Part shown: one piece after another, positions 1-64,000 of the stretch | Layout of the letters: every line of letters begins with the position of its first letter | Numbering within the stretch: position 1 is the first letter of the stretch | Assembly: GCA_051313645.2 (NCBI GenBank) | Contig: JBNRSN020000003.1 | Coordinates: forward strand, 517,762,001 to 517,826,000 | DNA from: Centroscyllium fabricii | Lineage: Eukaryota | Length of the DNA: 64,000 nucleotides | Direction of reading: 5' to 3' | Translations under genes and position numbers: made by a program | The notes under the pieces: generated by a model | What the model saw: only the letters and a program-made list of their open reading frames with translations | Database searches by the model: none | Told to the model about the DNA's origin: nothing

Positions 1-277
1 TAAGAGTACTTTTACTTGTTTTTTGCCCATTTAAAATTGCTATGACTGTCACCATATTCAATATGTATATTTTATTTGTTCTTAGAAAGTGAGCCACACT
101 GGCAAGACCATATTTATTGCCCATCCCTAGTTGCTCTGAAAAGGTGATAGTGGGCCTTCTACTGCCACTGCAGTTCTTGGGGTGGTGCTCGCACAATGGT
201 GTCAGTTGGATAACTGCAGCATTTTGATATAGCAATGATGAAGGAATGGTGGCATCTATTCACGTCAGGTTGATGTG

Positions 278-538
278 TGTGATAAACGTGTATATCACTG
301 TATATAGTTAATCACCATGTAACCCATACCTGTAATGCATTCCACTGTGATACCTGGAACATACCTGGCTCCGCCCACGACTCCTCCCCCGCTGGAGGGA
401 GTATATAAGTGACTGCCCCCATCCCCCATGTCATTCTAGGGGACAGTCAGCTTGCTGGTGTGCTTTCTTACTGTAGTCAATAAAAGCCTGATTGTTCTAA
501 TCTACTACACGACTCCGTGGACGTTATTGAAGGTCACA
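278..538 (+). repeat. 5' LTR
   Basis: TGTGATAA...GGTCACA; TATA-like TATATAA near 402; AATAAA at 479-484. Confidence 0.97.
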
Positions 539-557
539 ATTTTATTGACTACTAGAA

Positions 558-3500
558 ATGGATACCTCAATGCTTAAACCAGCAGTGTTCGAAGTTGACC
601 CCCGATCTTCAGGAGCAGCAAACGCCTTCTCACACTGGCAAAACGTGCTCGAAGGGTACATCAGAGCCAACGCGGCGGTCATAGTAACCGAGGAGCAAAA
701 CGGCGACTCTTCAACGCCTGGGTGGGCCCTCAAGTGTACTCAATGACAGTGGACGCCCCATCGTTCCAAGAGGCCATCAGGCTCCTCGAGGCGGAATATA
801 AGCGAGCACCGAACATAGTCCATGCGAGACACATACTCGCTACTAGAAAGCAGCAAAACAACGAATCGAGTGTGCAGTTTCTAAGAGCCCTCAGAGTGCT
901 GGCACGGGACTGTGACTGCAGAGCGCAAACGGCTCAAGTTCATATGGAGAGCCTCATCAGAGACGCCTATGTAACTGGTCTAAAATCGGACTATGCCAGA
1001 CAGAGACTGCTGGAGCAGAACGGCCAGGACTTACAGGCGACCACAGACTTGGGACACGCGCTGGATAGCGCATCAACGGACTTATCGTCATATTCAAGTA
1101 ATTATACGGGCCCAGCCCCGCAAACTTGGACAGCGCTGGCGCAACGACCGGCAGAAGAACTACTCACAGCTGCCCACGCTAAAGCTAGATGCTACTTTTG
1201 TGGGCAACCTCAACACGCAAGACGCAGCTGCCCTGCTAGAGAAGCGACCTGCTCAAAATGTGACAAGAAGGGACATTATTCAAAGGTCTGTAAAAACACT
1301 AACTTTAAATCTAAACTGGGCAGCGCTGCGTGTGGAACAGGGGAGCAGCCACATTGGACTCACCCATCCCCCACTCAGCAGCCCTCATGGCAGCCGCAGC
1401 AACAGCGGCCATCTTTGACTCAGCCTCCACAGCCCAACACATGGCGGCAGCCATTTTGGGGAGCAGACTTGGAGGACTATTCTCCGGATCAAGATAACTC
1501 GGAGGACCCTGTGCTAGCATCGACGAGCCTAGACCAGAGGAAGATTCAACCACTGGAGAAATCGATGATGCCGGTGGAAGTTAACGGTGAAGAGGTGGTG
1601 TGCCTGTTCGACAGTGGGAGCACAGTAAGTTTTGTTCACCCAAATACTGTAAAGCGCCTCTCCCTTAAAGTAATCCCTGCGCGCCAGAGAATATCTATGG
1701 TGTCCAAGTCAGAATCCGCTGACGCCACCGGGCGCTGTATTGTAACGCTTAAAGTACAGGGCGCAATGTTTAATGACTTTAGTTTTTACGTGCTGCCGCA
1801 GCTCTGCGCCCCCCTACTCCTGGGACTGGACTTCCAGTGCCACCTTCAGAGCGTTACTATGGCATTTGGCGGACCCCTTCCCTCACTCACGGTCAGAAAC
1901 CGCGGCTCAAGGCGGTACCCCCAGTACACTACCTGTGGCCTCTCAACCCTTAAGGTTGCCCCTCCATCTCTCTTTGCCAACCTCACCCCAGACTGTAAGC
2001 CCGTCGCCACCAAAAGTAGGCGCTACAGTGCTGGGGACATGGTATTTATAAAATCTGAGGTGCAGCGCCTCCTAAAAGAGGGGGTCATAGAGGCCAGTAA
2101 TAGCCCCTGGAGAGCACAGGTAGTGGTAGTAAAAACCGGAGAGAAGAATAGGATGGTAGTGGATTACAGCCAGACCATAAACCGGTTCACCCAACTAGAT
2201 GCCTACCCCCTCCCCCGGATAGCGGACATGGTGAACCAAATTGCCCAATTTAAAGTGTACTCCACAATAGATTTAAAATCGGCTTATCACCAGCTTCCCA
2301 TCCGCCCAGAGGACCGTCTTTATACAGCCTTTGAGGCTGACGGTCGCCTCTACCACTTCCTTAGGGTGCCGTTTGGCGTCACAAACGGGGTCTCGGTCTT
2401 CCAGAGGGAGATGGACCGAATGGTTGATCGGTACGGGCTGCGAGCGACCTTCCCGTACCTTGATAATGTGACCATCTGCGGCCATGATCAGCAGGACCAT
2501 AACGCCAATCTCGAAAAATTTCTCCACACGGCCAAAACCCTGAACCTAACATATAACAAGGAGAAATGTGTGTTTAGCACCACCCGCCTGGCCATCCTCG
2601 GCAGCGTGGTGGAGAATGGAGTCATCGGTCCAGACCCGGACCGCACGCGCCCCCTCATGGAGCTTCCCCTCCCCCACAGCTCTTAAACGGTGTTTGGGAT
2701 TTTTTGCTTATTACGCCCAGTGGGTCCCCAATTATGCGGACAAAGCTCGCCCACTACTTAAATCGACCTCTTTCCCCCTTTCTGCAGAAGCCAACTCGGC
2801 ATTCTGCAGAATTAAAAACGACATTGCCAAAGCCACGATGCACGCGGTAGATGAGTCCGTCCCATTCCAAGTGGAAAGCGATGCATTGGACTTTGCCCTG
2901 GCCGCCACCCTTAACCAGGCGGGCAGACCCGTGGCCTTCTTTTCACGTACACTCCAAGGCCCCGAAACCCACCATTCCTCAGTCGAGAAGGAGGCCCAGG
3001 CCATCGTTGAAGCAGTGCGGCACTGGAAGCACTACCTGGCCGGCAAACGTTTTACCCTGTTGACTGACCAACGATCAGTCGCATTCATGTTTAATAACAA
3101 AGAACGGGGTAAAATAAAGAACGACAAGATATTAAGGTGGAGAATTGAACTATCTGCGTTCAATTATGATATCTTGTACCGGCCCGGGATATTTAACGAA
3201 CCCCCAGATGCCCTATCCCGCGGTACCTGTGCCAGCGCACAGGCTGACCGTCTCCAAACTCTCCACAATGACCTCTGCCACCCGGGGGTCACCAGGTTGG
3301 TTCACTTTGTGAAGTCCCGCAACCTCCCCTACTCCATCGAGGAGGTCAAGACCATGACCAGCAACTGCCAGGTCTGCGCGGAGTGCAAGCCGCACTTCTA
3401 CCGGCCAGACCGGGCGCACTTGATCAAGGCCACTCGCCCCTTTGAATGACTCAGTGTCGATTTTAAAGGGCCCCTTCCCTCATCTAATAGGAATGTGTAC

Positions 3501-4307
3501 TTCCTTAACATGATAGATGAGTACTCCCGCTTCCCCTTCGCCATCCCCTGCCAGGACATGACCTCCGCCACCGCCACCAAGGCTCTCAATAGCATTTTCT
3601 CCCTGTTCGGGTACCCCAACTATATCCATAGTGACCGGGGGACCTCTTTTATGAGCGACGAGCTGCGCCAGTTCCTGCTAGCGAAAGGCATCGCGACTAG
3701 CAGGACTACCAGCTACAACCCCCGGGGGAACGGGCAGGTAGAGAGAGAGAACACCACTGTCTGGAAAGCCATCCAGTTAGCCCTACGGTCTAAAGACCTC
3801 CCAGTCACCCGATGGCAGGACGTCCTCCCCGAAGCCCTCCACTCTATTTGGTCCCTCCTCTGTACTGCCACCAATGCCACCCCTCACGAACGACTTTTTG
3901 CCTTCCCCAGGAAGTCGGCTTCCGGGACCTCGCTACCATCGTGGCTACTATCTCCGGGACCGGTCCTGCTTCGGAAGCATGTGAGGGGACACAAGGCAGA
4001 TCCCCTAGTCGAACGGGTCCACCTCCTGCACGCAAATCCCCAGTACGCTTATATAGCGTTCCCAGATGGGAGGGAGGACACCGTGTCCATAAAGGACCTA
4101 GCCCCAGCAGGAGTCCCAAAGCCCATGCCGCCGAAGCCGAAGTACGCTCCCCGACACGTGGCCCCAGTATGCTCACAAGGCACCTGCGAGCAGCACGACC
4201 TGGCCCCAAGCTTGGATCCACAGCGCGCGCCCCCTAGAGTCAGAGGACGAAGGAGAGAACGCGCCCCCTGCTGTCAGAATAAGGGCACCACCGCCACCCA
4301 GAAGTAG
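558..4307 (+). pseudogene. Gypsy gag-pol, broken by two frameshifts and one stop
   Basis: 558-746 and 722-2686: CCHC knuckles, protease LFDSGS, RT YLDN; 2568-3449: RNase H (VESDA, LLTDQ) and IN zinc finger; TGA at 3447-3449; 3495-4307: integrase core (IHSDRG, GNGQVER). Confidence 0.93.
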
Positions 4308-4575
4308 CATTACTGCTCATCAACCGGCACCGACACCGCTACAGCAACCGACACGGCCAGCCACGCCTTGACCACCGACACCACAGGCACCTCCAGCGGT
4401 GCGAAGATCGACGCGGACAACCAAACCACCTGAAAGACTCGGCTGGGGGAGCGCCTGATAGATTAAACTTGTAATCATAAGAACTGCGTTTGTATATATA
4501 TATATTTTTTCTGATCACCTTTGTAATTGTTAGTCCTTCACCCCGCTGTATTTTCGTTCTTAAAGAAGGGGTGAA

Positions 4576-4836
4576 TGTGATAAACGTGTATATCACTGTA
4601 TATAGTTAATCACCATGTAACCCATACCTGTAATGCATTCCACTGTGATACCTGGAACATACCTGGCTCCGCCCATGACTCCTCCCCCGCTGGAGGGAGT
4701 ATATAAGTGACTGCCCCCATCCCCCATGTCATTCTAGGGGACAGTCAGCTTGCTGGTGTGCTTTCTTACTGTAGTCAATAAAAGCCCGATTGTTCTAATC
4801 TACTACACGACTCCGTGGATGCTATTGAAGGTCACA
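4576..4836 (+). repeat. 3' LTR
   Basis: Direct repeat of 278-538, preceded by PPT. Confidence 0.97.
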
Positions 4837-5526
4837 ATGTGTGACTTAGAATTACACACCATCCTGACTTGGAAGTATATCGCTGTTCCTTCATCTTCGC
4901 TGGGTCAAAATCCTGGAACTCCCTCCCTAACAACACGATGGGAGTAACTTCACCATGCGGACTGCAGCGGTTCAAGAAGGTGGCTCACCACCACCTTTGC
5001 AAGTGCAATTAGGGATGGGCAATAAATGCTGGCCTTGCCAGCAATGCCCTCATCCTAGGATCAAATACATTTTTTTGTGGAGATGTCGGTATTCCCATTA
5101 CATTACTGCTGTTGTTCTTGGTGGCAAACGCCATAGGCTGGGAAGTGCTGTCATTGAGTTCAGTGGCAGGCCTGCCAAACAAGTAAGCTGCTTTGTCCTG
5201 GATGATGTCAAGTTTGAGTGTTGTTGCGTGTGTCCAAGTAAGTGGTGAGTACTTCATCACACTCCTGACTTGAACCTTGCAGGTAGTGGATCAGCATTGA
5301 GGGAACAGGAGGTGAGCCACTTGTCACAGAGTACTCAGCCTCTGCTTTTGTAGTCACATTGTTGATATGGCTGGTCCAGTTAAGCTTGTGGTCAATGGCG
5401 ACCTCCAGGATGTTGATGGTTGAGGTCTCAATAATGATGGTGCCATTGTAGGTCAGGGGGTGATGGTTGGGCCTTTTCTTGTGGGAGACAGTTATTTTGA
5501 CAAAAATTGTAGTTGTATATATTTGT

Positions 5527-6128
5527 GAAACATAGAAACATAGAAGATAGGAGCAGGGGTAGGCCATTCTGTCCCTGCCTTCTCCCCATATCCCTTGATC
5601 CCTTTAGCCTTAAGAAATATATCTAACTCCTTCTTGAATATATTTAATGAATTGACCTCAACTGCCTTCTGTGGTAGAGAATTCCACAGGTTCACCACTC
5701 TCTGGGTGAAGAAATTCCTCCTCATCTCTGTCCTAAATAGCTTACATCTTATCCTTAAGACTGTGACCCCTGGTTCTGAACTCCCCGGCCATCGGGAACC
5801 TCCTTCCTGCATCTAGTCTGTCTAGTCCTGTTAGAATGTTATAAGTTTCAATGAGATCCCCTCTCATTCTTCTAAACTCCAGCGAGTATAAGCCTAATCG
5901 ACCCAATCTCACCTCATACGTCATTCCTGCCATCCCAGGTATCAGTTTGGTGAATCTTCGCTGCACTCCCTCCACGGCAAGAACATCCTTCCTCAGATAA
6001 GGCGACCAAAACTGCACACAATACTCAAGATGTGGTCTCACCAAGGCCCTGTACAACTGCAGCAAGACATCCTTATTCCTGTACTCGAACCCTCTCGCTA
6101 CGAAGGCCAACATACCATTTGCCTTCTT
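5527..6128 (-). mobile_element. CR1 LINE 3' fragment (young family)
   Basis: LVRPHLEYCVQFWSP, RRMRGDLIE, NFFTQRVVNLWNSLP; (TTTCTATG)n tail. Confidence 0.93.
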
Positions 6129-6497
6129 CTGAAACCAATATGTCTCCTCACAGTAAGTCTGTTTGTCATAAAACACTCAACAAACAAACTTTAATTACCT
6201 TTCACAAAGATTGCTCAGAAAATCTATGTGCTAATACACCATAGGCAGAGTTTTATATATTATATATGCATTATACTTCAGACATCAAACTACAGTGTCA
6301 AAAGTAGAGAATAAAAGAAAGAAGAATCTGGCATTTTTTCTGCCCTTGGCAACTTGGCGTTTCACAAGTGCAGGAATCAGGATTTGCAAACAGTGCAAAT
6401 TTATACAACATGCATTTCCTATCTGTACAAAGAAGATCTCCAAGAATAGAACATTCCTCAGGCTGAGCGTATGCAGTCTCTTAATTGTCTATACTTA

Positions 6498-7153
6498 AAT
6501 TCAATTCAATTCAAGTTTTATTGTCATTGCAGAGTACTAGTACAATACAACGAGATGAAGACTCGACGCTCCCGAGAGTAGTGCAAATAAATTACATGCA
6601 AATTGCATAGAGTAAAGTACATTTTCAGGTGTGCAGGTACTGGAGTTTTTTTGTGTTTTTTTAAATTTTTTATAAAGAGTTCAGGAGGCTGACAGCCCTG
6701 GGGAAGAAGCTGTTCTTAAATCTAGTCGTGCGGGTGCGGATTGATCTGTAGCGTCTCCCGGAGGGCAGGGGGGCGAACAGACCGTGGCTGGGGTGTGTGG
6801 GGTCTTTAATAATGTTCAGAGACCTCCGTAGGCAGCGTTTGAGGGAGATGCTTTTAATTGACGGTAGCTGGGTACCGGTGATTCATTGGGCAGTTTTGAC
6901 TACCCGCTGCAGAGTCCTCCGGTCCGAGATGGTGCAATTTCCATACCAGACTGTGATGCAGCTCGTCAGTATGCTTTCAATTGTGCAGCGGTAGAAGTTG
7001 GAGGGGATGCCGGATGACAGCCTGGCTTTTTTCAGCTTCCTTAGGAAGTACAGGCGCTGTTGGGCCTTCTTAACCAGAGAGGAGGTGTTTAGTGACCAGG
7101 AGAGCTCTTCCGAGATGTGGACCCCGAGGAACATGAAGCTGGACACCCTTTCC
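6498..7153 (-). mobile_element. Rex1/Babar-type non-LTR retrotransposon, 3' fragment
   Basis: FLGVHISEELSW...KKAQQRLYFLRKL...FYRCTIESILT; AATAAA plus (TTGAA)n tail; near-identical to 28330-28978. Confidence 0.88.
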
Positions 7154-7159
7154 CTGAAC

Positions 7160-7682
7160 ACGGGACAAAGACAAAGCCACGGTTCTGACTCTTGCATTGT
7201 TCCACAGAAGCTCAGCGTAAGCTCGAGGAACAGCTCATCTTCTGATTAGGCACTTTACAGCCTTCTGGACTCAATATCGAGTTCAACAATTTCAGATCAT
7301 AACCTTGGCCATTACATTTTTACTTATATTTTTTATCCATACCTTTGTTTTGGCCCTCCCCAATTTTTTCTCTCCCACATGGCAGCTGTCTCCCATTCTG
7401 CCAGCGCATTTCACACCTAATCTAGAGCCGTTTTCTGTCTCCACTAGTCCTATCACCATCTTGTCTCGTTTTAATGTCTCTTCTCATCTCTCTTGTTCTC
7501 TCCCAGCCCCCTACTGGCCTTCTAATCTGTTTCATTTCCTTGCTTCTTCAGTCTTGACAAAGGGTTTCAACCTGAAACGTTGACTTTATTTCTCTCTTCA
7601 CGGATGTTGCCTGGCCTGCTGAATTTTTCCAGCATTTTCTGTTGTTATTTAGGATTTCCAGCATCTGCAGTATTTTGCTATC
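7160..7682 (+). mobile_element. Penelope-like element 3' end / pseudo-LTR
   Basis: Degenerate RKLEEQ..FRLGTLQPSGLNIEF-type C-terminus, followed by the GATG(C/T)TGCCTGGCCTGCTGA...TTCCAGCA terminus. Confidence 0.75.
7550..7585 (+). ncRNA. Minimal type I hammerhead-like motif (U3-A8 variant)
   Basis: AGTC-TTGACAA-A-GGGT TTCA ACCT-GAAA-CG-TT-GACT; stem I AGTC/GACT. Confidence 0.55.
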
Positions 7683-9308
7683 ATTCTGACCTGCAGTCTG
7701 AATAGCAGTTGATTTCCGAATGACGACATCCAGTGTTCTTCGCAGCAATTACGCGTTGTGGCCTTAAATGGACACAACTTCACCTTAGCAACAGAACAAT
7801 ATGTTGTGCAAATATTTGTCAAAAGGTGAGAGACCAGTTAATGTTGGTATTCATAGAGATTTGGGAGTCCTTGTACACTAATCACAAAAAGTAAACACAC
7901 AGGTACAGCAAGCAATTGGGAAAGCAAATGGTAAGTTAGCCTTATTGCAAGGTGGGGGGGCAGTGGTGGAGTACACGAGTAAGGAAGTCGTGCTGCAATT
8001 ATATAGGGATTTGGTGAGACCACACCCTGCATAAAACTCTTGATAATGTAAAGCAGCATATTATCTGGCTTACTGCGAGCACCACCCACATTAAAGCAGT
8101 GAAAATGCTAAGAATTTATTTTTGGACATATCATAAAATCTTGGTAAATCTTGGTAAAGATTAACCTAAACCCAAAGACATGCAGGTTAGGTGAATTGGA
8201 GATACTAAAAATTGCCCATGAGTATGTATGTGTGTGAGATATAGTTCTTAGAGTTGGGGGTGTCGGGGGATATGGGGAGAGGGTAGGAGGGGGGTGCTGG
8301 GTTTGGATGATCAGCCATGATCTCATCAAAATGGCGGAGCAGGCTCGAAGGGCCGAATAGCCTACTCCTGCTCCTATCTTCTGTGTTTCTGTGAATTCTT
8401 TTTCCGAGGTAACTGTGACAAATCAGAAATTATTAATGTCAAAGAATGTTTTCTTATATATAAAAGCCTTAGAGACATGCATCGTGCTGAGGCCTCCTTG
8501 ATGTGCTTACTGCCAATGAAATATAGATTTACCTCCAGCTGTAATGTAGCCATAGTAACTGTTTGAAGGGACAAGATAGACTGATATGCTAATGACAAGG
8601 ATTTTAGTCAGAAGTCTTCCTGTAAATCCGCTTGCTTTGTCATGAAAATAATCAATTAAAGGTGCTTGGAAACACAGGTGAATGGAATTGTATCTAGCAT
8701 TATTAATAGGTCCAGGAAATCATAATTTTAATTTGATAACTTTGTTCACCTGCATATGACTGTCAGTCACTCTTCAGGCTTCTGAGATCACAAGTAATTG
8801 GTATAATCACAAAAATATTTTTTACTTGCTAGTTCTTCCTGTTCTAGTGTTGTATTGCAGCCCATGATGGGATGAGCATATGATGGCTCCATATATGTTT
8901 TGTGTTATGGGCACTGATGCAGGTTCAGTGTTATTCAAATGCCTCACACCTTTTTGGATTTTGTAAACTACGCAGTTGTAAGTTAAATGTTGTATTCTAG
9001 TAGAATCAACTATATTGATCTTTTGCTACTGTTTAATTTTTCCTTTTAACAAACCTGTATCATAGATAATAACCTAAGCGATTTGGTCTGACCGAGTGAT
9101 TATTCTTCTATTATCTGAAAACTAGGAGGGACTAGTGATGAAATTACACTAACAAGTAGTTAAAAAACAGCTATATATATAAAAATTCTGGAAGGACTGT
9201 ATTATTATTCAAATTTGGAGGAAAGTTCTGATTAAAAGTCCTGACATTAAATATCTTTACTTATAGAGAATCCTTTTTTATGAGCCCTGTTGCAGAGATA
9301 CTGGATAA

Positions 9309-9728
9309 AAAGAAAGAAAAAAAGGTCTTGCATTTATATAGCACCTTTCATGACCACCGGATGTCCCAAACGAAGTACTTTTTGAAGTATAGTCACGTAG
9401 GAAACGTGGCAGCTAATTTGCGCACAGCAAGTTCCCACAAACAGCAATGTGATGTTGATTGAGGGATAAATATTGGCTAGGAAACCGGGGATAACTCCCC
9501 TGCTCTTCTTCGAAATAGTGCAAAAGGATCTTTTACATGTACTTGAAAGAGCAGACGGGGCCTCGGTTTGACGTCTCATCTGAAAGGCGGCATTCCCGAC
9601 TGTGCAGCACTCCCTCAGCACGGCACTGGAGTGTCAGCCTAGATTTTTGTGCACAAGTCTCTGGAGTGGGACTTGAACCCACGACCTCCTGATTCAGAGG
9701 CGACGGTGCTAACAATTGAGCCACAGCT
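9309..9728 (-). mobile_element. Deu-domain tRNA-SINE (SacSINE1-like)
   Basis: tRNA-like head on the minus strand (GTGGCTCA...GGTTCAAGTCCCAC), central GGGATAAATATTGGC...CTTCGAAATAGTG core, L2-like TATATAAATGCAAG tail; related copies near 35540 and 53177. Confidence 0.75.
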
Positions 9729-9831
9729 AATAAAGGAAAGACACACATTATTTTAATGTTTAATGTCTTTGCCTTCACTGTAGAAAAACACACACTAAAC
9801 AAATTGACTGTAAAGGAAAGAGCTATTCCCT

Positions 9832-10400
9832 CATAGAAACATAGAAGATAGGAGCAGGAGTAGGCCATTCGGCCCTTCGAGCCTGCTCCGAATTCAATGA
9901 GATCATGGCTGATCATCCAAACCTAGCACCCCGCCCCTGCCCCCTCCCCATATCCCTCGATCCCTATCGAGCCTGCACCGACACATCTCACCCTATCCCC
10001 GTAACCCCACATATTCAATCCCCCTAACACTAAGGGTCAATTTATCCTGGCAGGCCCCGATGCGCCCGGCCACAACGCTCCAGCCCCGATGCTCAGGCCA
10101 CGCAGGCTCCGGCCACGACGGCCTCGATGTTACAGGCACCCGGCCACGCTCAGGCCCCGATGCTTTGTGCACAACGTCTTCGGTGCGTCAACCCCGGTGG
10201 GATCAAAAGATCACAAAGATCCCGATTCTCTACCCGCACATCTTTGGACTGTGGGAGGAAACCGGAGCACGCGGAGGAAACCCACGCAGACACGGGGAGA
10301 ATGTGCAAACTCCACACAGATAGTACCCGAGGCTGGATTTGAACCCGGGTCTCCAGTGCTGTGAGACAGCAGTGCTAACCACTGTGCCACCGTGCCGCCC
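9832..10400 (-). mobile_element. HE1-like tRNA-SINE with CR1-derived tail and an internal foreign insert
   Basis: GGGCGGCACGGTGGCACAGTGGTTAGCAC head; tail shared with the CR1 3' ends in this window. Confidence 0.9.
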
Positions 10401-10879
10401 ATATTACATAGAGATATATTTATTTCTGTAATTGGTTTGCAAGGGGAATAAATGTATACCTGCAGCGGGTAAGGAAACCATTATCTTCTAGGTACTTATC
10501 AATAAATACTTTTCCGTTTTTGAGCTGATTTTATTCCTTTCAGTGATAATATAAACAACTCTCACGCCTCTGTAACTCAGCACTTCTTGTTGTAACTGGG
10601 TAACCCCTGACCCACCAAAAGCAATCTCATTGGAGATCTGCTAACTTATATCGAAATCATCGTCCTTTGGACTTTTGTGCAGAAGCAAATCAATCTTTAA
10701 AATGAAGAGAAGGAAAGGTCATCATTTCCAATCTACAAATAAAGTTCCCTAGCAACAGAAACTACCTAATTAACTTCAGGAGACACATTAAAAAAAATGG
10801 CTAAAAAATACAAAGCCAACAATTTCCAATCTATAAACAAATGTTCCCAGCAAACAGAAAATACCTAATTGACCTCAGA

Positions 10880-11278
10880 TGGTAGCAAAATACTGCAGAT
10901 GCTGGAAATCCGAAATAACAACAGAAAACGCTGGAAAAACTCAGCAGGCCAGGCAGCATCGGTGAAGAGAAATAGAGTCGACGTTTCGGGTTCGGACCCT
11001 TTGTCAAAACTAAAGCTGGGGAATGAAACGCAAGCAGGAAGGTGGGGTGGGGGGGAAAGGAACAAAGAAGGCAGCACAAAGAGAAAAGACTTAGACGAGA
11101 TTCTGTGGACAGGAGACAGCTGTAGATTAGGTGTGAAAAACACTGGTAGAACAAGAGGTGGCTGCCACGATAGAGAAAAAGGCCAAATAAACATTGTGGA
11201 TAAAAAGAGGTAAAATATTTCTATTTCTCTCCACCGATGCTGCCTGGCCTGCTGAGTTATTCCAGCATTTTCTGTTGT
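10880..11278 (-). mobile_element. Penelope-like terminal fragment with a short inverted second terminus
   Basis: 14-bp TSD TAATTGACCTCAGA at 10866-10879 and 11279-11292; inverted terminus at about 11217-11278. Confidence 0.8.
10976..11011 (-). ncRNA. Minimal type I hammerhead-like motif (U3-A8 variant, GUC triplet)
   Basis: Minus strand AGTT-TTGACAA-A-GGGT CCGA ACCC-GAAA-CG-TC-GACT. Confidence 0.65.
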
Positions 11279-11382
11279 TAATTGACCTCAGAATTCAGTA
11301 AGTCCCCAACAACATTTGATCTCATATATTATAATTAACATTGTGGCCTAAAGGGATAGGTCCTAAATTAGAATCATATATT

Positions 11383-12122
11383 GGCCCAGAAATTGCAGTG
11401 GAGCCTTTTGTGCGGGTGCAGAGCTGCTTAACGCACTTTAATTGCCCATATTCACTTTTGATTTTTTGCACAGAGAAATTCCCGTTAGCCCTGCCTGTCA
11501 GAGCTCCGTGCGAGATCTGAAGGGCGTAATTAGTGCGAAGTGGCTTTTGAGACCAGTTGATTGGCAGGGAGCCAATCAGTGGAAGGAATTCTCCGTTCCA
11601 AACTTCCACGGAGAAATCTGTGCGAGTTTTGAATGGAGAGATTCTCAAAAGACACCTAAACACAAAAATAAAATTTTACAAACACCACATTTTTAAGCAT
11701 TACCCCAACTAACAAAAATAACCTATTTTAAAGAAAAAATAATAATTTGCAGAATTTTTTTTAAAACTTCAAACAGGTCTAAAAATATACTTACCTGTCT
11801 TTAAAGTTATCAACAATTAAAAACCTGAAAAATCAACAATTAAAATCAATAAAATATACACTTACCAGATGAAAACGGGTGTTAACGACTGCTTTTTTCC
11901 AGCATTGATTTCTCTTCTCTTGGTCCGCTGAAAAATCAAAAAAAACCATCGGGATGTCTGGGCGGTCCTGTAGTGCGATGCTCCCTGCGAGGCACTGACC
12001 CCCCCGCTGGGCGGCACAGGAAGTCCTGGAGCATGCGCACTGGCTCCTTCCTGCGGGTTTAAGCTCTGGTGCGCTCGCACCAGAGCTTAAACCCGATATG
12101 CGATAACGGGAATTTCTGGGCC
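11383..12122. mobile_element. Non-autonomous Harbinger-type MITE
   Basis: TIR GGCCCAGAAATT...AATTTCTGGGCC; 3-bp TSD ATT; related to 17505-18256 and 37673-38407. Confidence 0.8.
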
Positions 12123-12355
12123 ATTGTAATTAAATGGTATAATGCTCCTCTTCTTATAAAACAGCATATCATCCAATTCATCTTGAACATTAGCCTGGCG
12201 ATCCGGATGATGGTGAACTGGCAGCATTCGCTGTCATTCAGCCTGTGAAACGGACTGCCACTTTGGAATTTGGCGCATGCGCAGTTGCGGTCTGTAATTC
12301 ACAGATGTAAGAAGTCACACAACACCAGGTTATAGTCCAACAGTTTCATTTGAAA

Positions 12356-12392
12356 TCACAAGCTTTCGGAGCACTGCTCCTTCGTCAGGTGA
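12356..12392 (-). ncRNA. Minimal hammerhead ribozyme motif in a second Penelope-like family (element about 12308-12600)
   Basis: Minus strand TCAC-CTGACGA-A-GGAGC AGT GCTCC-GAAA-GC-TT-GTGA: canonical CUGANGA/GAAA core, stems I and II intact. Confidence 0.7.
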
Positions 12393-13552
12393 AGTGAAGA
12401 GGTGCACATAGGCTCAGCATATATAGTCAGAAAACAATGCTAGATGATTACAGGTAATTTTTCTAACTGCCCTTGATCACACCTCGGCAGAGAGATAATC
12501 ACCGCAATCAAAGGTGTAAATGGTGTCCAAACAGGTCAGTCAGCAAAACATTCCATCAAAGAACAATGAGGTGGGGTCACCTCCACATCAAGTAATTCAC
12601 AGCTCTGACACAGACAGCGCTGTGAACCCCCCCCCCACCCCCCCACCACTGCCACCCACCCACCCACAGAGCCAGCAATCAGTGTAATCACTCAAAGCAG
12701 GGAAGCTGACAAAAACTCTACCGTTCTTCTGCAGGTACCTGTAGTACGCTGTTAAATCTCCCACTAAAAGTTGGACCAAAAGGGATTAGGTGTAACTGGG
12801 GTTTTAACAGTGTATTTACTGTTAAACAAAGGTTATGAGCCTGCAAAAACGAATTTTATTTTTGAGCAGTATCAAATTTATCCATTTTAATAAAAAGTAA
12901 CATTTTTAAGAAATTTAAAAAAATGATTTTTTTAAATAGTTTGTTCATCATTATTTCAGCTTTGCCTTTTCCCCATGTGAGAGCCCCAATCTTCGTTTTG
13001 CTCTCACTAACATTTTTCAAAAGTTAGAATTTTAAGAGTGTACCCACTTCCTGGTTCACTGTCTGAGAATTCTTGATTGGCTGCTTAAACGGCTTGTTGA
13101 TGTCACAGCAGCTCTCACAAGGGAATCCCCACTAAACTCCATTGATTTGAATTGAACCTCGGAAAACCCGCAACTCTGGACACAGATCACGAGATCCTTC
13201 TGCGAAGCTTACTTCGTGGCCATCGGCGAATGACTTCGCTTTGCCGCTGACTGCAAATTCCAGGCCAATGTGTATATTACACACAAACACAGTAATACCA
13301 TTAATTTGACACTAGTACATGAACTTAACCAAACAAGTTCAATATTTTTGTATATGGTTTCAGTGTCAGACGATATCTTATAAACTGGCAATACAAACTA
13401 AATTTACAAACTACGCACAGTGTAAATTAAAGATGATCAGCATATAAAAAGGAACAGAACAAGGGGGAGGGAGAAGGGAAAAATAAAACACATCTACAAA
13501 CACAGGAAGATCTTTCCATCTTGGCAGTGTCTGGTTCAATGCTGGCTTCCCT

Positions 13553-13922
13553 AGAAACATAAGAACATAAGAATTAGAAGCAGGAGTAGGACATTCAGCC
13601 CCTCGAGCCTGCTCCACCATTCAATAAGACCATGGCTGATCTACCTCAACTCTACTTTACTGAATTATCCCCATACCCCTTGATTCCCTTAATATCCAAA
13701 AATCTTTCGACCTCTGTCTTGAATATACTCAACGACGGAGCCTCCACAGCTCTCTGGGGTAGAGAATTCCAAAGATCCACCACCCTCTGAGTGAAGAAAT
13801 TTCTACTCATCTCAGTCCTAAATAGCCGACCCTTTATTCTGTGATGGTGACTCCTAGTTCTGGACTCAACTAGGAAAAACATCCTCCCTGCATCCACCCG
13901 GTCAAGCCCTGTAAGAATTTCG
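13553..13922 (-). mobile_element. CR1 LINE 3' fragment
   Basis: NFFTQRVVDLWNSLPQRAVEA and CR1 tail. Confidence 0.88.
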
Positions 13923-16427
13923 TATGGCAGATGCAGTATATTGTGAATAAATGCGAGGTTATCCACTTTGGTGGCAAAAACAGGAAGGCAGGTTATTATC
14001 TGAACGGCAATAGATTGGGAAAAAGGGAAGTGCAACGAGACCTGGGTGTCCTTGTGCACCTGTCGCTGAAGGTAAGCATGCAGGTGCAGCAGGCAGTTAA
14101 GCAGCAGAGTGATGAACCTGTGGAATTCTCTACCACAGAAGGCAGTTGAGGCCAAGTCATTAAATATATTCAAGAAGGAGTTGGATATATTTCTTAAGGC
14201 TAAAGGGATATGGGGAGAAAGCAGCGATAGGTGTTACGTTTCCGCGTTGTCACTGTTAGGTTACCTTTCTGTTCCTTCGAGGTGTGTGTGCGTGAGGCTA
14301 TGAGACACAGGCACAGAGAGCTTTATAACACAGGTCTTTTAATGATTGATCTCAGGTGGAAGCCCATTGATACATTCGGTACAGCGCCTTTTATACTCAG
14401 TTGCCTAAAGCTGCACTACTGTATCATTCCACTATACAATACAAGTTCCAGTACAGCTGCTATGCCATTGGCTCACAGGCTGATACAGCGGCATTGCCAT
14501 TGGCTCACAGACTGTCCATCATAGCCTACTCACATACACCACACTCCTCCCCCCTTACATGAGCACATCACCCCTCTTTGTTTTCATTAACATTTTAACA
14601 ACAGTACAATGTTATTATTCATAACTAGGCAATTCTACTGTGCTCATTTACTAACATGAACATACTACAATTTTACTTGTTACAACATGGTTGTCTAGTG
14701 ACTCCTTACTTTAACATTTAGCACAACATTAATAAGAGTCAATGAAATTACTTTATCATTCATCCCAAGCCCTGATATTCGGCATAAGGATCTTCCTCCG
14801 TCGTTGGAAACGTGTCCATGTACAGTCCTTGAACGGGTTTGCCCGTGACTGGGTTAATCTTGGTGTTAGGATGATGGCATTCGTGTTCCCTTGGTTGTTT
14901 AATTTCTGCAGCACTTCTTACTGCTGATTCATGCGACACCGCTATGTTAAAAGCTGTCCCCAAGGTTAAATCTTTCTTTGTCAAGAGAAGTTTCTGTGTG
15001 CTTTCACTCAGCAATTCACAAACAAATCTGTCTCTTAATAGTTCAGTTCGCATCAAATTTAAAAGAGTAATCGCTTTCCGGTCTTCCGCTATTTCAACCC
15101 TTTCTAAAAAGGGTCCCAGTTCTCGATATCATTATCGAACGCTGTTACCTGTGCCATCTTCAGGTATCTTTTCTTTTTCAGTTTTCAAAAACTTTTCTTT
15201 CTTTTTCAAAACTTTTCTTTCTTTTTCAAAACTTTTCTTTTTCAAAACGTTTTAAAATTTTTCGTTTTAAAATGGCTTCTGCCTCGTTTTGAAAATTTTA
15301 CAAAATGGCTGCTGCCTCATTTTGATTTTCAAAATGGCGTTCGCCTTTCTCCTTTCCTAAGATGGCGCTCGCCTTCCACGATGCTTGCCGCGCCCTTTAC
15401 AACGCTACTTCAGGGTAAGGGAACAAAACGACTTCCTCAGCCCCTTTTTCCCTTCCTCTCCGTTCTTTCAGGTTCCTCCTGCAGGTAAAGAAAAAAACCC
15501 GGCTTCCTCAGCCCCTTTCCCTTCCTCCCCGTTTTTGCAGGTTCCTGCCGCGATCCCCGCGGTCTCCTCGGTGGCCTGGCGTTACTATGTCCCCAGCAGT
15601 GGCCTTCCCCACCCCCAGACACAGCGTTCCCCCTACTAAACCACCGGGGGCTTCCCGACTCACCCCGTGTCAATTACAGCGGCGTCGGTCTCTTCAACGC
15701 CTGGACATCGATCTCCTCTGCCGTTTGCTGGAGAGTCAACACTGACCCTCCACAGCTGCTTTGCTCAACATTCCTGCCCTCAGGCTGCCTGTTTGCTGGC
15801 CAGCCTGTTTTTCAGGTTTGTCTGTGCTCTGTGTTGGCTGCTGCTGCTGCTTGCCCAGCCTCTGGTTCTGCCTCCAGGCCGTTTTTAAACAGTGCTTTTC
15901 TGGCTGCTCCTTCTTTGGATTTTCTGGGTGCTTCTTCTTTGAATGCCCCAGTCTTCAGACTTTTTCTGAAAGTCACTGCAGGTCCAGATTTACCCTCTAT
16001 CTCGTCGCCACTGTTACGTTTCCGCGTCATCACTGTTAGGTTACCTTTCTGTTCCTTCGAGGTGTGTGTGCGTGAGGCTATGAGACACAGGCACAGAGAG
16101 CTTTATAACACAGGTCTTTTAATGATCGATCTCAGGTGGAAGCCCATTGATACATTCGGTACAGCGCCTTTTATACTCAGTTGCCTAAAGCTGCACTACT
16201 GTATCATTCCACTATACAATACAAGTTCCAGTACAGCTGCTATGCCATTGGCTCACAGGCTGATACAGCGGCATTGCCATTGGCTCACAGACTGTCCATC
16301 ATAGCCTACTCACATACACCACAATAGGGTACTGAATTTGGATGATCAGCCATGATCTCATTAAATGGCGGCGCAGGCTCGAGGGGCCAAATGGCCTACT
16401 CCTGCTCCTATCTTCTATGTTTCTATG
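13923..16427 (+). mobile_element. Internally deleted CR1 fragment, head-to-head with the previous copy and split by an LTR element
   Basis: KCEVIHFG...QRDLGVLVH, then LWNSLPQKAVEA; tail resumes at 16329-16427. Confidence 0.8.
14232..16323 (-). mobile_element. Non-autonomous Gypsy-derived LTR element (about 2.1 kb)
   Basis: 312-bp LTRs at 14232-14543 and 16012-16323 (about 3 mismatches); TSD ATAGG at 14227-14231 and 16324-16328; minus-strand PBS TGGCGACGAG next to 16012 and PPT next to 14543; gag remnant LRDRFVC..L. Confidence 0.95.
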
Positions 16428-17504
16428 GGTACCCTTTATACTGTCTCACCTTGGTCCTCAGAATCAGACCATGATCAGTCCCAACACCAGCAGCAGCACC
16501 ACCACCACCACCCTTCTCTGCAGTCACCTGATACTGCACAGGGCACGGCATCAGCACCCGAACACATTGCTGCTTGGAAGGCCAGGGATGGCCTCACCAT
16601 GGCCAGACGTACTTCACTTGACACTGTACACCCTGGCTGCCACATGATACACCAGGTTGACACCACCCCACACCAACACCATCAAGCATCCCTACAATGT
16701 CCAAGCCATTCCTTTCACACTCGTCGTCATTGCGGGGCTACCGTTATGCCTCGCCATTCACTTGTAGAGATTCATGTGTCTCTGGTAAACAGGATCGATT
16801 GCAAACCAATATGGTGGGTATATTGTGTTTAATCGGAGTTTAGGACGGAATCTAACACACTAGTTAGTAACACAGCAAAAACATATGACCATGACAGGCA
16901 GCTGGTATCGGACCCGATCGGACAGACGGCTGGCATGCGTGAACAGTTCTCTGGCTTCTGGCCTCTCTCTCTTTCACTCTAGAACCCCCAATGGTGAGCA
17001 TGGGATCACTCTCAAAAGAGCGTTCGACCAGCCCAATGTATCTTTGCAACTTCTCTCCATCGTCTCTGTGGGCAGGCCATTGGGGTGGCACTTTTTATTC
17101 TCTTTTTAGGGGGGGGGGCCTGAGGTTACGTTATTGACGAGACCATTTAACCTGTAGAGGTTCATCTAAAACTTCATCAACCAATGATAACTCAAGTTCA
17201 TTGCCTTGGTTCTTGGATGAAAGCCCTCCTGAAAAGAGGGTCTCATTACTTCATCCAAATTTAGCTTTCTTGTTTTTACATTTTGAAGGTTCCTTCATTG
17301 GAATCCATCTCATCTCTCTTGACTCTATCCTCCTTAAGTACAAGGCCCGGCCCTGACCCTCTTAATCATGGCCCCAGTCAGAGCTGTCGCACATTAGCCA
17401 GTTGCTATCTCACCTTCATCTAGCAAATGGCCCATTCTAAGATGGATACCTTAGCCTCCTCAAATTCCTTTCATTCTATGTCTTTTCCTAATTAACTTTT
17501 AATT

Positions 17505-18256
17505 GGCCCAAAAATTAGCCTTGGAGCCTTCCTGCGAGTGCAAGGCTCCAAGGTACACTTACTCTGCACTTCTGCCGTTTTGCAATTATGGGTTGTGAAA
17601 TCCCAAGTTGTACAGCTGCTGTAAGCTCCAAGCGACCTGCTGGTGCAACTCAACGGCATAGTTAGTGGGAGATATCGCAGAGGACCATGTGATCTGCAGG
17701 GAGCCAATCAATGGAAGCAATCCTCCATTCATAACTTACATGGGAAAATCTGTGTAAGTTATGAAAAGGAAGAGCTTCAAAAACACATCTAAACACAAAA
17801 ATAAAATTTAAAAAACACATTTTTTCCACAATACTCTTAACATAAATTACCTATTTTAAAGAAAAAATAAAAATTTAACAATTTTTTAAAAGTTTTTAAC
17901 TGGCCTAAAAGAATACTTAGCTGTCTTTAAAGTAAAAAAAAAATTAAAAACCTGTTAAAACAATACTTAAATTCTATAAAATAAAGACTTACCTGCTAAA
18001 AACGGGTGGTTACGGCTAATATTTTTAAGTGTAAAATCTTCAATACTTACCCCGATAAAAAACTCAGAAAAAAATCGATAGTCCACCTCCTGGTGCGCAG
18101 GCGAACGCGATCCAGCTCGCAGCAGCTCGCGATCCCCCGCTGGCCGTCATTGGAATTACAGGTAGCAGCTGGAAACGGCTGCCACCTGCAATTCGGAACT
18201 CGGGTGCGTGAGTACCCGGCTCGAAAACCTCCCGCGCTCATCGGGATTTCTGGCCC
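17505..18256. mobile_element. Non-autonomous Harbinger-type MITE
   Basis: GGCCCAAAAATT...ATTTCTGGCCC termini; ATT on both flanks. Confidence 0.8.
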
Positions 18257-18695
18257 ATTATCTACACAAGCAGTTCTGCTAAACAAACTCCAAATTCTCT
18301 GTGGAGATTATAATGTTATTAGTAATAATGGAAGGAACATAGGTTGGGCCTTCACTGGCCAAGTTAAAGATACATTAACAAAGTCAAAATCCTAACTTAT
18401 AAACAACAGATAACTAGCCTGGCAGGGCCATCCTATGGGCCCCCGTGTGAAATGTTCATGTTTCATCTAATCTAACTGATTAAAAAGACGGTCTCAAATT
18501 CTAATGCAAGCTCTCCAGGAAAATGAAACTTATCATTTAAAAACAGTATTATTCATGTAGCCATATACATTTTTAGGCACTCCTAGTTTCTAACACACTG
18601 CAAGTCACTAAACTACTTCCAAAGGTGCACACAAATCTATCCAAGAACAGAAAGTGTTCAAAATAAAGATTTCAATGTTTGATACTCCCATGATT

Positions 18696-21341
18696 CCTCA
18701 AACGAGGCACTATGGGTGGAGGTAAAAAATAAAAGGGGGGGGGGGGGGGCACCTTACTGGGAGTATATTATAGACCACCAAACAGTAAAGGGGAGATGGA
18801 GGGTAAGATATGTGAGCAAATCACGAAGATAAGCGAAAATAACAAAGTAATAATATTAGGGGACTTTAATTTCCCCAACATCAACTGGGATTGTCAGAGT
18901 GTGAGGGGCACGGAAGGTTCAGCATTCTTAAAATGCAGCCAAGAGAGTTTTTTGAAGCAATATGTTGGGTCACCTACAAGGGGGGGGGGGGGGCGGTACT
19001 AGACCTAATACTTGGGAACGAAGACGGGCAGATAGAGGAGGTAACAGTGGGGGAGCACTTCGGGGATAGCGACCACAATTCAGTTAGTTTCAAGATTGTA
19101 ATAGAGAAGGATAAAAATGGACCAGGGGTAAAAGTACTAAACTGGGGGAAGGCGGATTTCATTAAAATTAGGCGCGATGTAGCTGCAGTAGACTGGGGCC
19201 ATCTTCTCAGAGGAAGATCTGCATCAGAGCAGTGGGAGGCCTTCAGAGGGAAGGTCGGGAAGATACAGGAGGAACATGTTCCTGCAAAAATCAAGGGCGG
19301 GGGAGGTAAACAAAGGGAACCTTGGATGTCTAGGGATATATGTAAATCAATGAAGAAAAAAAGGGGGGCCTTCAATGAATATAAACGGCTAAAAACTGAG
19401 GAGGCGCTAGGGGAGTATAAGAAGTATAGGGGGGAATTAAAGAAGGAGATAAGAAAAGCCAAGAGGGGTCATGAGATTGCAATGGCCGGCAAAATCAAGG
19501 ATAACCCTAAGGCATTTTACAGTTATATAAAAAACAAAAGGATCACGAGGGAAAGAGTGGGGCCCATTAAGGACGATAGCGGAAAGCTGTGCGTCGAGCC
19601 CGAGGCGGTGGGGGAGGTACTAAACGAATTTTTCTCTTCAGTATTCACAAGAGAGAGGGACGGAACCGAATTCGTAATCGGACAGAGTGTAGGGGGGGTA
19701 ATTGAGGATATTACCATTACAAGGGAAGAAGTACTAGAAATCTTGGGAAGCTTAAAGGTAGACAAATCACCAGGGCCGGACGGGATGTTCCCCAGGCTGC
19801 TGTTCGAGGCCAGGGAAGAGCTTGCGGGCCCCCTGTCTCAAATTTTCAGGTCCTCTCTCGCGTCAGGGGAGGTACCCGAGGACTGGAGAACGGCTAATGT
19901 AGTACCCCTGTTTAAAAAGGGTAGTAGGGACAAACCGGGTAACTATAGGCCAATCAGTCTTACATCTGTAGTGGGGAAAGTAATGGAAAAAATTCTGAGG
20001 GACAAAATCAGTCTGCATTTGGAAAGGCAGGGTCTGATAAGAGATAGTCAACATGGCTTCGTCAAAGGTAAGTCGTGCCTAACTAATCTCTTGGAATTCT
20101 TCGAAGAGGTAACAAAAAGGGTGGATGAAGGGAGTACGGTCGACGTGGTGTATATGGACTTCAGCAAGGCTTTTGATAAAGTCCCACATAGGAGACTGAT
20201 AACAAAGGTAAAAGCACATGGGATACAGGGCAACGTGGCACAGTGGATTCAAAATTGGCTGGGGGACAGGAGACAAAGGGTAATGGTAGAGGGCTGCTTC
20301 TGTGACTGGAAACCAGTAACCAGCGGTGTCCCCCAAGGATCGGTTTTGGGACCCTTACTGTTTCTAGTATACATTAATGATTTGGACACGGGAGTAGGGG
20401 GTACGATCAGCAAATTTGCTGATGATACGAAAATTGGAAGGGTGGTAAATAACGATGAAGATAGTAAAAGGCTCCAGGAAGATATAAATGTAATGGTTAG
20501 TTGGGCAGAAAAATGGCAAATGGAGTTCAACCCAGAGAAATGCGAGGTCATACAATTCGGCAGACCAAATGGGGTAAGGGAATATACCATGAACAAAAAA
20601 ACGTTAGGTAGGACCGAGGAACAGAGGGACCTTGGGGTACAGGTGCACAGCTCCCTGAAGGTTGCTGGACACGTAAACAAGGTGGTAAAGAAGGCATACG
20701 GAATTCTCGCCTTTATTAACCAGGGCATAGTGTACAAAAGTAGGGAGGTAATGTTAAACTTGTATAACACGCTGGTGAGACCTCAGCTGGAGTACTGTGT
20801 GCAGTTCTGGTCACCGCACTTCAGGAAGGATGTGGTTGCCCTGGAGAGGGTGCAGAGAAGGTTTACCAGGATGATACCTGGTCTGGGGGACTTATGCTAC
20901 GAGGAAAGGCTGGACAGGCTGGGGTTGTTTGCCTTGGAGAAGAGAAGATTGAGGGGTGACATGATCGAGGTATACAGGATCATGAGAGGACACGATAAGG
21001 TGGATAAAGGGGCATTGTTTCCCTTGGTGGGAGAGTCAAGTACCAGGGGACATAGATTCAAGATTAGGGGGGGGAGGTTTAGGGGGGAGGTAAGGAGAAA
21101 TTTCTTTACTCAGAGGGTGGTGGAAGTGTGGAACTCCCTGCCTGTAAGGGTGGTGGAGGCAGAAATCATCGCAACATTTAAAAAATATTTGGACCAGCAC
21201 ATGAAGGACCGTAACATACAGGGTTATGGGCCAGATGCGGGCAAATGGGGTTAGTATAGTGAGGAGTTTCCTGGGCCGGTGCGGACTGGATGGGCCGAAT
21301 GGCCTTTATCCGCACTGTAAAGTTTCTATGATTCTATGATT
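18696..21341 (+). mobile_element. 5'-truncated young CR1 LINE
   Basis: Endonuclease C-terminal part (GVYYRPP, ILGDFN, DSDHN), full RT, (ATTCTATG)n tail. Confidence 0.96.
18891..21254 (+). CDS. CR1 ORF2 (partial endonuclease + reverse transcriptase)
   Basis: 787-aa open frame: KSPGPDG, NYRPISLTS, DFSKAFDKV, GVPQGSVLGP, FADD; the true frame upstream of about 18995 is 18796-19002. Confidence 0.93.
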   Translation: MSECEGHGRFSILKMQPREFFEAICWVTYKGGGGAVLDLILGNEDGQIEEVTVGEHFGDSDHNSVSFKIVIEKDKNGPGVKVLNWGKADFIKIRRDVAAVDWGHLLRGRSASEQWEAFRGKVGKIQEEHVPAKIKGGGGKQREPWMSRDICKSMKKKRGAFNEYKRLKTEEALGEYKKYRGELKKEIRKAKRGHEIAMAGKIKDNPKAFYSYIKNKRITRERVGPIKDDSGKLCVEPEAVGEVLNEFFSSVFTRERDGTEFVIGQSVGGVIEDITITREEVLEILGSLKVDKSPGPDGMFPRLLFEAREELAGPLSQIFRSSLASGEVPEDWRTANVVPLFKKGSRDKPGNYRPISLTSVVGKVMEKILRDKISLHLERQGLIRDSQHGFVKGKSCLTNLLEFFEEVTKRVDEGSTVDVVYMDFSKAFDKVPHRRLITKVKAHGIQGNVAQWIQNWLGDRRQRVMVEGCFCDWKPVTSGVPQGSVLGPLLFLVYINDLDTGVGGTISKFADDTKIGRVVNNDEDSKRLQEDINVMVSWAEKWQMEFNPEKCEVIQFGRPNGVREYTMNKKTLGRTEEQRDLGVQVHSSLKVAGHVNKVVKKAYGILAFINQGIVYKSREVMLNLYNTLVRPQLEYCVQFWSPHFRKDVVALERVQRRFTRMIPGLGDLCYEERLDRLGLFALEKRRLRGDMIEVYRIMRGHDKVDKGALFPLVGESSTRGHRFKIRGGRFRGEVRRNFFTQRVVEVWNSLPVRVVEAEIIATFKKYLDQHMKDRNIQGYGPDAGKWG

Positions 21342-21383
21342 AACAGAACCTTTACATGAATATTGGATAAAGCACCCAAGTGG

Positions 21384-21914
21384 CTACCCTTGTGTGTTGT
21401 TAGTTGGTATGATTGCATGAGGATGAGGGTGAGTATGAGGGGTGGTTAGTGTGATGGGGATGTGATAATGCAGAGGGATGGGTGGAGGTACAAGGTAAGT
21501 TGGTGTGAGGATGTGTAGGAGTAGGGTCGGGAAGGCAGAGTGATGGGGATGCGATGAGAGGCACAGCACGATGAAGGCGAGTGTGGCTTTGTACTAATGT
21601 TTTGTGATCTAATGAGATCAATGAAAGGTTTGTGCCACTGCACCCTGGTCCTCCTGACCACATCCCTTTTTGTGAACTCCTGTCCAATGTGCAACCAGGC
21701 CGTGTTGGTCTTCTTGGAAGGTCTCTTCCACCCATGGGAAGGGAAGAGGACCTCCCTGCTCCTTCTAATTGGGCCGGGAAATGTGCTGGGTGGGCTTAAC
21801 AAGCCCCATTAAGGTAAGTTCACTTTCCAGAGCGGGATGGAGCCAGCAGCAGGGTCGGGACCCGCCACTGATGTCACCAGCCCCAGACCCGACGAGGTAA
21901 GGAAACTCTCAGCC
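21384..21914 (-). mobile_element. Harbinger-derived fragment with a Myb/SANT-like ORF remnant
   Basis: REVLFPSHGWKRP...AWLHIGQE...VVRRTRVQWHKPFIDL in ORF 21446-21802(-), resembling the trihelix W...RT..Q..K.F.DL pattern. Confidence 0.65.
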
Positions 21915-22096
21915 AAAGTATTTGGACATAAGTTATGTCTATGCTTGCTCATTACAATGTCAGATATGGGTTCAAAGATTGGGAGATACAATTTTTTTGT
22001 TTCTGGAACTGAAAAGGGAATAATCTTTGTCATATTGGAGAGGCAGCATGGATGCAACAACCTTAGAATATATAAGTAAAGCAACAACATTTAGAC

Positions 22097-23377
22097 AGAA
22101 ACATAGAAGATAGGAGCAGGAGTAGGCCATTCGGCCCCTCGAGCCTGCTCCACCATTCAATGAGATCATGGCTGATCATCCAAATTCAGTACCTGTCCCT
22201 GCCTTCTCTCCATATCCCTTGATCCTTTTAGCCTTGAGAAATATATCTAACTCCTTCTTGAATATATTTAATGAATTGGCCTCTACTGCCTTCTGTGGTA
22301 GAGAATTCCACAGGGTCACCACTCTCTGGGTGAAAAAATTCCTCATTTCTGTCCTAAATGGTTTACCCCTTATCCTTAGACTGTGACCCCTGGTTCTGGA
22401 ATCCCCGACCATCGGGAACATCCTTCCTGCATCTAGTCTGTCTAGTCCTGTTAGAATTTTATAAGTTTCAATGAGATCCCCTCTCATTCTTCTAAACTCC
22501 AGTGAGTACAAGCCCAATCGACCTAATCTCTCCTCATACGTCATTCCTGCCATCCCAGGTATCAGCCTGGTGAATCTTCGCTGCACTCCTTCCATGGCAA
22601 GAACATCATTCCTCAGATAAGGTGACCAAATCTGCACACAATACTCAAGGTGTGGTCTCACCAAGGCCCTGTACAACTGCAGCAGGACATCCTTGTTCCT
22701 GTACTCGAACCCTCTCACTACGAAGGCCAACATACCAGTTGCCTTCTTAACTGCCTGCTGCACTTGCATGCTTACCTTCAATGACTGGTGCACAAGGACA
22801 CTCAGGTCTCGTTGCACTTCCCCTTCTCCCACTCTATTGCCATTCAGATAATCTGCCTTCCTGTTTTTGACACCAAAGTGGATAACCTTGCATTTATCCA
22901 CATTATATTACATCTGCCCAATCACCTAACCTGTCCAAATCATACTGGAGTTTCTTTGCATCCTCCTCACAGCACACATACCCACCCAGCTCTGTGTCGT
23001 CTGCAAACTTGGATATTACATCTAGTTCCCTCGTCTAGATCACTAATATATATTGTGAATAGCTGGGGTCCTAGGAACGATCCCTGCAGTACCCCACTAG
23101 TCACTGCCTGCCAATCGGAGAAAGACCCATTTATTCCAACTCTTTGCTTTCTGTCTGCCAACCAGTTCTCTATCCAAGTCAATACCTTGTCCCCAATCCC
23201 ATGTGCCTTAACTTTACACGCTAATCTGTTATGCAGGACCTTATACACCACATCCACTGGTTCTCCCTTATCTATTTTACCAGTTACATCCTCAAAGAAA
23301 TTCCAGTAGATTAGTCAAGTACTATTTACCTTTTGTAAATCCGTGTTGACTTTGTCCGATTCTGTCACTGTTCTCCA
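22097..23377 (-). mobile_element. CR1 LINE 3' fragment (RT C-terminal half)
   Basis: ORFs 22176-22901 and 22967-23257 with CR1 RT motifs; tail at 22097. Confidence 0.94.
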
Positions 23378-23454
23378 AGTGCTCTGCCATTATATCCTTT
23401 ATAATGGACTCTAGCATTTTTCCCACTACCGATGTCATGCCTCATGTTTATAAA

Positions 23455-24860
23455 ACAGCTTACATTTATAAAGCGCCTTTAACATAAGAGGCATTTTACA
23501 GGAGCGTTATCTGAGCGACATAAGGAGATATGAGGGCAGATGACCAAAAGCTTGGTCAGAGGTAAGAACATAAGAAATAGGAGCAGGAGTAGGCCAATCG
23601 GCCCCTCGAGCCTGCTCCGCCATTCAACAAGATCATGGCTGATCTGATCCTAACCTCAATATTATTTTTACTCTCCACCCCGCCCAGACCAATGTGATCA
23701 CCTGGGAGAGGTGAAAAACCAGATTAAAAAACAGTAGCCAATTTTGGAGAAAAAAAATAATCAGGAAAATTCCTCTCCAACCCATCTAGGCGATCGAAAA
23801 CTGGTCCAGGAGATCACATGGCCGATCTGAACCTAGCCTCACGTCCACTTACCAGCCCGTTCACCATAACCCCTAATTCCCTTTAATTCCAGGAAATTGT
23901 CTATCTCAGTTTTAAATTTATTCAACGTAGTAGCTTCTACAGCTCTCTGGGGCAGCAAATTCCACAGCCGCACCACCCTCTGAGTAAAGAAGTTCCCCCT
24001 CATCTCAGTTTTGAAATGGGAGCCCCTTATTTTAAGATTATGCCCCCTGCTGTCCATATCCTAACTCGCACCAAGACCCATCACCCCTGTGCTCACTGAC
24101 CTACATTGGCTCCCGGTTAAGTAACACCTCGAGTAACAAACTAGGTAAGTTTTAAGGAGCGTTATAAAAGGAGGAAAGAAAGGTAGAAAGGCGGAGAGGT
24201 TTAGGGAGGGAATTCCAGAGATTAGTGTTCAGTAGCTGAAACCACGACCACCAACGGTGGAGTGATTAAAATTGGGGATGCGCAAGAGGTCAAAATTAGA
24301 GGAGCGCAGATATCTCGAAGGGTTGTAGGGCTGGAGGAAGTTACAGAAATAGGGACAAGGCCATGGAGTACTTTGAAAACAAGGATGAGAATTTTAAAAT
24401 CGAGGTGTTACTTAACCGGGAGCCAATGTAGGTCAGTGAGCACAGGGGTGATGGGTCTTGGTGCGAGTTAGGATATGGACAGCAGGGATTTGGATGAGCT
24501 TAAGTTTATGGACGGTGGAAGTGTAATAGTCAAATCTAAAGGTAACATATGGATGTGGGTTTCAGCAGCAGATGGGCTGAGGCAAGGACGGAGTCGGGTG
24601 ATGTTACTGAGGTGTAAGCAGGTGGCCTTAGTGATGGCACGGATACGTGGTCGGTAGCTCATCTCACGGTCAGATACGACACCAAGGTTGTGAACAGTCT
24701 GGTTCAGTCTTAGACAGTTGCCAGGGAGAGTTAGTGTTTAGGGAATGGAGTTAGTGGTGGGGACCGGAGACAATGGCTTCAGTCTTCCTGATATTTAGTT
24801 GGAGGAAATTTCTGCACATCCAGTATTGGATGTCTGACAATTTAGAGACAGCAGAGGTGT
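23455..24860 (-). mobile_element. L2 LINE fragment, interrupted by a CR1 composite insertion
   Basis: L2-type tail near 23458-23480; HLSNITRLRPCLSPSAAET in ORF 24468-24662. Confidence 0.75.
23567..24142 (-). mobile_element. CR1 3' fragment plus a captured inverted local segment
   Basis: TSD AGGTAAG at 23560-23566 and 24143-24149; NFFTQRVVRLWN; 24045-24132 is the reverse complement of 24400-24487. Confidence 0.88.
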
Positions 24861-25414
24861 CGAGAGAGCCCCAGAAACTAGAGAGAAATAATGACCTTTA
24901 CATCTTTTACAATCTATTTTTGTTTATTTTTACCATTTGTATCATACACTGGGAAATAATCAGCACAACAGCTTTGATTTTAATATTCATTTGTAACATT
25001 GTCAGTTTCTGCTTAGTCATCCCACCAAAGTATTCAAATGAGTTTTTGTGCTGCAGTGCAGATATCACTAATGGTTATTTTTACTCAAGGGTTATATCCC
25101 TGGAGAAAACAAATAAAGGGGATGCAGTAAAATACAACAATGATGAGTGCACTGGAAGGCACACAGAACTGAAGAAACTTGCTCTCTTTGTATCCATGAT
25201 TTCCCCTGGGTCAGGCAGAAAATCTTCATTCCAAGTGTTTCTGCTCGTCCAAAATGTATTCATACAAATTATACAACATTGTAAAGGAGATGCAATTTTG
25301 CAATTCCAAGCATTACTGATTTTCCTTCAAGGATCTTAAAATATGCTAATTGCAGTAATTTGCGAGGCTTGGATTGCTCATATTAATGTGCCACTGTACG
25401 TGTCAGTACTTACC

Positions 25415-25799
25415 CGGCACGGTGGCACAGTGGTTAGCATTGGTGTCTCACAGCACTGGAGACCCGGGTTCAAATCCGGCCTCGGGTACTATCTGTGCGG
25501 AGTTTGCATTCTCCCCGTGTCTGCGTGGGTTTCCTCCGGGTGCTCCGGTTTCCTCCCACAGTCCAAAGATGTGCGGGTTAGGTTGATTGGCCATGATAAA
25601 TTGACCCGTAGTGCTAGGGGGATTGAATATATGGGGATAGGGTTGGATATGTGTCGATGCAGGCTCAATAGAGATTTGGGAAGAGGGCAGGGGTGGGGTG
25701 CTGGGTTTGGATGATCAGCCATGATCTCATTGAATGGCGGAGCAGGCTCGAAGGGCCGAATGGCCTACTCCTGCTCCTAGTTTCTGTGTTTCTATGTTT
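25415..25799 (+). mobile_element. HE1-like tRNA-SINE
   Basis: A/B-box head and CR1-derived tail. Confidence 0.9.
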
Positions 25800-26457
25800 A
25801 AAAAAATTACTACACGGAGTCCTGAAGACTTTTTATTTGCCAATTTCATCCCGCTCTCTGGGCATTGCTTTCTTGCCAAGTATGGCTCCACATGCTTGAG
25901 TCACGACAGTGAATGTCCTGAGGTTAGTAAGCTGTGGGGGCCATCACGGACAAGCTCAATTATTCCTCCCCCACTTTCCACACACACATTTTTATCAGGG
26001 TTGTTGATTAGAGTAGGAACTCGATCTGATTTTCCTCTCCCTAATCCCGGTTGCTGAGGCCAATTGTGCTACTTCTACTACTCCACCTGCTGTTACCAGC
26101 TAACTCAGCATAAACCAGGCATTGGACCTGGCACCTTTTTGAGCTGTACGACTAGCTGCATCCTGGATAAAACCACTAAACCATCAGGGGAGCCAAGTCC
26201 TTAGGAATCTTGAGGCACTTTTAAGGCATCTGTGACACAATATAGAAAGCATTGTAGTTAAAATACACTAACAAAGAGCACCTCACCTTATTTTAACCCC
26301 TTAAAGCTTAAGAACTGGGTCAAGTAACTAGTCTTAGCTGGCATAGTGGTATTGGTGCCTCAACTATCACTGCCGGGCTAGGGACGAAAAAATCTGAAAT
26401 AACAGAAAGTGCTGGAAAAACTCAACAGGCCAGGCAACATCCGTGGAGAGAAATATA

Positions 26458-27258
26458 GGCCGAAAAATTGGCGCCTTAGTGCCGGGCCTTTAGCGCCGAC
26501 GTAGTGTCCAAATTAGCGCCGGGCGCTAAATTGGCATGATGGTTAGTGCTGGCGCTAAACGCTAGCGCTGCCTGACGATCAACAATCGTCGTGGCAACGC
26601 GTGTGCAACGGCCGCCACCGGCCGTTATTGGCCTTAGCACCTTTGCAGCACCACCCGCACTATTAGCGACAGCTTTTGCAAGCGCTGCAGCGACTTTGAG
26701 TGGCCGCTTCAGCGCTGCTAAGGGCCACTGTCCCTCTTCGGCCCGAGTGCGGCCAGCTGATGGGGGGAGTCGGCCTGAGCAGCCAATTGATGAGAGAGCG
26801 GGGAGGGGGTCCGGCTCTCTGATCAGTGGCGTCTCGGAGAGAGCGGGGAGGGGGTCGCCGCAACCCACCAAGACACAAATGATCAGAGAGCCGCACCCCC
26901 TCCCCGCTCTCTCCGAGACGCCACTGATCAGAGAGACGGACCCCCTCCCCGCTCTCTCCGAGACGCAACTGCTCAGACAGCACGGAGAACAGCTGCTGTT
27001 CCCCCTTTAATGCCTCATCGGCTGCAGAGGCGAAGGGGAAGCAAGCAGTTAGTCAGGGAGCGCTGCGCCCTGGAACGGCCATTAGCGCCGGGAAATTAGC
27101 CGCCTGACTCTCGTGCAAGGTGGGAATTTGCACCGAAATCTTCAGGGCCGCCGCTAGCGGCAATTTCGGACCTGTCAGTGCTAATTTAGCGACGGCGTAA
27201 AATTTTTGCACAGCGCCAAATTTAGCGCCCATTTTGTGCACTGACGAATTTTTCGGCC
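26458..27258. mobile_element. Harbinger-type MITE inserted in a Penelope terminus
   Basis: TIR GGCCGAAAAATT...AATTTTTCGGCC; ATA on both flanks; the host PLE continues at 27259. Confidence 0.8.
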
Positions 27259-28329
27259 ATAGAGTCGATGTTTCTGGTTCAGACCCTTTGTCAAGACTAA
27301 AGCCAGGAAATGAAAGAGGTAGTAAGGCCGGGGGAGCTGGGAGGGAACAGAAAACAAAAGAAGAGAGAACAAAGAGAAAAGACGTTAAGAGGTATTCAAT
27401 GCAAATTATCTGCTTGGATTCCCAAACAGTGATTCTTGCTAGAAGGTATGTGCGTGTGTATACATGTTTGGATGTTGGGTGATGATCTGGCTTGACTGTG
27501 GTGCCCTTCATCACCATTTTGCTTCACACATAAAAATGACCCCTTCGGAGAGGTACTACAGATTAGCAAGTACCTAAGGAACTGTCCTCCAGCACCACTC
27601 AATGGTTTCAGGACAAACAGGGAGAATAAGTAGACAGAAAATGAAAAAGAAACTAAAGAAAGGCTACGAGGTTCTGTACTTTCATAAACATACAAGCTTA
27701 CACTAGTTTACATCATTACATTGACCATTAAACATTAAAATGTTGCATAACAATGTAAGAAAGGTTGTAAATGCCTCCAAAACAGAGTTAATAATCACGT
27801 CTAGAACTGTGAAGGCAGTATTGTCAAAGATGACATGCAATACAAATAACAAACATGGCATTATATATGAGTTTGTTGGATTGTGTCAACCAATTTGAGA
27901 TGCAGGCTACAAATGGAAGCAGATTCTGATTAATACTGCTGAGAATTTGTTATAGTGCGAGAATCTGAAATGGCCTAGAAAATCGATGAGCATCCACTGA
28001 AATAGCACCCAGGGCCTTTTGTGACCTAGTTACTCACCAAGTTGGTAAAAGTTTATTTGGTAAGGGGGGGGCACTGACTTTCTGTAATTGTTGGCATTAT
28101 TCAACTCAGTCTAATACAGCTCTACCTCTACCGGAGCAAATTAAGGAGATCTAAAATAAGGGGTACAATTTCCTGTAGCAGTCTAATTGGGAAGTTATGC
28201 TCATTCATATCGATTTTGTGGGTCAATTTATGCTGAAATTGAATGTGCACCTAATTAGACTGCGTCAGAGAGTAAAAAATTAGCGTCATTACAACGTAAC
28301 TCTAAAATGCCCTCTGGTTTCGTGATATA

Positions 28330-28978
28330 TCAAATAGGGGCTGAGGTGGAAAGGGCGTCCAGCTTCAAGTTCCTCGGGGTCCACATCTCAGAAGATCTCT
28401 CCTGGTCACTAAACACCTCCTCTCTGGTTAAGAAGGCCCAACAGCGCCTGTACTTCCTAAGGAAGCTGAAGAAAGCCAGGCTGTCATCCGGCATCCTCTC
28501 CAACTTCTACCGCTGCACAATAGAAAGCATACTGACAAGCTGCATCACTGTCTGGTATGGTAATTGCACTATCTCGGACCGGAAAACCCTGCAGCGGGTA
28601 GTCAAAACTGCCCAACGAATTACCGGTACACAGCTACCGTCAATGGAAAGCATCTACCTCAAACGCTGCTTACGGAGGTCTATGAACATTATTAAAGACC
28701 CCACACACCCCAGCCACAGTCTGTTCGCCCCCCTGCCCTCCGGGAGACGCTACAGAGCAATTTGCACCCGCACGACTAGATTTCAGAACAGCTTCTTCCC
28801 CAGGGCTGTCAGCCTCCTGAACTCTAAAAAGAAACTCCGGTACCTGCACGCCTGATAATGTACTTTACTGTATGCAATTTGCATGTAATTTATTTGCACT
28901 ACTCTCGGGAGAGTCGAGTCTTCGTCTCGTTGTATTGTACTAGTACTCTGCAATGACAATAAAACTTGAATTGAATTG
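28330..28978 (+). mobile_element. Rex1/Babar-type element, 3' fragment with open ORF end
   Basis: ORF 28307-28855: SFKFLGVHIS...LPSGRRYR...RFQNSFFPRAV; AATAAA plus (TTGAA)n tail. Confidence 0.9.
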
Positions 28979-29945
28979 TCCCGACAGTCAAAATTCTCTA
29001 CATTTTGCCAAATTAATCACTCACCACTCCTAATTCTACTAATAATACTCTCGTTAACTGGGTTGTAAAGAGAACAGACAGAATGTTTTGCTTGCTCTTC
29101 ATAATCTAGGTTTATAAAAATGAGATTATTTTTCTTGACTTTGACACACAGTAGCATGAAAGGATAGTATCACACCTCTTTCCAAATACGTCACCCAGCT
29201 TTCTCTCCTTATTTTAACAATCAATTTTAACTTCAACATCACTGAAAGTTCACAAAACTTCTTTTAATCTAAAGTTACGTATTTAGGGGCCTTTTAAAGC
29301 AATATAATGCCACTACTGTGGACGCTCCACCCGTGTATTCTATAAATTGCGTCTTGCTTGGGTCAAATGGATTATATTTGAAGATACTGATGAAATGACG
29401 TCTTTAACTTGTCTGTTGTACAATGTAACGATTGCACCCCAGGTACAAGTGAAGGTATTTTCTAGTCTTTCATTGTGCAAAAATACTCACTGATTTATTG
29501 ATCCACATTTTACAGCTTGATGAATTAAATGAGCACACAAAGGACTGATCATCCTCAGTTGGTGGATTAATAATACTAGTCTACTAATCAGTGGATTCTT
29601 AATTATGGCATAAACCATTGGGCAATAGAACACATTCACAGATGTTTAACTGTAAGGTTACATCAACGTGATCACAAAGTCTCAATAAAGATGTTAAATG
29701 TTAAGAGTTATGTAAAGATATTTTACTGTATAAGTTTTTGTTTTGCTCGATTTCAAAGAATAACATTTAGCGATAGGCTGCTTGGATCAGTATCAGCGCA
29801 GTTATTACTGCTGGCACAAGCAGAAAGAGCTTGGCTGCAGTTCTACTCATTGTAGCTCCATCCCTGATAATGGCAAAATACAGACTGAATCAAACTAATA
29901 GAAACATTTATTAAGCCTCGTTTTGCTGAAGCTTTTGTTACCACC

Positions 29946-30145
29946 TGTTGTGTATGTGCCTTTAAGAAATTATACTGGGCACTACTTTATGTGGCGCCGT
30001 AATACTGCAGTACCGCGGTCTACCACAAGTGTATATAAGTTCGTACGTGGAGCGATATGCTCAGTTCCAAACTCTGTAATGGTTGAATAAACATCTCCTT
30101 GTTTCATACCTTGGAGTCTAGTCAGTTGTTATAAGACATATAGCA
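29946..30145 (+). mobile_element. Probable solo LTR
   Basis: TGTTGTGTATGT...ACATATAGCA termini, internal TATATAA and AATAAA; no matching TSD seen. Confidence 0.5.
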
Positions 30146-30151
30146 CGGACT

Positions 30152-30527
30152 CGGTGGCACAGTGGTTAGCACTATTGTCTCACAGCACTGGAGACCCGGG
30201 TTCAAATCCAGCCTCGGGTACTATCTGTGTGGAGTTTGCACATTCTCCCCGTGTCTGCGTGGGTTTCCTCCGGGTGCTCCGGTTTCCTCCCACAGTCCAA
30301 AGATGTGCGGGTTAGGTTGATTGGCCATGATAAATTGACCCTTAGTGTTAAGGGGATTGAATATGTGGGGTTACGGGGATAGGGTGTCGATGCAGGCTCG
30401 ATAGGGATCGAGGCATATGGGGAGAGGGCAGGGGCGGGGTACTGGGTTTGGATGATCAGCCATGATCTCATTGAATGGCGGAGCAGGCTCGAAGGGCCGA
30501 ATGGCCTACTCCTGCTCCTAGTTTCTG
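30152..30527 (+). mobile_element. HE1-like tRNA-SINE
   Basis: Same head and tail as the other copies. Confidence 0.9.
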
Positions 30528-30669
30528 TGACTCAACATCACCCTTTTCTGCTTTACATAGAAGTGTGATGAATACAGTATGGCCAACAGCGCTGCATTAA
30601 TTAAAAGGTAGGTCAGAGGGAAAGAAACTTCGAAGTTGGTAGGATCGATGAATAAAAATTCAGTTTATA

Positions 30670-30972
30670 CAGGTTGAGCACCGTTAATCCGGCACCAGGC
30701 TGGACCACTGAAAATTCTGAACCACTGAAGGTTCGGGGGGAGCGCGCGGTAGAACACTCCCCGGGGCCTGGAGTGCGCGGGTAGAACACTCCCCGGGAGG
30801 GAGCCCGGGGATAGAACACTTACAAGCTCTAAAAAAAACCAGAAAAAAACCAAACGCCCGACGCCTTCGGTGCTAGCACACCCTTTGCGGGAAACGGTGG
30901 CGCAAAATGAAGAGCGCTGGTTTCCAATCGTGCCGGACCACTGAAGGTGCCGGACCACCGGTGCTCAACCTG
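30670..30972. mobile_element. TA-flanked Tc1/pogo-type MITE (subtype B)
   Basis: TA-CAGGTTGAGCACC...GGTGCTCAACCTG-TA; internal repeats of TAGAACACTCCCCGGG. Confidence 0.88.
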
Positions 30973-31260
30973 TACCAAGTTTGGAGTTGTCGCTGTCCAT
31001 GAAAAACGTTTAAATTGAGATTAAAGGAGCTGTATGTCGTATTTTGGCACAACTGATAAAAACAATAATTCAACTACACAAATGTTGATTATGTTCAGAT
31101 TCGTACAAACCTATAAAAAAAAAAGCCACCAGAGGATTCCAGCAAAAAATAATGACAGTTCAGTGGGTAAACGTGGTGCAGCACTGAGCCATATAGACCA
31201 AGAAGGTTTGAATGCCTGGTTTGTGTTAAATTAGCTGTGCTTACCTGGGGTAGAGACAAT

Positions 31261-32084
31261 GGGCCAGAAATTTGGGTGCCTCGCACCAGTTGCACCCGCA
31301 CGGAGGGGGGCCAATATGCCCCATGCGATGATCGCACGGGGCATGCCCATGGATCGGAGCATTCTGATGCTGAGGGAGAAGAGGCCTCAGCATGGAACGC
31401 ACAAAAGAATTGCACCCAAAAATCCCGATGTTTTTGGGTGTGATTCTGTGCGTTCATCTGTGGGCAAATGGGCTCTGAGCTGCACGGGAAAAAAGGATCC
31501 GTAACCCGTGCGTTGGTGAGAGCAGTGCGTTCCTAAACAAGGTAAATGACTTTTTAAATTTAAATTTTAAGTATTTATCAATTTTTTGGAGTAACGTGGC
31601 CAGATCGCTAACATTAAATTTTGCTGTTAAAGTTTAAAATTTTTTTTTAAATCCGAATTCCAATTGTTATACCTATTCCAAATCGCTAATTTTTAAATTT
31701 TAAGTTCTGAAATTTTAAACTATTTAGTTAAGTTAAAAAACTAAGAGAAAAAATGGCTGAGACTTACCTCGAGTGAAAAGCTGCTCACTGCCGAGTCTGT
31801 GGGTGCAGCGCCTCACGTTCCTGCTCTCTAAGAGGTCCGACTCTGAAACAGGGGGCGTTTTTTATTTAAATTAGGGATCTGTGGGCGGGGCATCACTGTT
31901 ACGCACGCACGACGGCAGCGCATATACTGCGCTCCTAGCGTGGCTGGACTGCCACGCAGCGCAGGAACGGGACGGAGCCAACTGGAAGGTCTGGACGTAA
32001 AAAAAGTGCGATGTTGGTGCGGTGCTATAGGTGTCCGTAGGGTCCTTGCACCCGCACCAACCGGCACACCCGAATTTCTGGCCC
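31261..32084. mobile_element. Harbinger-type MITE
   Basis: TIR GGGCCAGAAATT(T/C)GGGTG; TSD AAT. Confidence 0.85.
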
Positions 32085-32328
32085 AATATAATTGAAATCA
32101 GTGTTCCTGGAGAAAGGAAGAAAATAAATCAGCTGATGCTTGTACTCCTAATATTGAATACCCTTTCTTGACTGTATGTGCATACAGGTCTTCATTGTCT
32201 CTCCCACTGCTGCTATGGGACAGGACCACTATTCTGCAGGTCCGTGGGCTGAAAACGCTAAAGCAACATATTATTGCTTATTTCCCTATTACTCATGCAG
32301 TGGGCCAGCTGATTTAAGAAATTTATTA

Positions 32329-32699
32329 CAGGTTGAGCACCGGTAATCCAGCACCCTCGGGACCAGGCCGGTGCCGGACCACTGAAAATTCCGAACCACT
32401 GAAGGTTTGGGTAGAACGCGCGGGTAGAACACTCCCCGGGGCCCGGAGCGTGCGGGTATAACACTCCCCGGGGCCCGGAGCGTGCGGGTATAACACTCCC
32501 CGGGAGGGAGCCCGGGGATGGAACACTTACAAGCCTTAAAAAAACAAACCCAAGCGCCTTCGGCGCTCGCCCACCCTTCGCGGGAAACGGTGGTGCCGCC
32601 GAGCGGCTACTCCGCAAACCGAAGACCGCTGGTTTTGATTCGTGCCGGACCACTGAAGGTGCCTGACCATCGGGTGCCGGATTACCGGAGCTCAACCTG
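32329..32699. mobile_element. TA-flanked MITE (subtype B)
   Basis: CAGGTTGAGC...GCTCAACCTG, TA flanks; similar to 30670-30972. Confidence 0.88.
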
Positions 32700-33590
32700 T
32701 ATTCCAATCTTATAACAGTTGGAAAGTTAGCAAAAGAAAATTAAGCTCCTATTGAGGATGAATTAAAAAGTTAACATATTAAACTACTTCCTGCAGTAAT
32801 CACTGGAGGTGCTAAACTTACAACTTTGGCATCACTTGCAAAGGAGGTCTTAGGCAGGTCAAGGACAGCTGAATGATTGTTGAATACAAGAAACATCCGG
32901 CTGGACTGAAAACAGACTGTTTTCAAAAAAAGTGACAAATTAAACCTGGATAACTACATTACTCCAACATCAGTGACCAGCAAAATAATGGAACTGATTA
33001 GGAACAAACTGGAGGATTACTGATATGAAATTCCCACTGCCATTATTTGGAAACTTACAGATTTAGAGAAGTTGACAGATTTAATGAAACAATCGTTTAG
33101 CTAGAAGGGCTGGGAATGAAGACATCGTAAGACTTAGAAATCTGGGAGAGTCTAGAGCTATTGAAGCTTATACTGATGCAATTACTGGTGAGAAGACAGC
33201 ACTAGGGATGGAACTTCAACAAAATCAGACATATCTCAAAATTGGAGAAGGTTCAAACAGTATAAATGGATGCCATTTTTACACCAAGCCTAAGGCCAAT
33301 CATGCTTCATAAACAATACAATTTTGATTAGGTTTTAAAATATTACTAATTTATTAAGGCATTGCTTAAGTTCAATATTTACCTTGTCCGTACAATAGCC
33401 ACGGCAGACCACACATCATAAAAACTTATGTGAGGTGGTATTAGAAACAAAGATTTCTGGTGGGTGCCTCAGAGTACACCAGAATAAAACGCCACAGCAA
33501 AATCCTTGGAAGACTAAAAGACAGGTTGTACGAAGGCATTCGTTGAACCAAGTTTGCAACCAACAGGTGACTCATTACAGAAACCCGATA

Positions 33591-33970
33591 CAGGCTGTGC
33601 ACCGTTAATCCGTTACCCGATAAGCCGGCAGCTTCAGTCTTCCGGAACAAACTGCCCCCACTGCCCTGTGCATGCACAAAATAGCCGCCGCGATTGATGC
33701 TTCAGTGAATGATCTGCGCATGTGCTGCCGAACAGCGAGCGCATGCGCAGATCATTCACAATGGCCGCCGCAAAGTTTTTAATGATCTGCGCATGCGCTG
33801 CCGAACGATCCCGGGCTGGGCCTTCCCGAGCCGGGCCTTACCCAGCCTCCGAGAGCCGGGCCTTACCGAACGATAAGCGCATGCGCTCGCTGAAGCTTCA
33901 ATCGTTCGGGATTTTCACTTTCCCGGCACGGGCCTGGTCCTGACTGTGCCAGATTAATGGTGCTCAACCT
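33591..33970. mobile_element. TA-flanked MITE (subtype A, GCGCATGCGC-rich)
   Basis: Degenerate CAGG..GCACCGTTAATC TIRs. Confidence 0.8.
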
Positions 33971-34606
33971 AGTGTTCTCTGCAGAGGGATGAGGGATAGT
34001 GGGTGATGTGACAGTTCAAAAATAGCTATGCACCTTTATAGCGATGACTAAAATGATGGGGGTTGGGGGAGTAAAAGAGAAAATGACCTTTTCTATGGTT
34101 GTTTCAATTCTGACTTTCGTAGCTTCGGAAGTTAACTACCTGCTTTATTTTTGTCCTTTTCTCCCAGTCACTTCCATTTTGGTGTTATTTTCTTATACAT
34201 CTTGTCCCTGTCCTTTCACTACCTTACTTATTTCATACTCTTTTGTTGGGGAGAGTACGTTTTGTGATGCACAAGGCATCTCAATTCCATGGAACAGGCT
34301 GGATGGACCAGTAGGTTTTATTCCGTCCATCATTTTCATATGTTCTCCAGACTTTTCATTGCCTCACTGCCATAATCTTCGTATATCATTCCAGGTTTGA
34401 AAATAAAATATGTTTGCTCGCTCTCTCGGACAGAAGTCAACAATCTTGACCTTTGTTCCCTCTTCTTTGCTTTTTCATTTTATACACCCCTATAAAGGGC
34501 GTGTTCATCTTGGGTTCATGCCCCATTCCAGAGACGCTACAGTGCAGCACTGAGGGAGTGCTGCACTGTCAGAGGTGTCATCTTTTAGACCAGACATTAA
34601 CCACCG

Positions 34607-35535
34607 GGGGGGGGGGATTTTTCGGAGGGCCGTGAGTGCGGGTTACTGGCGGGGCGGGGACTAAAATTGCAATTCCGGTGGGCGGGAAGGCACCCCGCCG
34701 GATCCCTGCCCATTTGGGATTTTCGTCGGGCGGATTTTGCCACCCCGCATGTTACCCGCCCGCTGCCGGCGGGGATACAGATTGAGGTCGTTGAGGGCCC
34801 TTAATTGGATGGTTAATCCTATTTTAAGGGCCCTCAGCTATTTTGACCCTCTTCCCACCCAAAAGCCGCCTGGTGAAAACCCCGCTGTAAAAAAGGTGGT
34901 GGGAACCCAGGCGGCTGCCCCCTTCAAGGCATGGGCACAGCACCCACACAGCAGCTTGCTAGCCTCCACCATGCTGGAGGTGCAGCTGCCACCCAAGGGT
35001 GAGAAACTTCAGAGCCCCAAAATATAGAAATCATTCACCTTCAAATTGCTCCTATTCAACAGAGATCGGCATGCTGCACTGTGTCTGCGAGCCCAGCTGT
35101 CAATCACCCAGGGGATCAGTTTCAGTTTACATTCCATTGAAACCACAAACAAACAGTGACTCACTTCAACTGTTTGTTTTGTGGTTTCAAGTGTTCCTTT
35201 CATAGTCTGACTCACAGAGGCTATGTCAACATAGAAACAAAGGCAACACTTCAGATCTGTCAATCAGGCTTAGTGAGTTCTTACTACTCAGGCCTGTCAA
35301 TCAACAGCCCGCCCAACTCAAACTGTGAATGTCCAGCTATGACTCTCCCTCATGTTCCTGCCCATTAGTGTGTATTGGAAGCCATACAGACCAGGGGCGA
35401 TTTAATTGGCCACTTGAGCCAAAATCGCTCGGGCCTCCCAGGTCCGTGGGCGGGCGGCCCAGAAAGCTGACCCGCCCAAAACCTGCCAGCTTCCCACAGC
35501 TTTTTAAAAATTCCCCACCTCTCGGGTGGACGTAA
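34607..35535. mobile_element. GC-rich Harbinger-type MITE splitting a Deu-SINE (about 34505-34600 and 35538-35775)
   Basis: GGGGGATTTT start; SINE halves on both sides; right boundary approximate. Confidence 0.55.
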
Positions 35536-36984
35536 AATATCAAATGGCACTATTTCAAGACCAGCGGAGTTCTCTCAGTGCCCTAGTCAATATTTACCAG
35601 TGTCAGCGAAGCAGATTATCTGGTCATGTATCTGATTGCTGTTTGTGGGATCTTGCTGTTGATCGCCCTGCATTACAACAGTGACTGCACTTTAAAAGTA
35701 TTTAATTGGCTGGGAAGTGCTTTGGGATGTCCTGAGGACGTGAAAGGTGCTATACAAGCGCAAGTTGTTTCTTTCAGCCAGTTCTGACAAAGGATTTACA
35801 CCCACAATGTTAACGTGTCTTTTCTCCTCAGATGCCTACAGACCTGCTGTGCATTTCCAGTGTTTCTTGTTTTTATTTCAGACTTTCAGTATTTGCAGTT
35901 TTGTTCGTCTTATTTGTACTTTCATTACTGTGTTCAGTTCTGGTCACCAAGGCACAACGGAAACATGTAATCGTTAGAAGTGGTGCAGTGGAAACCATGA
36001 AGTTGATCGGTAGTGTCGGAGAGTGTTGGGGAAAGGTTTGAAAAACTTTATGCCTCTAATCAAAATAGAAAAGTTTAGAGAAGTGACCTACAAAATACTA
36101 AGTGGGATAGAAAAGATCAATCTGGACACAGGACATAGGTATAAAGTGGCAAAAGACAAGTTCAGGACTGATGCCAGGAAGTAGTAATTATTATCTGGGA
36201 TGATCTTCTAAGTAGGGTAGTGAAGGCAATAAAAGGAATCATTCAAGAGGCAGATTCTGTGATGGAAAGAATACTGGCTTCTATGGGAAGATAAACTAAA
36301 TGAGGCAACTGGCCATACTCATCTGTATTTATCCGTGATTTCCAAAACATTCAAATAAAAACTAACCTATATCTATATTGGAAATGAAACGACATTAATG
36401 ACTGCTGAAGACATCTTTTGTCTTTTCTTAAATGAAGTTGTTTCCAGTCTTCAAATGCAGATTTTAAATCCACAAATTGTGTGATTTAATTCCATAAAAT
36501 TGTAGTTATACAATGTACACATCATACAAGCTTCAATTCTGTTCAGAGTTTAACTGTATCCTTTTGAAACAAATGACAATGCTTTAAATGGAAGTACACT
36601 ATTAAAATAATGTTCGCACTGCACTCTCAACAGCTGTGGGAAATATAATCATTTTACTAAAACTCTTCAGCTCTGAATTACAAGACAAAAAGGCGAATTG
36701 GTTTGTTGCTGGTCACGTGACAAAAATGTGAAATTCAATGCTGTACAGATCTTTACTCTTCAATGTTAAAAGTACACATTAAAAATCAGCAGCTCAGAAC
36801 TGTCATTTGCAATTTAGACTCAAACATGTTGATTTAAATTCAGTTTCAATCATGATTGAAACAGATATTGTACAACAAATGCCAACGTATCCTCAAAAAT
36901 AGCTCATATCAAAATTAAGCTGCAAACATGTTCAATCTTGGGAGACAAAAAACAGACCCCGCAACAAAGTATCGTTTCATTAAT

Positions 36985-36990
36985 TTTATT
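36985..36990 (-). terminator. Candidate THOC5 polyadenylation signal
   Basis: AATAAA on the minus strand about 150 nt after the stop; more distal sites are possible. Confidence 0.5.
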
Positions 36991-37143
36991 CACCCAACGC
37001 ACAAACCTCAAAGCTGTAATTCTGATGCTTGTAGTTTTCTTCCATATCTAAATTCTAATCCAAATTGCTGTGAAAGGTCCTTTATACAGTTAATAGCTGC
37101 ACTAGACTGCCGCATGCAGCAGCTTCATTCAATTACTGCTGAG

Positions 37144-37207
37144 TCACCGATGTGTGAAGAATCCCTGTGGATGATTGTATTTGAAAGGCTTGATTCGATT
37201 CGGACCT
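37144..37207 (-). CDS. THOC5: THO complex subunit 5, last coding exon
   Basis: (R)[20 protein letters not shown]-stop, matching the recalled human C-terminus [21 protein letters not shown]; pyrimidine tract and AG. Confidence 0.96.
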
Positions 37208-37672
37208 CTAAAGGGAGAAGGAAGAAAGAGTCAAAGCACGAGGGTTTCAGAGTACACGGGACTTCAGCAACTGACAAAACTAGATTTAATTTAACGTAAA
37301 ACATTCTCTCTTATGTGATCTTAGACAAGACACGCCAGCAGGTTATTCAATTGTGGAGAACATCACAGCAAAGCTTGTCCCCGTGTACGTTACAGCAGAG
37401 GTCAATGGTTACTGATGATGAATGGAAACACAGGTTCCCCTCCCTAGTCCGGGGGCGGGGGGTAGGGGAAAGGGCAATTGAGCCTTAATTGCTTCCCCAG
37501 CAGAGATTAGCAAAATTTGATTGGAAATCAAATCTAGGTTCTTCAAGTCTGTATAGTTTAGTACCACACATGATGCTTTTACCCAATGAGTGAACAGTTT
37601 AATTTATCCTGAAAGCTTGATATAGCTCAGATTTGGTACTGCACATTTTGTATAAATACAATGCAGCACATT

Positions 37673-38407
37673 GGCCCAAAAATTAGCCTCGGAGGCTTCC
37701 TGCGCGTGTATGCCTCCGAGGTCCACTTGCTCTGCGCTCCTGCCATTCTCCAATTCTGCGATGTGAAATCCCGGTTTGGAGTGTTGCTTCAGGCTCCATG
37801 CTGAGGCAACTCAACGTCGTAGCTACTGCGAGAGCGCGCGCAGGACCATGTGATCTGCAGGGAGCCAATGAATGGAAGCAATCCTCCATTCATAACTTAC
37901 ACGGAGAAATCTGTGTAAACTATGAAAAGGAAGAGCTTCAAAAACACATCTAAACACGAAAATAAAATTAAAAGAACACCACATTTTTAACAATACTCTT
38001 AACTAACATAAATTACCTATTTTAAAGAAAAAATAAAAATTCAGATTTAAAAAAAAAAGTTTTTAACTGGCCTAAAAAGATACTTACCTGTCTTTAAAGT
38101 AAAAAAAAAGTAAAAACCTGTAAAAAAAACCTTAAATTCTATAAAATAAAACACTTACCTGATAAAAAGGGATCATTACGGCTGATATTTTTCGATACTT
38201 ACACAGATAATAAACTCAAAAAAAAAAATCGGAATCCTACTGTGCACCTCTTGGTGCACAGGCGAATGCGCTGCAGCTCGCGACCCCCCGCTGGCCTTCA
38301 TCAGAATTGCAGGTAGCACCGGGAAATAGCGTCTACCTGCAATTCGGAGCCCACATGCGTGAGTACCCGGCTCCAGAACGGTCCGCGATCACCCTAATTT
38401 TTGGGCC
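37673..38407. mobile_element. Harbinger-type MITE in the last THOC5 intron
   Basis: TIR GGCCCAAAAATTAG; flanks ATT/AAT; homologous to 17505-18256. Confidence 0.82.
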
Positions 38408-38576
38408 AATAACTATCACAAGCTATGACACACAAGGGAAACAAATATACTACTGCAAAACACACAAAAACAGTAATCAACACTAAATGTAACAAAATGT
38501 GCAAAATACAATGAATTCTGATGTGATTATTTAAATATTGCTTTGCAAGCTACTGCAATACTGACTTGTTCTTGTA

Positions 38577-39244
38577 CAGGTTGAACACCGTTAATCGGGC
38601 AACCGAAAAGCCAGCAACGTCAGTCGTCCGGCACAAATCGCCCCGACTGCCCAGCGCATGCGTAAAATGGCCGCCGCGATCGAGGCTTCGGCGAATGATC
38701 TGCGCATGCGCCGCCGAACGGCGCGTGCATGCACAGATCATCCGCCGAAGCCTCGATTGTGGCGGCCATTTTGCGCATGCGCAGGGCAGTCGGGGCGAGC
38801 AGACAGACAGGAGAGGACAGGCGCGAGAGAGCAGCAGGGCCCACTCCAGCCTTTGATCCCGCACATTCACGCTCACCTTCAGGAGACGCCGACCCCATGG
38901 AAGGCAGCAGCGGCTTCAACAGCGACTCGGACGGCCGAGAGCTCCGGCGCCTCGGAGATGAGGATGAGAAGGAGGAGGCCTTCTCCGACCTGTCGGATGA
39001 GGAGCAGATGCCCGACATCGAGGGTACAACTTCGGGGCGGCCATTTCGCACAATCTGCGCATGCGCTCACTGTTCGGCGGTGCATGCGCAGATCATTCAA
39101 AAATTCGCGGCGGCCATTTGCAATGTTATGCGTGCGGCCATTTTGAACGGTGCGCGTGCACCGGCCGGCTTCATTCTCCTGTTTTTTTCGGTATATCGGC
39201 GTAGGCCTAGTCCCGCCCATGCTGAATTAACGGTGCACAACTTG
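38577..39244. mobile_element. TA-flanked MITE (subtype A) with cargo
   Basis: CAGGTTGAACACCGTTAAT...ATTAACGGTGCACAACTTG, TA flanks. Confidence 0.87.
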
Positions 39245-39755
39245 TACCACAATTAATCCATGCTTAGCGAGTTCAGAGTGATGCGATGAGCCATACAGAC
39301 TAGGAAGGGTCCAGAATCAATCCTCAGTCTGCGCTGAGTGAATTAATCTCAGCTGGGGTAGCAGTCGGGAGGCTAGAACTACCCTCAGCAACTCTGAGTT
39401 AAGGAGGCAAAAATCAGCTAAGTTTCCTGCTCCTGATTGAGTCATCCAGTGACCGTGCTGGAAGTCTGTGTGTGGGTGCAAGTGAGGACAAGATTAAACT
39501 TGGCTGTGATGGGCCCAGTGGTTAAATGGACTGTCGACAATCATGATTTGGGCTCACACATATTGGCCACTTGGGTCCGGTCCCAGCGGCTGATAAGCAC
39601 TTGTCATATCGTGCTCCAAGTAGGAGCCAATGCCTGTACAAGAGGAGGGGAGAAAATTGGTGTGGATTTTTTTTAAAAACAGGTCCGAAACTGCTGTGCT
39701 AGCCGAATATCTGACGCAGGATATTCTTTTATATAAGATATTTAAAAAAAAATAC

Positions 39756-39946
39756 CTAACAAGGCGCAGACACATCTTCTCTTGTGGGAATTCCTTAGGC
39801 CCCTCCACACTGTTATCATGAGTCTCTGTTTCCAGATACACATCCAGACACATGCATAAACGCTGGATCTGATTTGTCAGCAGCTGATGGCCTGGTTTGG
39901 GACCCAGCAACTCCTTGAAACATACATTAACTTCACCTTCTATAGC
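39756..39946 (-). CDS. THOC5: THOC5 coding exon (2nd from last)
   Basis: [63 protein letters not shown]; 191 nt, phase 0 to 2. Confidence 0.96.
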
Positions 39947-40042
39947 CTGAAAGAAACAATCCACACAGAAATGGTCAAAGCGAATACATTCAGACACGCC
40001 TCTCCACAAATTTAGATATAATCATATTGTAATAGTGATCAA

Positions 40043-40492
40043 AGAAACATAGAAGATAGGAGCAGGAGTAGGCCATTCGGCCCCTCGAGCCTGCTCCGCC
40101 ATTCAATGAGATCATGGCTGATTATCCAAATTCAGTACCCCGCCCCTGCCCTCTCCCCATATCCCTTGATTCCTTTAGCCTTAAGAAATATATCTAACTC
40201 CTTCTTGAATATATTTAATAGGTTGGCCTCAACTGCCTTCTGTGGTAGAGAATTCCACAGGTTCACCACTCTCTGGGTGAAGAAATTCTTCCTCATCTCT
40301 GTCCTAATTGGCTTACCCCTTATCCTTGGACTGTGCCCCCTGGTTCTGGACTCCCCGACCATCGGGAACATCCTTCCTGCATCTAGTCTGTCTGGTCCTG
40401 TTAGAATTTTATAAGTTTCAATGAAATCCCCTCTCATTCTTCTAAACTCCAGCGAATATAAGCCCAATCGACCCAATCTCTCCTCATACGTC
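40043..40492 (-). mobile_element. CR1 LINE 3' fragment (young family)
   Basis: YEERLGRLGLYSLEFRRMRGD; near-identical to the 5527 and 22097 copies. Confidence 0.93.
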
Positions 40493-42338
40493 CATTCTCC
40501 ATTTGCGAGCCCAGATAGGAAGCATCGGTGGTCTACACATATTCTGGGATGCATCACGGCAAACTAAACTTGCCCTTAGCGGATTTCCACATATGTACTT
40601 TCCAGTATACAGCGATCATGAGCAGGAACTCTGGCTGATTCTTCCCTTGTGCCCACCCTGCCTCCATTCGACCCACAGAGATCAAGGATAATTTTATTAT
40701 CCACAGTGCTGCACCAGCGGAGATAAACTAAATCACTATTGACCAGGAATAAAATCTGGAACCTTCCTAGTTTGCATATCTTGGTACCACACCACATGGT
40801 GTATTTACCCATTGAGTGATTGGGTAACCCTGGATGAAGAATCTTACTGCAATAATTTCTACTGTCAAATGTCACAATATCTATTTTGGGGAAGTTTAAG
40901 GCTGTGTGAATAGAAGTAAAAATTAAAAAAGTCAAGGATGTATCCTGATACCTCTCAGATACATCCTTATCAAGCCTACTTATGATTGGTAGCCAGGTGA
41001 ACTGGGAGCCAGTAGGAACCATACTTTATTATGTTGCTTTCTCCTCACAGATCCCTCCCATGGCATATACTAACTGCAAGTGGCCCACTTCAGGTTTCTG
41101 CCAGAGTTGCTCTTAGCCAGTTATGAGGCGGTGTACAAGTAAGGCGTGGTGATGGCTCTCTTCTCTCCTCCTCTTCCTTCCCTGGAGTAGTACCTGTCTT
41201 AGTTTTGTACTTGTTGACAATGCAGTGGGTGAAGTCAGGAACTTGGTAATGCGAGGAATCAATGACACAAATTTATGTCCTACCGTTCTGCTGTGTCATG
41301 AACTAGATCTGCAAAGCACGTTAGTATGAGCTCTGATTTCACTTTATTTTTTAAAAAGCACTCTGTTGTTTGAATATGCCCTGAAAATGAAATTACTGTT
41401 TTCAAAAAAAATTAAGAGGGAAAATTCAGTGGTCTCAGCCATTACATTACTCAGTCATGGATCATACTGAATAGTCTCACATGATGACAAAGACCACTAA
41501 TAAATAATTCAAGGCAAGCATCATTCTTCTTAAAGTAGATATTAATTCATTGCACAGAGGGGCATTTAGGTCTTTAAGTGTTTTACAGTTTAAGTTAGGC
41601 AATTTCAAAAGTTGAGGTAGCCAACTTGTTTAATATGACTATTAGCTGGTGGAATGCCCAAGGTGAGAATGCAGTCGTGTGTAACACCTTCTCACTCACT
41701 ACATGATACAGTGAACAGGGAAAAATAATTTTTACTACTTGGTGAGTCAGTAACAAGGGGGCATAAATTTAAGATCACCTAGAGAACGGAAAAGGGTTAA
41801 AAACCCATACGGTTGTTAGTTAATGGAATATCCAACTAGAAATAATGGTTATTATAAATAATAGCTTTTAAAAGGAAAGTAGATAAATATTTAAATAATG
41901 GATATGGAAAAATGATAGTAAGTAGTTAGCCCTTTGAGACCCGGTGCTGGTATGATCGAATACATGTATAAACAATTCACATTGGGCAAGGCACACTTGC
42001 TTTAATTCAACCCATTCAGTAAATCATCTTAGAAATGGTCATCTTACAAAAGCCAGTTCCTAGTTCTGATAGAGTTTACACCCAAAAATGATTTTTTTCT
42101 CTTCAGATGTTGACAGATCTATTGTGTATTTGCATTGCTTCATGTTTTTACTACTGTGACTGGGCTCATCATCACCCCCGCCCCGTGCCTACTGCATCTG
42201 CTGCACTGTATTAATGGCTCAGAAAGAAAATGCACACCTCAACTGTGGTGCAATCCTTCCCCGCTTTCCCCATCCCACAGAAACACATGTGGAAATACAC
42301 CTGGACTGTAGACATGGATCATCAGCTCATTCCCACTA

Positions 42339-42870
42339 CAGGTTGAACACCGTTAATCGGGCAACCGAAAAGCCGGCAACTTCAGTCGTCCGGCACAAAT
42401 CGCCCCGACTTCCCTGCGCATGTGCAAAATGGCCGCCGCAATCAAGGCTACGGCGAACGGCGAGCGCATGCGCAGATCATTCGCCGAAGCCTCGATCGCG
42501 GCAGCCATTTTGCGCATGCGCAGGGCATTCGGGGCGAGCAGACAGACAGGCGAGAGAGAGCAGCAGAGCCCACTCCAGCCTTTGATTCCGGCACATTCAC
42601 ACGCACCTTTCCGACGCCATGGAGGGCAGCAGCGACTCGGACTCGGGAGGCTGAGAGCTCCGGCGCCTCAGAGTCACTGGGAGACGAGGAGAAGGAGGAG
42701 GCCTTCTCCGACCTGTCGGATGAGGAGCAGATGCCCATTGGTGTTTACCGCGTGCCTTCAACCGCGCTTGAAACGGGGACAGGTCCCGCCTGGCTGGCCT
42801 TGATTGGGTGGTGGCGGGGTGGCAGGAGGTTTGTGATTGGTGGAATGGCCTGTCAATCCCGTGGCTGGGG

Positions 42871-42901
<31 letters not shown>

Positions 42902-43226
42902 GCTTGTGATTGGTGAAGCAACCTGTCAATCATGCAGCTTAAGGTGATAGGAGGTTTTTGATTGGTGGAGCGGCCTGTCAATCCCGTGGCTGATTGGGGG
43001 GGGGGGGGGGGGGGGGGGGGGGCTGGGGGAACAGGAGGCTTACGATTGGTGAAGCAGCCTGTCAATCCTGTGGCAAGGAGAGGGAGGCGATTTTGTGATT
43101 GCAATGTTATGCGCATGCGTGTGGCCATTTTGAATGGTGCGCGTGGCCAGCTTCATTCTTCCGTTTTTTTCGCAAAACCGGCCCAGGCCCAGCCCCGCCC
43201 ATGCTGGTAAAACGGTGCTCAACCTG
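42339..43226. mobile_element. TA-flanked MITE (subtype A) with two cargo blocks
   Basis: CAGGTTGAACACCGTT...AACGGTGCTCAACCTG, TA flanks. Confidence 0.88.
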
Positions 43227-44981
43227 TATCAGCTGCTGGCATGAATCACCTCTTCTCCTTCCTTGCTTAATCTCGAACTCTGAGGAGCAACAACCTCACC
43301 CCTGCCAACATGTAATGTTGTTTGTGTACAACTAATTAACAATTGCAGCATATTTGACAGCAACTATCAGGAAATCTAAATCATAATGACTAAACAATAT
43401 ATATAAAAATTTTGGAAGAACTTAAAAATAGGCTTCAAAAATATGATTGTATTTTCATTGCAAAAATGGCTAAAAAGATGGCCATCATTGTGACAATGGC
43501 TAAAGTGATGGCCATGCCAGGCTCATAATTAAGATATGGGCTTCTAAAATCAAAAATGCTTGAGTATGGATCTATCTGTTATTTGACATTTGCTTTTGGC
43601 AACAGTGAAGTAAATTAGGTTTTTTCCCCAAGCCATTCATCAACAGCAGACAGAGCTCGCTTTCAGAAACATGCAGTTGCCACAAATTTTAATAATGACG
43701 CTGCATTTTAGTTCCAGGAATCTGTCCTGTCTGCAGAATCCACAGAGCTGCAGTAACGTTTCTGTACCAAAGTTTTACTGCGTAATTCTACGCCTCTTTT
43801 TAAAAAAAATACCATTTTTGAACAGAAAGGAATATGCTTTGAAAGCTGCAAGAAGGATAAATAGAAGGAAATATCAGATTTCCCCACGTGCTGCTCACGG
43901 TAAGTTGGAGGATATGCTGTTTTGTAATAACAGGAACAAACTGTATACAGCTCTGGTCGCCATATTATAAAAAGGATATAGAGGCACTGGAGAGGGTGCA
44001 GAGAAGAGGGTATACCCATCAGAAAAGGATGAACAGGCTGGGTCTCTTTTCGCTTGGAAAAAGGCTGAGGGGTGACCTAATAGAGGTCTTTAAAATTATG
44101 AAAGGTTTTGATCGAGTAGATACAGGGAGAGTGTTTCCACTTGTGGGGAAGAGCAAAACTAGAGGCTATCAATATAAGATAGAATCATAGGGGGGGGAAT
44201 TTCATGCCACCGTGAGGCGGGGTTTTCGGCGGCCCGGCTGGCAAAATAGCGGACCGGCGGGTCCTGACCTCCCCCGCCGCTTTCTCATTTTCCCCTGCCC
44301 AGATTCCCCGCCCCGAAACATTCCCGCCGCCGGCCGGCGGGGATGGGTTGTCACCTCGTTAAGGGCCCTTAATGCTATTTTAAAGGCCCTCAGCCATTTT
44401 GCCCTGTTTCCCGCACTAACCCCGTCACCTTAAACCCCGCTGGGACACCACCCCCCACCCCCCGAGTGGCAACTGATCAGAGAGCCGGCCCCCGAATCTG
44501 TGGTCTTCTGTGAGGAATCATGCTGTAAACACATTCTTCCTGAATTTATCTACAGCAAGTCAGAGCCCTCTCAGCTTTCCAGTGTAACACCCCCCGATCA
44601 GGGGGTCGGGCGACCCCCCCCAGCGGCAACTGATCAGAGAGCACGGAGAACAGCTGCTGCTCTGCTTCCCCTTTAAGGCCTCATCGGCTGCAGAGGTCAC
44701 GGGGAAGCAAGCAGTGAGTGAGGGAGTGCTGCGCCCGGGAACGGCAATTAGCGGCAAGGTATTTGCCGCCTGGAAGCCGTGCACAGTGTTAGCCGTGAGC
44801 GCGCTAAATGAGCGCGCGTTCACGAGCGCGTTCACATTTTCATGAACGCTGAACGAGCGCGCTCTTTCCCAGCAGCCTGAGCGAAAATGTGAGCGTCGCT
44901 CGCTCTGGAGGGTGTGAGCGGCACTCTCGCGCTCGCGGTATGTGGAGTCTGAATCGCTGCTGCCTTCCGCGCCATCGGGAC

Positions 44982-45237
44982 GGTGAGTGCTTTGCTTTGC
45001 TGCCTTCCGCGCCGGTGAGTGCTTTGCTTTGCTGCCTTCCGCGCCGGTGAGTGCTTTGCTTTGCTGCCTTCCGCGCCGGTGAGTGCTTTGCTTTGCTGCC
45101 TTCCGCGCTGGTGAGTGCTTTGCTTTGCTGCCTTCCGCGACGGTGAGTGCTTTGCTTTGCTGCCTTCCGCGCCGGTGAGTGCTTTGCTTTGCTGCCTTCC
45201 GCGACGGTGAGTGCTTTGCTTTGCTGCCTTCCGCGCC
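44982..45237 (+). repeat. 32-bp minisatellite, 8 units
   Basis: Unit GGTGAGTGCTTTGCTTTGCTGCCTTCCGCGCC with minor variants; partial units on both sides. Confidence 0.95.
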
Positions 45238-45307
45238 ATCGGGACGGTGAGTGTCTCTCTCTCTATCTCTCTATCTAATTAATTAATAGCTTACATACCT
45301 GCCTATT

Positions 45308-45641
45308 TAGAAAGATAGGAGCAGGAGTAGGCCTTTCAGCCCTTCAAGCCTGCTCCACCATTCAATGAGATCATGGCTGATCATCCAAACCCTGTAACCT
45401 GCCCTCTCCCCATATCCCTCGATCCCTATCGAGCCTGCACCGACACATATCCCACCCTATTCCCATAACCCCACATATTCAATCCCCCTAACACTAAGGG
45501 TAAATTTATCCTGGCCAAAAACCCACGCAGACATGGGGAGAATGTGCAAACTCCACACAGATAGTACCCGAGGCTGGATTTGAACCCGGGTCTCCAGTGC
45601 TGTGAGACCGCAGTGCTAAGCACTGTGCCACTGTGCCGCCC
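45308..45641 (-). mobile_element. HE1-like SINE (internally deleted) inside the hAT element
   Basis: Head and tail as in the other copies. Confidence 0.88.
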
Positions 45642-46552
45642 TATATACTCAGCCTGTGTATATACATACAGACAGTTCTCTATTTGTTCCTCCTGCTTCA
45701 TAATTTGCATTGCCCCAAACTGACTCTACCCCCTGCATAATAGGAAACTACTGACACAATGATTCAGTGATAAAACTTATAAAGTAATCAGCTTCTATTA
45801 TTCTTTAATGGGCTGTAGCAATGATTGGGGGCTGTCAGTGGATGGATAAGAGGATGTTCTATTGAAAAATAATAGCTCGGGGCAGCGCATTAAAAGAAGA
45901 AGAAAAAAAAAAAAGAACGTTGAACTAGTTCATTTTTGAGCTGCGAACTTAAGTTCAAAATTATGAACTATGAACTTGAACTAGTTCATTTTAAAATGAT
46001 TGAACTGAACTTTGAGCTAGCTCTTGTTAAGTGTGAACTTTCCCAACACTGGCCGTGCAAGGCGTGAATTAGCGCCAAAATCAGCAAGGCCACCGCTAGC
46101 ATCAATATCGGCCGCGTCGGCGCTAAATTTTAGCACATCGCCAAATTTAATGCCCAATCCGTACGCTGACGAATTTTTCGCCCATGGAGTTAGACGAGGA
46201 AAGAAAGGAGGCGGTTTGAGTGGAGCATAAACACCGGCATGTACTGGTTGGGCCGAATGGCCTGTTTCTGAGCCGTTTAGCTTATGTACCATGGAACATA
46301 TAATGCATTCATACATATACAACACAGTCGGAAATCTGGTGTTGCTCAGACAATAATTAGAAAAATATTTTGCCTTCTGGAAACACACACTCTGCTTACT
46401 CCCATACTCTAATTCTTTCCTTCACCCACACTGTCTTTATTTCTCTCTCTCCTTCTTTTCTGTTTGCCGCTTGTGCTTTATATTTTTGTGTCTCCATGTT
46501 TTTCTTTGAGGCATTCTACTTGTCTCTCTCTCCCATTTTCTGTTCTTTATCA

Positions 46553-48060
46553 ACTTGCATTTGTATAGAGCCTTTTACATAGAAAAACATCTCCGGGCGC
46601 TTCACACTGAAGTACAAAATGGACATTGTGCCAAAGAATGCTATTAGGAGGGACGACCAAAGGCTTGGTCAAAAATGTATGTTTAAGAAGGGTCAAATGA
46701 GGATAGGCAAAGGGATTTAAGGAAGGGAATTGCAGGGGGGCTAGATGGCTGCAGGTGCAACTGCCAATGGTGGGACTAATGTGGGGGAGGGGGTTGGTGG
46801 AGGAGGTGGATAAGGGGCGGCACGGTGGTATAGTGGTTAGCACTGTTGCCTCACAGCACTGGAGACCCGGGTTCAAATCCGGCCTCGGGTGACTATCTGT
46901 GTGGAGTTTGCACATTCTCCCCGTGTCTGCGTGGGTTTCCTCCGGGTACTCCGGTTTCCTCCCACAGTCCAAAGATGTGCGGGTTAGGTTGATTGGCCAT
47001 GATAAATTGACCCTTAGTGTTAAGGGGATTAAATATGTGGGGTTACGGGGATAGGGTGGGATATGTGTCAGTGCAGGCTCGATAGGGATCGAGGGATATG
47101 GGGAGAGGGCGGGGTGCTGGGTTTGGAGGATCAGTCATGATCTCAGTGAATGGCGGAGCAGGCTTGAAGGGCCGAATGGCCTACTCCTATCTTCTATGTT
47201 TCTAAGAAGTTGGAGTCGGAGGACCAGAAAGTTCCGAGAGGGTCGTAGGGCTGGAGAACGTTACAGAGATATAGTGGGGCAAGGCCATGGAGGGATCTGA
47301 ACACGAGGATGTGAGTTTTCAAATCGAGGTGTTGGTGGACTGGGAGCCGATGTAATTTGGTGAGCACTGGGGTGATGAGTGAGTGGGACCGGCTGCGGGA
47401 TAGGATACGAGCAGTAGAGTTTGGGATGAGTTGAAGCTTACAGAGGGTGGAGGATGGCCAGGAGAGGATTGAAATAGTTAAATCCCGAGGTGACAAAAAG
47501 CATGAACGAGAGTTTCAGCAGCAGGCGCACTGATGCAGGAGCAGAAGCAGGCAATGTTTCAGGACTTTGGAGAGGAAAGGGAGGTTGGAGATGGAGTGCT
47601 AGTTCACAAGGACAAAGGGGGTCAGGAGTGGGTTTTTTGAGGGGGAGGTGATGAGCGTGGTTTTGAAAAGGAAGGTGGACTGTATCCGAAGAGGGAGAAC
47701 CGTTTATAATATCAGCTGACACGGGGGTTGGGAGTAAAGTTGGGTGATCTGCAGTTTTGTGGCAATCAGCACAAGAGAGCAAGAAGGTGGAGCTCATGGA
47801 CAAGATGAGCTTGGGGAGATAGGAGAGAAGCTTGAGAAAGACAAGAGATCTGGGCTAGGGCAGGGGGAAACTGTAGGTTGGTGGGCAAGGGAACAGTGCG
47901 AGGGGAGGTCTGGCAGAGCCACCTAAACAGATGATCTCAATCTCAGTGACAAAGAAGTCCATGAGTTCCTTTCCAGTTGTTGTTCGAGGGGGGGGGGGGG
48001 GCGGGGGGCAAGGGGGAAGAGGATTAAGGAGATAGTAGGTAGTGTAGAAAAGAGGTAAAG
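46553..48060 (-). mobile_element. L2 LINE fragment, interrupted by an HE1-like SINE
   Basis: ITPVLTKLHRLPV...VFRSLHGLAPLYL in ORF 47194-47496; L2 tail near 46556. Confidence 0.75.
46814..47204 (+). mobile_element. HE1-like tRNA-SINE
   Basis: Full head and CR1-derived tail. Confidence 0.92.
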
Positions 48061-49151
48061 AGTTATCTTTTCGCCCCATGACTTTATTTCAAAAATAAAG
48101 TCAAGTTGCTTAAACTCCCAGCCACATAAATGACAGCTGTTCACAGGTTGCCAGCTGAGGGCAGCATGCTTGGAGCCTGGGAACAATCAGCAGGAAAGTT
48201 GAGCTAAACATTGCTGGCACTGGGAACTGAGTAGAACTCAAGCCCCAGAGAAAGGAGTCAGCCAGTGCAGAGCAAAATTGGTATAAAGATTTCTGAGGTA
48301 AAATAGGCACGTTTATGGCTCAGGTCAGTGATTTCTTGAAAAATTATTCATGTGATATAAATTTTACATGATTCACTGGCTTGAAAAGCGACATGGTTGT
48401 CAAAAAAGTTGAAGCAAAATAATTTGAGTGGTTTAGTTTTAGATTGGTGGTTTTGTGAACAATAGTGTTTTTTTTTAAACTGAGCAATTTGATTGCTTAG
48501 TTTTAGGCTCTTCACTTGGTGATGATCGACAGTCCTGCCTGGTAAATGGATTTGCATTTGATTGGCGCAAACATCCAATTAACAAAATTTGAACAAATCA
48601 GCAAGCTTAACAAATAGTGGATACGTGAGCAAATTTAGATTTTCTTTGCCCCACAACGCGTGACACTTCAGAGGCGAGACACAACAGACGCGAGGTAAAC
48701 ACAAGACTTTTAATTATACATCGTATGTCTGCTCTGATGAACTAAATTACTGCATAATCATGTTCAAATTATTTTCCAGACAGCTGTATGTGGTACAAAT
48801 TCACATAGTCCTTGACCAGTGAATGATGTGCAGCTTTGTAGAGTAGTACCAACATGGACTATATAAATTAGATAAGCTTAAAAGACAATTAACTTAATTG
48901 AACTTTTAAAGCTTTCATTTAAGTGTCTAGCAGCAACAGAACAAGAAGTCAATTGATTTCATGAACATTGGGGAAAAAACAGCAAAAATAAAGAAAATAT
49001 GCATCCAGATTTTTGTGTGGCACAGTATTCAGGTGTCAGGGGAACATTATACTGAAAACGTGAACTCCATATAGTGTATGCTATTAGGACATTGACAGTT
49101 CGCTTCCTAACATTCTATCATAAAATGACAGTTAGCCATTTAACACCTTAC

Positions 49152-49267
49152 CTTTAGGTTATCATCATTGCGGCTTGATTTCTCTCCCTTCCAATTTAAA
49201 CAGATGCTGAAGACAGGGGGGATGGTAGAATAACCAGGATTCAACACTATAGCCACATGGAGCTTTG
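49152..49267 (-). CDS. THOC5: THOC5 coding exon (3rd from last)
   Basis: (A)[38 protein letters not shown]; AG / GTAAGG; phase 1 to 0. Confidence 0.95.
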
Positions 49268-49533
49268 CTAAGTGTAAATAACGAACATTTAAATTAAGTA
49301 AACACAGAAGTTGTTTTCATCAAAGGCAACCTCACTCTCCACTGTAACTTGCAATCCATTACTCTTGCATTTTATAGTGCCAGTGCTCCATTTATAGTCT
49401 GCTACAATTTGGGGCTTTTAATAGAACCGTTTTCTCTCTCAATATTTTAATAGTGGTTCTTGTATTGGCCCTTGTCCCTTATGAACCAGAAGCTGTAACT
49501 TTCTGATATTCTGGTCCTAACAAAGCCGAGTAA

Positions 49534-49675
49534 CAATGTTCCCCATAATTGTTTGGGGGCCACGCGGCCCCTTAAAGTCTGCGCGTGCATGTTTTTTTTC
49601 CAGTTTAAAAGCCGGTCACTGTCTGCGCAGAACCCCTGGAGCGCTGCATAGTTGTGCAGCTTATAGAGAACATTA
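49534..49675. mobile_element. Short hAT-type MITE
   Basis: CAATGTTCCC...GAGAACATTA; degenerate 8-bp TSD CCGAGTAA / GTGAGTAA. Confidence 0.6.
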
Positions 49676-49789
49676 GTGAGTAACCTAAGCAGTAACAAGT
49701 ACTCTATCGGCAGCAATCTTGATTAGCAGTATTTTTGCTGCATGCTACCAAATATTTTTTGAGTTGGTAGATATTTAACACAGGTTATA

Positions 49790-50264
49790 CAGGTCCGGCG
49801 TCGTTAATCTGGACGCCGGTAATCCGGAAACTTCAGTCGTCGGGAACGAATCCGGCCGACTGGTCTGCGCACGCGCAAAATGGCTGCCGCGCCTGGCTGC
49901 GCATACCCGGGCCCCTCTCCGACTGCCACGCTGGTTTGCGCATGCACAAAATGGCCGCCGCGCTTGGCTGCGCATGCCCGGGCCTCTCCCTGACTGGTCT
50001 GCGCATGCGCAATATGGCCGCCGCGCTTGGCAGCGCATGCGCAAAATGGCCACCGTGCTTGGCTGCGCATGCCTGGGACTCTCCCAGAACGATTGGTGCT
50101 TCGGCGAGCGCATGCGCAGACCATTCAAAATGGCCACCGGCCTTCGCGGTGGCCATTTTGAATGGTCTGCACATGCACTCGCCGAAGCTTCAATCGTTCG
50201 GATTTTTCTCTAATCCGGCACCAGCCTAGTCCCGCCCGGTGCTGGATTAACGATGTCGGACCTG
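49790..50264. mobile_element. TA-flanked MITE (subtype A variant)
   Basis: CAGGTCCGGCGTCGTTAATC...GATTAACGATGTCGGACCTG, TA flanks. Confidence 0.88.
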
Positions 50265-50894
50265 TAGTTTATCCAGACTAGAGCAGCATATTTATTTACA
50301 ATTAATTAACGATAGGACGTACAAAGATTTGGCAATGCTAAGCGTACAATATATCTGATCTCACACAATCAAAATATCTGTAATGTGTCAATCGCTCTTT
50401 CAACAAAATAAGTTTCTGATGGTTCACTAAATAAAATCCTGCTTTCGGGCACGATAAATTCTGTAGAGCAAGAGTGAAACAGATTGAATTATGAATTATT
50501 TAGAGTAAGGAGGAGTCACTAAGGATGCATGTTAGCTCCTGTCATACTTTGTACAGACAGCTGTATTTATTACTAAGCATTTCATTCCCTCCAAAATTGT
50601 TTGTTTGATTAAACCTAAAGCTCTCAGATTTATTTTTGAGCCAAAAAAGCACATATTTGCTTGCGTTTCACCTGATGTTTTGACCCAGATTTAGGGGAGA
50701 AAAATCCAAACTTATTTTCAAATTACTTTGGATCCCATATTAAACTGAGGTTCTAACTTCACAACAGCAGCTATATTTTATAGCATGCATTATGGTCTCA
50801 ATTAATTGTAGCTGTACAGTTCAATGTAGGGCTGAAGTTTCACTGAAAGTTGCGAGGCAACTGTGATATTATTGCAAAGCGACATGGTCCCTGC

Positions 50895-51040
50895 CAATGT
50901 TCCCTCTAATTTTTTTAATGCGTGGTCCCTTTAAATTTGCTGCGCACGCACAGCATCCCTTCCAGGGGCAGTTGCTGGTGAGCGGCCTGCGCGGGACCAC
51001 GCGATTGATGTGTGGCTCCGCACCTTAGTTGGGAACATTG
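50895..51040. mobile_element. Short hAT-type MITE
   Basis: TIR CAATGTTCCC...GGGAACATTG; TSD GTCCCTGC / GTCACTGC. Confidence 0.8.
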
Positions 51041-51271
51041 GTCACTGCGACTACCCTCTGAACGGATTATTTTGGAATTCCAAAGCAGAGTTATTGGGAA
51101 TTAACTCATATTGCAAATTAGATCAGATTATTCAAATCATGACTTCATTATGTAAAACTGCACTGCAAAAATACTCATTGTGCATTTGGTCAAAGGTTTA
51201 AAGGTTGTGTGACCATGATAAAGGCTTATAAAGCTCAGCTGCAGTCAGTCTTACGGGAACTTGGCTCCTAC

Positions 51272-51359
51272 CTGTTCCTCGTTCTATCAAAGCTGAAAAG
51301 AAGAGGTCAGTCTCTTGAGCCATGGTTGCTTCTATGACGTGCTTGGTGAAAGGCAGAGC
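51272..51359 (-). CDS. THOC5: THOC5 coding exon (4th from last)
   Basis: ALPFTKHVIEATMAQETDLFFSALIERGT; phase 0 to 1. Confidence 0.94.
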
Positions 51360-51767
51360 CTAAGAGAGAAATCAAGAGATTCATTCTTCTGCTTCGAACC
51401 TCAAAAGAACAGATTCAAGAGGATCATATACAATACTTTCAAACAACTTGACTTCTTAAATTGTCTGAACAGTAACAATAAAAGAATGGAATAGAAATTA
51501 CAGTACAGAAACAGGCCATTCGGCCCAAATGGTCTGAGCCGGTGTTTATGCTCCACATGAACCTCCTCCTATCTTACTTCATCGCGTCCTATCAGCATAA
51601 CCTCCTATTCCTTTCTCCCTCATGTGTTTATCTAGCTTTCCCTTAAATGCATCTGGGCAATTTGCCTCAACTACGCCATGTGGTGGCTAGTTCCCCATTT
51701 AAACCATTCTCTGAGTAAAGAAGTTTCTCCTGAATTCCTTACTGGATTTATTAGTGACTATCTTATA

Positions 51768-52576
51768 CAGATTGAGCACCGGTAATCCGTTAACCGGAAA
51801 GCCGGCAGCTTCAGTTGACTGGCATAAATTGCCCCGACTGCCATGCGCATGCGCAAAATGGGCGCCATGATTGATGCTTCGGCGAATGATCTGCGCATGC
51901 GTTGCTGAACGGCGAGCGCATGCACAGATCATTAAAAACGGCCACCGGACGTTTTGAGTGATCTGCGCATGCGTGGCTCCGAGAAGAGCACGGAAAGGTA
52001 AAGGCGGGCGTTGTGTCAAAGCCGGGAGGAGAGTTTGAAGAATGAGGAGACGGAGCCGCTGGACTGGCGGCCTGGGCTGGAATGGGCTCCTCGGGCGCGC
52101 CCTTGAGCCCGGCTTCTCTTTAAAGGGATCGCGTGGCGCTGCCTGGCTTCAAATGTCCCGGGTCCCCGCAAACCCGCCGCAAGCTCTTCACTGCCGGCTA
52201 ACCGGGCGCAGCCCCGCCACCCCTTCCCCCTGGGGGCGATGGCCAGTTTGCTGCTGTACTTTGTGCCGAGTCTCTGGGCTTTGCACTGATTCCATGGGCT
52301 TCGGCCCCGCTCAGTTAGAAATCTTCGCTCAGAGTCGCGGGGAGAGAGAAAGGAACCAGGCATTTGATTAAAAAGTGGTGTGCCTCATTTTTAATTAAAA
52401 AAAGCACATGAGTTTCAAATTCTTCAAAACTTCGCGGCGGCCATTTCCAATGTTATGCACATGCGTGTGGCCATTTTGAATGGTGCGCACACTGGCCGGC
52501 TTCATTCTTCCGGTTTTTTTCGGTATACAGGCGCGGGCCTAGTCCCGCCCGTGCCGGTATAATGGCGCTCAACCTG
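51768..52576. mobile_element. TA-flanked MITE (subtype A) with unique cargo
   Basis: CAGATTGAGCACC...GGCGCTCAACCTG, TA flanks. Confidence 0.85.
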
Positions 52577-53069
52577 TATTTAATTTAAGAGCGTTTTTGC
52601 TCTCTTTTTGCCTGTCCTTTCAGATCTCCCAGTGTCCTCTTCTGTTTCTCTCTTTCTAGGTTTACTTTTTTGATTTTTTTTCTCTGATCCAATCTTCCTT
52701 TAGTCCCTGTTATAGCAGGCTAATTTCCCCCTTGGCTTTTAGACCCTGTCCTCACTACACTTCAGATGAAAAATATTTTTGTTCCTAGATCTCTGCCCAT
52801 GCCATCCCTAGGTCAACTGTTAGGAAGTACTCAGTTGTCAACTGTCGAAAAAAGCATGAAAGTCAATACGACAGGTCATACTGAAGTATGAATATTGCAA
52901 CTGAGGATCCAGTAACTCTGAGGAAAGAGCATTGCACTCAGTGGCAATACTAATCAGTTAAGTCTACAGCCAAGAACACTCACCCTCATAGCTAAAGCAA
53001 CAAGTGTGGCCATGAAAGAGTAAGGCTATTAAGAGGAAGAAATAATGTAGATAAAAAACGCACACATAC

Positions 53070-53173
53070 CGCATAGTCTTCATATGAAACGGCACTCCAT
53101 TTGATCAATCTAGATATGATCTTCACTGGGAAAAGATGCTGGCATTCACTGGCTATTGGGACAATACTGTGTT
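53070..53173 (-). CDS. THOC5: THOC5 coding exon (5th from last)
   Basis: (E)HSIVPIASECQHLFPVKIISRLIKWSAVSYEDYA; phase 1 to 0. Confidence 0.95.
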
Positions 53174-53176
53174 CTG

Positions 53177-53552
53177 TAAAAGAAAGACTTGCATTTATAT
53201 AGCGCCTTTCACGACCAATGGACGTCTCAAAGTGCTTTACAGCCAATGAAGTACTTTTGGAGTGTAGTCACTGTTGTAATGTGGGAAACGTGGCAGCCAA
53301 TTTGCGCACAGCAAGCTCCCACCAACAGCAATGTGATAATGACCAGATAATCTGTTTTTGTTATGTTGATTGAGGGATAAATATTGGCCAGGATGCCGGG
53401 GATAAACTCACCCTGCTTTTCTTCCAAATAGTGCCATGGGATCTTTTACGTCCAAAAGACGGCACCTCCTACAGTGCAGCACTCCCTCAGCACTGCACTG
53501 AGTGCCAGCCTAGATTTTTTTTTAAATGTGCTCAAGTCCCTGGAGTGGGATT
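53177..53552 (-). mobile_element. Deu-domain SINE abutting a THOC5 splice acceptor
   Basis: Homologous to 9309-9728; its tail ends a few nt from the AG. Confidence 0.8.
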
Positions 53553-53612
53553 TCAGATTTATTAATCTTAACATTCAAGACACACAACCTGAAGGGGCTA
53601 CACGGTGGCATA

Positions 53613-54031
53613 GGGGGGCGGCACGGTGGCATAGTGGTTAGCACTGTTGCCTCACAGCACTGGAGACCCGAGTTCAAATCCAGCCTCGGGTACTATCTGT
53701 GTGGAGTTTGCACATTCTCCCCGTGTCTGCGTGGGTTTCCTCCGGGTGCTCCGGTTTCCTCCCACAGTCCAAAGATATGCGGGTTAGGTTGATTGGCCAT
53801 GATAAATTGACCCTTAGTGTTAGGGGGATTGAATATGTGGGGTTATGGGGATAGGGTGGGATATGTGTCGGTGCAGGCTCGATAGGGATCAAGGGATATG
53901 GGGAGAGGGCAGGGGCGGGGTACTGGGTTTGGATGATCAGCCATGATCTCATTGAATGGCGGAGCAGGCTCGAAGGGCCGAATGGCCTACTCCTGCTCCT
54001 ATCTTCTATGTTTCTATGTTATGTTTCTATG
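53613..54031 (+). mobile_element. HE1-like tRNA-SINE (full length)
   Basis: Full head and (TTTCTATG)n tail. Confidence 0.93.
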
Positions 54032-55534
54032 AAGTATGGGCACAAAGGGTTTTCAAATCTCTTCTATCATCTTCTACAGCTAGGAGCCAGTCAATTTAGA
54101 ACTGTAGTAAATGATTCTACAATCAGTTCCAGACACTTTTCACTCTACTGCAATTAGTTTTTCCATCAAGAATAGTTCAGGACAAAAGTTCTTAGTGGAC
54201 ATGGGACACTAAGAGTTGTATAAGCAAGCTTGTGCCATTAACCTTGTTAACCAATCTGGCTGGGTGAGGTATAAAGATTCCCAATTTATCAGGAAATCAA
54301 AATTACTACCCAGACAATTCCTCTTGGCTATGCAGGTAATTGGAATCTCCTTGACTCCCTGTAATAAACGCAACAATTCAGACACTAAGCATCGATGGTA
54401 TTGTGACTCCCACGACTATTCATGCAGATAATTGGCAACACCATCATATTTCCCAGCTAGATAAAATTGTTTCAATCTCAGTTACTGGGCATTCTAAGCA
54501 TGCAGAAGTTCAGTTTTAACTGAAATTGAAAGCATTCATTTAAAACATTTTTTTAAATTACAAATATCATACTCCTCAGGACAATTACTTCTAAGTCATA
54601 CAACAGAAATATCCCAGGGGAAAATAGTTGCTTTGCTGCTGTTGTGCATGCACCTTCTTGAAGCTAGTTCAGAGAGGCACTGACAGAGGTCCAGAGCCGT
54701 TTGTTTGACTGCAACTGTTGCATGGCCACATGGGATTAGGACTATTGCGTGGTGGGTGAATATCAACACTGACTGGTTGTGTCGAACAGTCAATTTTTGT
54801 GTGGTAATTTCTGAGTAATTCGAAGTAATGGGGCAGAACAAGCAAACGTTAACCTATGTTTTCACTTCCCAGGATTTTCTGTTTTATTTTAAATATATAC
54901 ATCATATGGATATGTTCAGCAGTTCCAATTCTTTATATTATATTATCTGGGACACAGAGTCTGAATTAGAGCCAGGAAAAGTAGTGTGACTGAGGAAGTG
55001 CTTTGGTGACGTTGAAGCTACATCACAAAAAATGCTTCAAGCATTCGTCTTTGTTGGGATTCTGTTTCCACCAGAAACAGTTTGAAACTGGATTCTGTTG
55101 AAATTTAGATCTTCATATTGGCACTACACCAGCGTTAACAGGAATCTTGCCTGCCAATAGAGAGCTGTGCATAAAACATGCCTCCAGAGGGTGCCATGGA
55201 GGTACCCTTTACCTTACTTCCATGTTGGGGACTAAAATAAGACAAGCACATCAAATGGTCTTCGTTGCACTGATTACCAGCCTAGAGTTAAGTATGATCA
55301 TTGTCAATTGGTGGCTCGCATGGCTGATTATTTAGCGAAGTCCACTGCTATTTCCGCAGCCACATCAATAGATAAGGGTAGACGACTGTGGCCATGATGC
55401 AGTAGTGCAATGCAGTGGAACACCAATGAATCGTGCTGCAGCAGCAGGGATCCAGGTTTGGCTGCTTTACACAGCTGAGTTTCTGGTCTCAGCCATGCTG
55501 CTGCGGTGAAGTGCTGAACAGAAGCAACAGAATA

Positions 55535-56260
55535 CAGGTCCACAATCCCTTACCCGAAACCCTTGGGGCCAGATGTGTTTTGGAATTTTTCAGAACGGGC
55601 GGCACGGTGGCATAGTGGTTAGCACTGTTGCCTTACAGCACTAGAGACCCGGGTTCAAATCCAGCCTCGGGTGACTATCTGTGTGGAGTTTGCACATTCT
55701 CCCCGTGTCTGCGTGGGTTTCCTCCGGGTGCTCCGGTTTCCTCCCACAGTCCAAAGATGTGCGGGTTAGGTTGATTGGCCATGATAAATTGACCCTCAGT
55801 GTTAGGGGGATTGAATATGTGGGGTTACGGGGATAGGGTGGGATATGTGTCGGTGCGGGATCGAGGGATATGGGGACAAGGCAGGGACAGGGTACTGGGT
55901 TTGGATGATCAGCCATGAGCTCATTGAATGGCGGAGCAGGCTCAAGGGGCCGAATGGCCTACTCCTGCTCCTATCTTCTATGTTTCTATGGTAGGGGTAT
56001 CTACAACTCAGACATTTTCACAGTGAAATTACACTCAAAATCACAAAAAATATCAGAGAGCAGCAGAAGCACGTGTGACTGGTAGCAGCACTGAGACACA
56101 ACTGACGCCTCACACCTGTGTGGGTCAAGCGTCGGCCGCGTCAGGTCATGTTTGGCGCAACTCAGGACATGTCGTGCACACGAGTGACGCTCCACGAAAA
56201 AACTTTCGGTTTTCAGAGCTTTTTGAATTTTTGAATTGCGGATAAGGGGTTGTGGACTTG
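55535..56260. mobile_element. Tigger/pogo-like MITE interrupted by an HE1-like SINE (55597-55990)
   Basis: TA-CAGGTCCACAATCCCTTA...TAAGGGGTTGTGGACTTG-TA. Confidence 0.82.
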
Positions 56261-56590
56261 TAATACAACTCAAAAGACAACCAACCTACCAAGGAACAAT
56301 GGAGAAAACAATGCCCCGGGGTTCACATGTCTCTTACAGGTTGTCCCAGAGTGGCACTGCCAGACGTCTGTGAGCAGGACACCCTCTCAGTTAGAGTGCA
56401 GGACATGTGCAGTCAGAAAACTTGAGGAAAAGAGAGAAATTTCTACCTCACAAAAATGAAAAGGTAGAAAACTACATAATCACTACTTTCCCCTGCCTCT
56501 GCCGTGACACCACTCTACCGAGTACAAAGACCTCATTTTAGCTCATGATTCCGAGAAGCTTGGAAAAGGAAACCATAAACTGATACTCAC

Positions 56591-56705
56591 CAAGTGAAGC
56601 AAACTGCTTCTGCAGGGACAGTCGGGACTGCAACCTCACACGCAGCAGTTTTATTGTCGTTTCCATGTGACTGGCGCTCAAAGAATTGTCAGCCATCACA
56701 AATTT
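56591..56705 (-). CDS. THOC5: THOC5 coding exon (6th from last)
   Basis: [38 protein letters not shown]; AG / GTGAGT; phase 0 to 1. Confidence 0.95.
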
Positions 56706-57006
56706 CTGTCAGAAGGGTAGAAATAAAAAAAACTAAATCAAAGCTCAATGCAGAATAATTTTGCAATATATTCCAAAAACATATTTTTGCAGAATAATTT
56801 CCAACATTCCCCAAATTTATAATAGCCTGCTTAACAATAGTTACTTAGAAAACTGCCAGACTGCCATAAAAACACAACTGTTCACTGATGTCGTCAAGTG
56901 AAGGAAACCTGCTATCCCTAACCAGTCTGCCCTGCACGTGACCAGTCTCTGTTCATGTCCTCAGGACAACTAGGAATGGGCAATACTGCCCTGTCAGTGG
57001 CAAATA

Positions 57007-58380
57007 TAGAAACACAGGAAGAGGAGTAGGCCATTCAGCCCCTCTAGCCTTTTCCGCTATTTACTCAGATCACACTTGCACCTCAACTCCATTTACCCAC
57101 CATTGCACCGTATGCCTTGATGCCCTTACCCACCAAAAATCTATCCACCTCAGTACTGAAAATTTCAATTGATCCAGCAAGAGTGCTCCAGATTTCCACT
57201 ACCCTTGTGTGAAAAAGTACTTCCTGATTTCACTTCTAAATGGCCTAGCTGTGATACTGTGCCCCATTGTTCTGGATTCCCCACCAGAGGAAATAGTTGC
57301 TCTGTATGTATCCCATCGAATCCCGTCATCATTTTAAACACCGCAACTTGGATCACCCTTCAACCTTCTAAACTCAATTCACGTTTATGCAACTTGTCTT
57401 CATAATTTAACCTTTTACGCCCGAGTGTCATGCCCGGTAAGGCTAATTTGTACCCTCTCCAAGGCCAATTTATCCTTCCTGAGCTGCGATTGCCAAAACT
57501 GAAGACAGTGCTCCAGATGGGGGTCTCTGGCCAAGGTGTTGTACAACTGAAGCAGATACTTGCTCCTCTTTGTATTCCAGCCCTCGAGATAAAGGCCACC
57601 ATTCCATTAGCTTTTTTGATTACTTTTTGTACCAGTGCTTCAGGTACCAGCTTTTAGTGATTGTGTACATAGACACCCAAATCCCTTTGCTTCTCCATAG
57701 GTCCTAATCTCTCCCCATGATGAAAATATTTTGGTTTGTCTTTCTCAGATCCAAACCTCACACTTCCTCACATTTAAACTTTAACTGCCGTAGCTTTGCA
57801 CACTTACTTAATCTGTTTATTTTCCTTTGCAACTTCCTGCTCCTATCTACACAACTTCCTGTGCCTCCTAACGCAGGTTATCTGGAAACATCAATATACA
57901 ACTCCCTATTCCTTCATGCAAGTCATAGATATACAGGAAACTCTCGATTTACCGGCACCTAAATAACCGGAAATCTCGATTAACCGGCAAAATGCAGGAG
58001 TAGGTTCAGGTAAGTTTTACTTCATATTAGTGGCCGTTCCTGGATCTGTGGCTGTGTAACCGGGGTTCCTGCACCTGTTGCTATGCAACAGGGATGCCTG
58101 GATCTGTGGCTCGGGTTCCTGCACCTGTTGCTAAGCAACAGGGACGCCTGGATCTGTGGCCGTGTACGGGGCTCTCGTACCTTTTACTATACCTTTCTGT
58201 AATCTGGACTTTTTGATAAACCGGCACCATGCCGGTCCCGTCGGTGCCAGATAAAAAAAAAGTTTCCTGTATGGTGAAAAGCTGAGGCCTCAGTGCAGAT
58301 CCCTGGGGAACACTACTTGCCATGTCCCTCCAGTCAGAGTACATGCCCTTTATCTCTACTATGTTTCCTAGCCACCAACT
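57007..58380 (-). mobile_element. Old degraded CR1, interrupted by a TA-MITE
   Basis: CR1 tail near 57007; SVPQGSALRPQLFTI remnant. Confidence 0.7.
57934..58269. mobile_element. TA-flanked MITE (CAGGAAACT subtype)
   Basis: TA-CAGGAAACT...AGTTTCCTG-TA; internal imperfect tandem repeats. Confidence 0.8.
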
Positions 58381-58861
58381 AATTACTGCATCCCAGGAAA
58401 CAATAAATAAGAAATGCACTATATATAAATGAATTACTACAACAAAATCATTCGCTGGATAAGAAATTGATTTTTTTTTACTATACATAGACAATTTCAC
58501 AATAGAGTGGTCATGCTTTACTACGAAGTTTCAATCATACATCTGATCCTGAGAATACCTGCTTGCGCACAATTTGTTGACAAATAAATCTTGATCACGA
58601 ACAGTACAGCCCTCCCTCATTTAACAGCTGTGCATTTTGCTCCTTGTGTTGTAGAATTTGCGATAATTAATGTCCCATATCAAACGGTAAAATAAAGTCA
58701 AAAGCCAAGATCCATTGTAGCTGATAGCAGAGAAGATGACCCATTTTTATTTATTATCTAATGGAGCTGGTACTTCAATAAAGTAGTTTTAATAGAAAAT
58801 TGCTCATTGGCAGATAGGCAAACTATGGTCACTGATAGAACGTAGGTTGTTAGTCCTAATA

Positions 58862-59472
58862 CAGGTTGAGGACCGGTAATCTGGCACCTTCAGTGGTCCG
58901 GCACGAATCAAAACCGGCGGTCTTCAGTTTGCGGAGCAGCCGCTCGGCGGCGCCACTGTTCTACCCGCACGCTCCGGGCCCCGGGGAGTGTTCTACCCGC
59001 GCGCTCCGGGACCCGGGGAGTGTTCTACCCATGCGCCTTCTTTTCCCGACGATGACGTTGGAAACATTGGCAAAGAAACCGGAGCTTGCCGCTTGGGCCA
59101 AAACCTGCCATTGCCATCGAGCTGAGGGAATGAATGATCACTTTTATCAGGCTGCGATCAAGGTCAGTGGACTTGCTTACATCAGACGGGACCAAACAGA
59201 GCCATCGCTTGCAGGTTGCATGCACGTCCCCAATGAAAAACATTCCGCTTCCCACCTCCCCCCACCCCCAAAAAAACCTTCCAGTTGTCCAAGGGTGAGC
59301 CCGTTTACCGGCACAGACCTGCATCTAACTTGAACTGAATGCCTTGGGGATGACAGGAATCTGTATTTACACTGGCACCGGGATCTTCCCCCGAACCTTC
59401 AGTGGTTCGGAATTTTCAGTGGTCCGGCACCGGCCTGGTCCCGAGGGTGCCGGATTATCGGTGCTCAACCTG
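58862..59472. mobile_element. TA-flanked MITE (subtype B, reversed) with a unique interior
   Basis: CAGGTTGAGGACC...GGTGCTCAACCTG; arms match the reverse complement of 32329-32699. Confidence 0.85.
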
Positions 59473-59649
59473 CAGTGAATCCATGGGAAAAAAAATCTCT
59501 TCACAATAATGTCTCCACTTCTACACCAAAGAGGTTCCCTACCATGTATACTAGTGTGTTCTTACTTACCCCAAGTCAAATTTTGGAATGTTGCTCACTT
59601 AACGCCACCAACATTTTAATGAGCACTTCTCTAAATTCCAAAGCCTCAC

Positions 59650-59746
59650 CTGTGGCTGATCCTTTGGGAAATGCAGTCCTCCAAGCTTTTGAACCCAAAC
59701 ATAGGGGTGGCCCAGCTCCCCAATGTAGTCACTGAAGGTTAAAATT
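59650..59746 (-). CDS. THOC5: THOC5 coding exon (7th from last)
   Basis: (G)[32 protein letters not shown]; phase 2 to 0. Confidence 0.96.
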
Positions 59747-59789
59747 CTAGGGAAAATAAAACAGTTTTAAGATCAATATATAGAGACAT

Positions 59790-60442
59790 GGGGCTGGATT
59801 TTACTCACCGAGATGCGTTGGGAGCGGGACTGCTGCCTTCCGGGTTCTAGTCCCGCCCCCAGCGACGTCTGACGCACAGACGCTATTTTGCCCTGATTGG
59901 CCTCGTTAAGCCCCGCCCTGCAGGCTTGTTGGCCAATTAAGGGAAAGGTGGTGTCAGATGACGTCAGTTGATGATGCTTCATCTGGCGGTTTTCTTAAGG
60001 CATAGGCACCACACTTGTTTGACAGATGATTGACAGTGTTTGACAGCATTGAGGTGCTGTCAAACACTGAATCACTATTGTCAGGTGAGCCCTTGCTCCC
60101 AGGCTCTCCAATGACTCTCTCCTTAGGATAAAACAGATGGCAGCTGTCACTTCTCCCACTGAGGTGAGGCCACACAAACTCTTCAAAGCTTGTCAGCTAC
60201 AAAAAAATTTAAACACATTAAAAATGACTTTCCCAACATTTCCTTACCTCTGATACTCACCAGTGTCCCATTGCATCCTTCACACCACTTCTGCAGCTGT
60301 CATCTATACACCAACATAACAACAGACCCACAGCACGCCTCAGTTACCCTGGCGGAGTTCCATGACGTCAGGAAGCCCGCAGCAGACTTTCCCAGCAGTC
60401 CCGCCTCCAAACCCACTTCCTCAGGGCTGGTAAAATCCAGCC
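59790..60442. mobile_element. Harbinger-type deletion derivative
   Basis: TIR GGCTGGATTTTAC...GTAAAATCCAGCC. Confidence 0.7.
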
Positions 60443-60790
60443 ATTTATATCAGAATATTTGCACTCTAATTTCTGTTCTTAGGGTCAGATTTGCTTTGTG
60501 GAAAAAGCAGATTTTGGGAACTATAGGCAAAGGGTTAGCATACTGTTGTTTTATCTCTGGTATCTGACTTTAATCCAATCTGATGTGATGAATGACTACC
60601 TCTGCCAGCTGAACAGTTCACAAGATAGACAGATGGGGAAGGCCATTCAGCCTATTTTTGCTCATCCACCTAGAAAAAACAATGAATGAATCCTGCCATG
60701 GCATCACAAATAGTCAAGTCACCAAGCATAATAATTCAGAAAAACACCCTACTTCAATGAATATTACACGTCTCCAACAAAATTGTGATA

Positions 60791-61216
60791 CAGGTCCAAC
60801 ACTGTTAATCTGGAACGGGCGGGACCAGGCCGGTGCCGGACAAGTGAAAACTCCGAACGATTGAAGCTTTGGCGAGCGCATGCGCAGACCATTCAAAATG
60901 GCCGCCGAAGGCCGGCAGCCATTTAGAATGGTCTGCGCATGCGCTCGCCGAAGCATCAATCGTTCGGGACCATTCAAAATGGTCGCTGCAAAGGCCGGCG
61001 GCCATTTTGAATGGTCTGCGCAAGCGCTCGCCGAAGCATCAATCGTTCGGGGAGGCCCGGGCATGCGCAGCCAAGCGCTGCGGCCATTTCGCGCATGCGC
61101 AGACCAGTCTGGCAGTCGAGGAGAGGCCCGCACATGCGCAGACCAGTCAGCCAGATTTGTTCCGGATGACTGATGTTAGCGGATTACCGGTATCCGGATT
61201 AACGGTGCTCAACCTG
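60791..61216. mobile_element. TA-flanked MITE (subtype A variant)
   Basis: CAGGTCCAACAC...GTGCTCAACCTG, TA flanks; GCGCATGCGC / AAAATGGC arrays. Confidence 0.85.
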
Positions 61217-61286
61217 TACTGAGATGCTGTTTTAATTGACATACTGTAGCTTATGGTAGCGAAAGGTAATGAAAGAAAGCACTTAC

Positions 61287-61388
61287 CCAACTTTATCAAA
61301 CTGATACTGATTAGCGGGATTTGGAGTCTTCTTGCCGTGGTCTCCAGGGTACAGACAACTCAGTAACGAGGCTGGAGACAATAGATCT
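61287..61388 (-). CDS. THOC5: THOC5 coding exon (8th from last)
   Basis: [33 protein letters not shown](G); phase 2 to 2. Confidence 0.97.
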
Positions 61389-62726
61389 CTGCATTTGTAA
61401 AAGATTAAAAAAAAATACATGGAAGAGTGTGAAACTATCACTAAAACTGCATATAAAACATGAACAGTAATCAAAATCTTTCTATAAAATATCAGTTTCT
61501 TTACAATTAGGGCATAGATCCAAGGCAAGACAGATATTCCTATGTATCGTGAAAGCCTCTTAAAATTAAATCAGAAGGATGTTGCAGTGCCCTCACATTT
61601 TTTCAATTGTGTTGGTCACCGTGCTGCTTGCCATGAGTTCCTGCTTCCGGTCTCGTAAATGCTTAAACCTATACTTGTCTAACGATCAATCAGTGACTGC
61701 TATCCTCAAGGGGGCGGTAAGTGGGTCTCTTTCAAGTTGAGTTAGTTCCAAGATAACATGCCTGACGCAGGAGGTTGGAGCTGAGTTGATCCTCCGCGAC
61801 AGACTCAGTAATCTGGGGGTCGAGTCTCCACTCGTTTACGCCAGTAATATCAGCGTAATCTGCTGGGGGGGGGGGGGGGGGGATCGGCCGAACCAGCGCA
61901 AAAGATCGGAGAATTTTAAACGAGAGTTACAACCAGAACCACTTATGTTTGTGTTTTCCCGTGATCTTTTATGCTGGTTTAAGATTCAATTCACCCGGGT
62001 CAGGTCCCACCACAAAACTGGCCACTACCCCAGGTCGAAATTGCGAGATTCCGCTGGTTGGGGAAGGCTCTTCAAATTGCACTAATTTATTTATTTTGGT
62101 GCACAGGCATTAGTGGACACGTTTTTAAAGTTTTTCATATCCAAAAATATTTAATTTACTAAGAAACTGACTAGTGTACACCAATGAAAGTAAATGGTTC
62201 AGTATAGTTTTTTTTAAAAGTAATTTTCACTGATTGCAAATCAGGTTACTCACAGGTGAAGGATTAAGCACTCTTATGAAAAATGCTTATTTTTTGAGAT
62301 AAACCCATTTCCAGCTGTGTATTACTAAGACTGGACCAGGTTATCATTTTAAATACATCAATGAATACTGTATAATGGAGTGGAAAAAAAATGATTACAT
62401 TCTATTACACTGCTCGACTGTGCTGGTTCATGGGATGATTTTACATTTGTGATTATGCAAATGATTTTTATTGGACACTTGAGCTATAACCTAACCAGCA
62501 CAATTTCCAGCTCATTTTGGGCGCAATTTCCCGACCGTGCCCAAAATGGAAACTCTACCCCCCTGATGTTTAAGGCCGATAGGTCTGTAGCATTCCAAGG
62601 TATTGCTAATTATAGACCAGTCAAGCTTGGCTCATTGATGAGAAGTAGTCACTGGGAGCTGGAATTCCTCTCTCGGCTCTGGATAGTTTTACAAGCCAAT
62701 GCTGTAGCCAAATCCAATTCTGTCAA

Positions 62727-62956
62727 AAATAACGACAGAAAACGCTGGAAAAACTCAGCAGGCCTGGCAGCATCAGTGGAGAGAGAAACAGAGTTAATGT
62801 TTCAGGTCGATGACCTTTCTTCAGCACTCTGAAGAAAGGTCATCGACCTGAAACGTTAACTCTGCTCCTCTCTCCACCGATGCTGCCTGGCCTGCTGAGT
62901 TTCTCCAGCGTTTTCTGTCGTTATTTCGGATTTCCAGCACCCGCAGTATTTTGCTA
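62727..62956. mobile_element. Inverted pair of Penelope-like termini forming a hairpin
   Basis: 98-nt arms at 62727-62824 and 62829-62926, loop CACT; hammerhead core CTGAAGA...GAAA starts at 62829. Confidence 0.85.
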
Positions 62957-63005
62957 TCCAATTATGTCAACGCGGGTACAATATTTAGGTATCTCTCGCC
63001 CTTAC

Positions 63006-63114
63006 CCTGCACTGATAGCTATGGACATTTCTGTAGCTGTGGTCACTTTAGTCTTGACAGTCATTATATTGAGGTTCATCAAATAGTGGAAGTAGAGGTG
63101 AAGGACACTGCCAT
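63006..63114 (-). CDS. THOC5: THOC5 coding exon (9th from last)
   Basis: (D)[35 protein letters not shown](G); phase 1 to 2. Confidence 0.96.
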
Positions 63115-63774
63115 CTGCCAAAAGAGGAAGAAGATAACTGAAGATTAAAAACAAGCTATAAATCTGATCAACGTGTATTTCAGCACACACTTGGGGAAAG
63201 CAGGAATGCTTAGAAAAATATTCAGGAACACAAGTAGGGTTACCATCTGAAAGCATCCAATAGTTACAACTGTTTAGTGATACTAGATGTTTCACTGAAG
63301 ATTTCGAATACAGCATCAGGCAATAATTAGGCACACAATAAGATACTAATCTACAAAGAATTACAGTTTGCACAACTAATGCAAAATCTACAAATCGTTT
63401 TTGAAAAATCTTTGATGTGTTATATATTGTGCCCATTTCAACATACCAGAGCAATCCAAATGTTTTAAAAAGATATTAGCTGACGCTACAGGTATGCTTT
63501 TAAAATTTTGAGCGCAGCCTTTATCCAGTACATAAAGCTTTGATATAGTCCAACTCTTTGCAATAAGCACACACGCAAACTTTGGATTGAAGATAGTAGC
63601 ACACTATAGAGATAGCACATTAAAGACAAAACAGCAGTTTTGATTTTGCATAACCTATTTTGCCTTTGTTATTTGCACAACTGGTTTCTGTGACTTCAGA
63701 TAATCTAAAGTGAGCGCGCAGGCCTTGTTGTCAGTAATATTATTTTTGACGATGGAGGGGTGGTCAGTTCTAAC

Positions 63775-63874
63775 CTTTGTATTTCAGGTCTAAAGTAACA
63801 GACAGGGGGTGCCATTTTAACATTTCTCTGCGTTTATCATCCAGCTGCAGGCCAAGAGTTGGGCGGCGACGTTT
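63775..63874 (-). CDS. THOC5: THOC5 coding exon (10th from last; gene continues beyond the window)
   Basis: [33 protein letters not shown]; phase 0 to 1. Confidence 0.96.
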
Positions 63875-64000
63875 CTGGAAAACAGATCAATAGTTTATCC
63901 AACGATTCACACTGCCATTTGATTTTAAAAATATAAATACTAGCTGCAATTGCGACTCAAAGTGTCATAACACTACAGTAAAACTTATAACTAGGCACAG

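Follow-up and report, generated by a model that had tools for sequence, protein, structure and literature searches.

Possible self-priming from the poly(A)-signal segment of the LTR in a Gypsy retrotransposon without a chromodomain from Centroscyllium fabricii

Analysis of a 64,000-nucleotide stretch of the Centroscyllium fabricii genome (contig JBNRSN020000003.1, positions 517,762,001 to 517,826,000 of the forward strand; hereinafter, the window, numbered from its first nucleotide) identified at 278-4836 a young yet broken copy of a Gypsy element without a chromodomain, in which the primer-binding site (PBS) position is taken up by an exact complement of a segment of the element's own LTR that includes the poly(A) signal. 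The complementarity and its register relative to the LTR end are preserved, with differing sequences, across six families of related elements. Priming of reverse transcription by the element's own RNA in some form, rather than by a tRNA, is the likely explanation. The more specific reading that we consider the best, namely, that an animal Gypsy element without a chromodomain primes itself from the poly(A)-signal segment of its LTR, at a predicted internal position of the transcript, has in our estimate about an even chance of being correct.

Structure and relatives of the element

The element shows the features of Ty3/Gypsy retrotransposons (Metaviridae): LTRs with TG...CA ends, a target-site duplication (TSD), a polypurine tract (PPT), the order protease-RT-RNase H-integrase, and an RT that, among solved structures, is closest to that of Ty3. 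A Pfam search detected the protease, RT, RNase H, integrase zinc finger and integrase core in the Gypsy order, and no chromodomain in the four frames of the window element. The parts of the element are as follows.

273-277, no strand: left TSD, ATGTG
278-538, plus strand: 5' LTR, 261 bp, TGTGA...TCACA
558-690, plus strand: start of gag, with the ATG at 558; the N-terminus resembles those of relatives, and the frame is broken near 690-700
695-2683, plus strand: gag, aspartic protease and RT with a YLDN motif; the frame is broken near 2685
2687-3446, plus strand: RNase H and integrase zinc finger, followed by a premature stop at 3447-3449
3450-4304, plus strand: integrase core, chromodomain not detected
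4562-4575, plus strand: PPT ending in GAA, adjoining the 3' LTR
4576-4836, plus strand: 3' LTR, with a second copy of the pairing segment at 4771-4783 and AATAAA at 4777-4782, predicted to be mostly unpaired
4837-4841, no strand: right TSD, ATGTG

The LTRs differ by four transitions (K2P 0.016) and are flanked by the 5-bp TSD; the frame breaks near 690-700 and 2685 and the stop at 3447 indicate that this copy is dead but young. Two CCHC-like knuckles are apparent in the translation of the gag part of 695-2683. No further copies were detected inside the window, where the self-search matched only the two LTRs, and the patterns tried yielded no U1-type splice donor within 539-1100. The PPT ends in GAA in all eight 3' junctions displayed.

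A search of longer proteins scored 8,000 of them, with 514 matches at E <= 1e-20. The 120 relatives listed from this set (P0001-P0120) are gag-pol proteins of 1,135-1,551 amino acids; the named ones come from Narcine (ray), Trichuris (nematode) and Ischnura (insect), and the nearest named relative among the matches listed is from Narcine (73% over the integrase core). The chromodomain is absent in all five full-length relatives scanned. The RT active-site motif of the window element (2453-2464) reads YLDN rather than YxDD. Among the 120 listed relatives of the 514, this motif contains DN in 75 and DD in 43 (two were not scored), so that elements of this lineage naturally do without the second aspartate; a literature search on its loss returned no match.

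The LTR-leader duplex in the window

The segments involved in the predicted pairing are located as follows.

473-485, plus strand: LTR segment complementary to the PBS; predicted self-primer, with a predicted cut at or next to 485/486
479-484, plus strand: AATAAA poly(A) signal, inside the 5'-LTR duplex
539, plus strand: lone base separating the LTR end from the duplex (a spacer of this length recurs in all seven junctions compared below)
540-552, plus strand: sequence at the PBS position, without TGG, the exact complement of 473-485

The original prediction held that no TGG follows the 5' LTR, that 540-552 is the perfect 13-nt reverse complement of 473-485, and that this LTR segment spans AATAAA. 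All three statements are borne out: the first TGG downstream of the 5' LTR is at 559, within the gag start codon; none of 20,000 dinucleotide shuffles of the LTR reached 13 bp of complementarity (the maximum was 11); and the AATAAA at 479-484 is the only one in the LTR. With at most one mismatch, the 13-mer occurs in the window at 473, 540 and 4771 only (expected 0.10). The duplex is bounded by true mismatches (472T/553T and 486G/539A), and all 13 pairs are present in the minimum-energy RNA fold (z = -4.2 for the segment 470-560), with a mean pair probability of 0.99; the predicted fold extends over the gag ATG. Within U5 of the 5' LTR, 524-530 is a 7-nt complement of 477-483; in the 3' LTR, the match is 6 nt. 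These segments might form a weak alternative hairpin that covers the hexamer.

Conservation of the duplex among related elements

A single pattern scan of prokaryotic genome contigs produced 45 matches and eight related loci (L001-L008). These Gypsy elements are embedded in bacterial MAG assemblies, and their flanks are AT-rich and laden with repeats; we read them as eukaryotic DNA, and they look like host contamination. Their RT pieces are 51-71% and their integrase pieces 46-66% identical to those of the window element. The LTR-leader junction is intact in six of the eight loci which, together with the window, gives seven junctions from six families; L002 and L006, without a 5' junction, were left out of the duplex counts, and L004 was folded into the family of L005. 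The loci include very short LTRs, of approximately 120 bp each (L003, 3216-3336; L007, 5855-5972), and the L007 duplex lies just 23 nt away from the LTR end. Two contigs, L001 (1-3949) and L003 (1-4023), each contain a whole element in circular permutation, in which a single LTR joins the PPT to the PBS, and represent either collapsed repeats or one-LTR circles; L001 contains an open frame of at least 1,162 amino acids that reaches the contig end.

The perfect duplex is 13 bp long in the window and L003, 14 bp in L001, L005 and L007, 10 bp in L004 and 17 bp in L008. The observed length was reached by none of 3,000 shuffles for five junctions, by 6 for L003 and by 11 for L004; the duplex and shuffle analysis of L007, the LTR of which starts at 5855, had used an earlier start. 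With offsets of 1-5 allowed, the duplex begins at LTR+2 in all seven junctions, the right LTR end being set by the second LTR in the window, L004, L005 and L007 (with TSDs in three of these) and placed by eye at the CA preceding the duplex in L001, L003 and L008. No TGG occurs within 12 nt of the LTR in any of the seven. The PBS of L004 pairs over 10 bp with its own 5' LTR and over 12 bp with its own 3' LTR.

Core pairs were counted anchored at the inner end of the duplex, since the MAFFT DNA alignment misaligned L003. Across the six families, the 85 core pairs are without exception Watson-Crick and include no G-U; A-U is invariant at positions 1-3, and each of the positions 4-14 accommodates two or three Watson-Crick pair types. 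Part of this variation is accounted for by a slip of one base, with an additional A and an additional T in the window and L003; among the in-register families L001, L005, L007 and L008, 6 of the 14 columns change on both sides. Both duplex ends are true mismatches, the inner one being G.A in five of the six families. Each PBS pairs best with the LTR of its own family (12-17 bp); with other families, 4-8 bp are paired, except for 10-11 bp between L004/L005 and L007, the cores of which are identical at 12 of 13 positions. The LTRs of different families show no similarity except around the pairing segment in 2 of the 15 pairs. The predicted pair probability of the duplex is 0.88-0.99 in the junctions examined. 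A distant Gypsy control, L009, with AATAAA 48 nt from the putative LTR end, gives 6 bp only; this was the one record used of three from a plasmid search (NZ_CP087956.1), a 5.3-kb Wolbachia 'plasmid' that encodes a Gypsy-type protease, RT and RNase H and looks like contamination.

The covariation expected under the original prediction is thus observed: all seven junctions, from six families, keep the duplex with differing sequences, always at LTR+2. In a quick integrase tree of 74 rows, the duplex-bearing loci are scattered, so that the trait looks clade-wide; given that the families are related to each other, their agreement does not represent six independent events. Beyond the core, pairing reaches significance for the window alone (p about 0.02) and not across families (Fisher p 0.12-0.32). 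Such outer pairing was considered as clade-wide proof of an RNA running upstream of the core and was dropped, being non-significant in the six families and against cross-family controls.

Transcription start and position of the putative primer

The 5' LTR of the window element contains a candidate promoter with the following parts.

371-376, plus strand: GC box of the Sp1 type
402-409, plus strand: TATA box; TATAWAWR has no other match in the LTR
431-437, plus strand: Inr-like element with the predicted start A433, 31 nt after the TATA box (prediction only)

The pairing segment had been placed about 70 nt past the TATA box, and the distance is indeed 71 nt. A GC box, TATA box and Inr in textbook spacing were recovered in 2 of 50,000 shuffles and in none of 303 background tiles, compared with 103 of 50,000 and 3 of 303 for the TATA box with a spaced Inr alone; given the TATA box, an Inr appeared in 1,225 of 20,000 shuffles, which by itself is weak evidence. 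These criteria are textbook ones but were applied after the sequence was seen. The promoter places the pairing segment at +41 to +53 of the predicted RNA, so that a start near 433, as read from the sequence, would put the primer some 40 nt inside the transcript. Upstream of the cores in the relatives, canonical Inr elements are not enriched (p 0.25-0.33) and shared promoter k-mers in the seven LTRs reach best p values of 0.06-0.9; an upstream motif noticed post hoc in five of the seven LTRs (p 0.008, unadjusted) is a lead only. The proposal that the pairing segment does not lie at the cap therefore agrees with the GC box, TATA box and Inr of the window, which predict a start at 433, but gains nothing from the relatives, which give no such promoter. 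If these elements self-prime, we somewhat favor an internal position of the primer.

The main competing possibility, which we rate as tentative but clearly the strongest of the alternatives, follows the Tf1 model: the RNA would start at or next to 473, and the primer would be its capped first 11-14 nt, including the hexamer, in which case cap proximity, not a hairpin, would silence the 5' signal. The sharp boundary of the core at 13-14 bp in five of the six families and the lack of G-U pairs would fit a primer that ends at the cap, as would the lack of clade-wide pairing farther out and the presence of a TA step within the first four bases of every core; furthermore, Tf1-type primers are described as 5'-terminal in the relevant passages of PMC7175516 and PMC10085805, and Tf2 has alternative start sites according to those of PMC5341516. 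Against a start at 473, the promoter of the window points to 433, and no TATA-like sequence is found at 435-455, where such a start would need it; TATAWA is likewise missing at the right distance, with none in the 58 nt preceding the core in any of the seven LTRs, and five of the six cores start with a pyrimidine.

The poly(A) signal and alternative roles of the duplex

The sequence that closes the duplex on the LTR side is AATAAA(A) in four families, ATTAAA in a fifth and GGTAAA in the sixth (L008); its A-run is thus part of a poly(A) hexamer in five of the six families. In the four elements with both LTRs, the mean probability that the hexamer is unpaired is 0.00-0.05 in the 5' LTR versus 0.55-0.80 in the 3' LTR, an asymmetry that is built in because the pairing partner lies outside the LTR. 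A candidate cleavage site follows the duplex.

508-509, plus strand: CA 24 nt past the duplex, a candidate poly(A) cleavage site (the copy in the 3' LTR would be the one used)

HIV is primed by a tRNA, and its polyA hairpin lies inside the LTR and hence forms at both ends; here, by contrast, the hairpin has as its partner the PBS itself, outside the LTR. What is shared with HIV-1 is the location of AAUAAA within an RNA stem near the 5' end, and inhibitory RNA structure is one accepted way of repressing the 5' poly(A) signal of HIV-1 (PMC5961354). The original prediction that the duplex masks the 5'-LTR signal accords with the burial of the hexamer in the predicted folds, but this is not universal: L008 keeps a 17-bp duplex with GGTAAA, which is none of the listed poly(A) hexamers, and in L004/L005, a second AATAAA is located in the loop, outside the duplex. 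Given these two cases, masking does not explain the duplex in general and would be at most a frequent side benefit.

That the duplex is a regulatory hairpin only, involved in poly(A) masking or control of gag translation, with priming by something else, appears unlikely. Such a role would be compatible with the predicted burial of the hexamer at the 5' LTR only, with the repression of the HIV-1 5' signal by RNA structure (PMC5961354), and with the extension of the window fold over the gag ATG. It is harder to reconcile with the L008 duplex that is retained without a hexamer, with 0 G-U among 85 pairs, and with the fact that no other primer site is seen. The constant register at LTR+2 in 7/7 junctions favors a primer, which must sit there to define the LTR end; a masking hairpin need not.

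The original prediction also named the R segment of the 3' LTR as a potential primer: the copy at 4771-4783 would loop to the PBS, be cut after the A-run and prime from the 3' region of the genomic RNA. This copy is identical to the 5' one and is predicted to be mostly unpaired, and its use would yield a longer strong-stop DNA, which is relevant where the loop is only 24 nt (L007); however, whenever the transcript includes the 5' copy, the local 5' hairpin holds the PBS (P 0.88-0.99; about 0.99 in the window), so we disfavor this route and regard it as improbable. Priming by a host tRNA, a tRNA half or another small RNA, with a secondary LTR match, is the least credible of the alternatives and very improbable even though half-tRNA priming without TGG is known in Copia lineages (PMC6317226), given that the PBS differs between families and tracks their own LTRs, which a conserved host RNA cannot do, that the CCA complement is absent, and that an Rfam search of 250-700 gives a single chance-level match (E 2.9). 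ARAGORN finds no tRNA gene in the window.

Proposed mechanism of self-priming

Under the preferred reading, that is, self-priming from an internal segment, the starting point is the observed complementarity, fixed at LTR+2 and covarying across six families. Transcription is predicted to start near 433; once the leader is made, 473-485 would fold onto 540-552, leaving a 54-nt loop. By analogy with Tf1, in which 11 nt are complementary and RNase H cuts between nucleotides 11 and 12 (PMC7175516), the element's RNase H would cut at or next to 485/486, and the freed 3'-OH at the AAUAAA(A) end would prime a minus strong-stop DNA of about 54 nt (24-60 nt depending on the family, judging by the loop lengths). 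This DNA could then jump to the 3' end of the RNA via the approximately 10-30 nt that separate the hexamer from the poly(A) site. The duplex is also predicted to bury the hexamer of the 5' LTR but not that of the 3' LTR, and may thus help to stop premature polyadenylation while the 3' signal stays accessible, probably as a secondary benefit. As a conjecture, the absence of G-U pairs would fit a PBS that is recopied from the primer in every cycle.

The fullest version of this scenario, which we put forward tentatively and consider doubtful as a whole, is that self-priming arose in a widespread animal Gypsy lineage independently of Tf1/sushi, with the poly(A) signal serving as an internal primer. 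In this version, an RNase H cut immediately past the hexamer would release a 3'-OH about 50 nt from the cap, the same 13-17 bp duplex would silence the 5' AAUAAA, and strand transfer would have just the 10-30 nt ahead of the poly(A) site as homology.

Comparison with known self-priming elements

A working criterion for self-priming is complementarity of at least 10 bp to the 5' LTR, starting 0-5 bp after the LTR (PMC6317226); all seven junctions contain 10-17 bp at LTR+2, and none contains the TGG-starting PBS near the LTR that is characteristic of tRNA-primed elements. Self-priming in Gypsy elements is described for Tf1/sushi chromoviruses (PMC7175516, PMC4600332, PMC10085805, PMC5341516), always from the extreme 5' end of the RNA in the pertinent parts of PMC7175516 and PMC10085805. 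The window element resembles Tf1/Tf2 and the Tf1/sushi group in its Gypsy-order pol, the lack of a tRNA PBS and the complementarity of the PBS to a short segment of its own 5' LTR. The Tf1/sushi group is defined by a chromodomain at the integrase C-terminus (PMC10085805), in contrast to the window element and its five full-length relatives. The side helices of the Tf1 'pretzel' are not above shuffles (Fisher p 0.34-0.83 for leader-loop pairing), and a U5-end stem is significant in L003 only (p 0.18 overall). Further differences are that the poly(A) A-run here forms the end of the primer segment, at a distance of only 23-59 nt from the LTR end, and that the primer is predicted to be internal in the window element versus 5'-terminal in Tf1; in a by-eye comparison, the RT motif blocks of Sushi and Maggy also differ from those of the window element. 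Without a chromodomain and a pretzel, the element is not assigned to Tf1/sushi.

Other candidates for affinity were considered. The plant elements Tcn1 (a chromovirus) and TAR/Houba/Osr-1 (Copia), which are predicted self-primers under the same working criterion, differ from this animal non-chromovirus Gypsy element, and the primer-related text of PMC6317226 does not mention overlap with a poly(A) signal for them. Skipper of Dictyostelium is likewise a Gypsy element that lacks a TGG PBS and has a pyrimidine-rich stretch following its LTR, but is a chromovirus without a complementary LTR segment (PMC5006619). Troyka/Kuafuorterviruses are animal LTR elements that are present in cartilaginous fish (PMC11673190); identity with them was ruled out given their CG termini, 3-bp TSDs and IADD/VADD/LADD motifs, described in PMC12440569 and PMC11673190, versus TG...CA, a 5-bp TSD and YLDN in the window element. 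By eye, the RT motifs are unlike those of Mag, SURL, Jule, CsRn1 or others in the part of the PMC2871265 supplement compared, and motif searches of the accessible portions of the supplements of three papers (PMC11673190, PMC6238403, PMC8556966) gave no match. The Atlas look-up returned generic retrotransposon gag clusters only, and a literature search on Cigr returned no match.

Within the portions surveyed of a full-text literature collection, the scope of which leaves out most subscription journals and Repbase Reports, we found no description of self-priming in non-chromovirus animal Gypsy elements or of a primer that coincides with part of the poly(A) signal. In Repbase, certain animal Gypsy families are recorded as self-primed, and self-priming of this clade may already be noted there; the overlap with the poly(A) signal and the internal primer are the likelier new parts.

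A second self-priming lineage, with neither chromodomain nor pretzel, would demonstrate how little suffices to drop tRNA priming, a point that bears on the proposal that priming by hairpins was the earliest form (PMC3601003). An internal primer would mean that RNase H can create a primer at a helix junction away from the cap; if masking holds, one helix serves both priming and the 5'-LTR poly(A) problem. In practical terms, the CA-N-TTT(T)A junction could serve as an annotation signature for elements scored as lacking a PBS.

Other repeats in the window

Beyond the Gypsy element, the window contains a 794-amino-acid open frame with an RVT_1 domain (18870-21254), probably a LINE, and a dispersed repeat with a tRNA-like head and a shared tail (25415-25642, 30140-30555, 46812-47230, 53612-54036 and 55594-56008, with inverted copies), an arrangement that we take to be typical of SINE/LINE pairs. 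A near-perfect hairpin at 62727-62926, with 98-nt arms that are 94% complementary, a 4-nt loop and a related arm at 10869-10970, is possibly a palindromic non-autonomous element. A tandem array with a 32-bp unit, the inner copies of which are 98% alike, occupies 44918-45300.

Follow-up and report, generated by a model that had tools for sequence, protein, structure and literature searches.

The hammerhead motif at positions 10976-11011 of the window (the whole 64-kb stretch of Centroscyllium fabricii DNA that was analysed) has U3 and A8 in its core in place of the canonical C3 and G8. The question raised by this locus is whether such a pair arose by decay of individual copies after their insertion, or was already present in the elements from which the copies were made. 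In the latter case, the history of the pair may tell something about the role of self-cutting in the spread of these elements. The coordinates of the features of the locus are presented in Table 1.

Table 1. Features of the focal insertion and of the two other U3-A8 copies in the window
Feature	Position	Strand	Basis	Remarks
Minimal type I hammerhead motif, focal copy	10976..11011	-	sequence, descriptor scan	U3-A8 core, GUC triplet
5'-truncated fragment of a Penelope-like element (PLE), pseudo-LTR	10880..11216	-	blastn	contains the focal motif and a tail of about 100 nt (ORF start)
ATG matching the ORF start of the element	10957..10959	-	sequence	20 nt past the predicted cut
Inverted tail fragment	11220..11278	+		without hammerhead; 5' end of the focal insertion
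Target-site duplication, left copy	10866..10879			14 bp
Target-site duplication, right copy	11279..11292			14 bp
PLE 3' fragment	7189..7684	+		broken end of endonuclease frame (stop 7300-7302), pseudo-LTR, motif, tail
Second U3-A8 hammerhead motif	7550..7585	+	sequence, descriptor scan, tree	GUU triplet
Third U3-A8 motif, decayed	27263..27298	-	sequence	
801-bp element inserted in the third copy	26458..27258			directly past stem I'; short terminal inverted repeats, 3-bp target duplication

In the focal copy, stem I is formed by AGUU/GACU (4 bp, with U.G as the closing pair), and the core reads U3 U G A C7 A8 A9, followed by a single additional A. Stem II is formed by GGGU/ACCC (4 bp) with a CCGA loop, after which come GAAA and the palindrome ACGU. 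The predicted cut site is the 10980/10979 junction. The GUC triplet and the palindromic ACGU replacing helix III, both described in the first-pass annotation, can be read directly from the sequence. The copy at 7550 is intact and has the same anatomy, except for G.U at 10.1-11.1 and its triplet. The earlier statement that three copies read alike is correct for the degenerate string, which all of them match, but the copy at 27263 is broken: G10.1 lies opposite A11.1, which is a mismatch in stem II, ACAU stands at the position of the palindrome and the triplet is AUC. The features of minimal PLE hammerheads (YUGANRA core, extra base, GAAA, NUH triplet, stems I and II) are thus all found in the first two copies and are partly broken in the third, while stem III is absent and the dimer-capable palindrome ACGU is present in two of the three. 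The PLE tail of the third copy picks up again at 26457-26390, beyond the 801-bp insertion.

A descriptor scan of the window recovered two of the three U3-A8 copies, together with a canonical hammerhead at 12388(-) that is unrelated to them. The latter, spanning 12360-12388(-), is a minimal C3-G8 hammerhead with other stems, a GCU palindrome and a CUU triplet; it represents a different family and probably belongs to another PLE. An Rfam scan of the window at E<=1 returned no hammerhead, whether of the U3-A8 or of the canonical C3-G8 kind; its only results were hairpin matches to miRNA models, under their thresholds. These mis-scores are due to an inverted hammerhead pair at 62727-62926, where two canonical C3-G8 hammerheads of the second lineage described below stand back to back in a 98-nt inverted repeat. 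The window is also rich in other repeats, among them the SINE-like families D2, D5 and D11, the putative LINE 3' ends D3, D7 and D9, and an array of 32-bp tandem repeats at 44918-45300.

The focal insertion as a whole occupies 10880-11278, and its main fragment is 84.6% identical over 358 nt (blastn) to the near-complete element L125. It is a truncated solo insertion and probably inert; its nearest partner on the same strand is the broken copy, at a distance of 16 kb. The copies in the window are dispersed fragments of a coding PLE and not the tandem non-coding repeats, with a hammerhead in each, by which non-LTR retrozymes are defined in the available part of a preprint (10.64898/2026.07.22.740005). 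Because the three window copies descend from one lineage, they provide no independent evidence of covariation.

The association with PLEs proposed in the first-pass annotation is borne out, since U3-A8 motifs lie downstream of reverse transcriptase (RT) and endonuclease frames, and in four near-complete elements (L120, L123, L125 and L128) a motif stands on either side of the ORF. The motif lies within the pseudo-LTR, past the end of the endonuclease frame and ahead of the following ATG. Longer U3-A8 copies elsewhere (L071, L072) run into frames with RT motifs upstream of the hammerhead. The RVT_1 match on a 237-residue piece has an E value of 1.8e-05, short of the Pfam cut-off, and the GIY-YIG match on the endonuclease piece of L016 is weak (E 0.26). 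A full-length relative, P0029, has both RVT_1 and GIY-YIG domains and aligns at 44-51% along the four near-complete elements. Among named sequences, the best relatives of the RT belong to rays and sharks, namely Mobula (72%), Rhincodon (71%), Hypanus (71%) and Chiloscyllium (68%), which points to a cartilaginous fish as the likely host.

The structural hallmarks of PLEs are likewise present, with pseudo-LTRs in partial-tandem or inverted arrangement, 5' truncation and a tail. Direct repeats of 116-451 bp are found at both ends of L128, L123 and L125, and 30 insertions are inverted pairs with the tails outward, most of them with a candidate target duplication. The organization is that of an endonuclease-containing PLE, with a single ORF, RT followed by GIY-YIG, upstream of the motif. 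In eight of the nine motifs examined an ATG lies 20-22 nt beyond the predicted cut, and the same start ATG opens a frame of 596 codons in L123 and of 546 codons in L126. The unbroken 845-codon frame of L113, a C3-G8 copy of the same family, has a linker CX4CX2C at residue 711. A linker of the form CX2-5CxxC between RT and endonuclease marks the Neptune and Nematis clades (PMC8557442), and the assignment made by this linker applies to both clades in common. From these sequence features, the motif is a minimal hammerhead in the pseudo-LTR of a Neptune-type PLE (RT plus GIY-YIG), inherited with its U3-A8 core by thousands of mostly decayed copies.

The four combinations of bases at positions 3 and 8 were counted in the 7.2-Gb genome with a pattern of 25 places, in which the stems and loop length are fixed and position 7 is C. 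Exact matches of this lineage, called lineage I, number 6,856 for U3-A8, 947 for C3-G8, 238 for C3-A8 and 168 for U3-G8. The reversed U3-A8 pattern gave 0 matches in the genome against 6,856, and therefore the pattern is not due to chance. In the pair count that the first-pass annotation had proposed, the two paired classes thus far outnumber the two mixed ones. A relaxed pattern with positions 3 and 8 left open has 38,259 matches, and the first 100 listed comprise 45 C-G, 39 U-A, 7 C-A, 5 U-G and 4 other combinations, as tallied by eye within the first 44 Mb of contig C1. The earlier prediction that searches based on CUGANGA would miss the variant is confirmed by this U-A share; on the same listed matches, about 40% of the PLE hammerheads of this genome would escape a search by consensus alone.

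These counts bear on the possibility that U3-A8 is merely the decay product of canonical hammerheads, created after insertion by CpG loss at C7-G8 and a C-to-T change at position 3. It is true that C7-G8 is a CpG and that decay of G8 to A is seen: among the 100 copies listed for each class, about 54 with C3-A8 and 13 with U3-G8 share their loop with the C3-G8 family (both by eye). The derived rates in lineage I are roughly 14% for CpG loss and about 2% for other transitions. However, the U3-A8 class exceeds not only both single changes but also its supposed parent, and a second lineage has A7 and hence no CpG at this place. We consider an origin by decay so improbable that it can be set aside. 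The mixed classes of lineage I fit decay and individual copies decay neutrally; together with the counts, this means that U3-A8 was already present in the source elements. The earlier claim that the variant was fixed under selection can thus be kept in an indirect form, through the history of the source elements, but not for individual copies.

The second lineage was noticed through the near-complete elements. Lineage II is a separate U3-A8 group with another stem II and A at position 7 (4,329 matches), and exact U3-A8 matches to the patterns of the two lineages amount to at least 11,185. Trees were built with positions 3, 7 and 8 masked; they are unrooted and based on the copies with sufficient upstream sequence (82 of 189 in one tree, 93 of 234 in the other), the bootstrap of the 93-row tree being not fully settled. 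In these trees, C3-G8 copies form a backbone separating the two U3-A8 groups, and lineage I is nested within a C3-G8 family with support of 100/99. A single U3-A8 clade (40 rows against 28) was rejected by the AU test with p 2e-44; this test used 68 of the 93 rows, after removal of the rows with mixed states, of a long branch and of a solitary U3-A8 row. It would follow from the trees that U3-A8 was gained twice, provided that the root falls among the C3-G8 copies. C3-G8 is the state of most PLE hammerheads in the portion consulted of the supplement of PMC4209133. The proposal that one PLE subfamily had fixed the variant therefore needs to be modified: fixation is evident from counts and tree, but in two lineages and not in one.

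Within lineage I, the 7550 copy is basal on the tree. The focal copy and the third window copy were too short for the trees; the closest relative of the focal copy is L042 (87.7%), in a late branch of lineage I. Several lineage II U3-A8 copies (L145, L198, L201, L208, L212, L219, L143) share a different upstream sequence on a long branch and are possibly a chimeric or non-autonomous subfamily. Watson-Crick covariation of positions 3 and 8 is strong in both lineages, with odds ratios of 162 and 157 that tally related copies and represent two independent events.

The distribution of mixed pairs in lineage II is quite different from that expected of decay. With matched 35-place patterns, the counts are 7,192 for C3-G8, 2,386 for U3-A8, 1,064 for U3-G8 and 103 for C3-A8. 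In this lineage C3-to-U and G8-to-A take place in an identical trinucleotide, read on opposite strands, and the same is true of the two reverse changes. Decay alone therefore predicts equal mixed classes, while the ratio seen is 10:1. Per 100 listed copies (by eye), a linked upstream marker was seen in 1 of the C-G, 32 of the U-G and 90 of the U-A class, and C17 (the GUC triplet) in 14, 65 and 78, respectively; a script count on 30 loci gave the same gradient. The tenfold excess and the intermediate markers indicate that U3-G8 was present in templates that were copied. Two of the 30 inverted insertions have U3-G8 on both arms (L176, L289). It is thus likely, judging from the markers, that U3-G8 itself was copied in lineage II and served as a stepping stone between C3-G8 and U3-A8. 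The order C-G, U-G, U-A within lineage II has tree support of only about 80-89, and the U3-G8 rows are unclustered on the tree (15 changes for 15 rows).

In lineage I copies with U at position 7 (4,613 matches), U3-G8 is also more frequent than C3-A8, at 16 versus 5 per 100 listed (by eye, p 0.03). These U3-G8 copies cluster in a late sub-branch, which reads as reversion. It is important to note that the very small p-values count copies, while the underlying history consists of two fixations of U3-A8 and two amplifications of U3-G8, with two or three independent events. Near-identical U3-G8 and C3-A8 matches are clustered at 51-56 Mb of contig C811, probably by segmental or tandem amplification, and slightly inflate the mixed classes.

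The excess of U3-G8 might instead derive from U3-A8 sources, either by later reversion or because the RNA underwent site-selective A-to-I editing prior to being reverse transcribed. The late sub-branch of lineage I agrees with such an origin, as does the finding that the other arm is U3-A8 in five of the seven inverted pairs having a U3-G8 arm (loci chosen for U3-G8). Moreover, L123 and L128 each have U3-A8 in one pseudo-LTR and U3-G8 in the other within a single element, where mixed dimers are possible. However, most U3-G8 copies of lineage II cannot come from its main U3-A8 sources, since the upstream marker is found in only 32 of 100 listed U3-G8 copies against 90 of 100 listed U3-A8 copies. 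In addition, the adjacent A7 reads G in just 1 of 100 listed. We regard reversion or editing as an unlikely source of the excess, and retain the reading of U3-G8 as a copied state. Across all inverted pairs the arms agree at positions 3 and 8 in 23 of 30 and the subfamily is usually shared, which speaks against arms drawn from different subfamilies. One inverted insertion, L036, has C3-A8 on both arms, and a mismatched template may occasionally have been copied.

The possible mechanism can be outlined as follows. Two motifs would pair through the palindrome ACGU, which would supply the missing stem III, and each core would cut the site of its partner, probably with the aid of the protein encoded by the element. 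Cutting at the predicted site would release an RNA whose 5' leader is about 20 nt long. The source elements would have needed a pairing-competent position 3-8. In at least one lineage, the core would accordingly have gone from C-G to U-A by way of a U.G wobble that was tolerated. We hold it likely, with good confidence, that the motif of the source elements cut the RNA as a dimer, probably with protein assistance, about 20 nt before the start codon, and that the pairing-competent 3-8 position was under selection. The published minimal PLE hammerheads lack stem III and cut weakly as dimers, according to the part of PMC4209133 consulted. The geometry of a dimer is possible for this motif. In folding calculations on the bare 36-mer, the two-copy hammerhead fold has an energy of -9.9 kcal/mol versus -23.5 kcal/mol for the minimum-energy cofold. 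An unfavoured dimer fold of this kind would fit a need for help and gives no support to the mechanism. No tertiary contact between stems I and II is evident. The idea that U3 produces a special inhibitory fold was rejected, because canonical C3-G8 copies also mis-pair the core in their minimum-energy fold, and so was a dependence of U3-A8 on the GUC triplet, because 10 of 20 folded U3-U7-A8 copies have GUU. In contig runs from other species, positions 3 and 8 were barely covered in three of four and were not among the differences listed.

It is useful to compare this system with those already described. Natural U3-A8 variants, which the first-pass annotation mentioned, have indeed been published for PLE hammerheads, with a dedicated descriptor and about 1,300 hits in the Cercyon PLEs of S. 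mansoni (Cervera and De la Pena 2014, PMC4209133); the accessible part of its supplement gives a U3-G8 core for one PLE of Saccoglossus. As far as that source could be compared, the motifs described here are like its PLE hammerheads in being minimal and of type I, in their location in a pseudo-LTR, and in having a 4-bp stem I, an extra base between 9 and 10.1 and a palindromic 15.2-16.2. They are alike also in the many sequence families per genome and in occurring both solo and in opposite-strand pairs. However, the present element is of Neptune type and from a cartilaginous fish, while the vertebrate rows examined in the published alignment are all C3 and include no shark or ray. The set presented here also differs from the part seen of the published one in its number of exact U3-A8 matches, its two origins and its countable wobble class.

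Covariation of C3-G8 to U3-A8 occurs naturally in other hammerheads, and covarying cores are reported to be active in vitro (Perreault et al. 2011, PMC3088659, as far as consulted). The U3-A8 examples seen there are complete three-stem ribozymes, while the motif described here is without a stem III of its own. A further comparison is with PAc, a Poseidon element of the anole (Frangieh et al. 2024, PMC11167929). In the sections of that paper used here, the hammerhead cut only in the presence of the PLE protein; a single change at position 3 or 8 abolished cutting, and the double swap partly restored it. The two systems share the location of the hammerhead at the junction of pseudo-LTR and ORF and a tail formed by the ORF start, and the 3-8 pair, required there for cleavage, is kept here by covariation. 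They differ in that PAc, with C3-G8, is cut 26 nt downstream of the start codon, while the cut predicted here falls about 20 nt upstream.

The same anole work raises the question of whether cleavage is needed at all, since, in the part available, hammerhead mutations left in vitro insertion unchanged and the cut site was not seen as the end of any read. If cleavage were dispensable, then U3, A8 and U.G could have been carried along by source elements that were successful, and it would be an accident of history that the bases pair as they do. The small number of independent events (two or three) is compatible with this, as is the inverted pair with C3-A8 on both arms, and a good core in a dimer could perhaps shelter a poor partner. 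However, the identical double change was fixed twice here and also in the PLEs of S. mansoni, and both amplified mixed states are U.G and never C-A (1,064 versus 103 in lineage II, and 16 versus 5 per 100 listed in lineage I, p 0.03). Such an accident appears quite improbable to us. Repeated compensatory change suggests instead that the 3-8 pair was under selection in the source elements, a suggestion based on two or three historical events. The rise of U3-A8 to more than ten thousand copies in two lineages, in one of them likely by a U-G wobble step, also suggests that the predicted self-cutting matters to the spread of the element.

The U3-A8 variant itself is already published, and what would be new, as judged from the sequences, is the second lineage and the copied U3-G8 class. 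The value of these observations lies in the scale and history of the core pair and not in the variant as such. Our literature search found no paper on a wobble path from C3-G8 to U3-A8, and older work may already report activity of U3.G8 or the presence of U3-A8 in sharks. In our judgement the chances are evenly balanced that C3-G8 changed to U3-A8 twice in source elements, at least once through a copied U3.G8 and never through an amplified C3-A8, and that cutting matters in vivo. If this is true, the genome would show how the catalytic core of a ribozyme crossed a fitness valley in nature. It would also provide genomic evidence that PLEs need hammerhead cleavage to spread in vivo, which the anole biochemistry could not show, and a natural allelic series of C-G, U.G and U-A in one backbone for direct testing. 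Repeated compensatory change in source elements, together with a countable wobble class, is an in vivo argument for the importance of the 3-8 pair.

Some additional features of the hammerhead region were observed. At 7520-7552(+) and 11009-11040(-) of the window, the 5' strand of stem I overlaps with a pyrimidine tract that terminates in YAG and resembles a splice acceptor; this overlap is similar to the intron end in Penelope of D. virilis. No GT..AG joint was found in four contig runs over L125:2150-2870, although contigs cannot exclude splicing.

The hammerhead also appears to be a target for other elements. A G-rich sequence starts no more than 14 nt past GAAAC in 27 of 285 distinct hammerhead copies, one of which (L063) looks unrelated. 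Two offsets predominate, with 7 starts at +3, the predicted cut site itself, and 15 at +11. Where the far end is visible, these are mostly elements of 670-910 bp that have terminal inverted repeats and are flanked by a target duplication of 3 bp; examples are L006, L017, L025, L035, L068, L069, L079, L258, L277 and the 801-bp element of the window. From its sequence, the inserted element looks like a sequence-specific DNA transposon or MITE with a hot spot in the 3' strand of the hammerhead, and the 3-bp target duplication presumably points to a Harbinger-like identity. A loose target motif GA-N-W-Y occurs at 11 of 35 other ends, some of which are the far ends of the same insertions. Among the lineage II U3-A8 copies L192-L221, homology is lost 2-4 nt before position 3 in 10 of 30 (for example, L194, L202, L210, L211 and L213). 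Five of these 10 copies adjoin the same foreign sequence end, which suggests another element inserting at the T/A run around the core.

What the first reader, a model, noticed from the sequence alone, without database searches (positions are those of the whole stretch)
30670..61216. Cargo-swapping TA-flanked MITE family (Pack-TIR-like) clustered in and near THOC5
Seen: ten elements with related CAG(G)-starting TIRs and mostly TA flanks (30670, 32329, 33591, 38577, 42339, 49790, 51768, 57934, 58862, 60791), about 300-890 bp long. I saw none in the first 30 kb. Arms are shared within subtypes, but central blocks differ and look like CpG-island, 5'-UTR/first-exon or motif-array sequence. One cargo occurs in two copies. 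Inference: a non-autonomous Tc1/pogo system that captures and redistributes promoter-like host DNA. This is the best candidate here for an undescribed system.
Basis: partly seen in the sequence, partly recalled or inferred. Interest (0 to 1): 0.75.

Follow-up and report, generated by a model that had tools for sequence, protein, structure and literature searches.

The report
Shark mini-transposons mass-copy host gene pieces
Small non-coding jumping elements in what is likely a shark genome carry pieces of host DNA, including the start of the helicase gene DDX60, and two of these pieces have been multiplied far beyond their single source copy, likely as decaying passengers, a scale of gene capture known mainly from plants.

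Summary
All ten elements are real: TA-flanked, about 23-bp inverted ends of Tigger/pogo type, no transposase. Four of ten carry foreign DNA. E4 and E5 share the first coding segment of a DDX60 paralog found in 11 shark and ray proteins; both copies are frameshifted. The inserts of E7 and E9 exist in two related species at single-copy depth without the element's arms, those species have empty TA sites here, and in the window's species the inserts are highly multiplied. Capture therefore came first, amplification after. This works as a multicopy Pack-TIR; a 100-genome survey found only four such cases (PMC8277862).

The parts
30670..30972 (+). E1, MITE of the E1/E2/E9 subtype; 32-bp repeat units inside
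   Evidence: 9.0% mismatches to E2
32329..32699 (+). E2, MITE; the common form of the subtype from which E9 derives
   Evidence: the commonest loose end at 58960 is the E2 interior
33591..33971 (+). E3, MITE with E7-type left arm, E10-type right arm, 71-bp GC-rich middle of unknown origin; right TA lost
38577..39244 (+). E4, Pack element: left arm with a 161-bp fold-back (element positions 62-222), insert A, right arm
38799..39030 (+). Insert A in E4: about 80 bp of upstream sequence plus DDX60 codons 3-54 (38879-39022), frameshifted in the middle
42339..43226 (+). E5, Pack element with two inserts
42538..42737 (+). Insert A in E5: second DDX60-derived copy, 8.0% mismatches to the E4 copy, different indels
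42738..43095 (+). Insert B in E5: four related units with CCAAT boxes separated by G runs; origin untested
49790..50264 (+). E6, MITE whose interior is tandem and inverted copies of arm modules
51768..52576 (+). E7, Pack element; site empty in two related species
51975..52420 (+). Insert C in E7: GC-rich host DNA (5' part 65% GC, CpG o/e 0.79, candidate GT donor at 51998); its 5' part is single-copy and arm-free in two related species
55535..56260 (+).
57934..58269 (+). E8, TA-flanked MITE of a different family (9 and 11 of 20 to the Tigger4-like end)
58862..59472 (-). E9, Pack element in E2-type arms, opposite orientation to E2; site empty in two related species
59038..59388 (.). Insert D in E9: 351 bp of host DNA (52% GC), one arm-free contig at single-copy depth in a related species
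60791..61216 (-). E10, same subtype as E6 in opposite orientation
37150..63120 (-). 3' part of THOC5 (host gene holding E4-E11 in its introns)
   Evidence: PDB hit E 8e-12; Pfam FmiP_Thoc5; exon positions by recalled short motifs

Best explanation
These are non-coding, TA-duplicating miniature transposons with Tigger/pogo-type ends, several sub-lineages of which carry host DNA (the DDX60 start and two loci that are single-copy in related species), likely picked up by template switching at their hairpin-rich interiors and then likely amplified by a pogo transposase acting in trans. Shown: TA target duplication with empty sites in relatives; foreign origin of three inserts; many diverged copies sharing the same arm-insert junctions (E7, E9); cargo-free relatives of E9; strong fold-back arms; decay of the DDX60 frame. 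Inferred: the DNA break or stalled fork at the hairpin, the template switch onto GC-rich host sequence, the identity of the transposase, serial capture (E5 second insert; E1/E2 interior as an older capture), and lack of function.
For: DDX60: tblastn 68 bits against a maximum of 30 in 300 shuffles; a profile of 11 shark/ray N-termini hits only E4 (E 3e-17) and E5 (E 5e-8) below E 1 among 1658 six-frame segments; rest of the protein has no hit at these places. E9: one contig joins 58860 to 59474 in each of two related species; the insert is one 926-bp contig at depth 33.8 (flank 36.9) in species C, matching only 59038-59388; in the window's species summed depth over the insert is 2,900-20,200 against 3-8 in the flanks, up to 44 and 55 contigs carry one variant letter, pieces with 12-16 differing letters cross both junctions, and 861 and 839 contigs leave the right end into unlike flanks. 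E7: arm depth 0 in species C and F, insert on single contigs at depth 40.1 and 30.3; in the window's species 36,000-98,000 against 4.5; empty-site joints in both relatives. E4 against E5: arm 8.5%, insert 8.0% mismatches, unrelated flanks. Arms fold at z -2.6 to -7.6, inserts at -0.1 to +1.3. Ends match a published Tigger4-like lizard MITE end at 12-16 of 20 for nine elements.
Against: No donor locus was seen in the window's own genome (no genome held). Summed contig depth is no copy number, so multiplicity is shown but not counted. The flanks of the outgroup contigs were mostly not shown, so arm-free status rests on the match stopping at the insert edges, on zero arm depth (E7 in C and F, E9 in F) and on one 183-letter loose end; species C has E9-type arms elsewhere. 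In species F the E9 insert has depth 2.2-2.5 against 7.9 in the flanks. The E7 insert is 10-11% diverged from its orthologs, more than the THOC5 flanks (2-4%), and its 3' 140 bp is matched only by a 44-letter piece in one relative. The E7 empty-site joint has a high-copy repeat on its left. Copy number of the DDX60 subfamily was not measured. Microhomology to the donors could not be read. No transposase was found or tested.
Confidence: 0.82

Rival explanations
1. The interiors are internal-deletion products of one long autonomous element, or nested known transposons, with no host donors.
For: E6/E10, the 32-bp arrays and much of E3 are built from element modules; insert B of E5 and the middles of E3 and E8 are untested and could be such.
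Against: Insert A encodes a conserved host protein start; inserts C and D are single-copy and arm-free in relatives; no Pfam transposase or other family at E below 0.04 in 12 frames of inserts C and D.
Confidence: 0.05
2. Direction reversed: the DDX60 N-terminus is an exonised piece of this transposon.
For: The segment is acidic, low in complexity and outside the helicase domains; of the 120 listed homologs only the 11 shark/ray proteins have its motif.
Against: It is present in sharks and rays alike (11 proteins), whereas the related E7-type arms are absent even from two close relatives; the element copies are frameshifted while the gene frame is open; the copies resemble the Heptranchias and Pristiophorus sequences most, as expected for a recent capture.
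Confidence: 0.03
3. Each insert arose in place by transposition-independent gap filling (the common single-copy Pack-TIR route), any extra copies coming from segmental duplication.
For: This route explains most animal Pack-TIRs (PMC8277862, sections read); it may still explain private additions such as insert B.
Against: Relatives have empty sites, not cargo-free elements, at E7 and E9; many diverged copies share the junctions; E4 and E5 have unrelated flanks.
Confidence: 0.05
4. The captured pieces are kept and spread because they work as portable promoters, first exons or small-RNA sources.
For: GC- and CpG-rich inserts, a candidate splice donor in E7, CCAAT boxes in insert B; arms and insert C appear in a run of another species guessed to be RNA.
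Against: Inserts diverge as fast as arms (8.0 against 8.5%), frames are broken differently in E4 and E5; the RNA label is a guess and intronic copies would appear in pre-mRNA anyway; no Rfam match in 30000-62000.
Confidence: 0.1

Closest known systems
Multicopy Pack-TIRs of animals (Tan et al. 2021, PMC8277862; abstract, parts 1-2 of the text, section 9, passages and one supplement row read)
   Same: Host fragment of 200-450 bp between TIR-transposon arms, distinct target sites, GC-rich cargo, capture followed by transposition (their FoSTeST model).
   Different: They report 370 Pack-TIRs in 100 genomes, about 2 per 10,000 TIR elements, only 4 multicopy, the frog example in 3 places. Here 4 of 10 elements in 31 kb carry cargo from at least 3 donors, and two cargos are highly multiplied. 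Their only supplement row with 'shark' is the elephant shark, with 0 Pack-TIRs. Their pipeline is strict and young-biased, so rates are not directly comparable.
Tigger/pogo non-autonomous elements (Tigger4-like TcMar-N17_AC of Anolis, PMC3014272 passages; pogo superfamily, PMC7386202 passages; Tigger in Chondrichthyes, PMC9219625 passages)
   Same: TA target duplication, short TIRs (18-23 bp reported for cartilaginous-fish Tiggers), end sequence 12-16 of 20 identical to the lizard element.
   Different: GC-rich, hairpin-forming modular arms and host cargo; the partner transposase is not identified.
Pack-MULEs and other Pack-TYPE elements of plants (as described in PMC8277862; PMC8903248 seen as listing and abstract start only)
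   Same: Frequent capture, GC-rich cargo, many multicopy families, apparently more than one insert in an element.
   Different: 2-bp TA and short TIRs here, against 9-10-bp duplications and long TIRs; vertebrate host.
Bat Helitrons (PMC4224331, abstract and outline only)
   Same: Vertebrate DNA elements that capture and amplify promoters, UTRs, exons and introns.
   Different: Rolling-circle elements without TIRs; these have TIRs and a TA duplication.

Membership tests
Pack-TIR (Tan et al. 2021) | TIR-transposon sequence on both sides of an internal segment | tested here: met
   E4, E5, E7, E9 have both ends and both arms
Pack-TIR (Tan et al. 2021) | Internal segment is non-TE host sequence | tested here: met
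   DDX60 match; single-copy orthologs in relatives
Pack-TIR (Tan et al. 2021) | Parental copy without the transposon in the same genome | not testable with these tools
   No genome held; shown only through orthologs in related species
Pack-TIR, multicopy class | Several copies at distinct target sites, no cargo-free element at the orthologous outgroup site | tested here: met
   Empty sites and many variant contigs for E7 and E9; unrelated flanks of E4 and E5
Pack-TIR (Tan et al. 2021) | Microhomology at breakpoints (typical, not required) | tested here: inconclusive
   Donor flanks mostly not displayed; only one donor flank (30 letters) seen
pogo/Tigger MITE | TA target-site duplication | tested here: met
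   8 of 10 TA on both sides; single TA at the empty E9 site in two relatives
pogo/Tigger MITE | Short TIR (40 bp or less) resembling Tigger ends | tested here: met
   About 23 bp; 12-16 of 20 to the published Tigger4-like end for nine elements, 9-11 for E8
pogo/Tigger MITE | Autonomous partner with a pogo-type DDD transposase and the same TIRs | not testable with these tools
   No transposase domain in 142 of the 172 frames of 80 aa or more beyond position 4400 (most of the 30 left out were LINE frames, element frames or frames scanned); no genome to search
Pack-MULE | 9-10-bp target duplication and long TIRs | tested here: not met
   TA and about 23 bp
Helitron | No TIRs | tested here: not met
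   TIRs present in all ten

The most novel reading that the evidence does not exclude
This shark pogo-MITE family is a dedicated shuffler of gene 5' ends: its arms, studded with NRF1- and YY1-like motifs, stay open and near active promoters, so repair at its hairpins preferentially copies gene starts, serially, and the resulting thousands of promoter-plus-splice-donor modules act as new transcription starts or as small-RNA sources against donor genes such as DDX60.
Probability: 0.12. Interest if true: 0.85.

Novelty: new variant of a known kind. Interest (0 to 1): 0.62.

Why it matters
Gene-fragment capture by cut-and-paste transposons is held to be rare and almost always single-copy in animals. 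Here it is frequent enough that 4 of 10 neighbouring elements carry host DNA from at least three donors, and two cargos were multiplied strongly within one shark lineage. That makes a vertebrate system in which the capture mechanism, its bias to GC-rich gene starts and the fate of cargo can be tested on hundreds of copies with close outgroups. It also matters for annotation: such copies mimic first exons and CpG islands, and masking them could mask the real exon of the donor gene.

Tried and rejected
Naming the donors of inserts C and D failed: PDB search of one E9 frame gave only a chance hit (E 2.7); protein search of that frame gave 0 of 2 candidates; Pfam on all 12 frames gave one weak phage hit (E 0.04); the 110-aa frame of insert C gave one repeat-summed bacterial hit. 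Indels in the relatives also argue against these frames being coding. PDB search with the insert A peptide gave nothing useful. The first shuffle control was too loose and was redone. Candidates 44553-45002 and 63391-63661 from the loose scan were dropped (not found by the strict scan). The run search listed no holder on record as RNA; this says nothing on expression. The gap of 30.6 kb without elements has P 0.009 under a uniform model, but the test is post hoc, the first half holds large retroelements and the family has hundreds of distinct flanks, so THOC5 targeting was rejected as unshown. A 45-bp likeness between insert A of E5 and 44945-44989 got no profile hit and was dropped. Literature: six searches besides 'Pack-TIR' and a motif search listed no paper on gene-capturing TIR elements in sharks; 'Pack-TIR' stands in 3 papers. 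Only listings were seen for most; subscription journals, Repbase/Dfam entries and bioRxiv supplements were not searchable, so absence from print is not established. Look-ups of earlier scan notes by the sequences of E4, insert C and insert D, and by place, returned nothing.
Full report
Observation. All ten starts are exact and each has a partner end 303-888 bp away, the two ends agreeing at 16-21 of 23 letters; TA flanks the left end in 10 of 10 and the right end in 8 of 10. A strict scan found 9 such elements in the window against 0-1 in 100 resampled windows, including an eleventh element at 55535-56260. THOC5 lies on the minus strand (PDB; Pfam); its last coding exon is near 37150-37210 (located with recalled motifs), so E4-E10 are intronic and E1-E3 lie downstream.

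Anatomy. Self-comparison gives four groups. E1, E2 and E9 share arms and a 32-bp repeat. E3, E4, E5 and E7 share a left arm. E6 and E10 are one subtype in opposite orientations, their interiors made of tandem and inverted copies of arm modules. E8 has other ends. The motifs that look promoter-like belong to the arms: 29 of 32 NRF1-like and 19 of 20 YY1-like hits in the window are inside elements and none is inside an insert (motif names recalled). The arms fold strongly as DNA (z -2.6 to -7.6 for five of six arm or core segments, -1.3 for E2) and the four inserts do not (z -0.1 to +1.3). In E4 and E5 a long fold-back ends exactly where the insert begins.

Insert A is the start of DDX60. The 43-residue peptide in E4 returned one protein among 35 candidates, a shark DDX60 (E 0.18). 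Eleven shark and ray proteins of this paralog share that N-terminus. The best scores 68 bits against the window versus at most 30 in 300 shuffles, and a profile of the eleven hits only E4 and E5 below E 1. The match covers residues 3-54. Heptranchias and Pristiophorus match best, which suggests a squalomorph shark (inference). E4 and E5 differ by 8.5% in the arm and 8.0% in the insert, have different frame-breaking indels and unrelated flanks: two insertions of a master that already held the cargo, now decaying. Whether the 80 bp before the coding match is 5' UTR or an intron end could not be told.

Insert D (E9). Contigs of two samples of the window's species and of two relatives were laid on 58600-59800. 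In both relatives one contig joins 58860 to 59474, an empty site with one TA (for the letters). In species C the insert is one 926-bp contig at depth 33.8 (flank 36.9) that matches 59038-59388 only; in species F two contigs cover it at depth 2.2-2.5 (flank 7.9) and one runs on into 183 letters that are not the arm. In the window's species summed depth is 2,900-20,200 over the insert against 3-8 in the flanks, other copies with 12-16 differing letters cross both junctions, joints that skip the insert show cargo-free relatives, and 861 and 839 contigs leave the right end into unlike flanks.

Insert C (E7). On 51560-52780 the arms have depth 0 in species C and F, while the insert's 5' part lies on single contigs at depth 40.1 (52028-52225, then a 44-letter piece from 52343) and 30.3 (51975-52276). 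Both show joints across the element, though the left flank is a high-copy repeat. In the window's species the insert has depth 36,000-98,000 against 4.5, with up to 86 contigs for one variant letter. A further species, in a run guessed to be RNA, has arms and insert in several copies. The donor genes were not named.

Signs of serial capture, both weak. E5 has a second insert of four CCAAT-bearing units, untested. The 32-bp repeat of E1/E2/E9 matches 34 of 34 letters in a single-copy-depth contig of species F, where the arms are absent (records 10-11), so that interior may be an older capture.

Mechanism. Shown: TA duplication, no coding capacity, foreign inserts at fixed junctions in many copies, cargo-free relatives, hairpin arms with internal rearrangements. 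Inferred: a stalled fork or a break at the hairpins, or gap repair after excision, switches template, sometimes onto the opposite strand (fold-backs), sometimes onto GC-rich host DNA (cargo); as the ends stay intact, a pogo transposase in trans amplifies the composite. This is the FoSTeST model of Tan et al. (PMC8277862, section 9); my data cannot separate it from excision-triggered gap repair followed by transposition. Function is not indicated.

Comparison. The ends resemble a lizard MITE reported as Tigger4-like (PMC3014272), and intact Tiggers with TA and 18-23-bp TIRs are listed for cartilaginous fishes (PMC9219625); without the transposase, membership in Tigger is likely, not shown. As Pack-TIRs they meet the features testable here. 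The difference is scale: 4 multicopy cases in 100 genomes there, elephant shark 0, against 4 of 10 elements here.

Earlier scan notes (unchecked AI notes) describe the same kind of element in this genome with CENPW and MSL3 cargo and in other sharks with BAZ1A, BUD13, CIR1/FoxF1 and ALG8. My reading was written before I saw them and they are not counted as evidence; they mean the system is not new to the scan, while these donors appear to be.

Verdict. Real; a new, high-frequency and high-copy variant of a known kind; interest 0.62.

Noticed in passing
window 55535-56260: Eleventh TA-flanked Tigger-type element, AT-richer, ends 15 and 14 of 20 to the lizard Tigger4-like end, with a SINE-like repeat inserted at about 55595-55985.
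   Followed up: partly
window 26455-27260 and 44180-45290: Two related GC-rich elements of another family with shared internal blocks and different tandem arrays (45-bp units; eight 32-bp units each holding a splice-donor-like GGTGAG). May be a second cargo-carrying family.
   Followed up: no
window 31261-32086: GC-rich element with inverted ends starting GGGCCAGAAATT, Harbinger-MITE-like by recall.
   Followed up: no
window 21605-21769 (-): Frame matching a Myb/SANT-like stretch of one DDX60 entry (tblastn E 8e-5); probably a Harbinger remnant, which that annotated protein has also taken in.
   Followed up: no
window 599-4307: Gypsy-like LTR retrotransposon gag-pol in three frames (family by recall of motifs).
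   Followed up: no
window 18870-21254: 794-aa open reverse-transcriptase frame of a CR1/L2-type LINE (family by recall).
   Followed up: no
window 32490-32590 (E2) and the like part of E1: On the minus strand an E2F-like site, a short stretch and a GTAAGT donor-like motif precede the 32-bp repeats; fits an older captured first exon (motif names recalled).
   Followed up: partly
window 42738-42775 (E5 insert B): E2F-like and CHR-like motifs ahead of the CCAAT units, as in cell-cycle promoters (recalled); origin untested.
   Followed up: no
window 52008-52244, table 3: Many differences between insert C and its orthologs in relatives are C or G here and T or A there, so the amplified copies look GC-richer than the outgroup loci; only part of the table was shown.
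   Followed up: no
window 45323-47188 and 62727-62926: Long inverted pairs of SINE-like repeats (196 nt at 91%; a 98-nt near-perfect hairpin beside a THOC5 exon).
   Followed up: no
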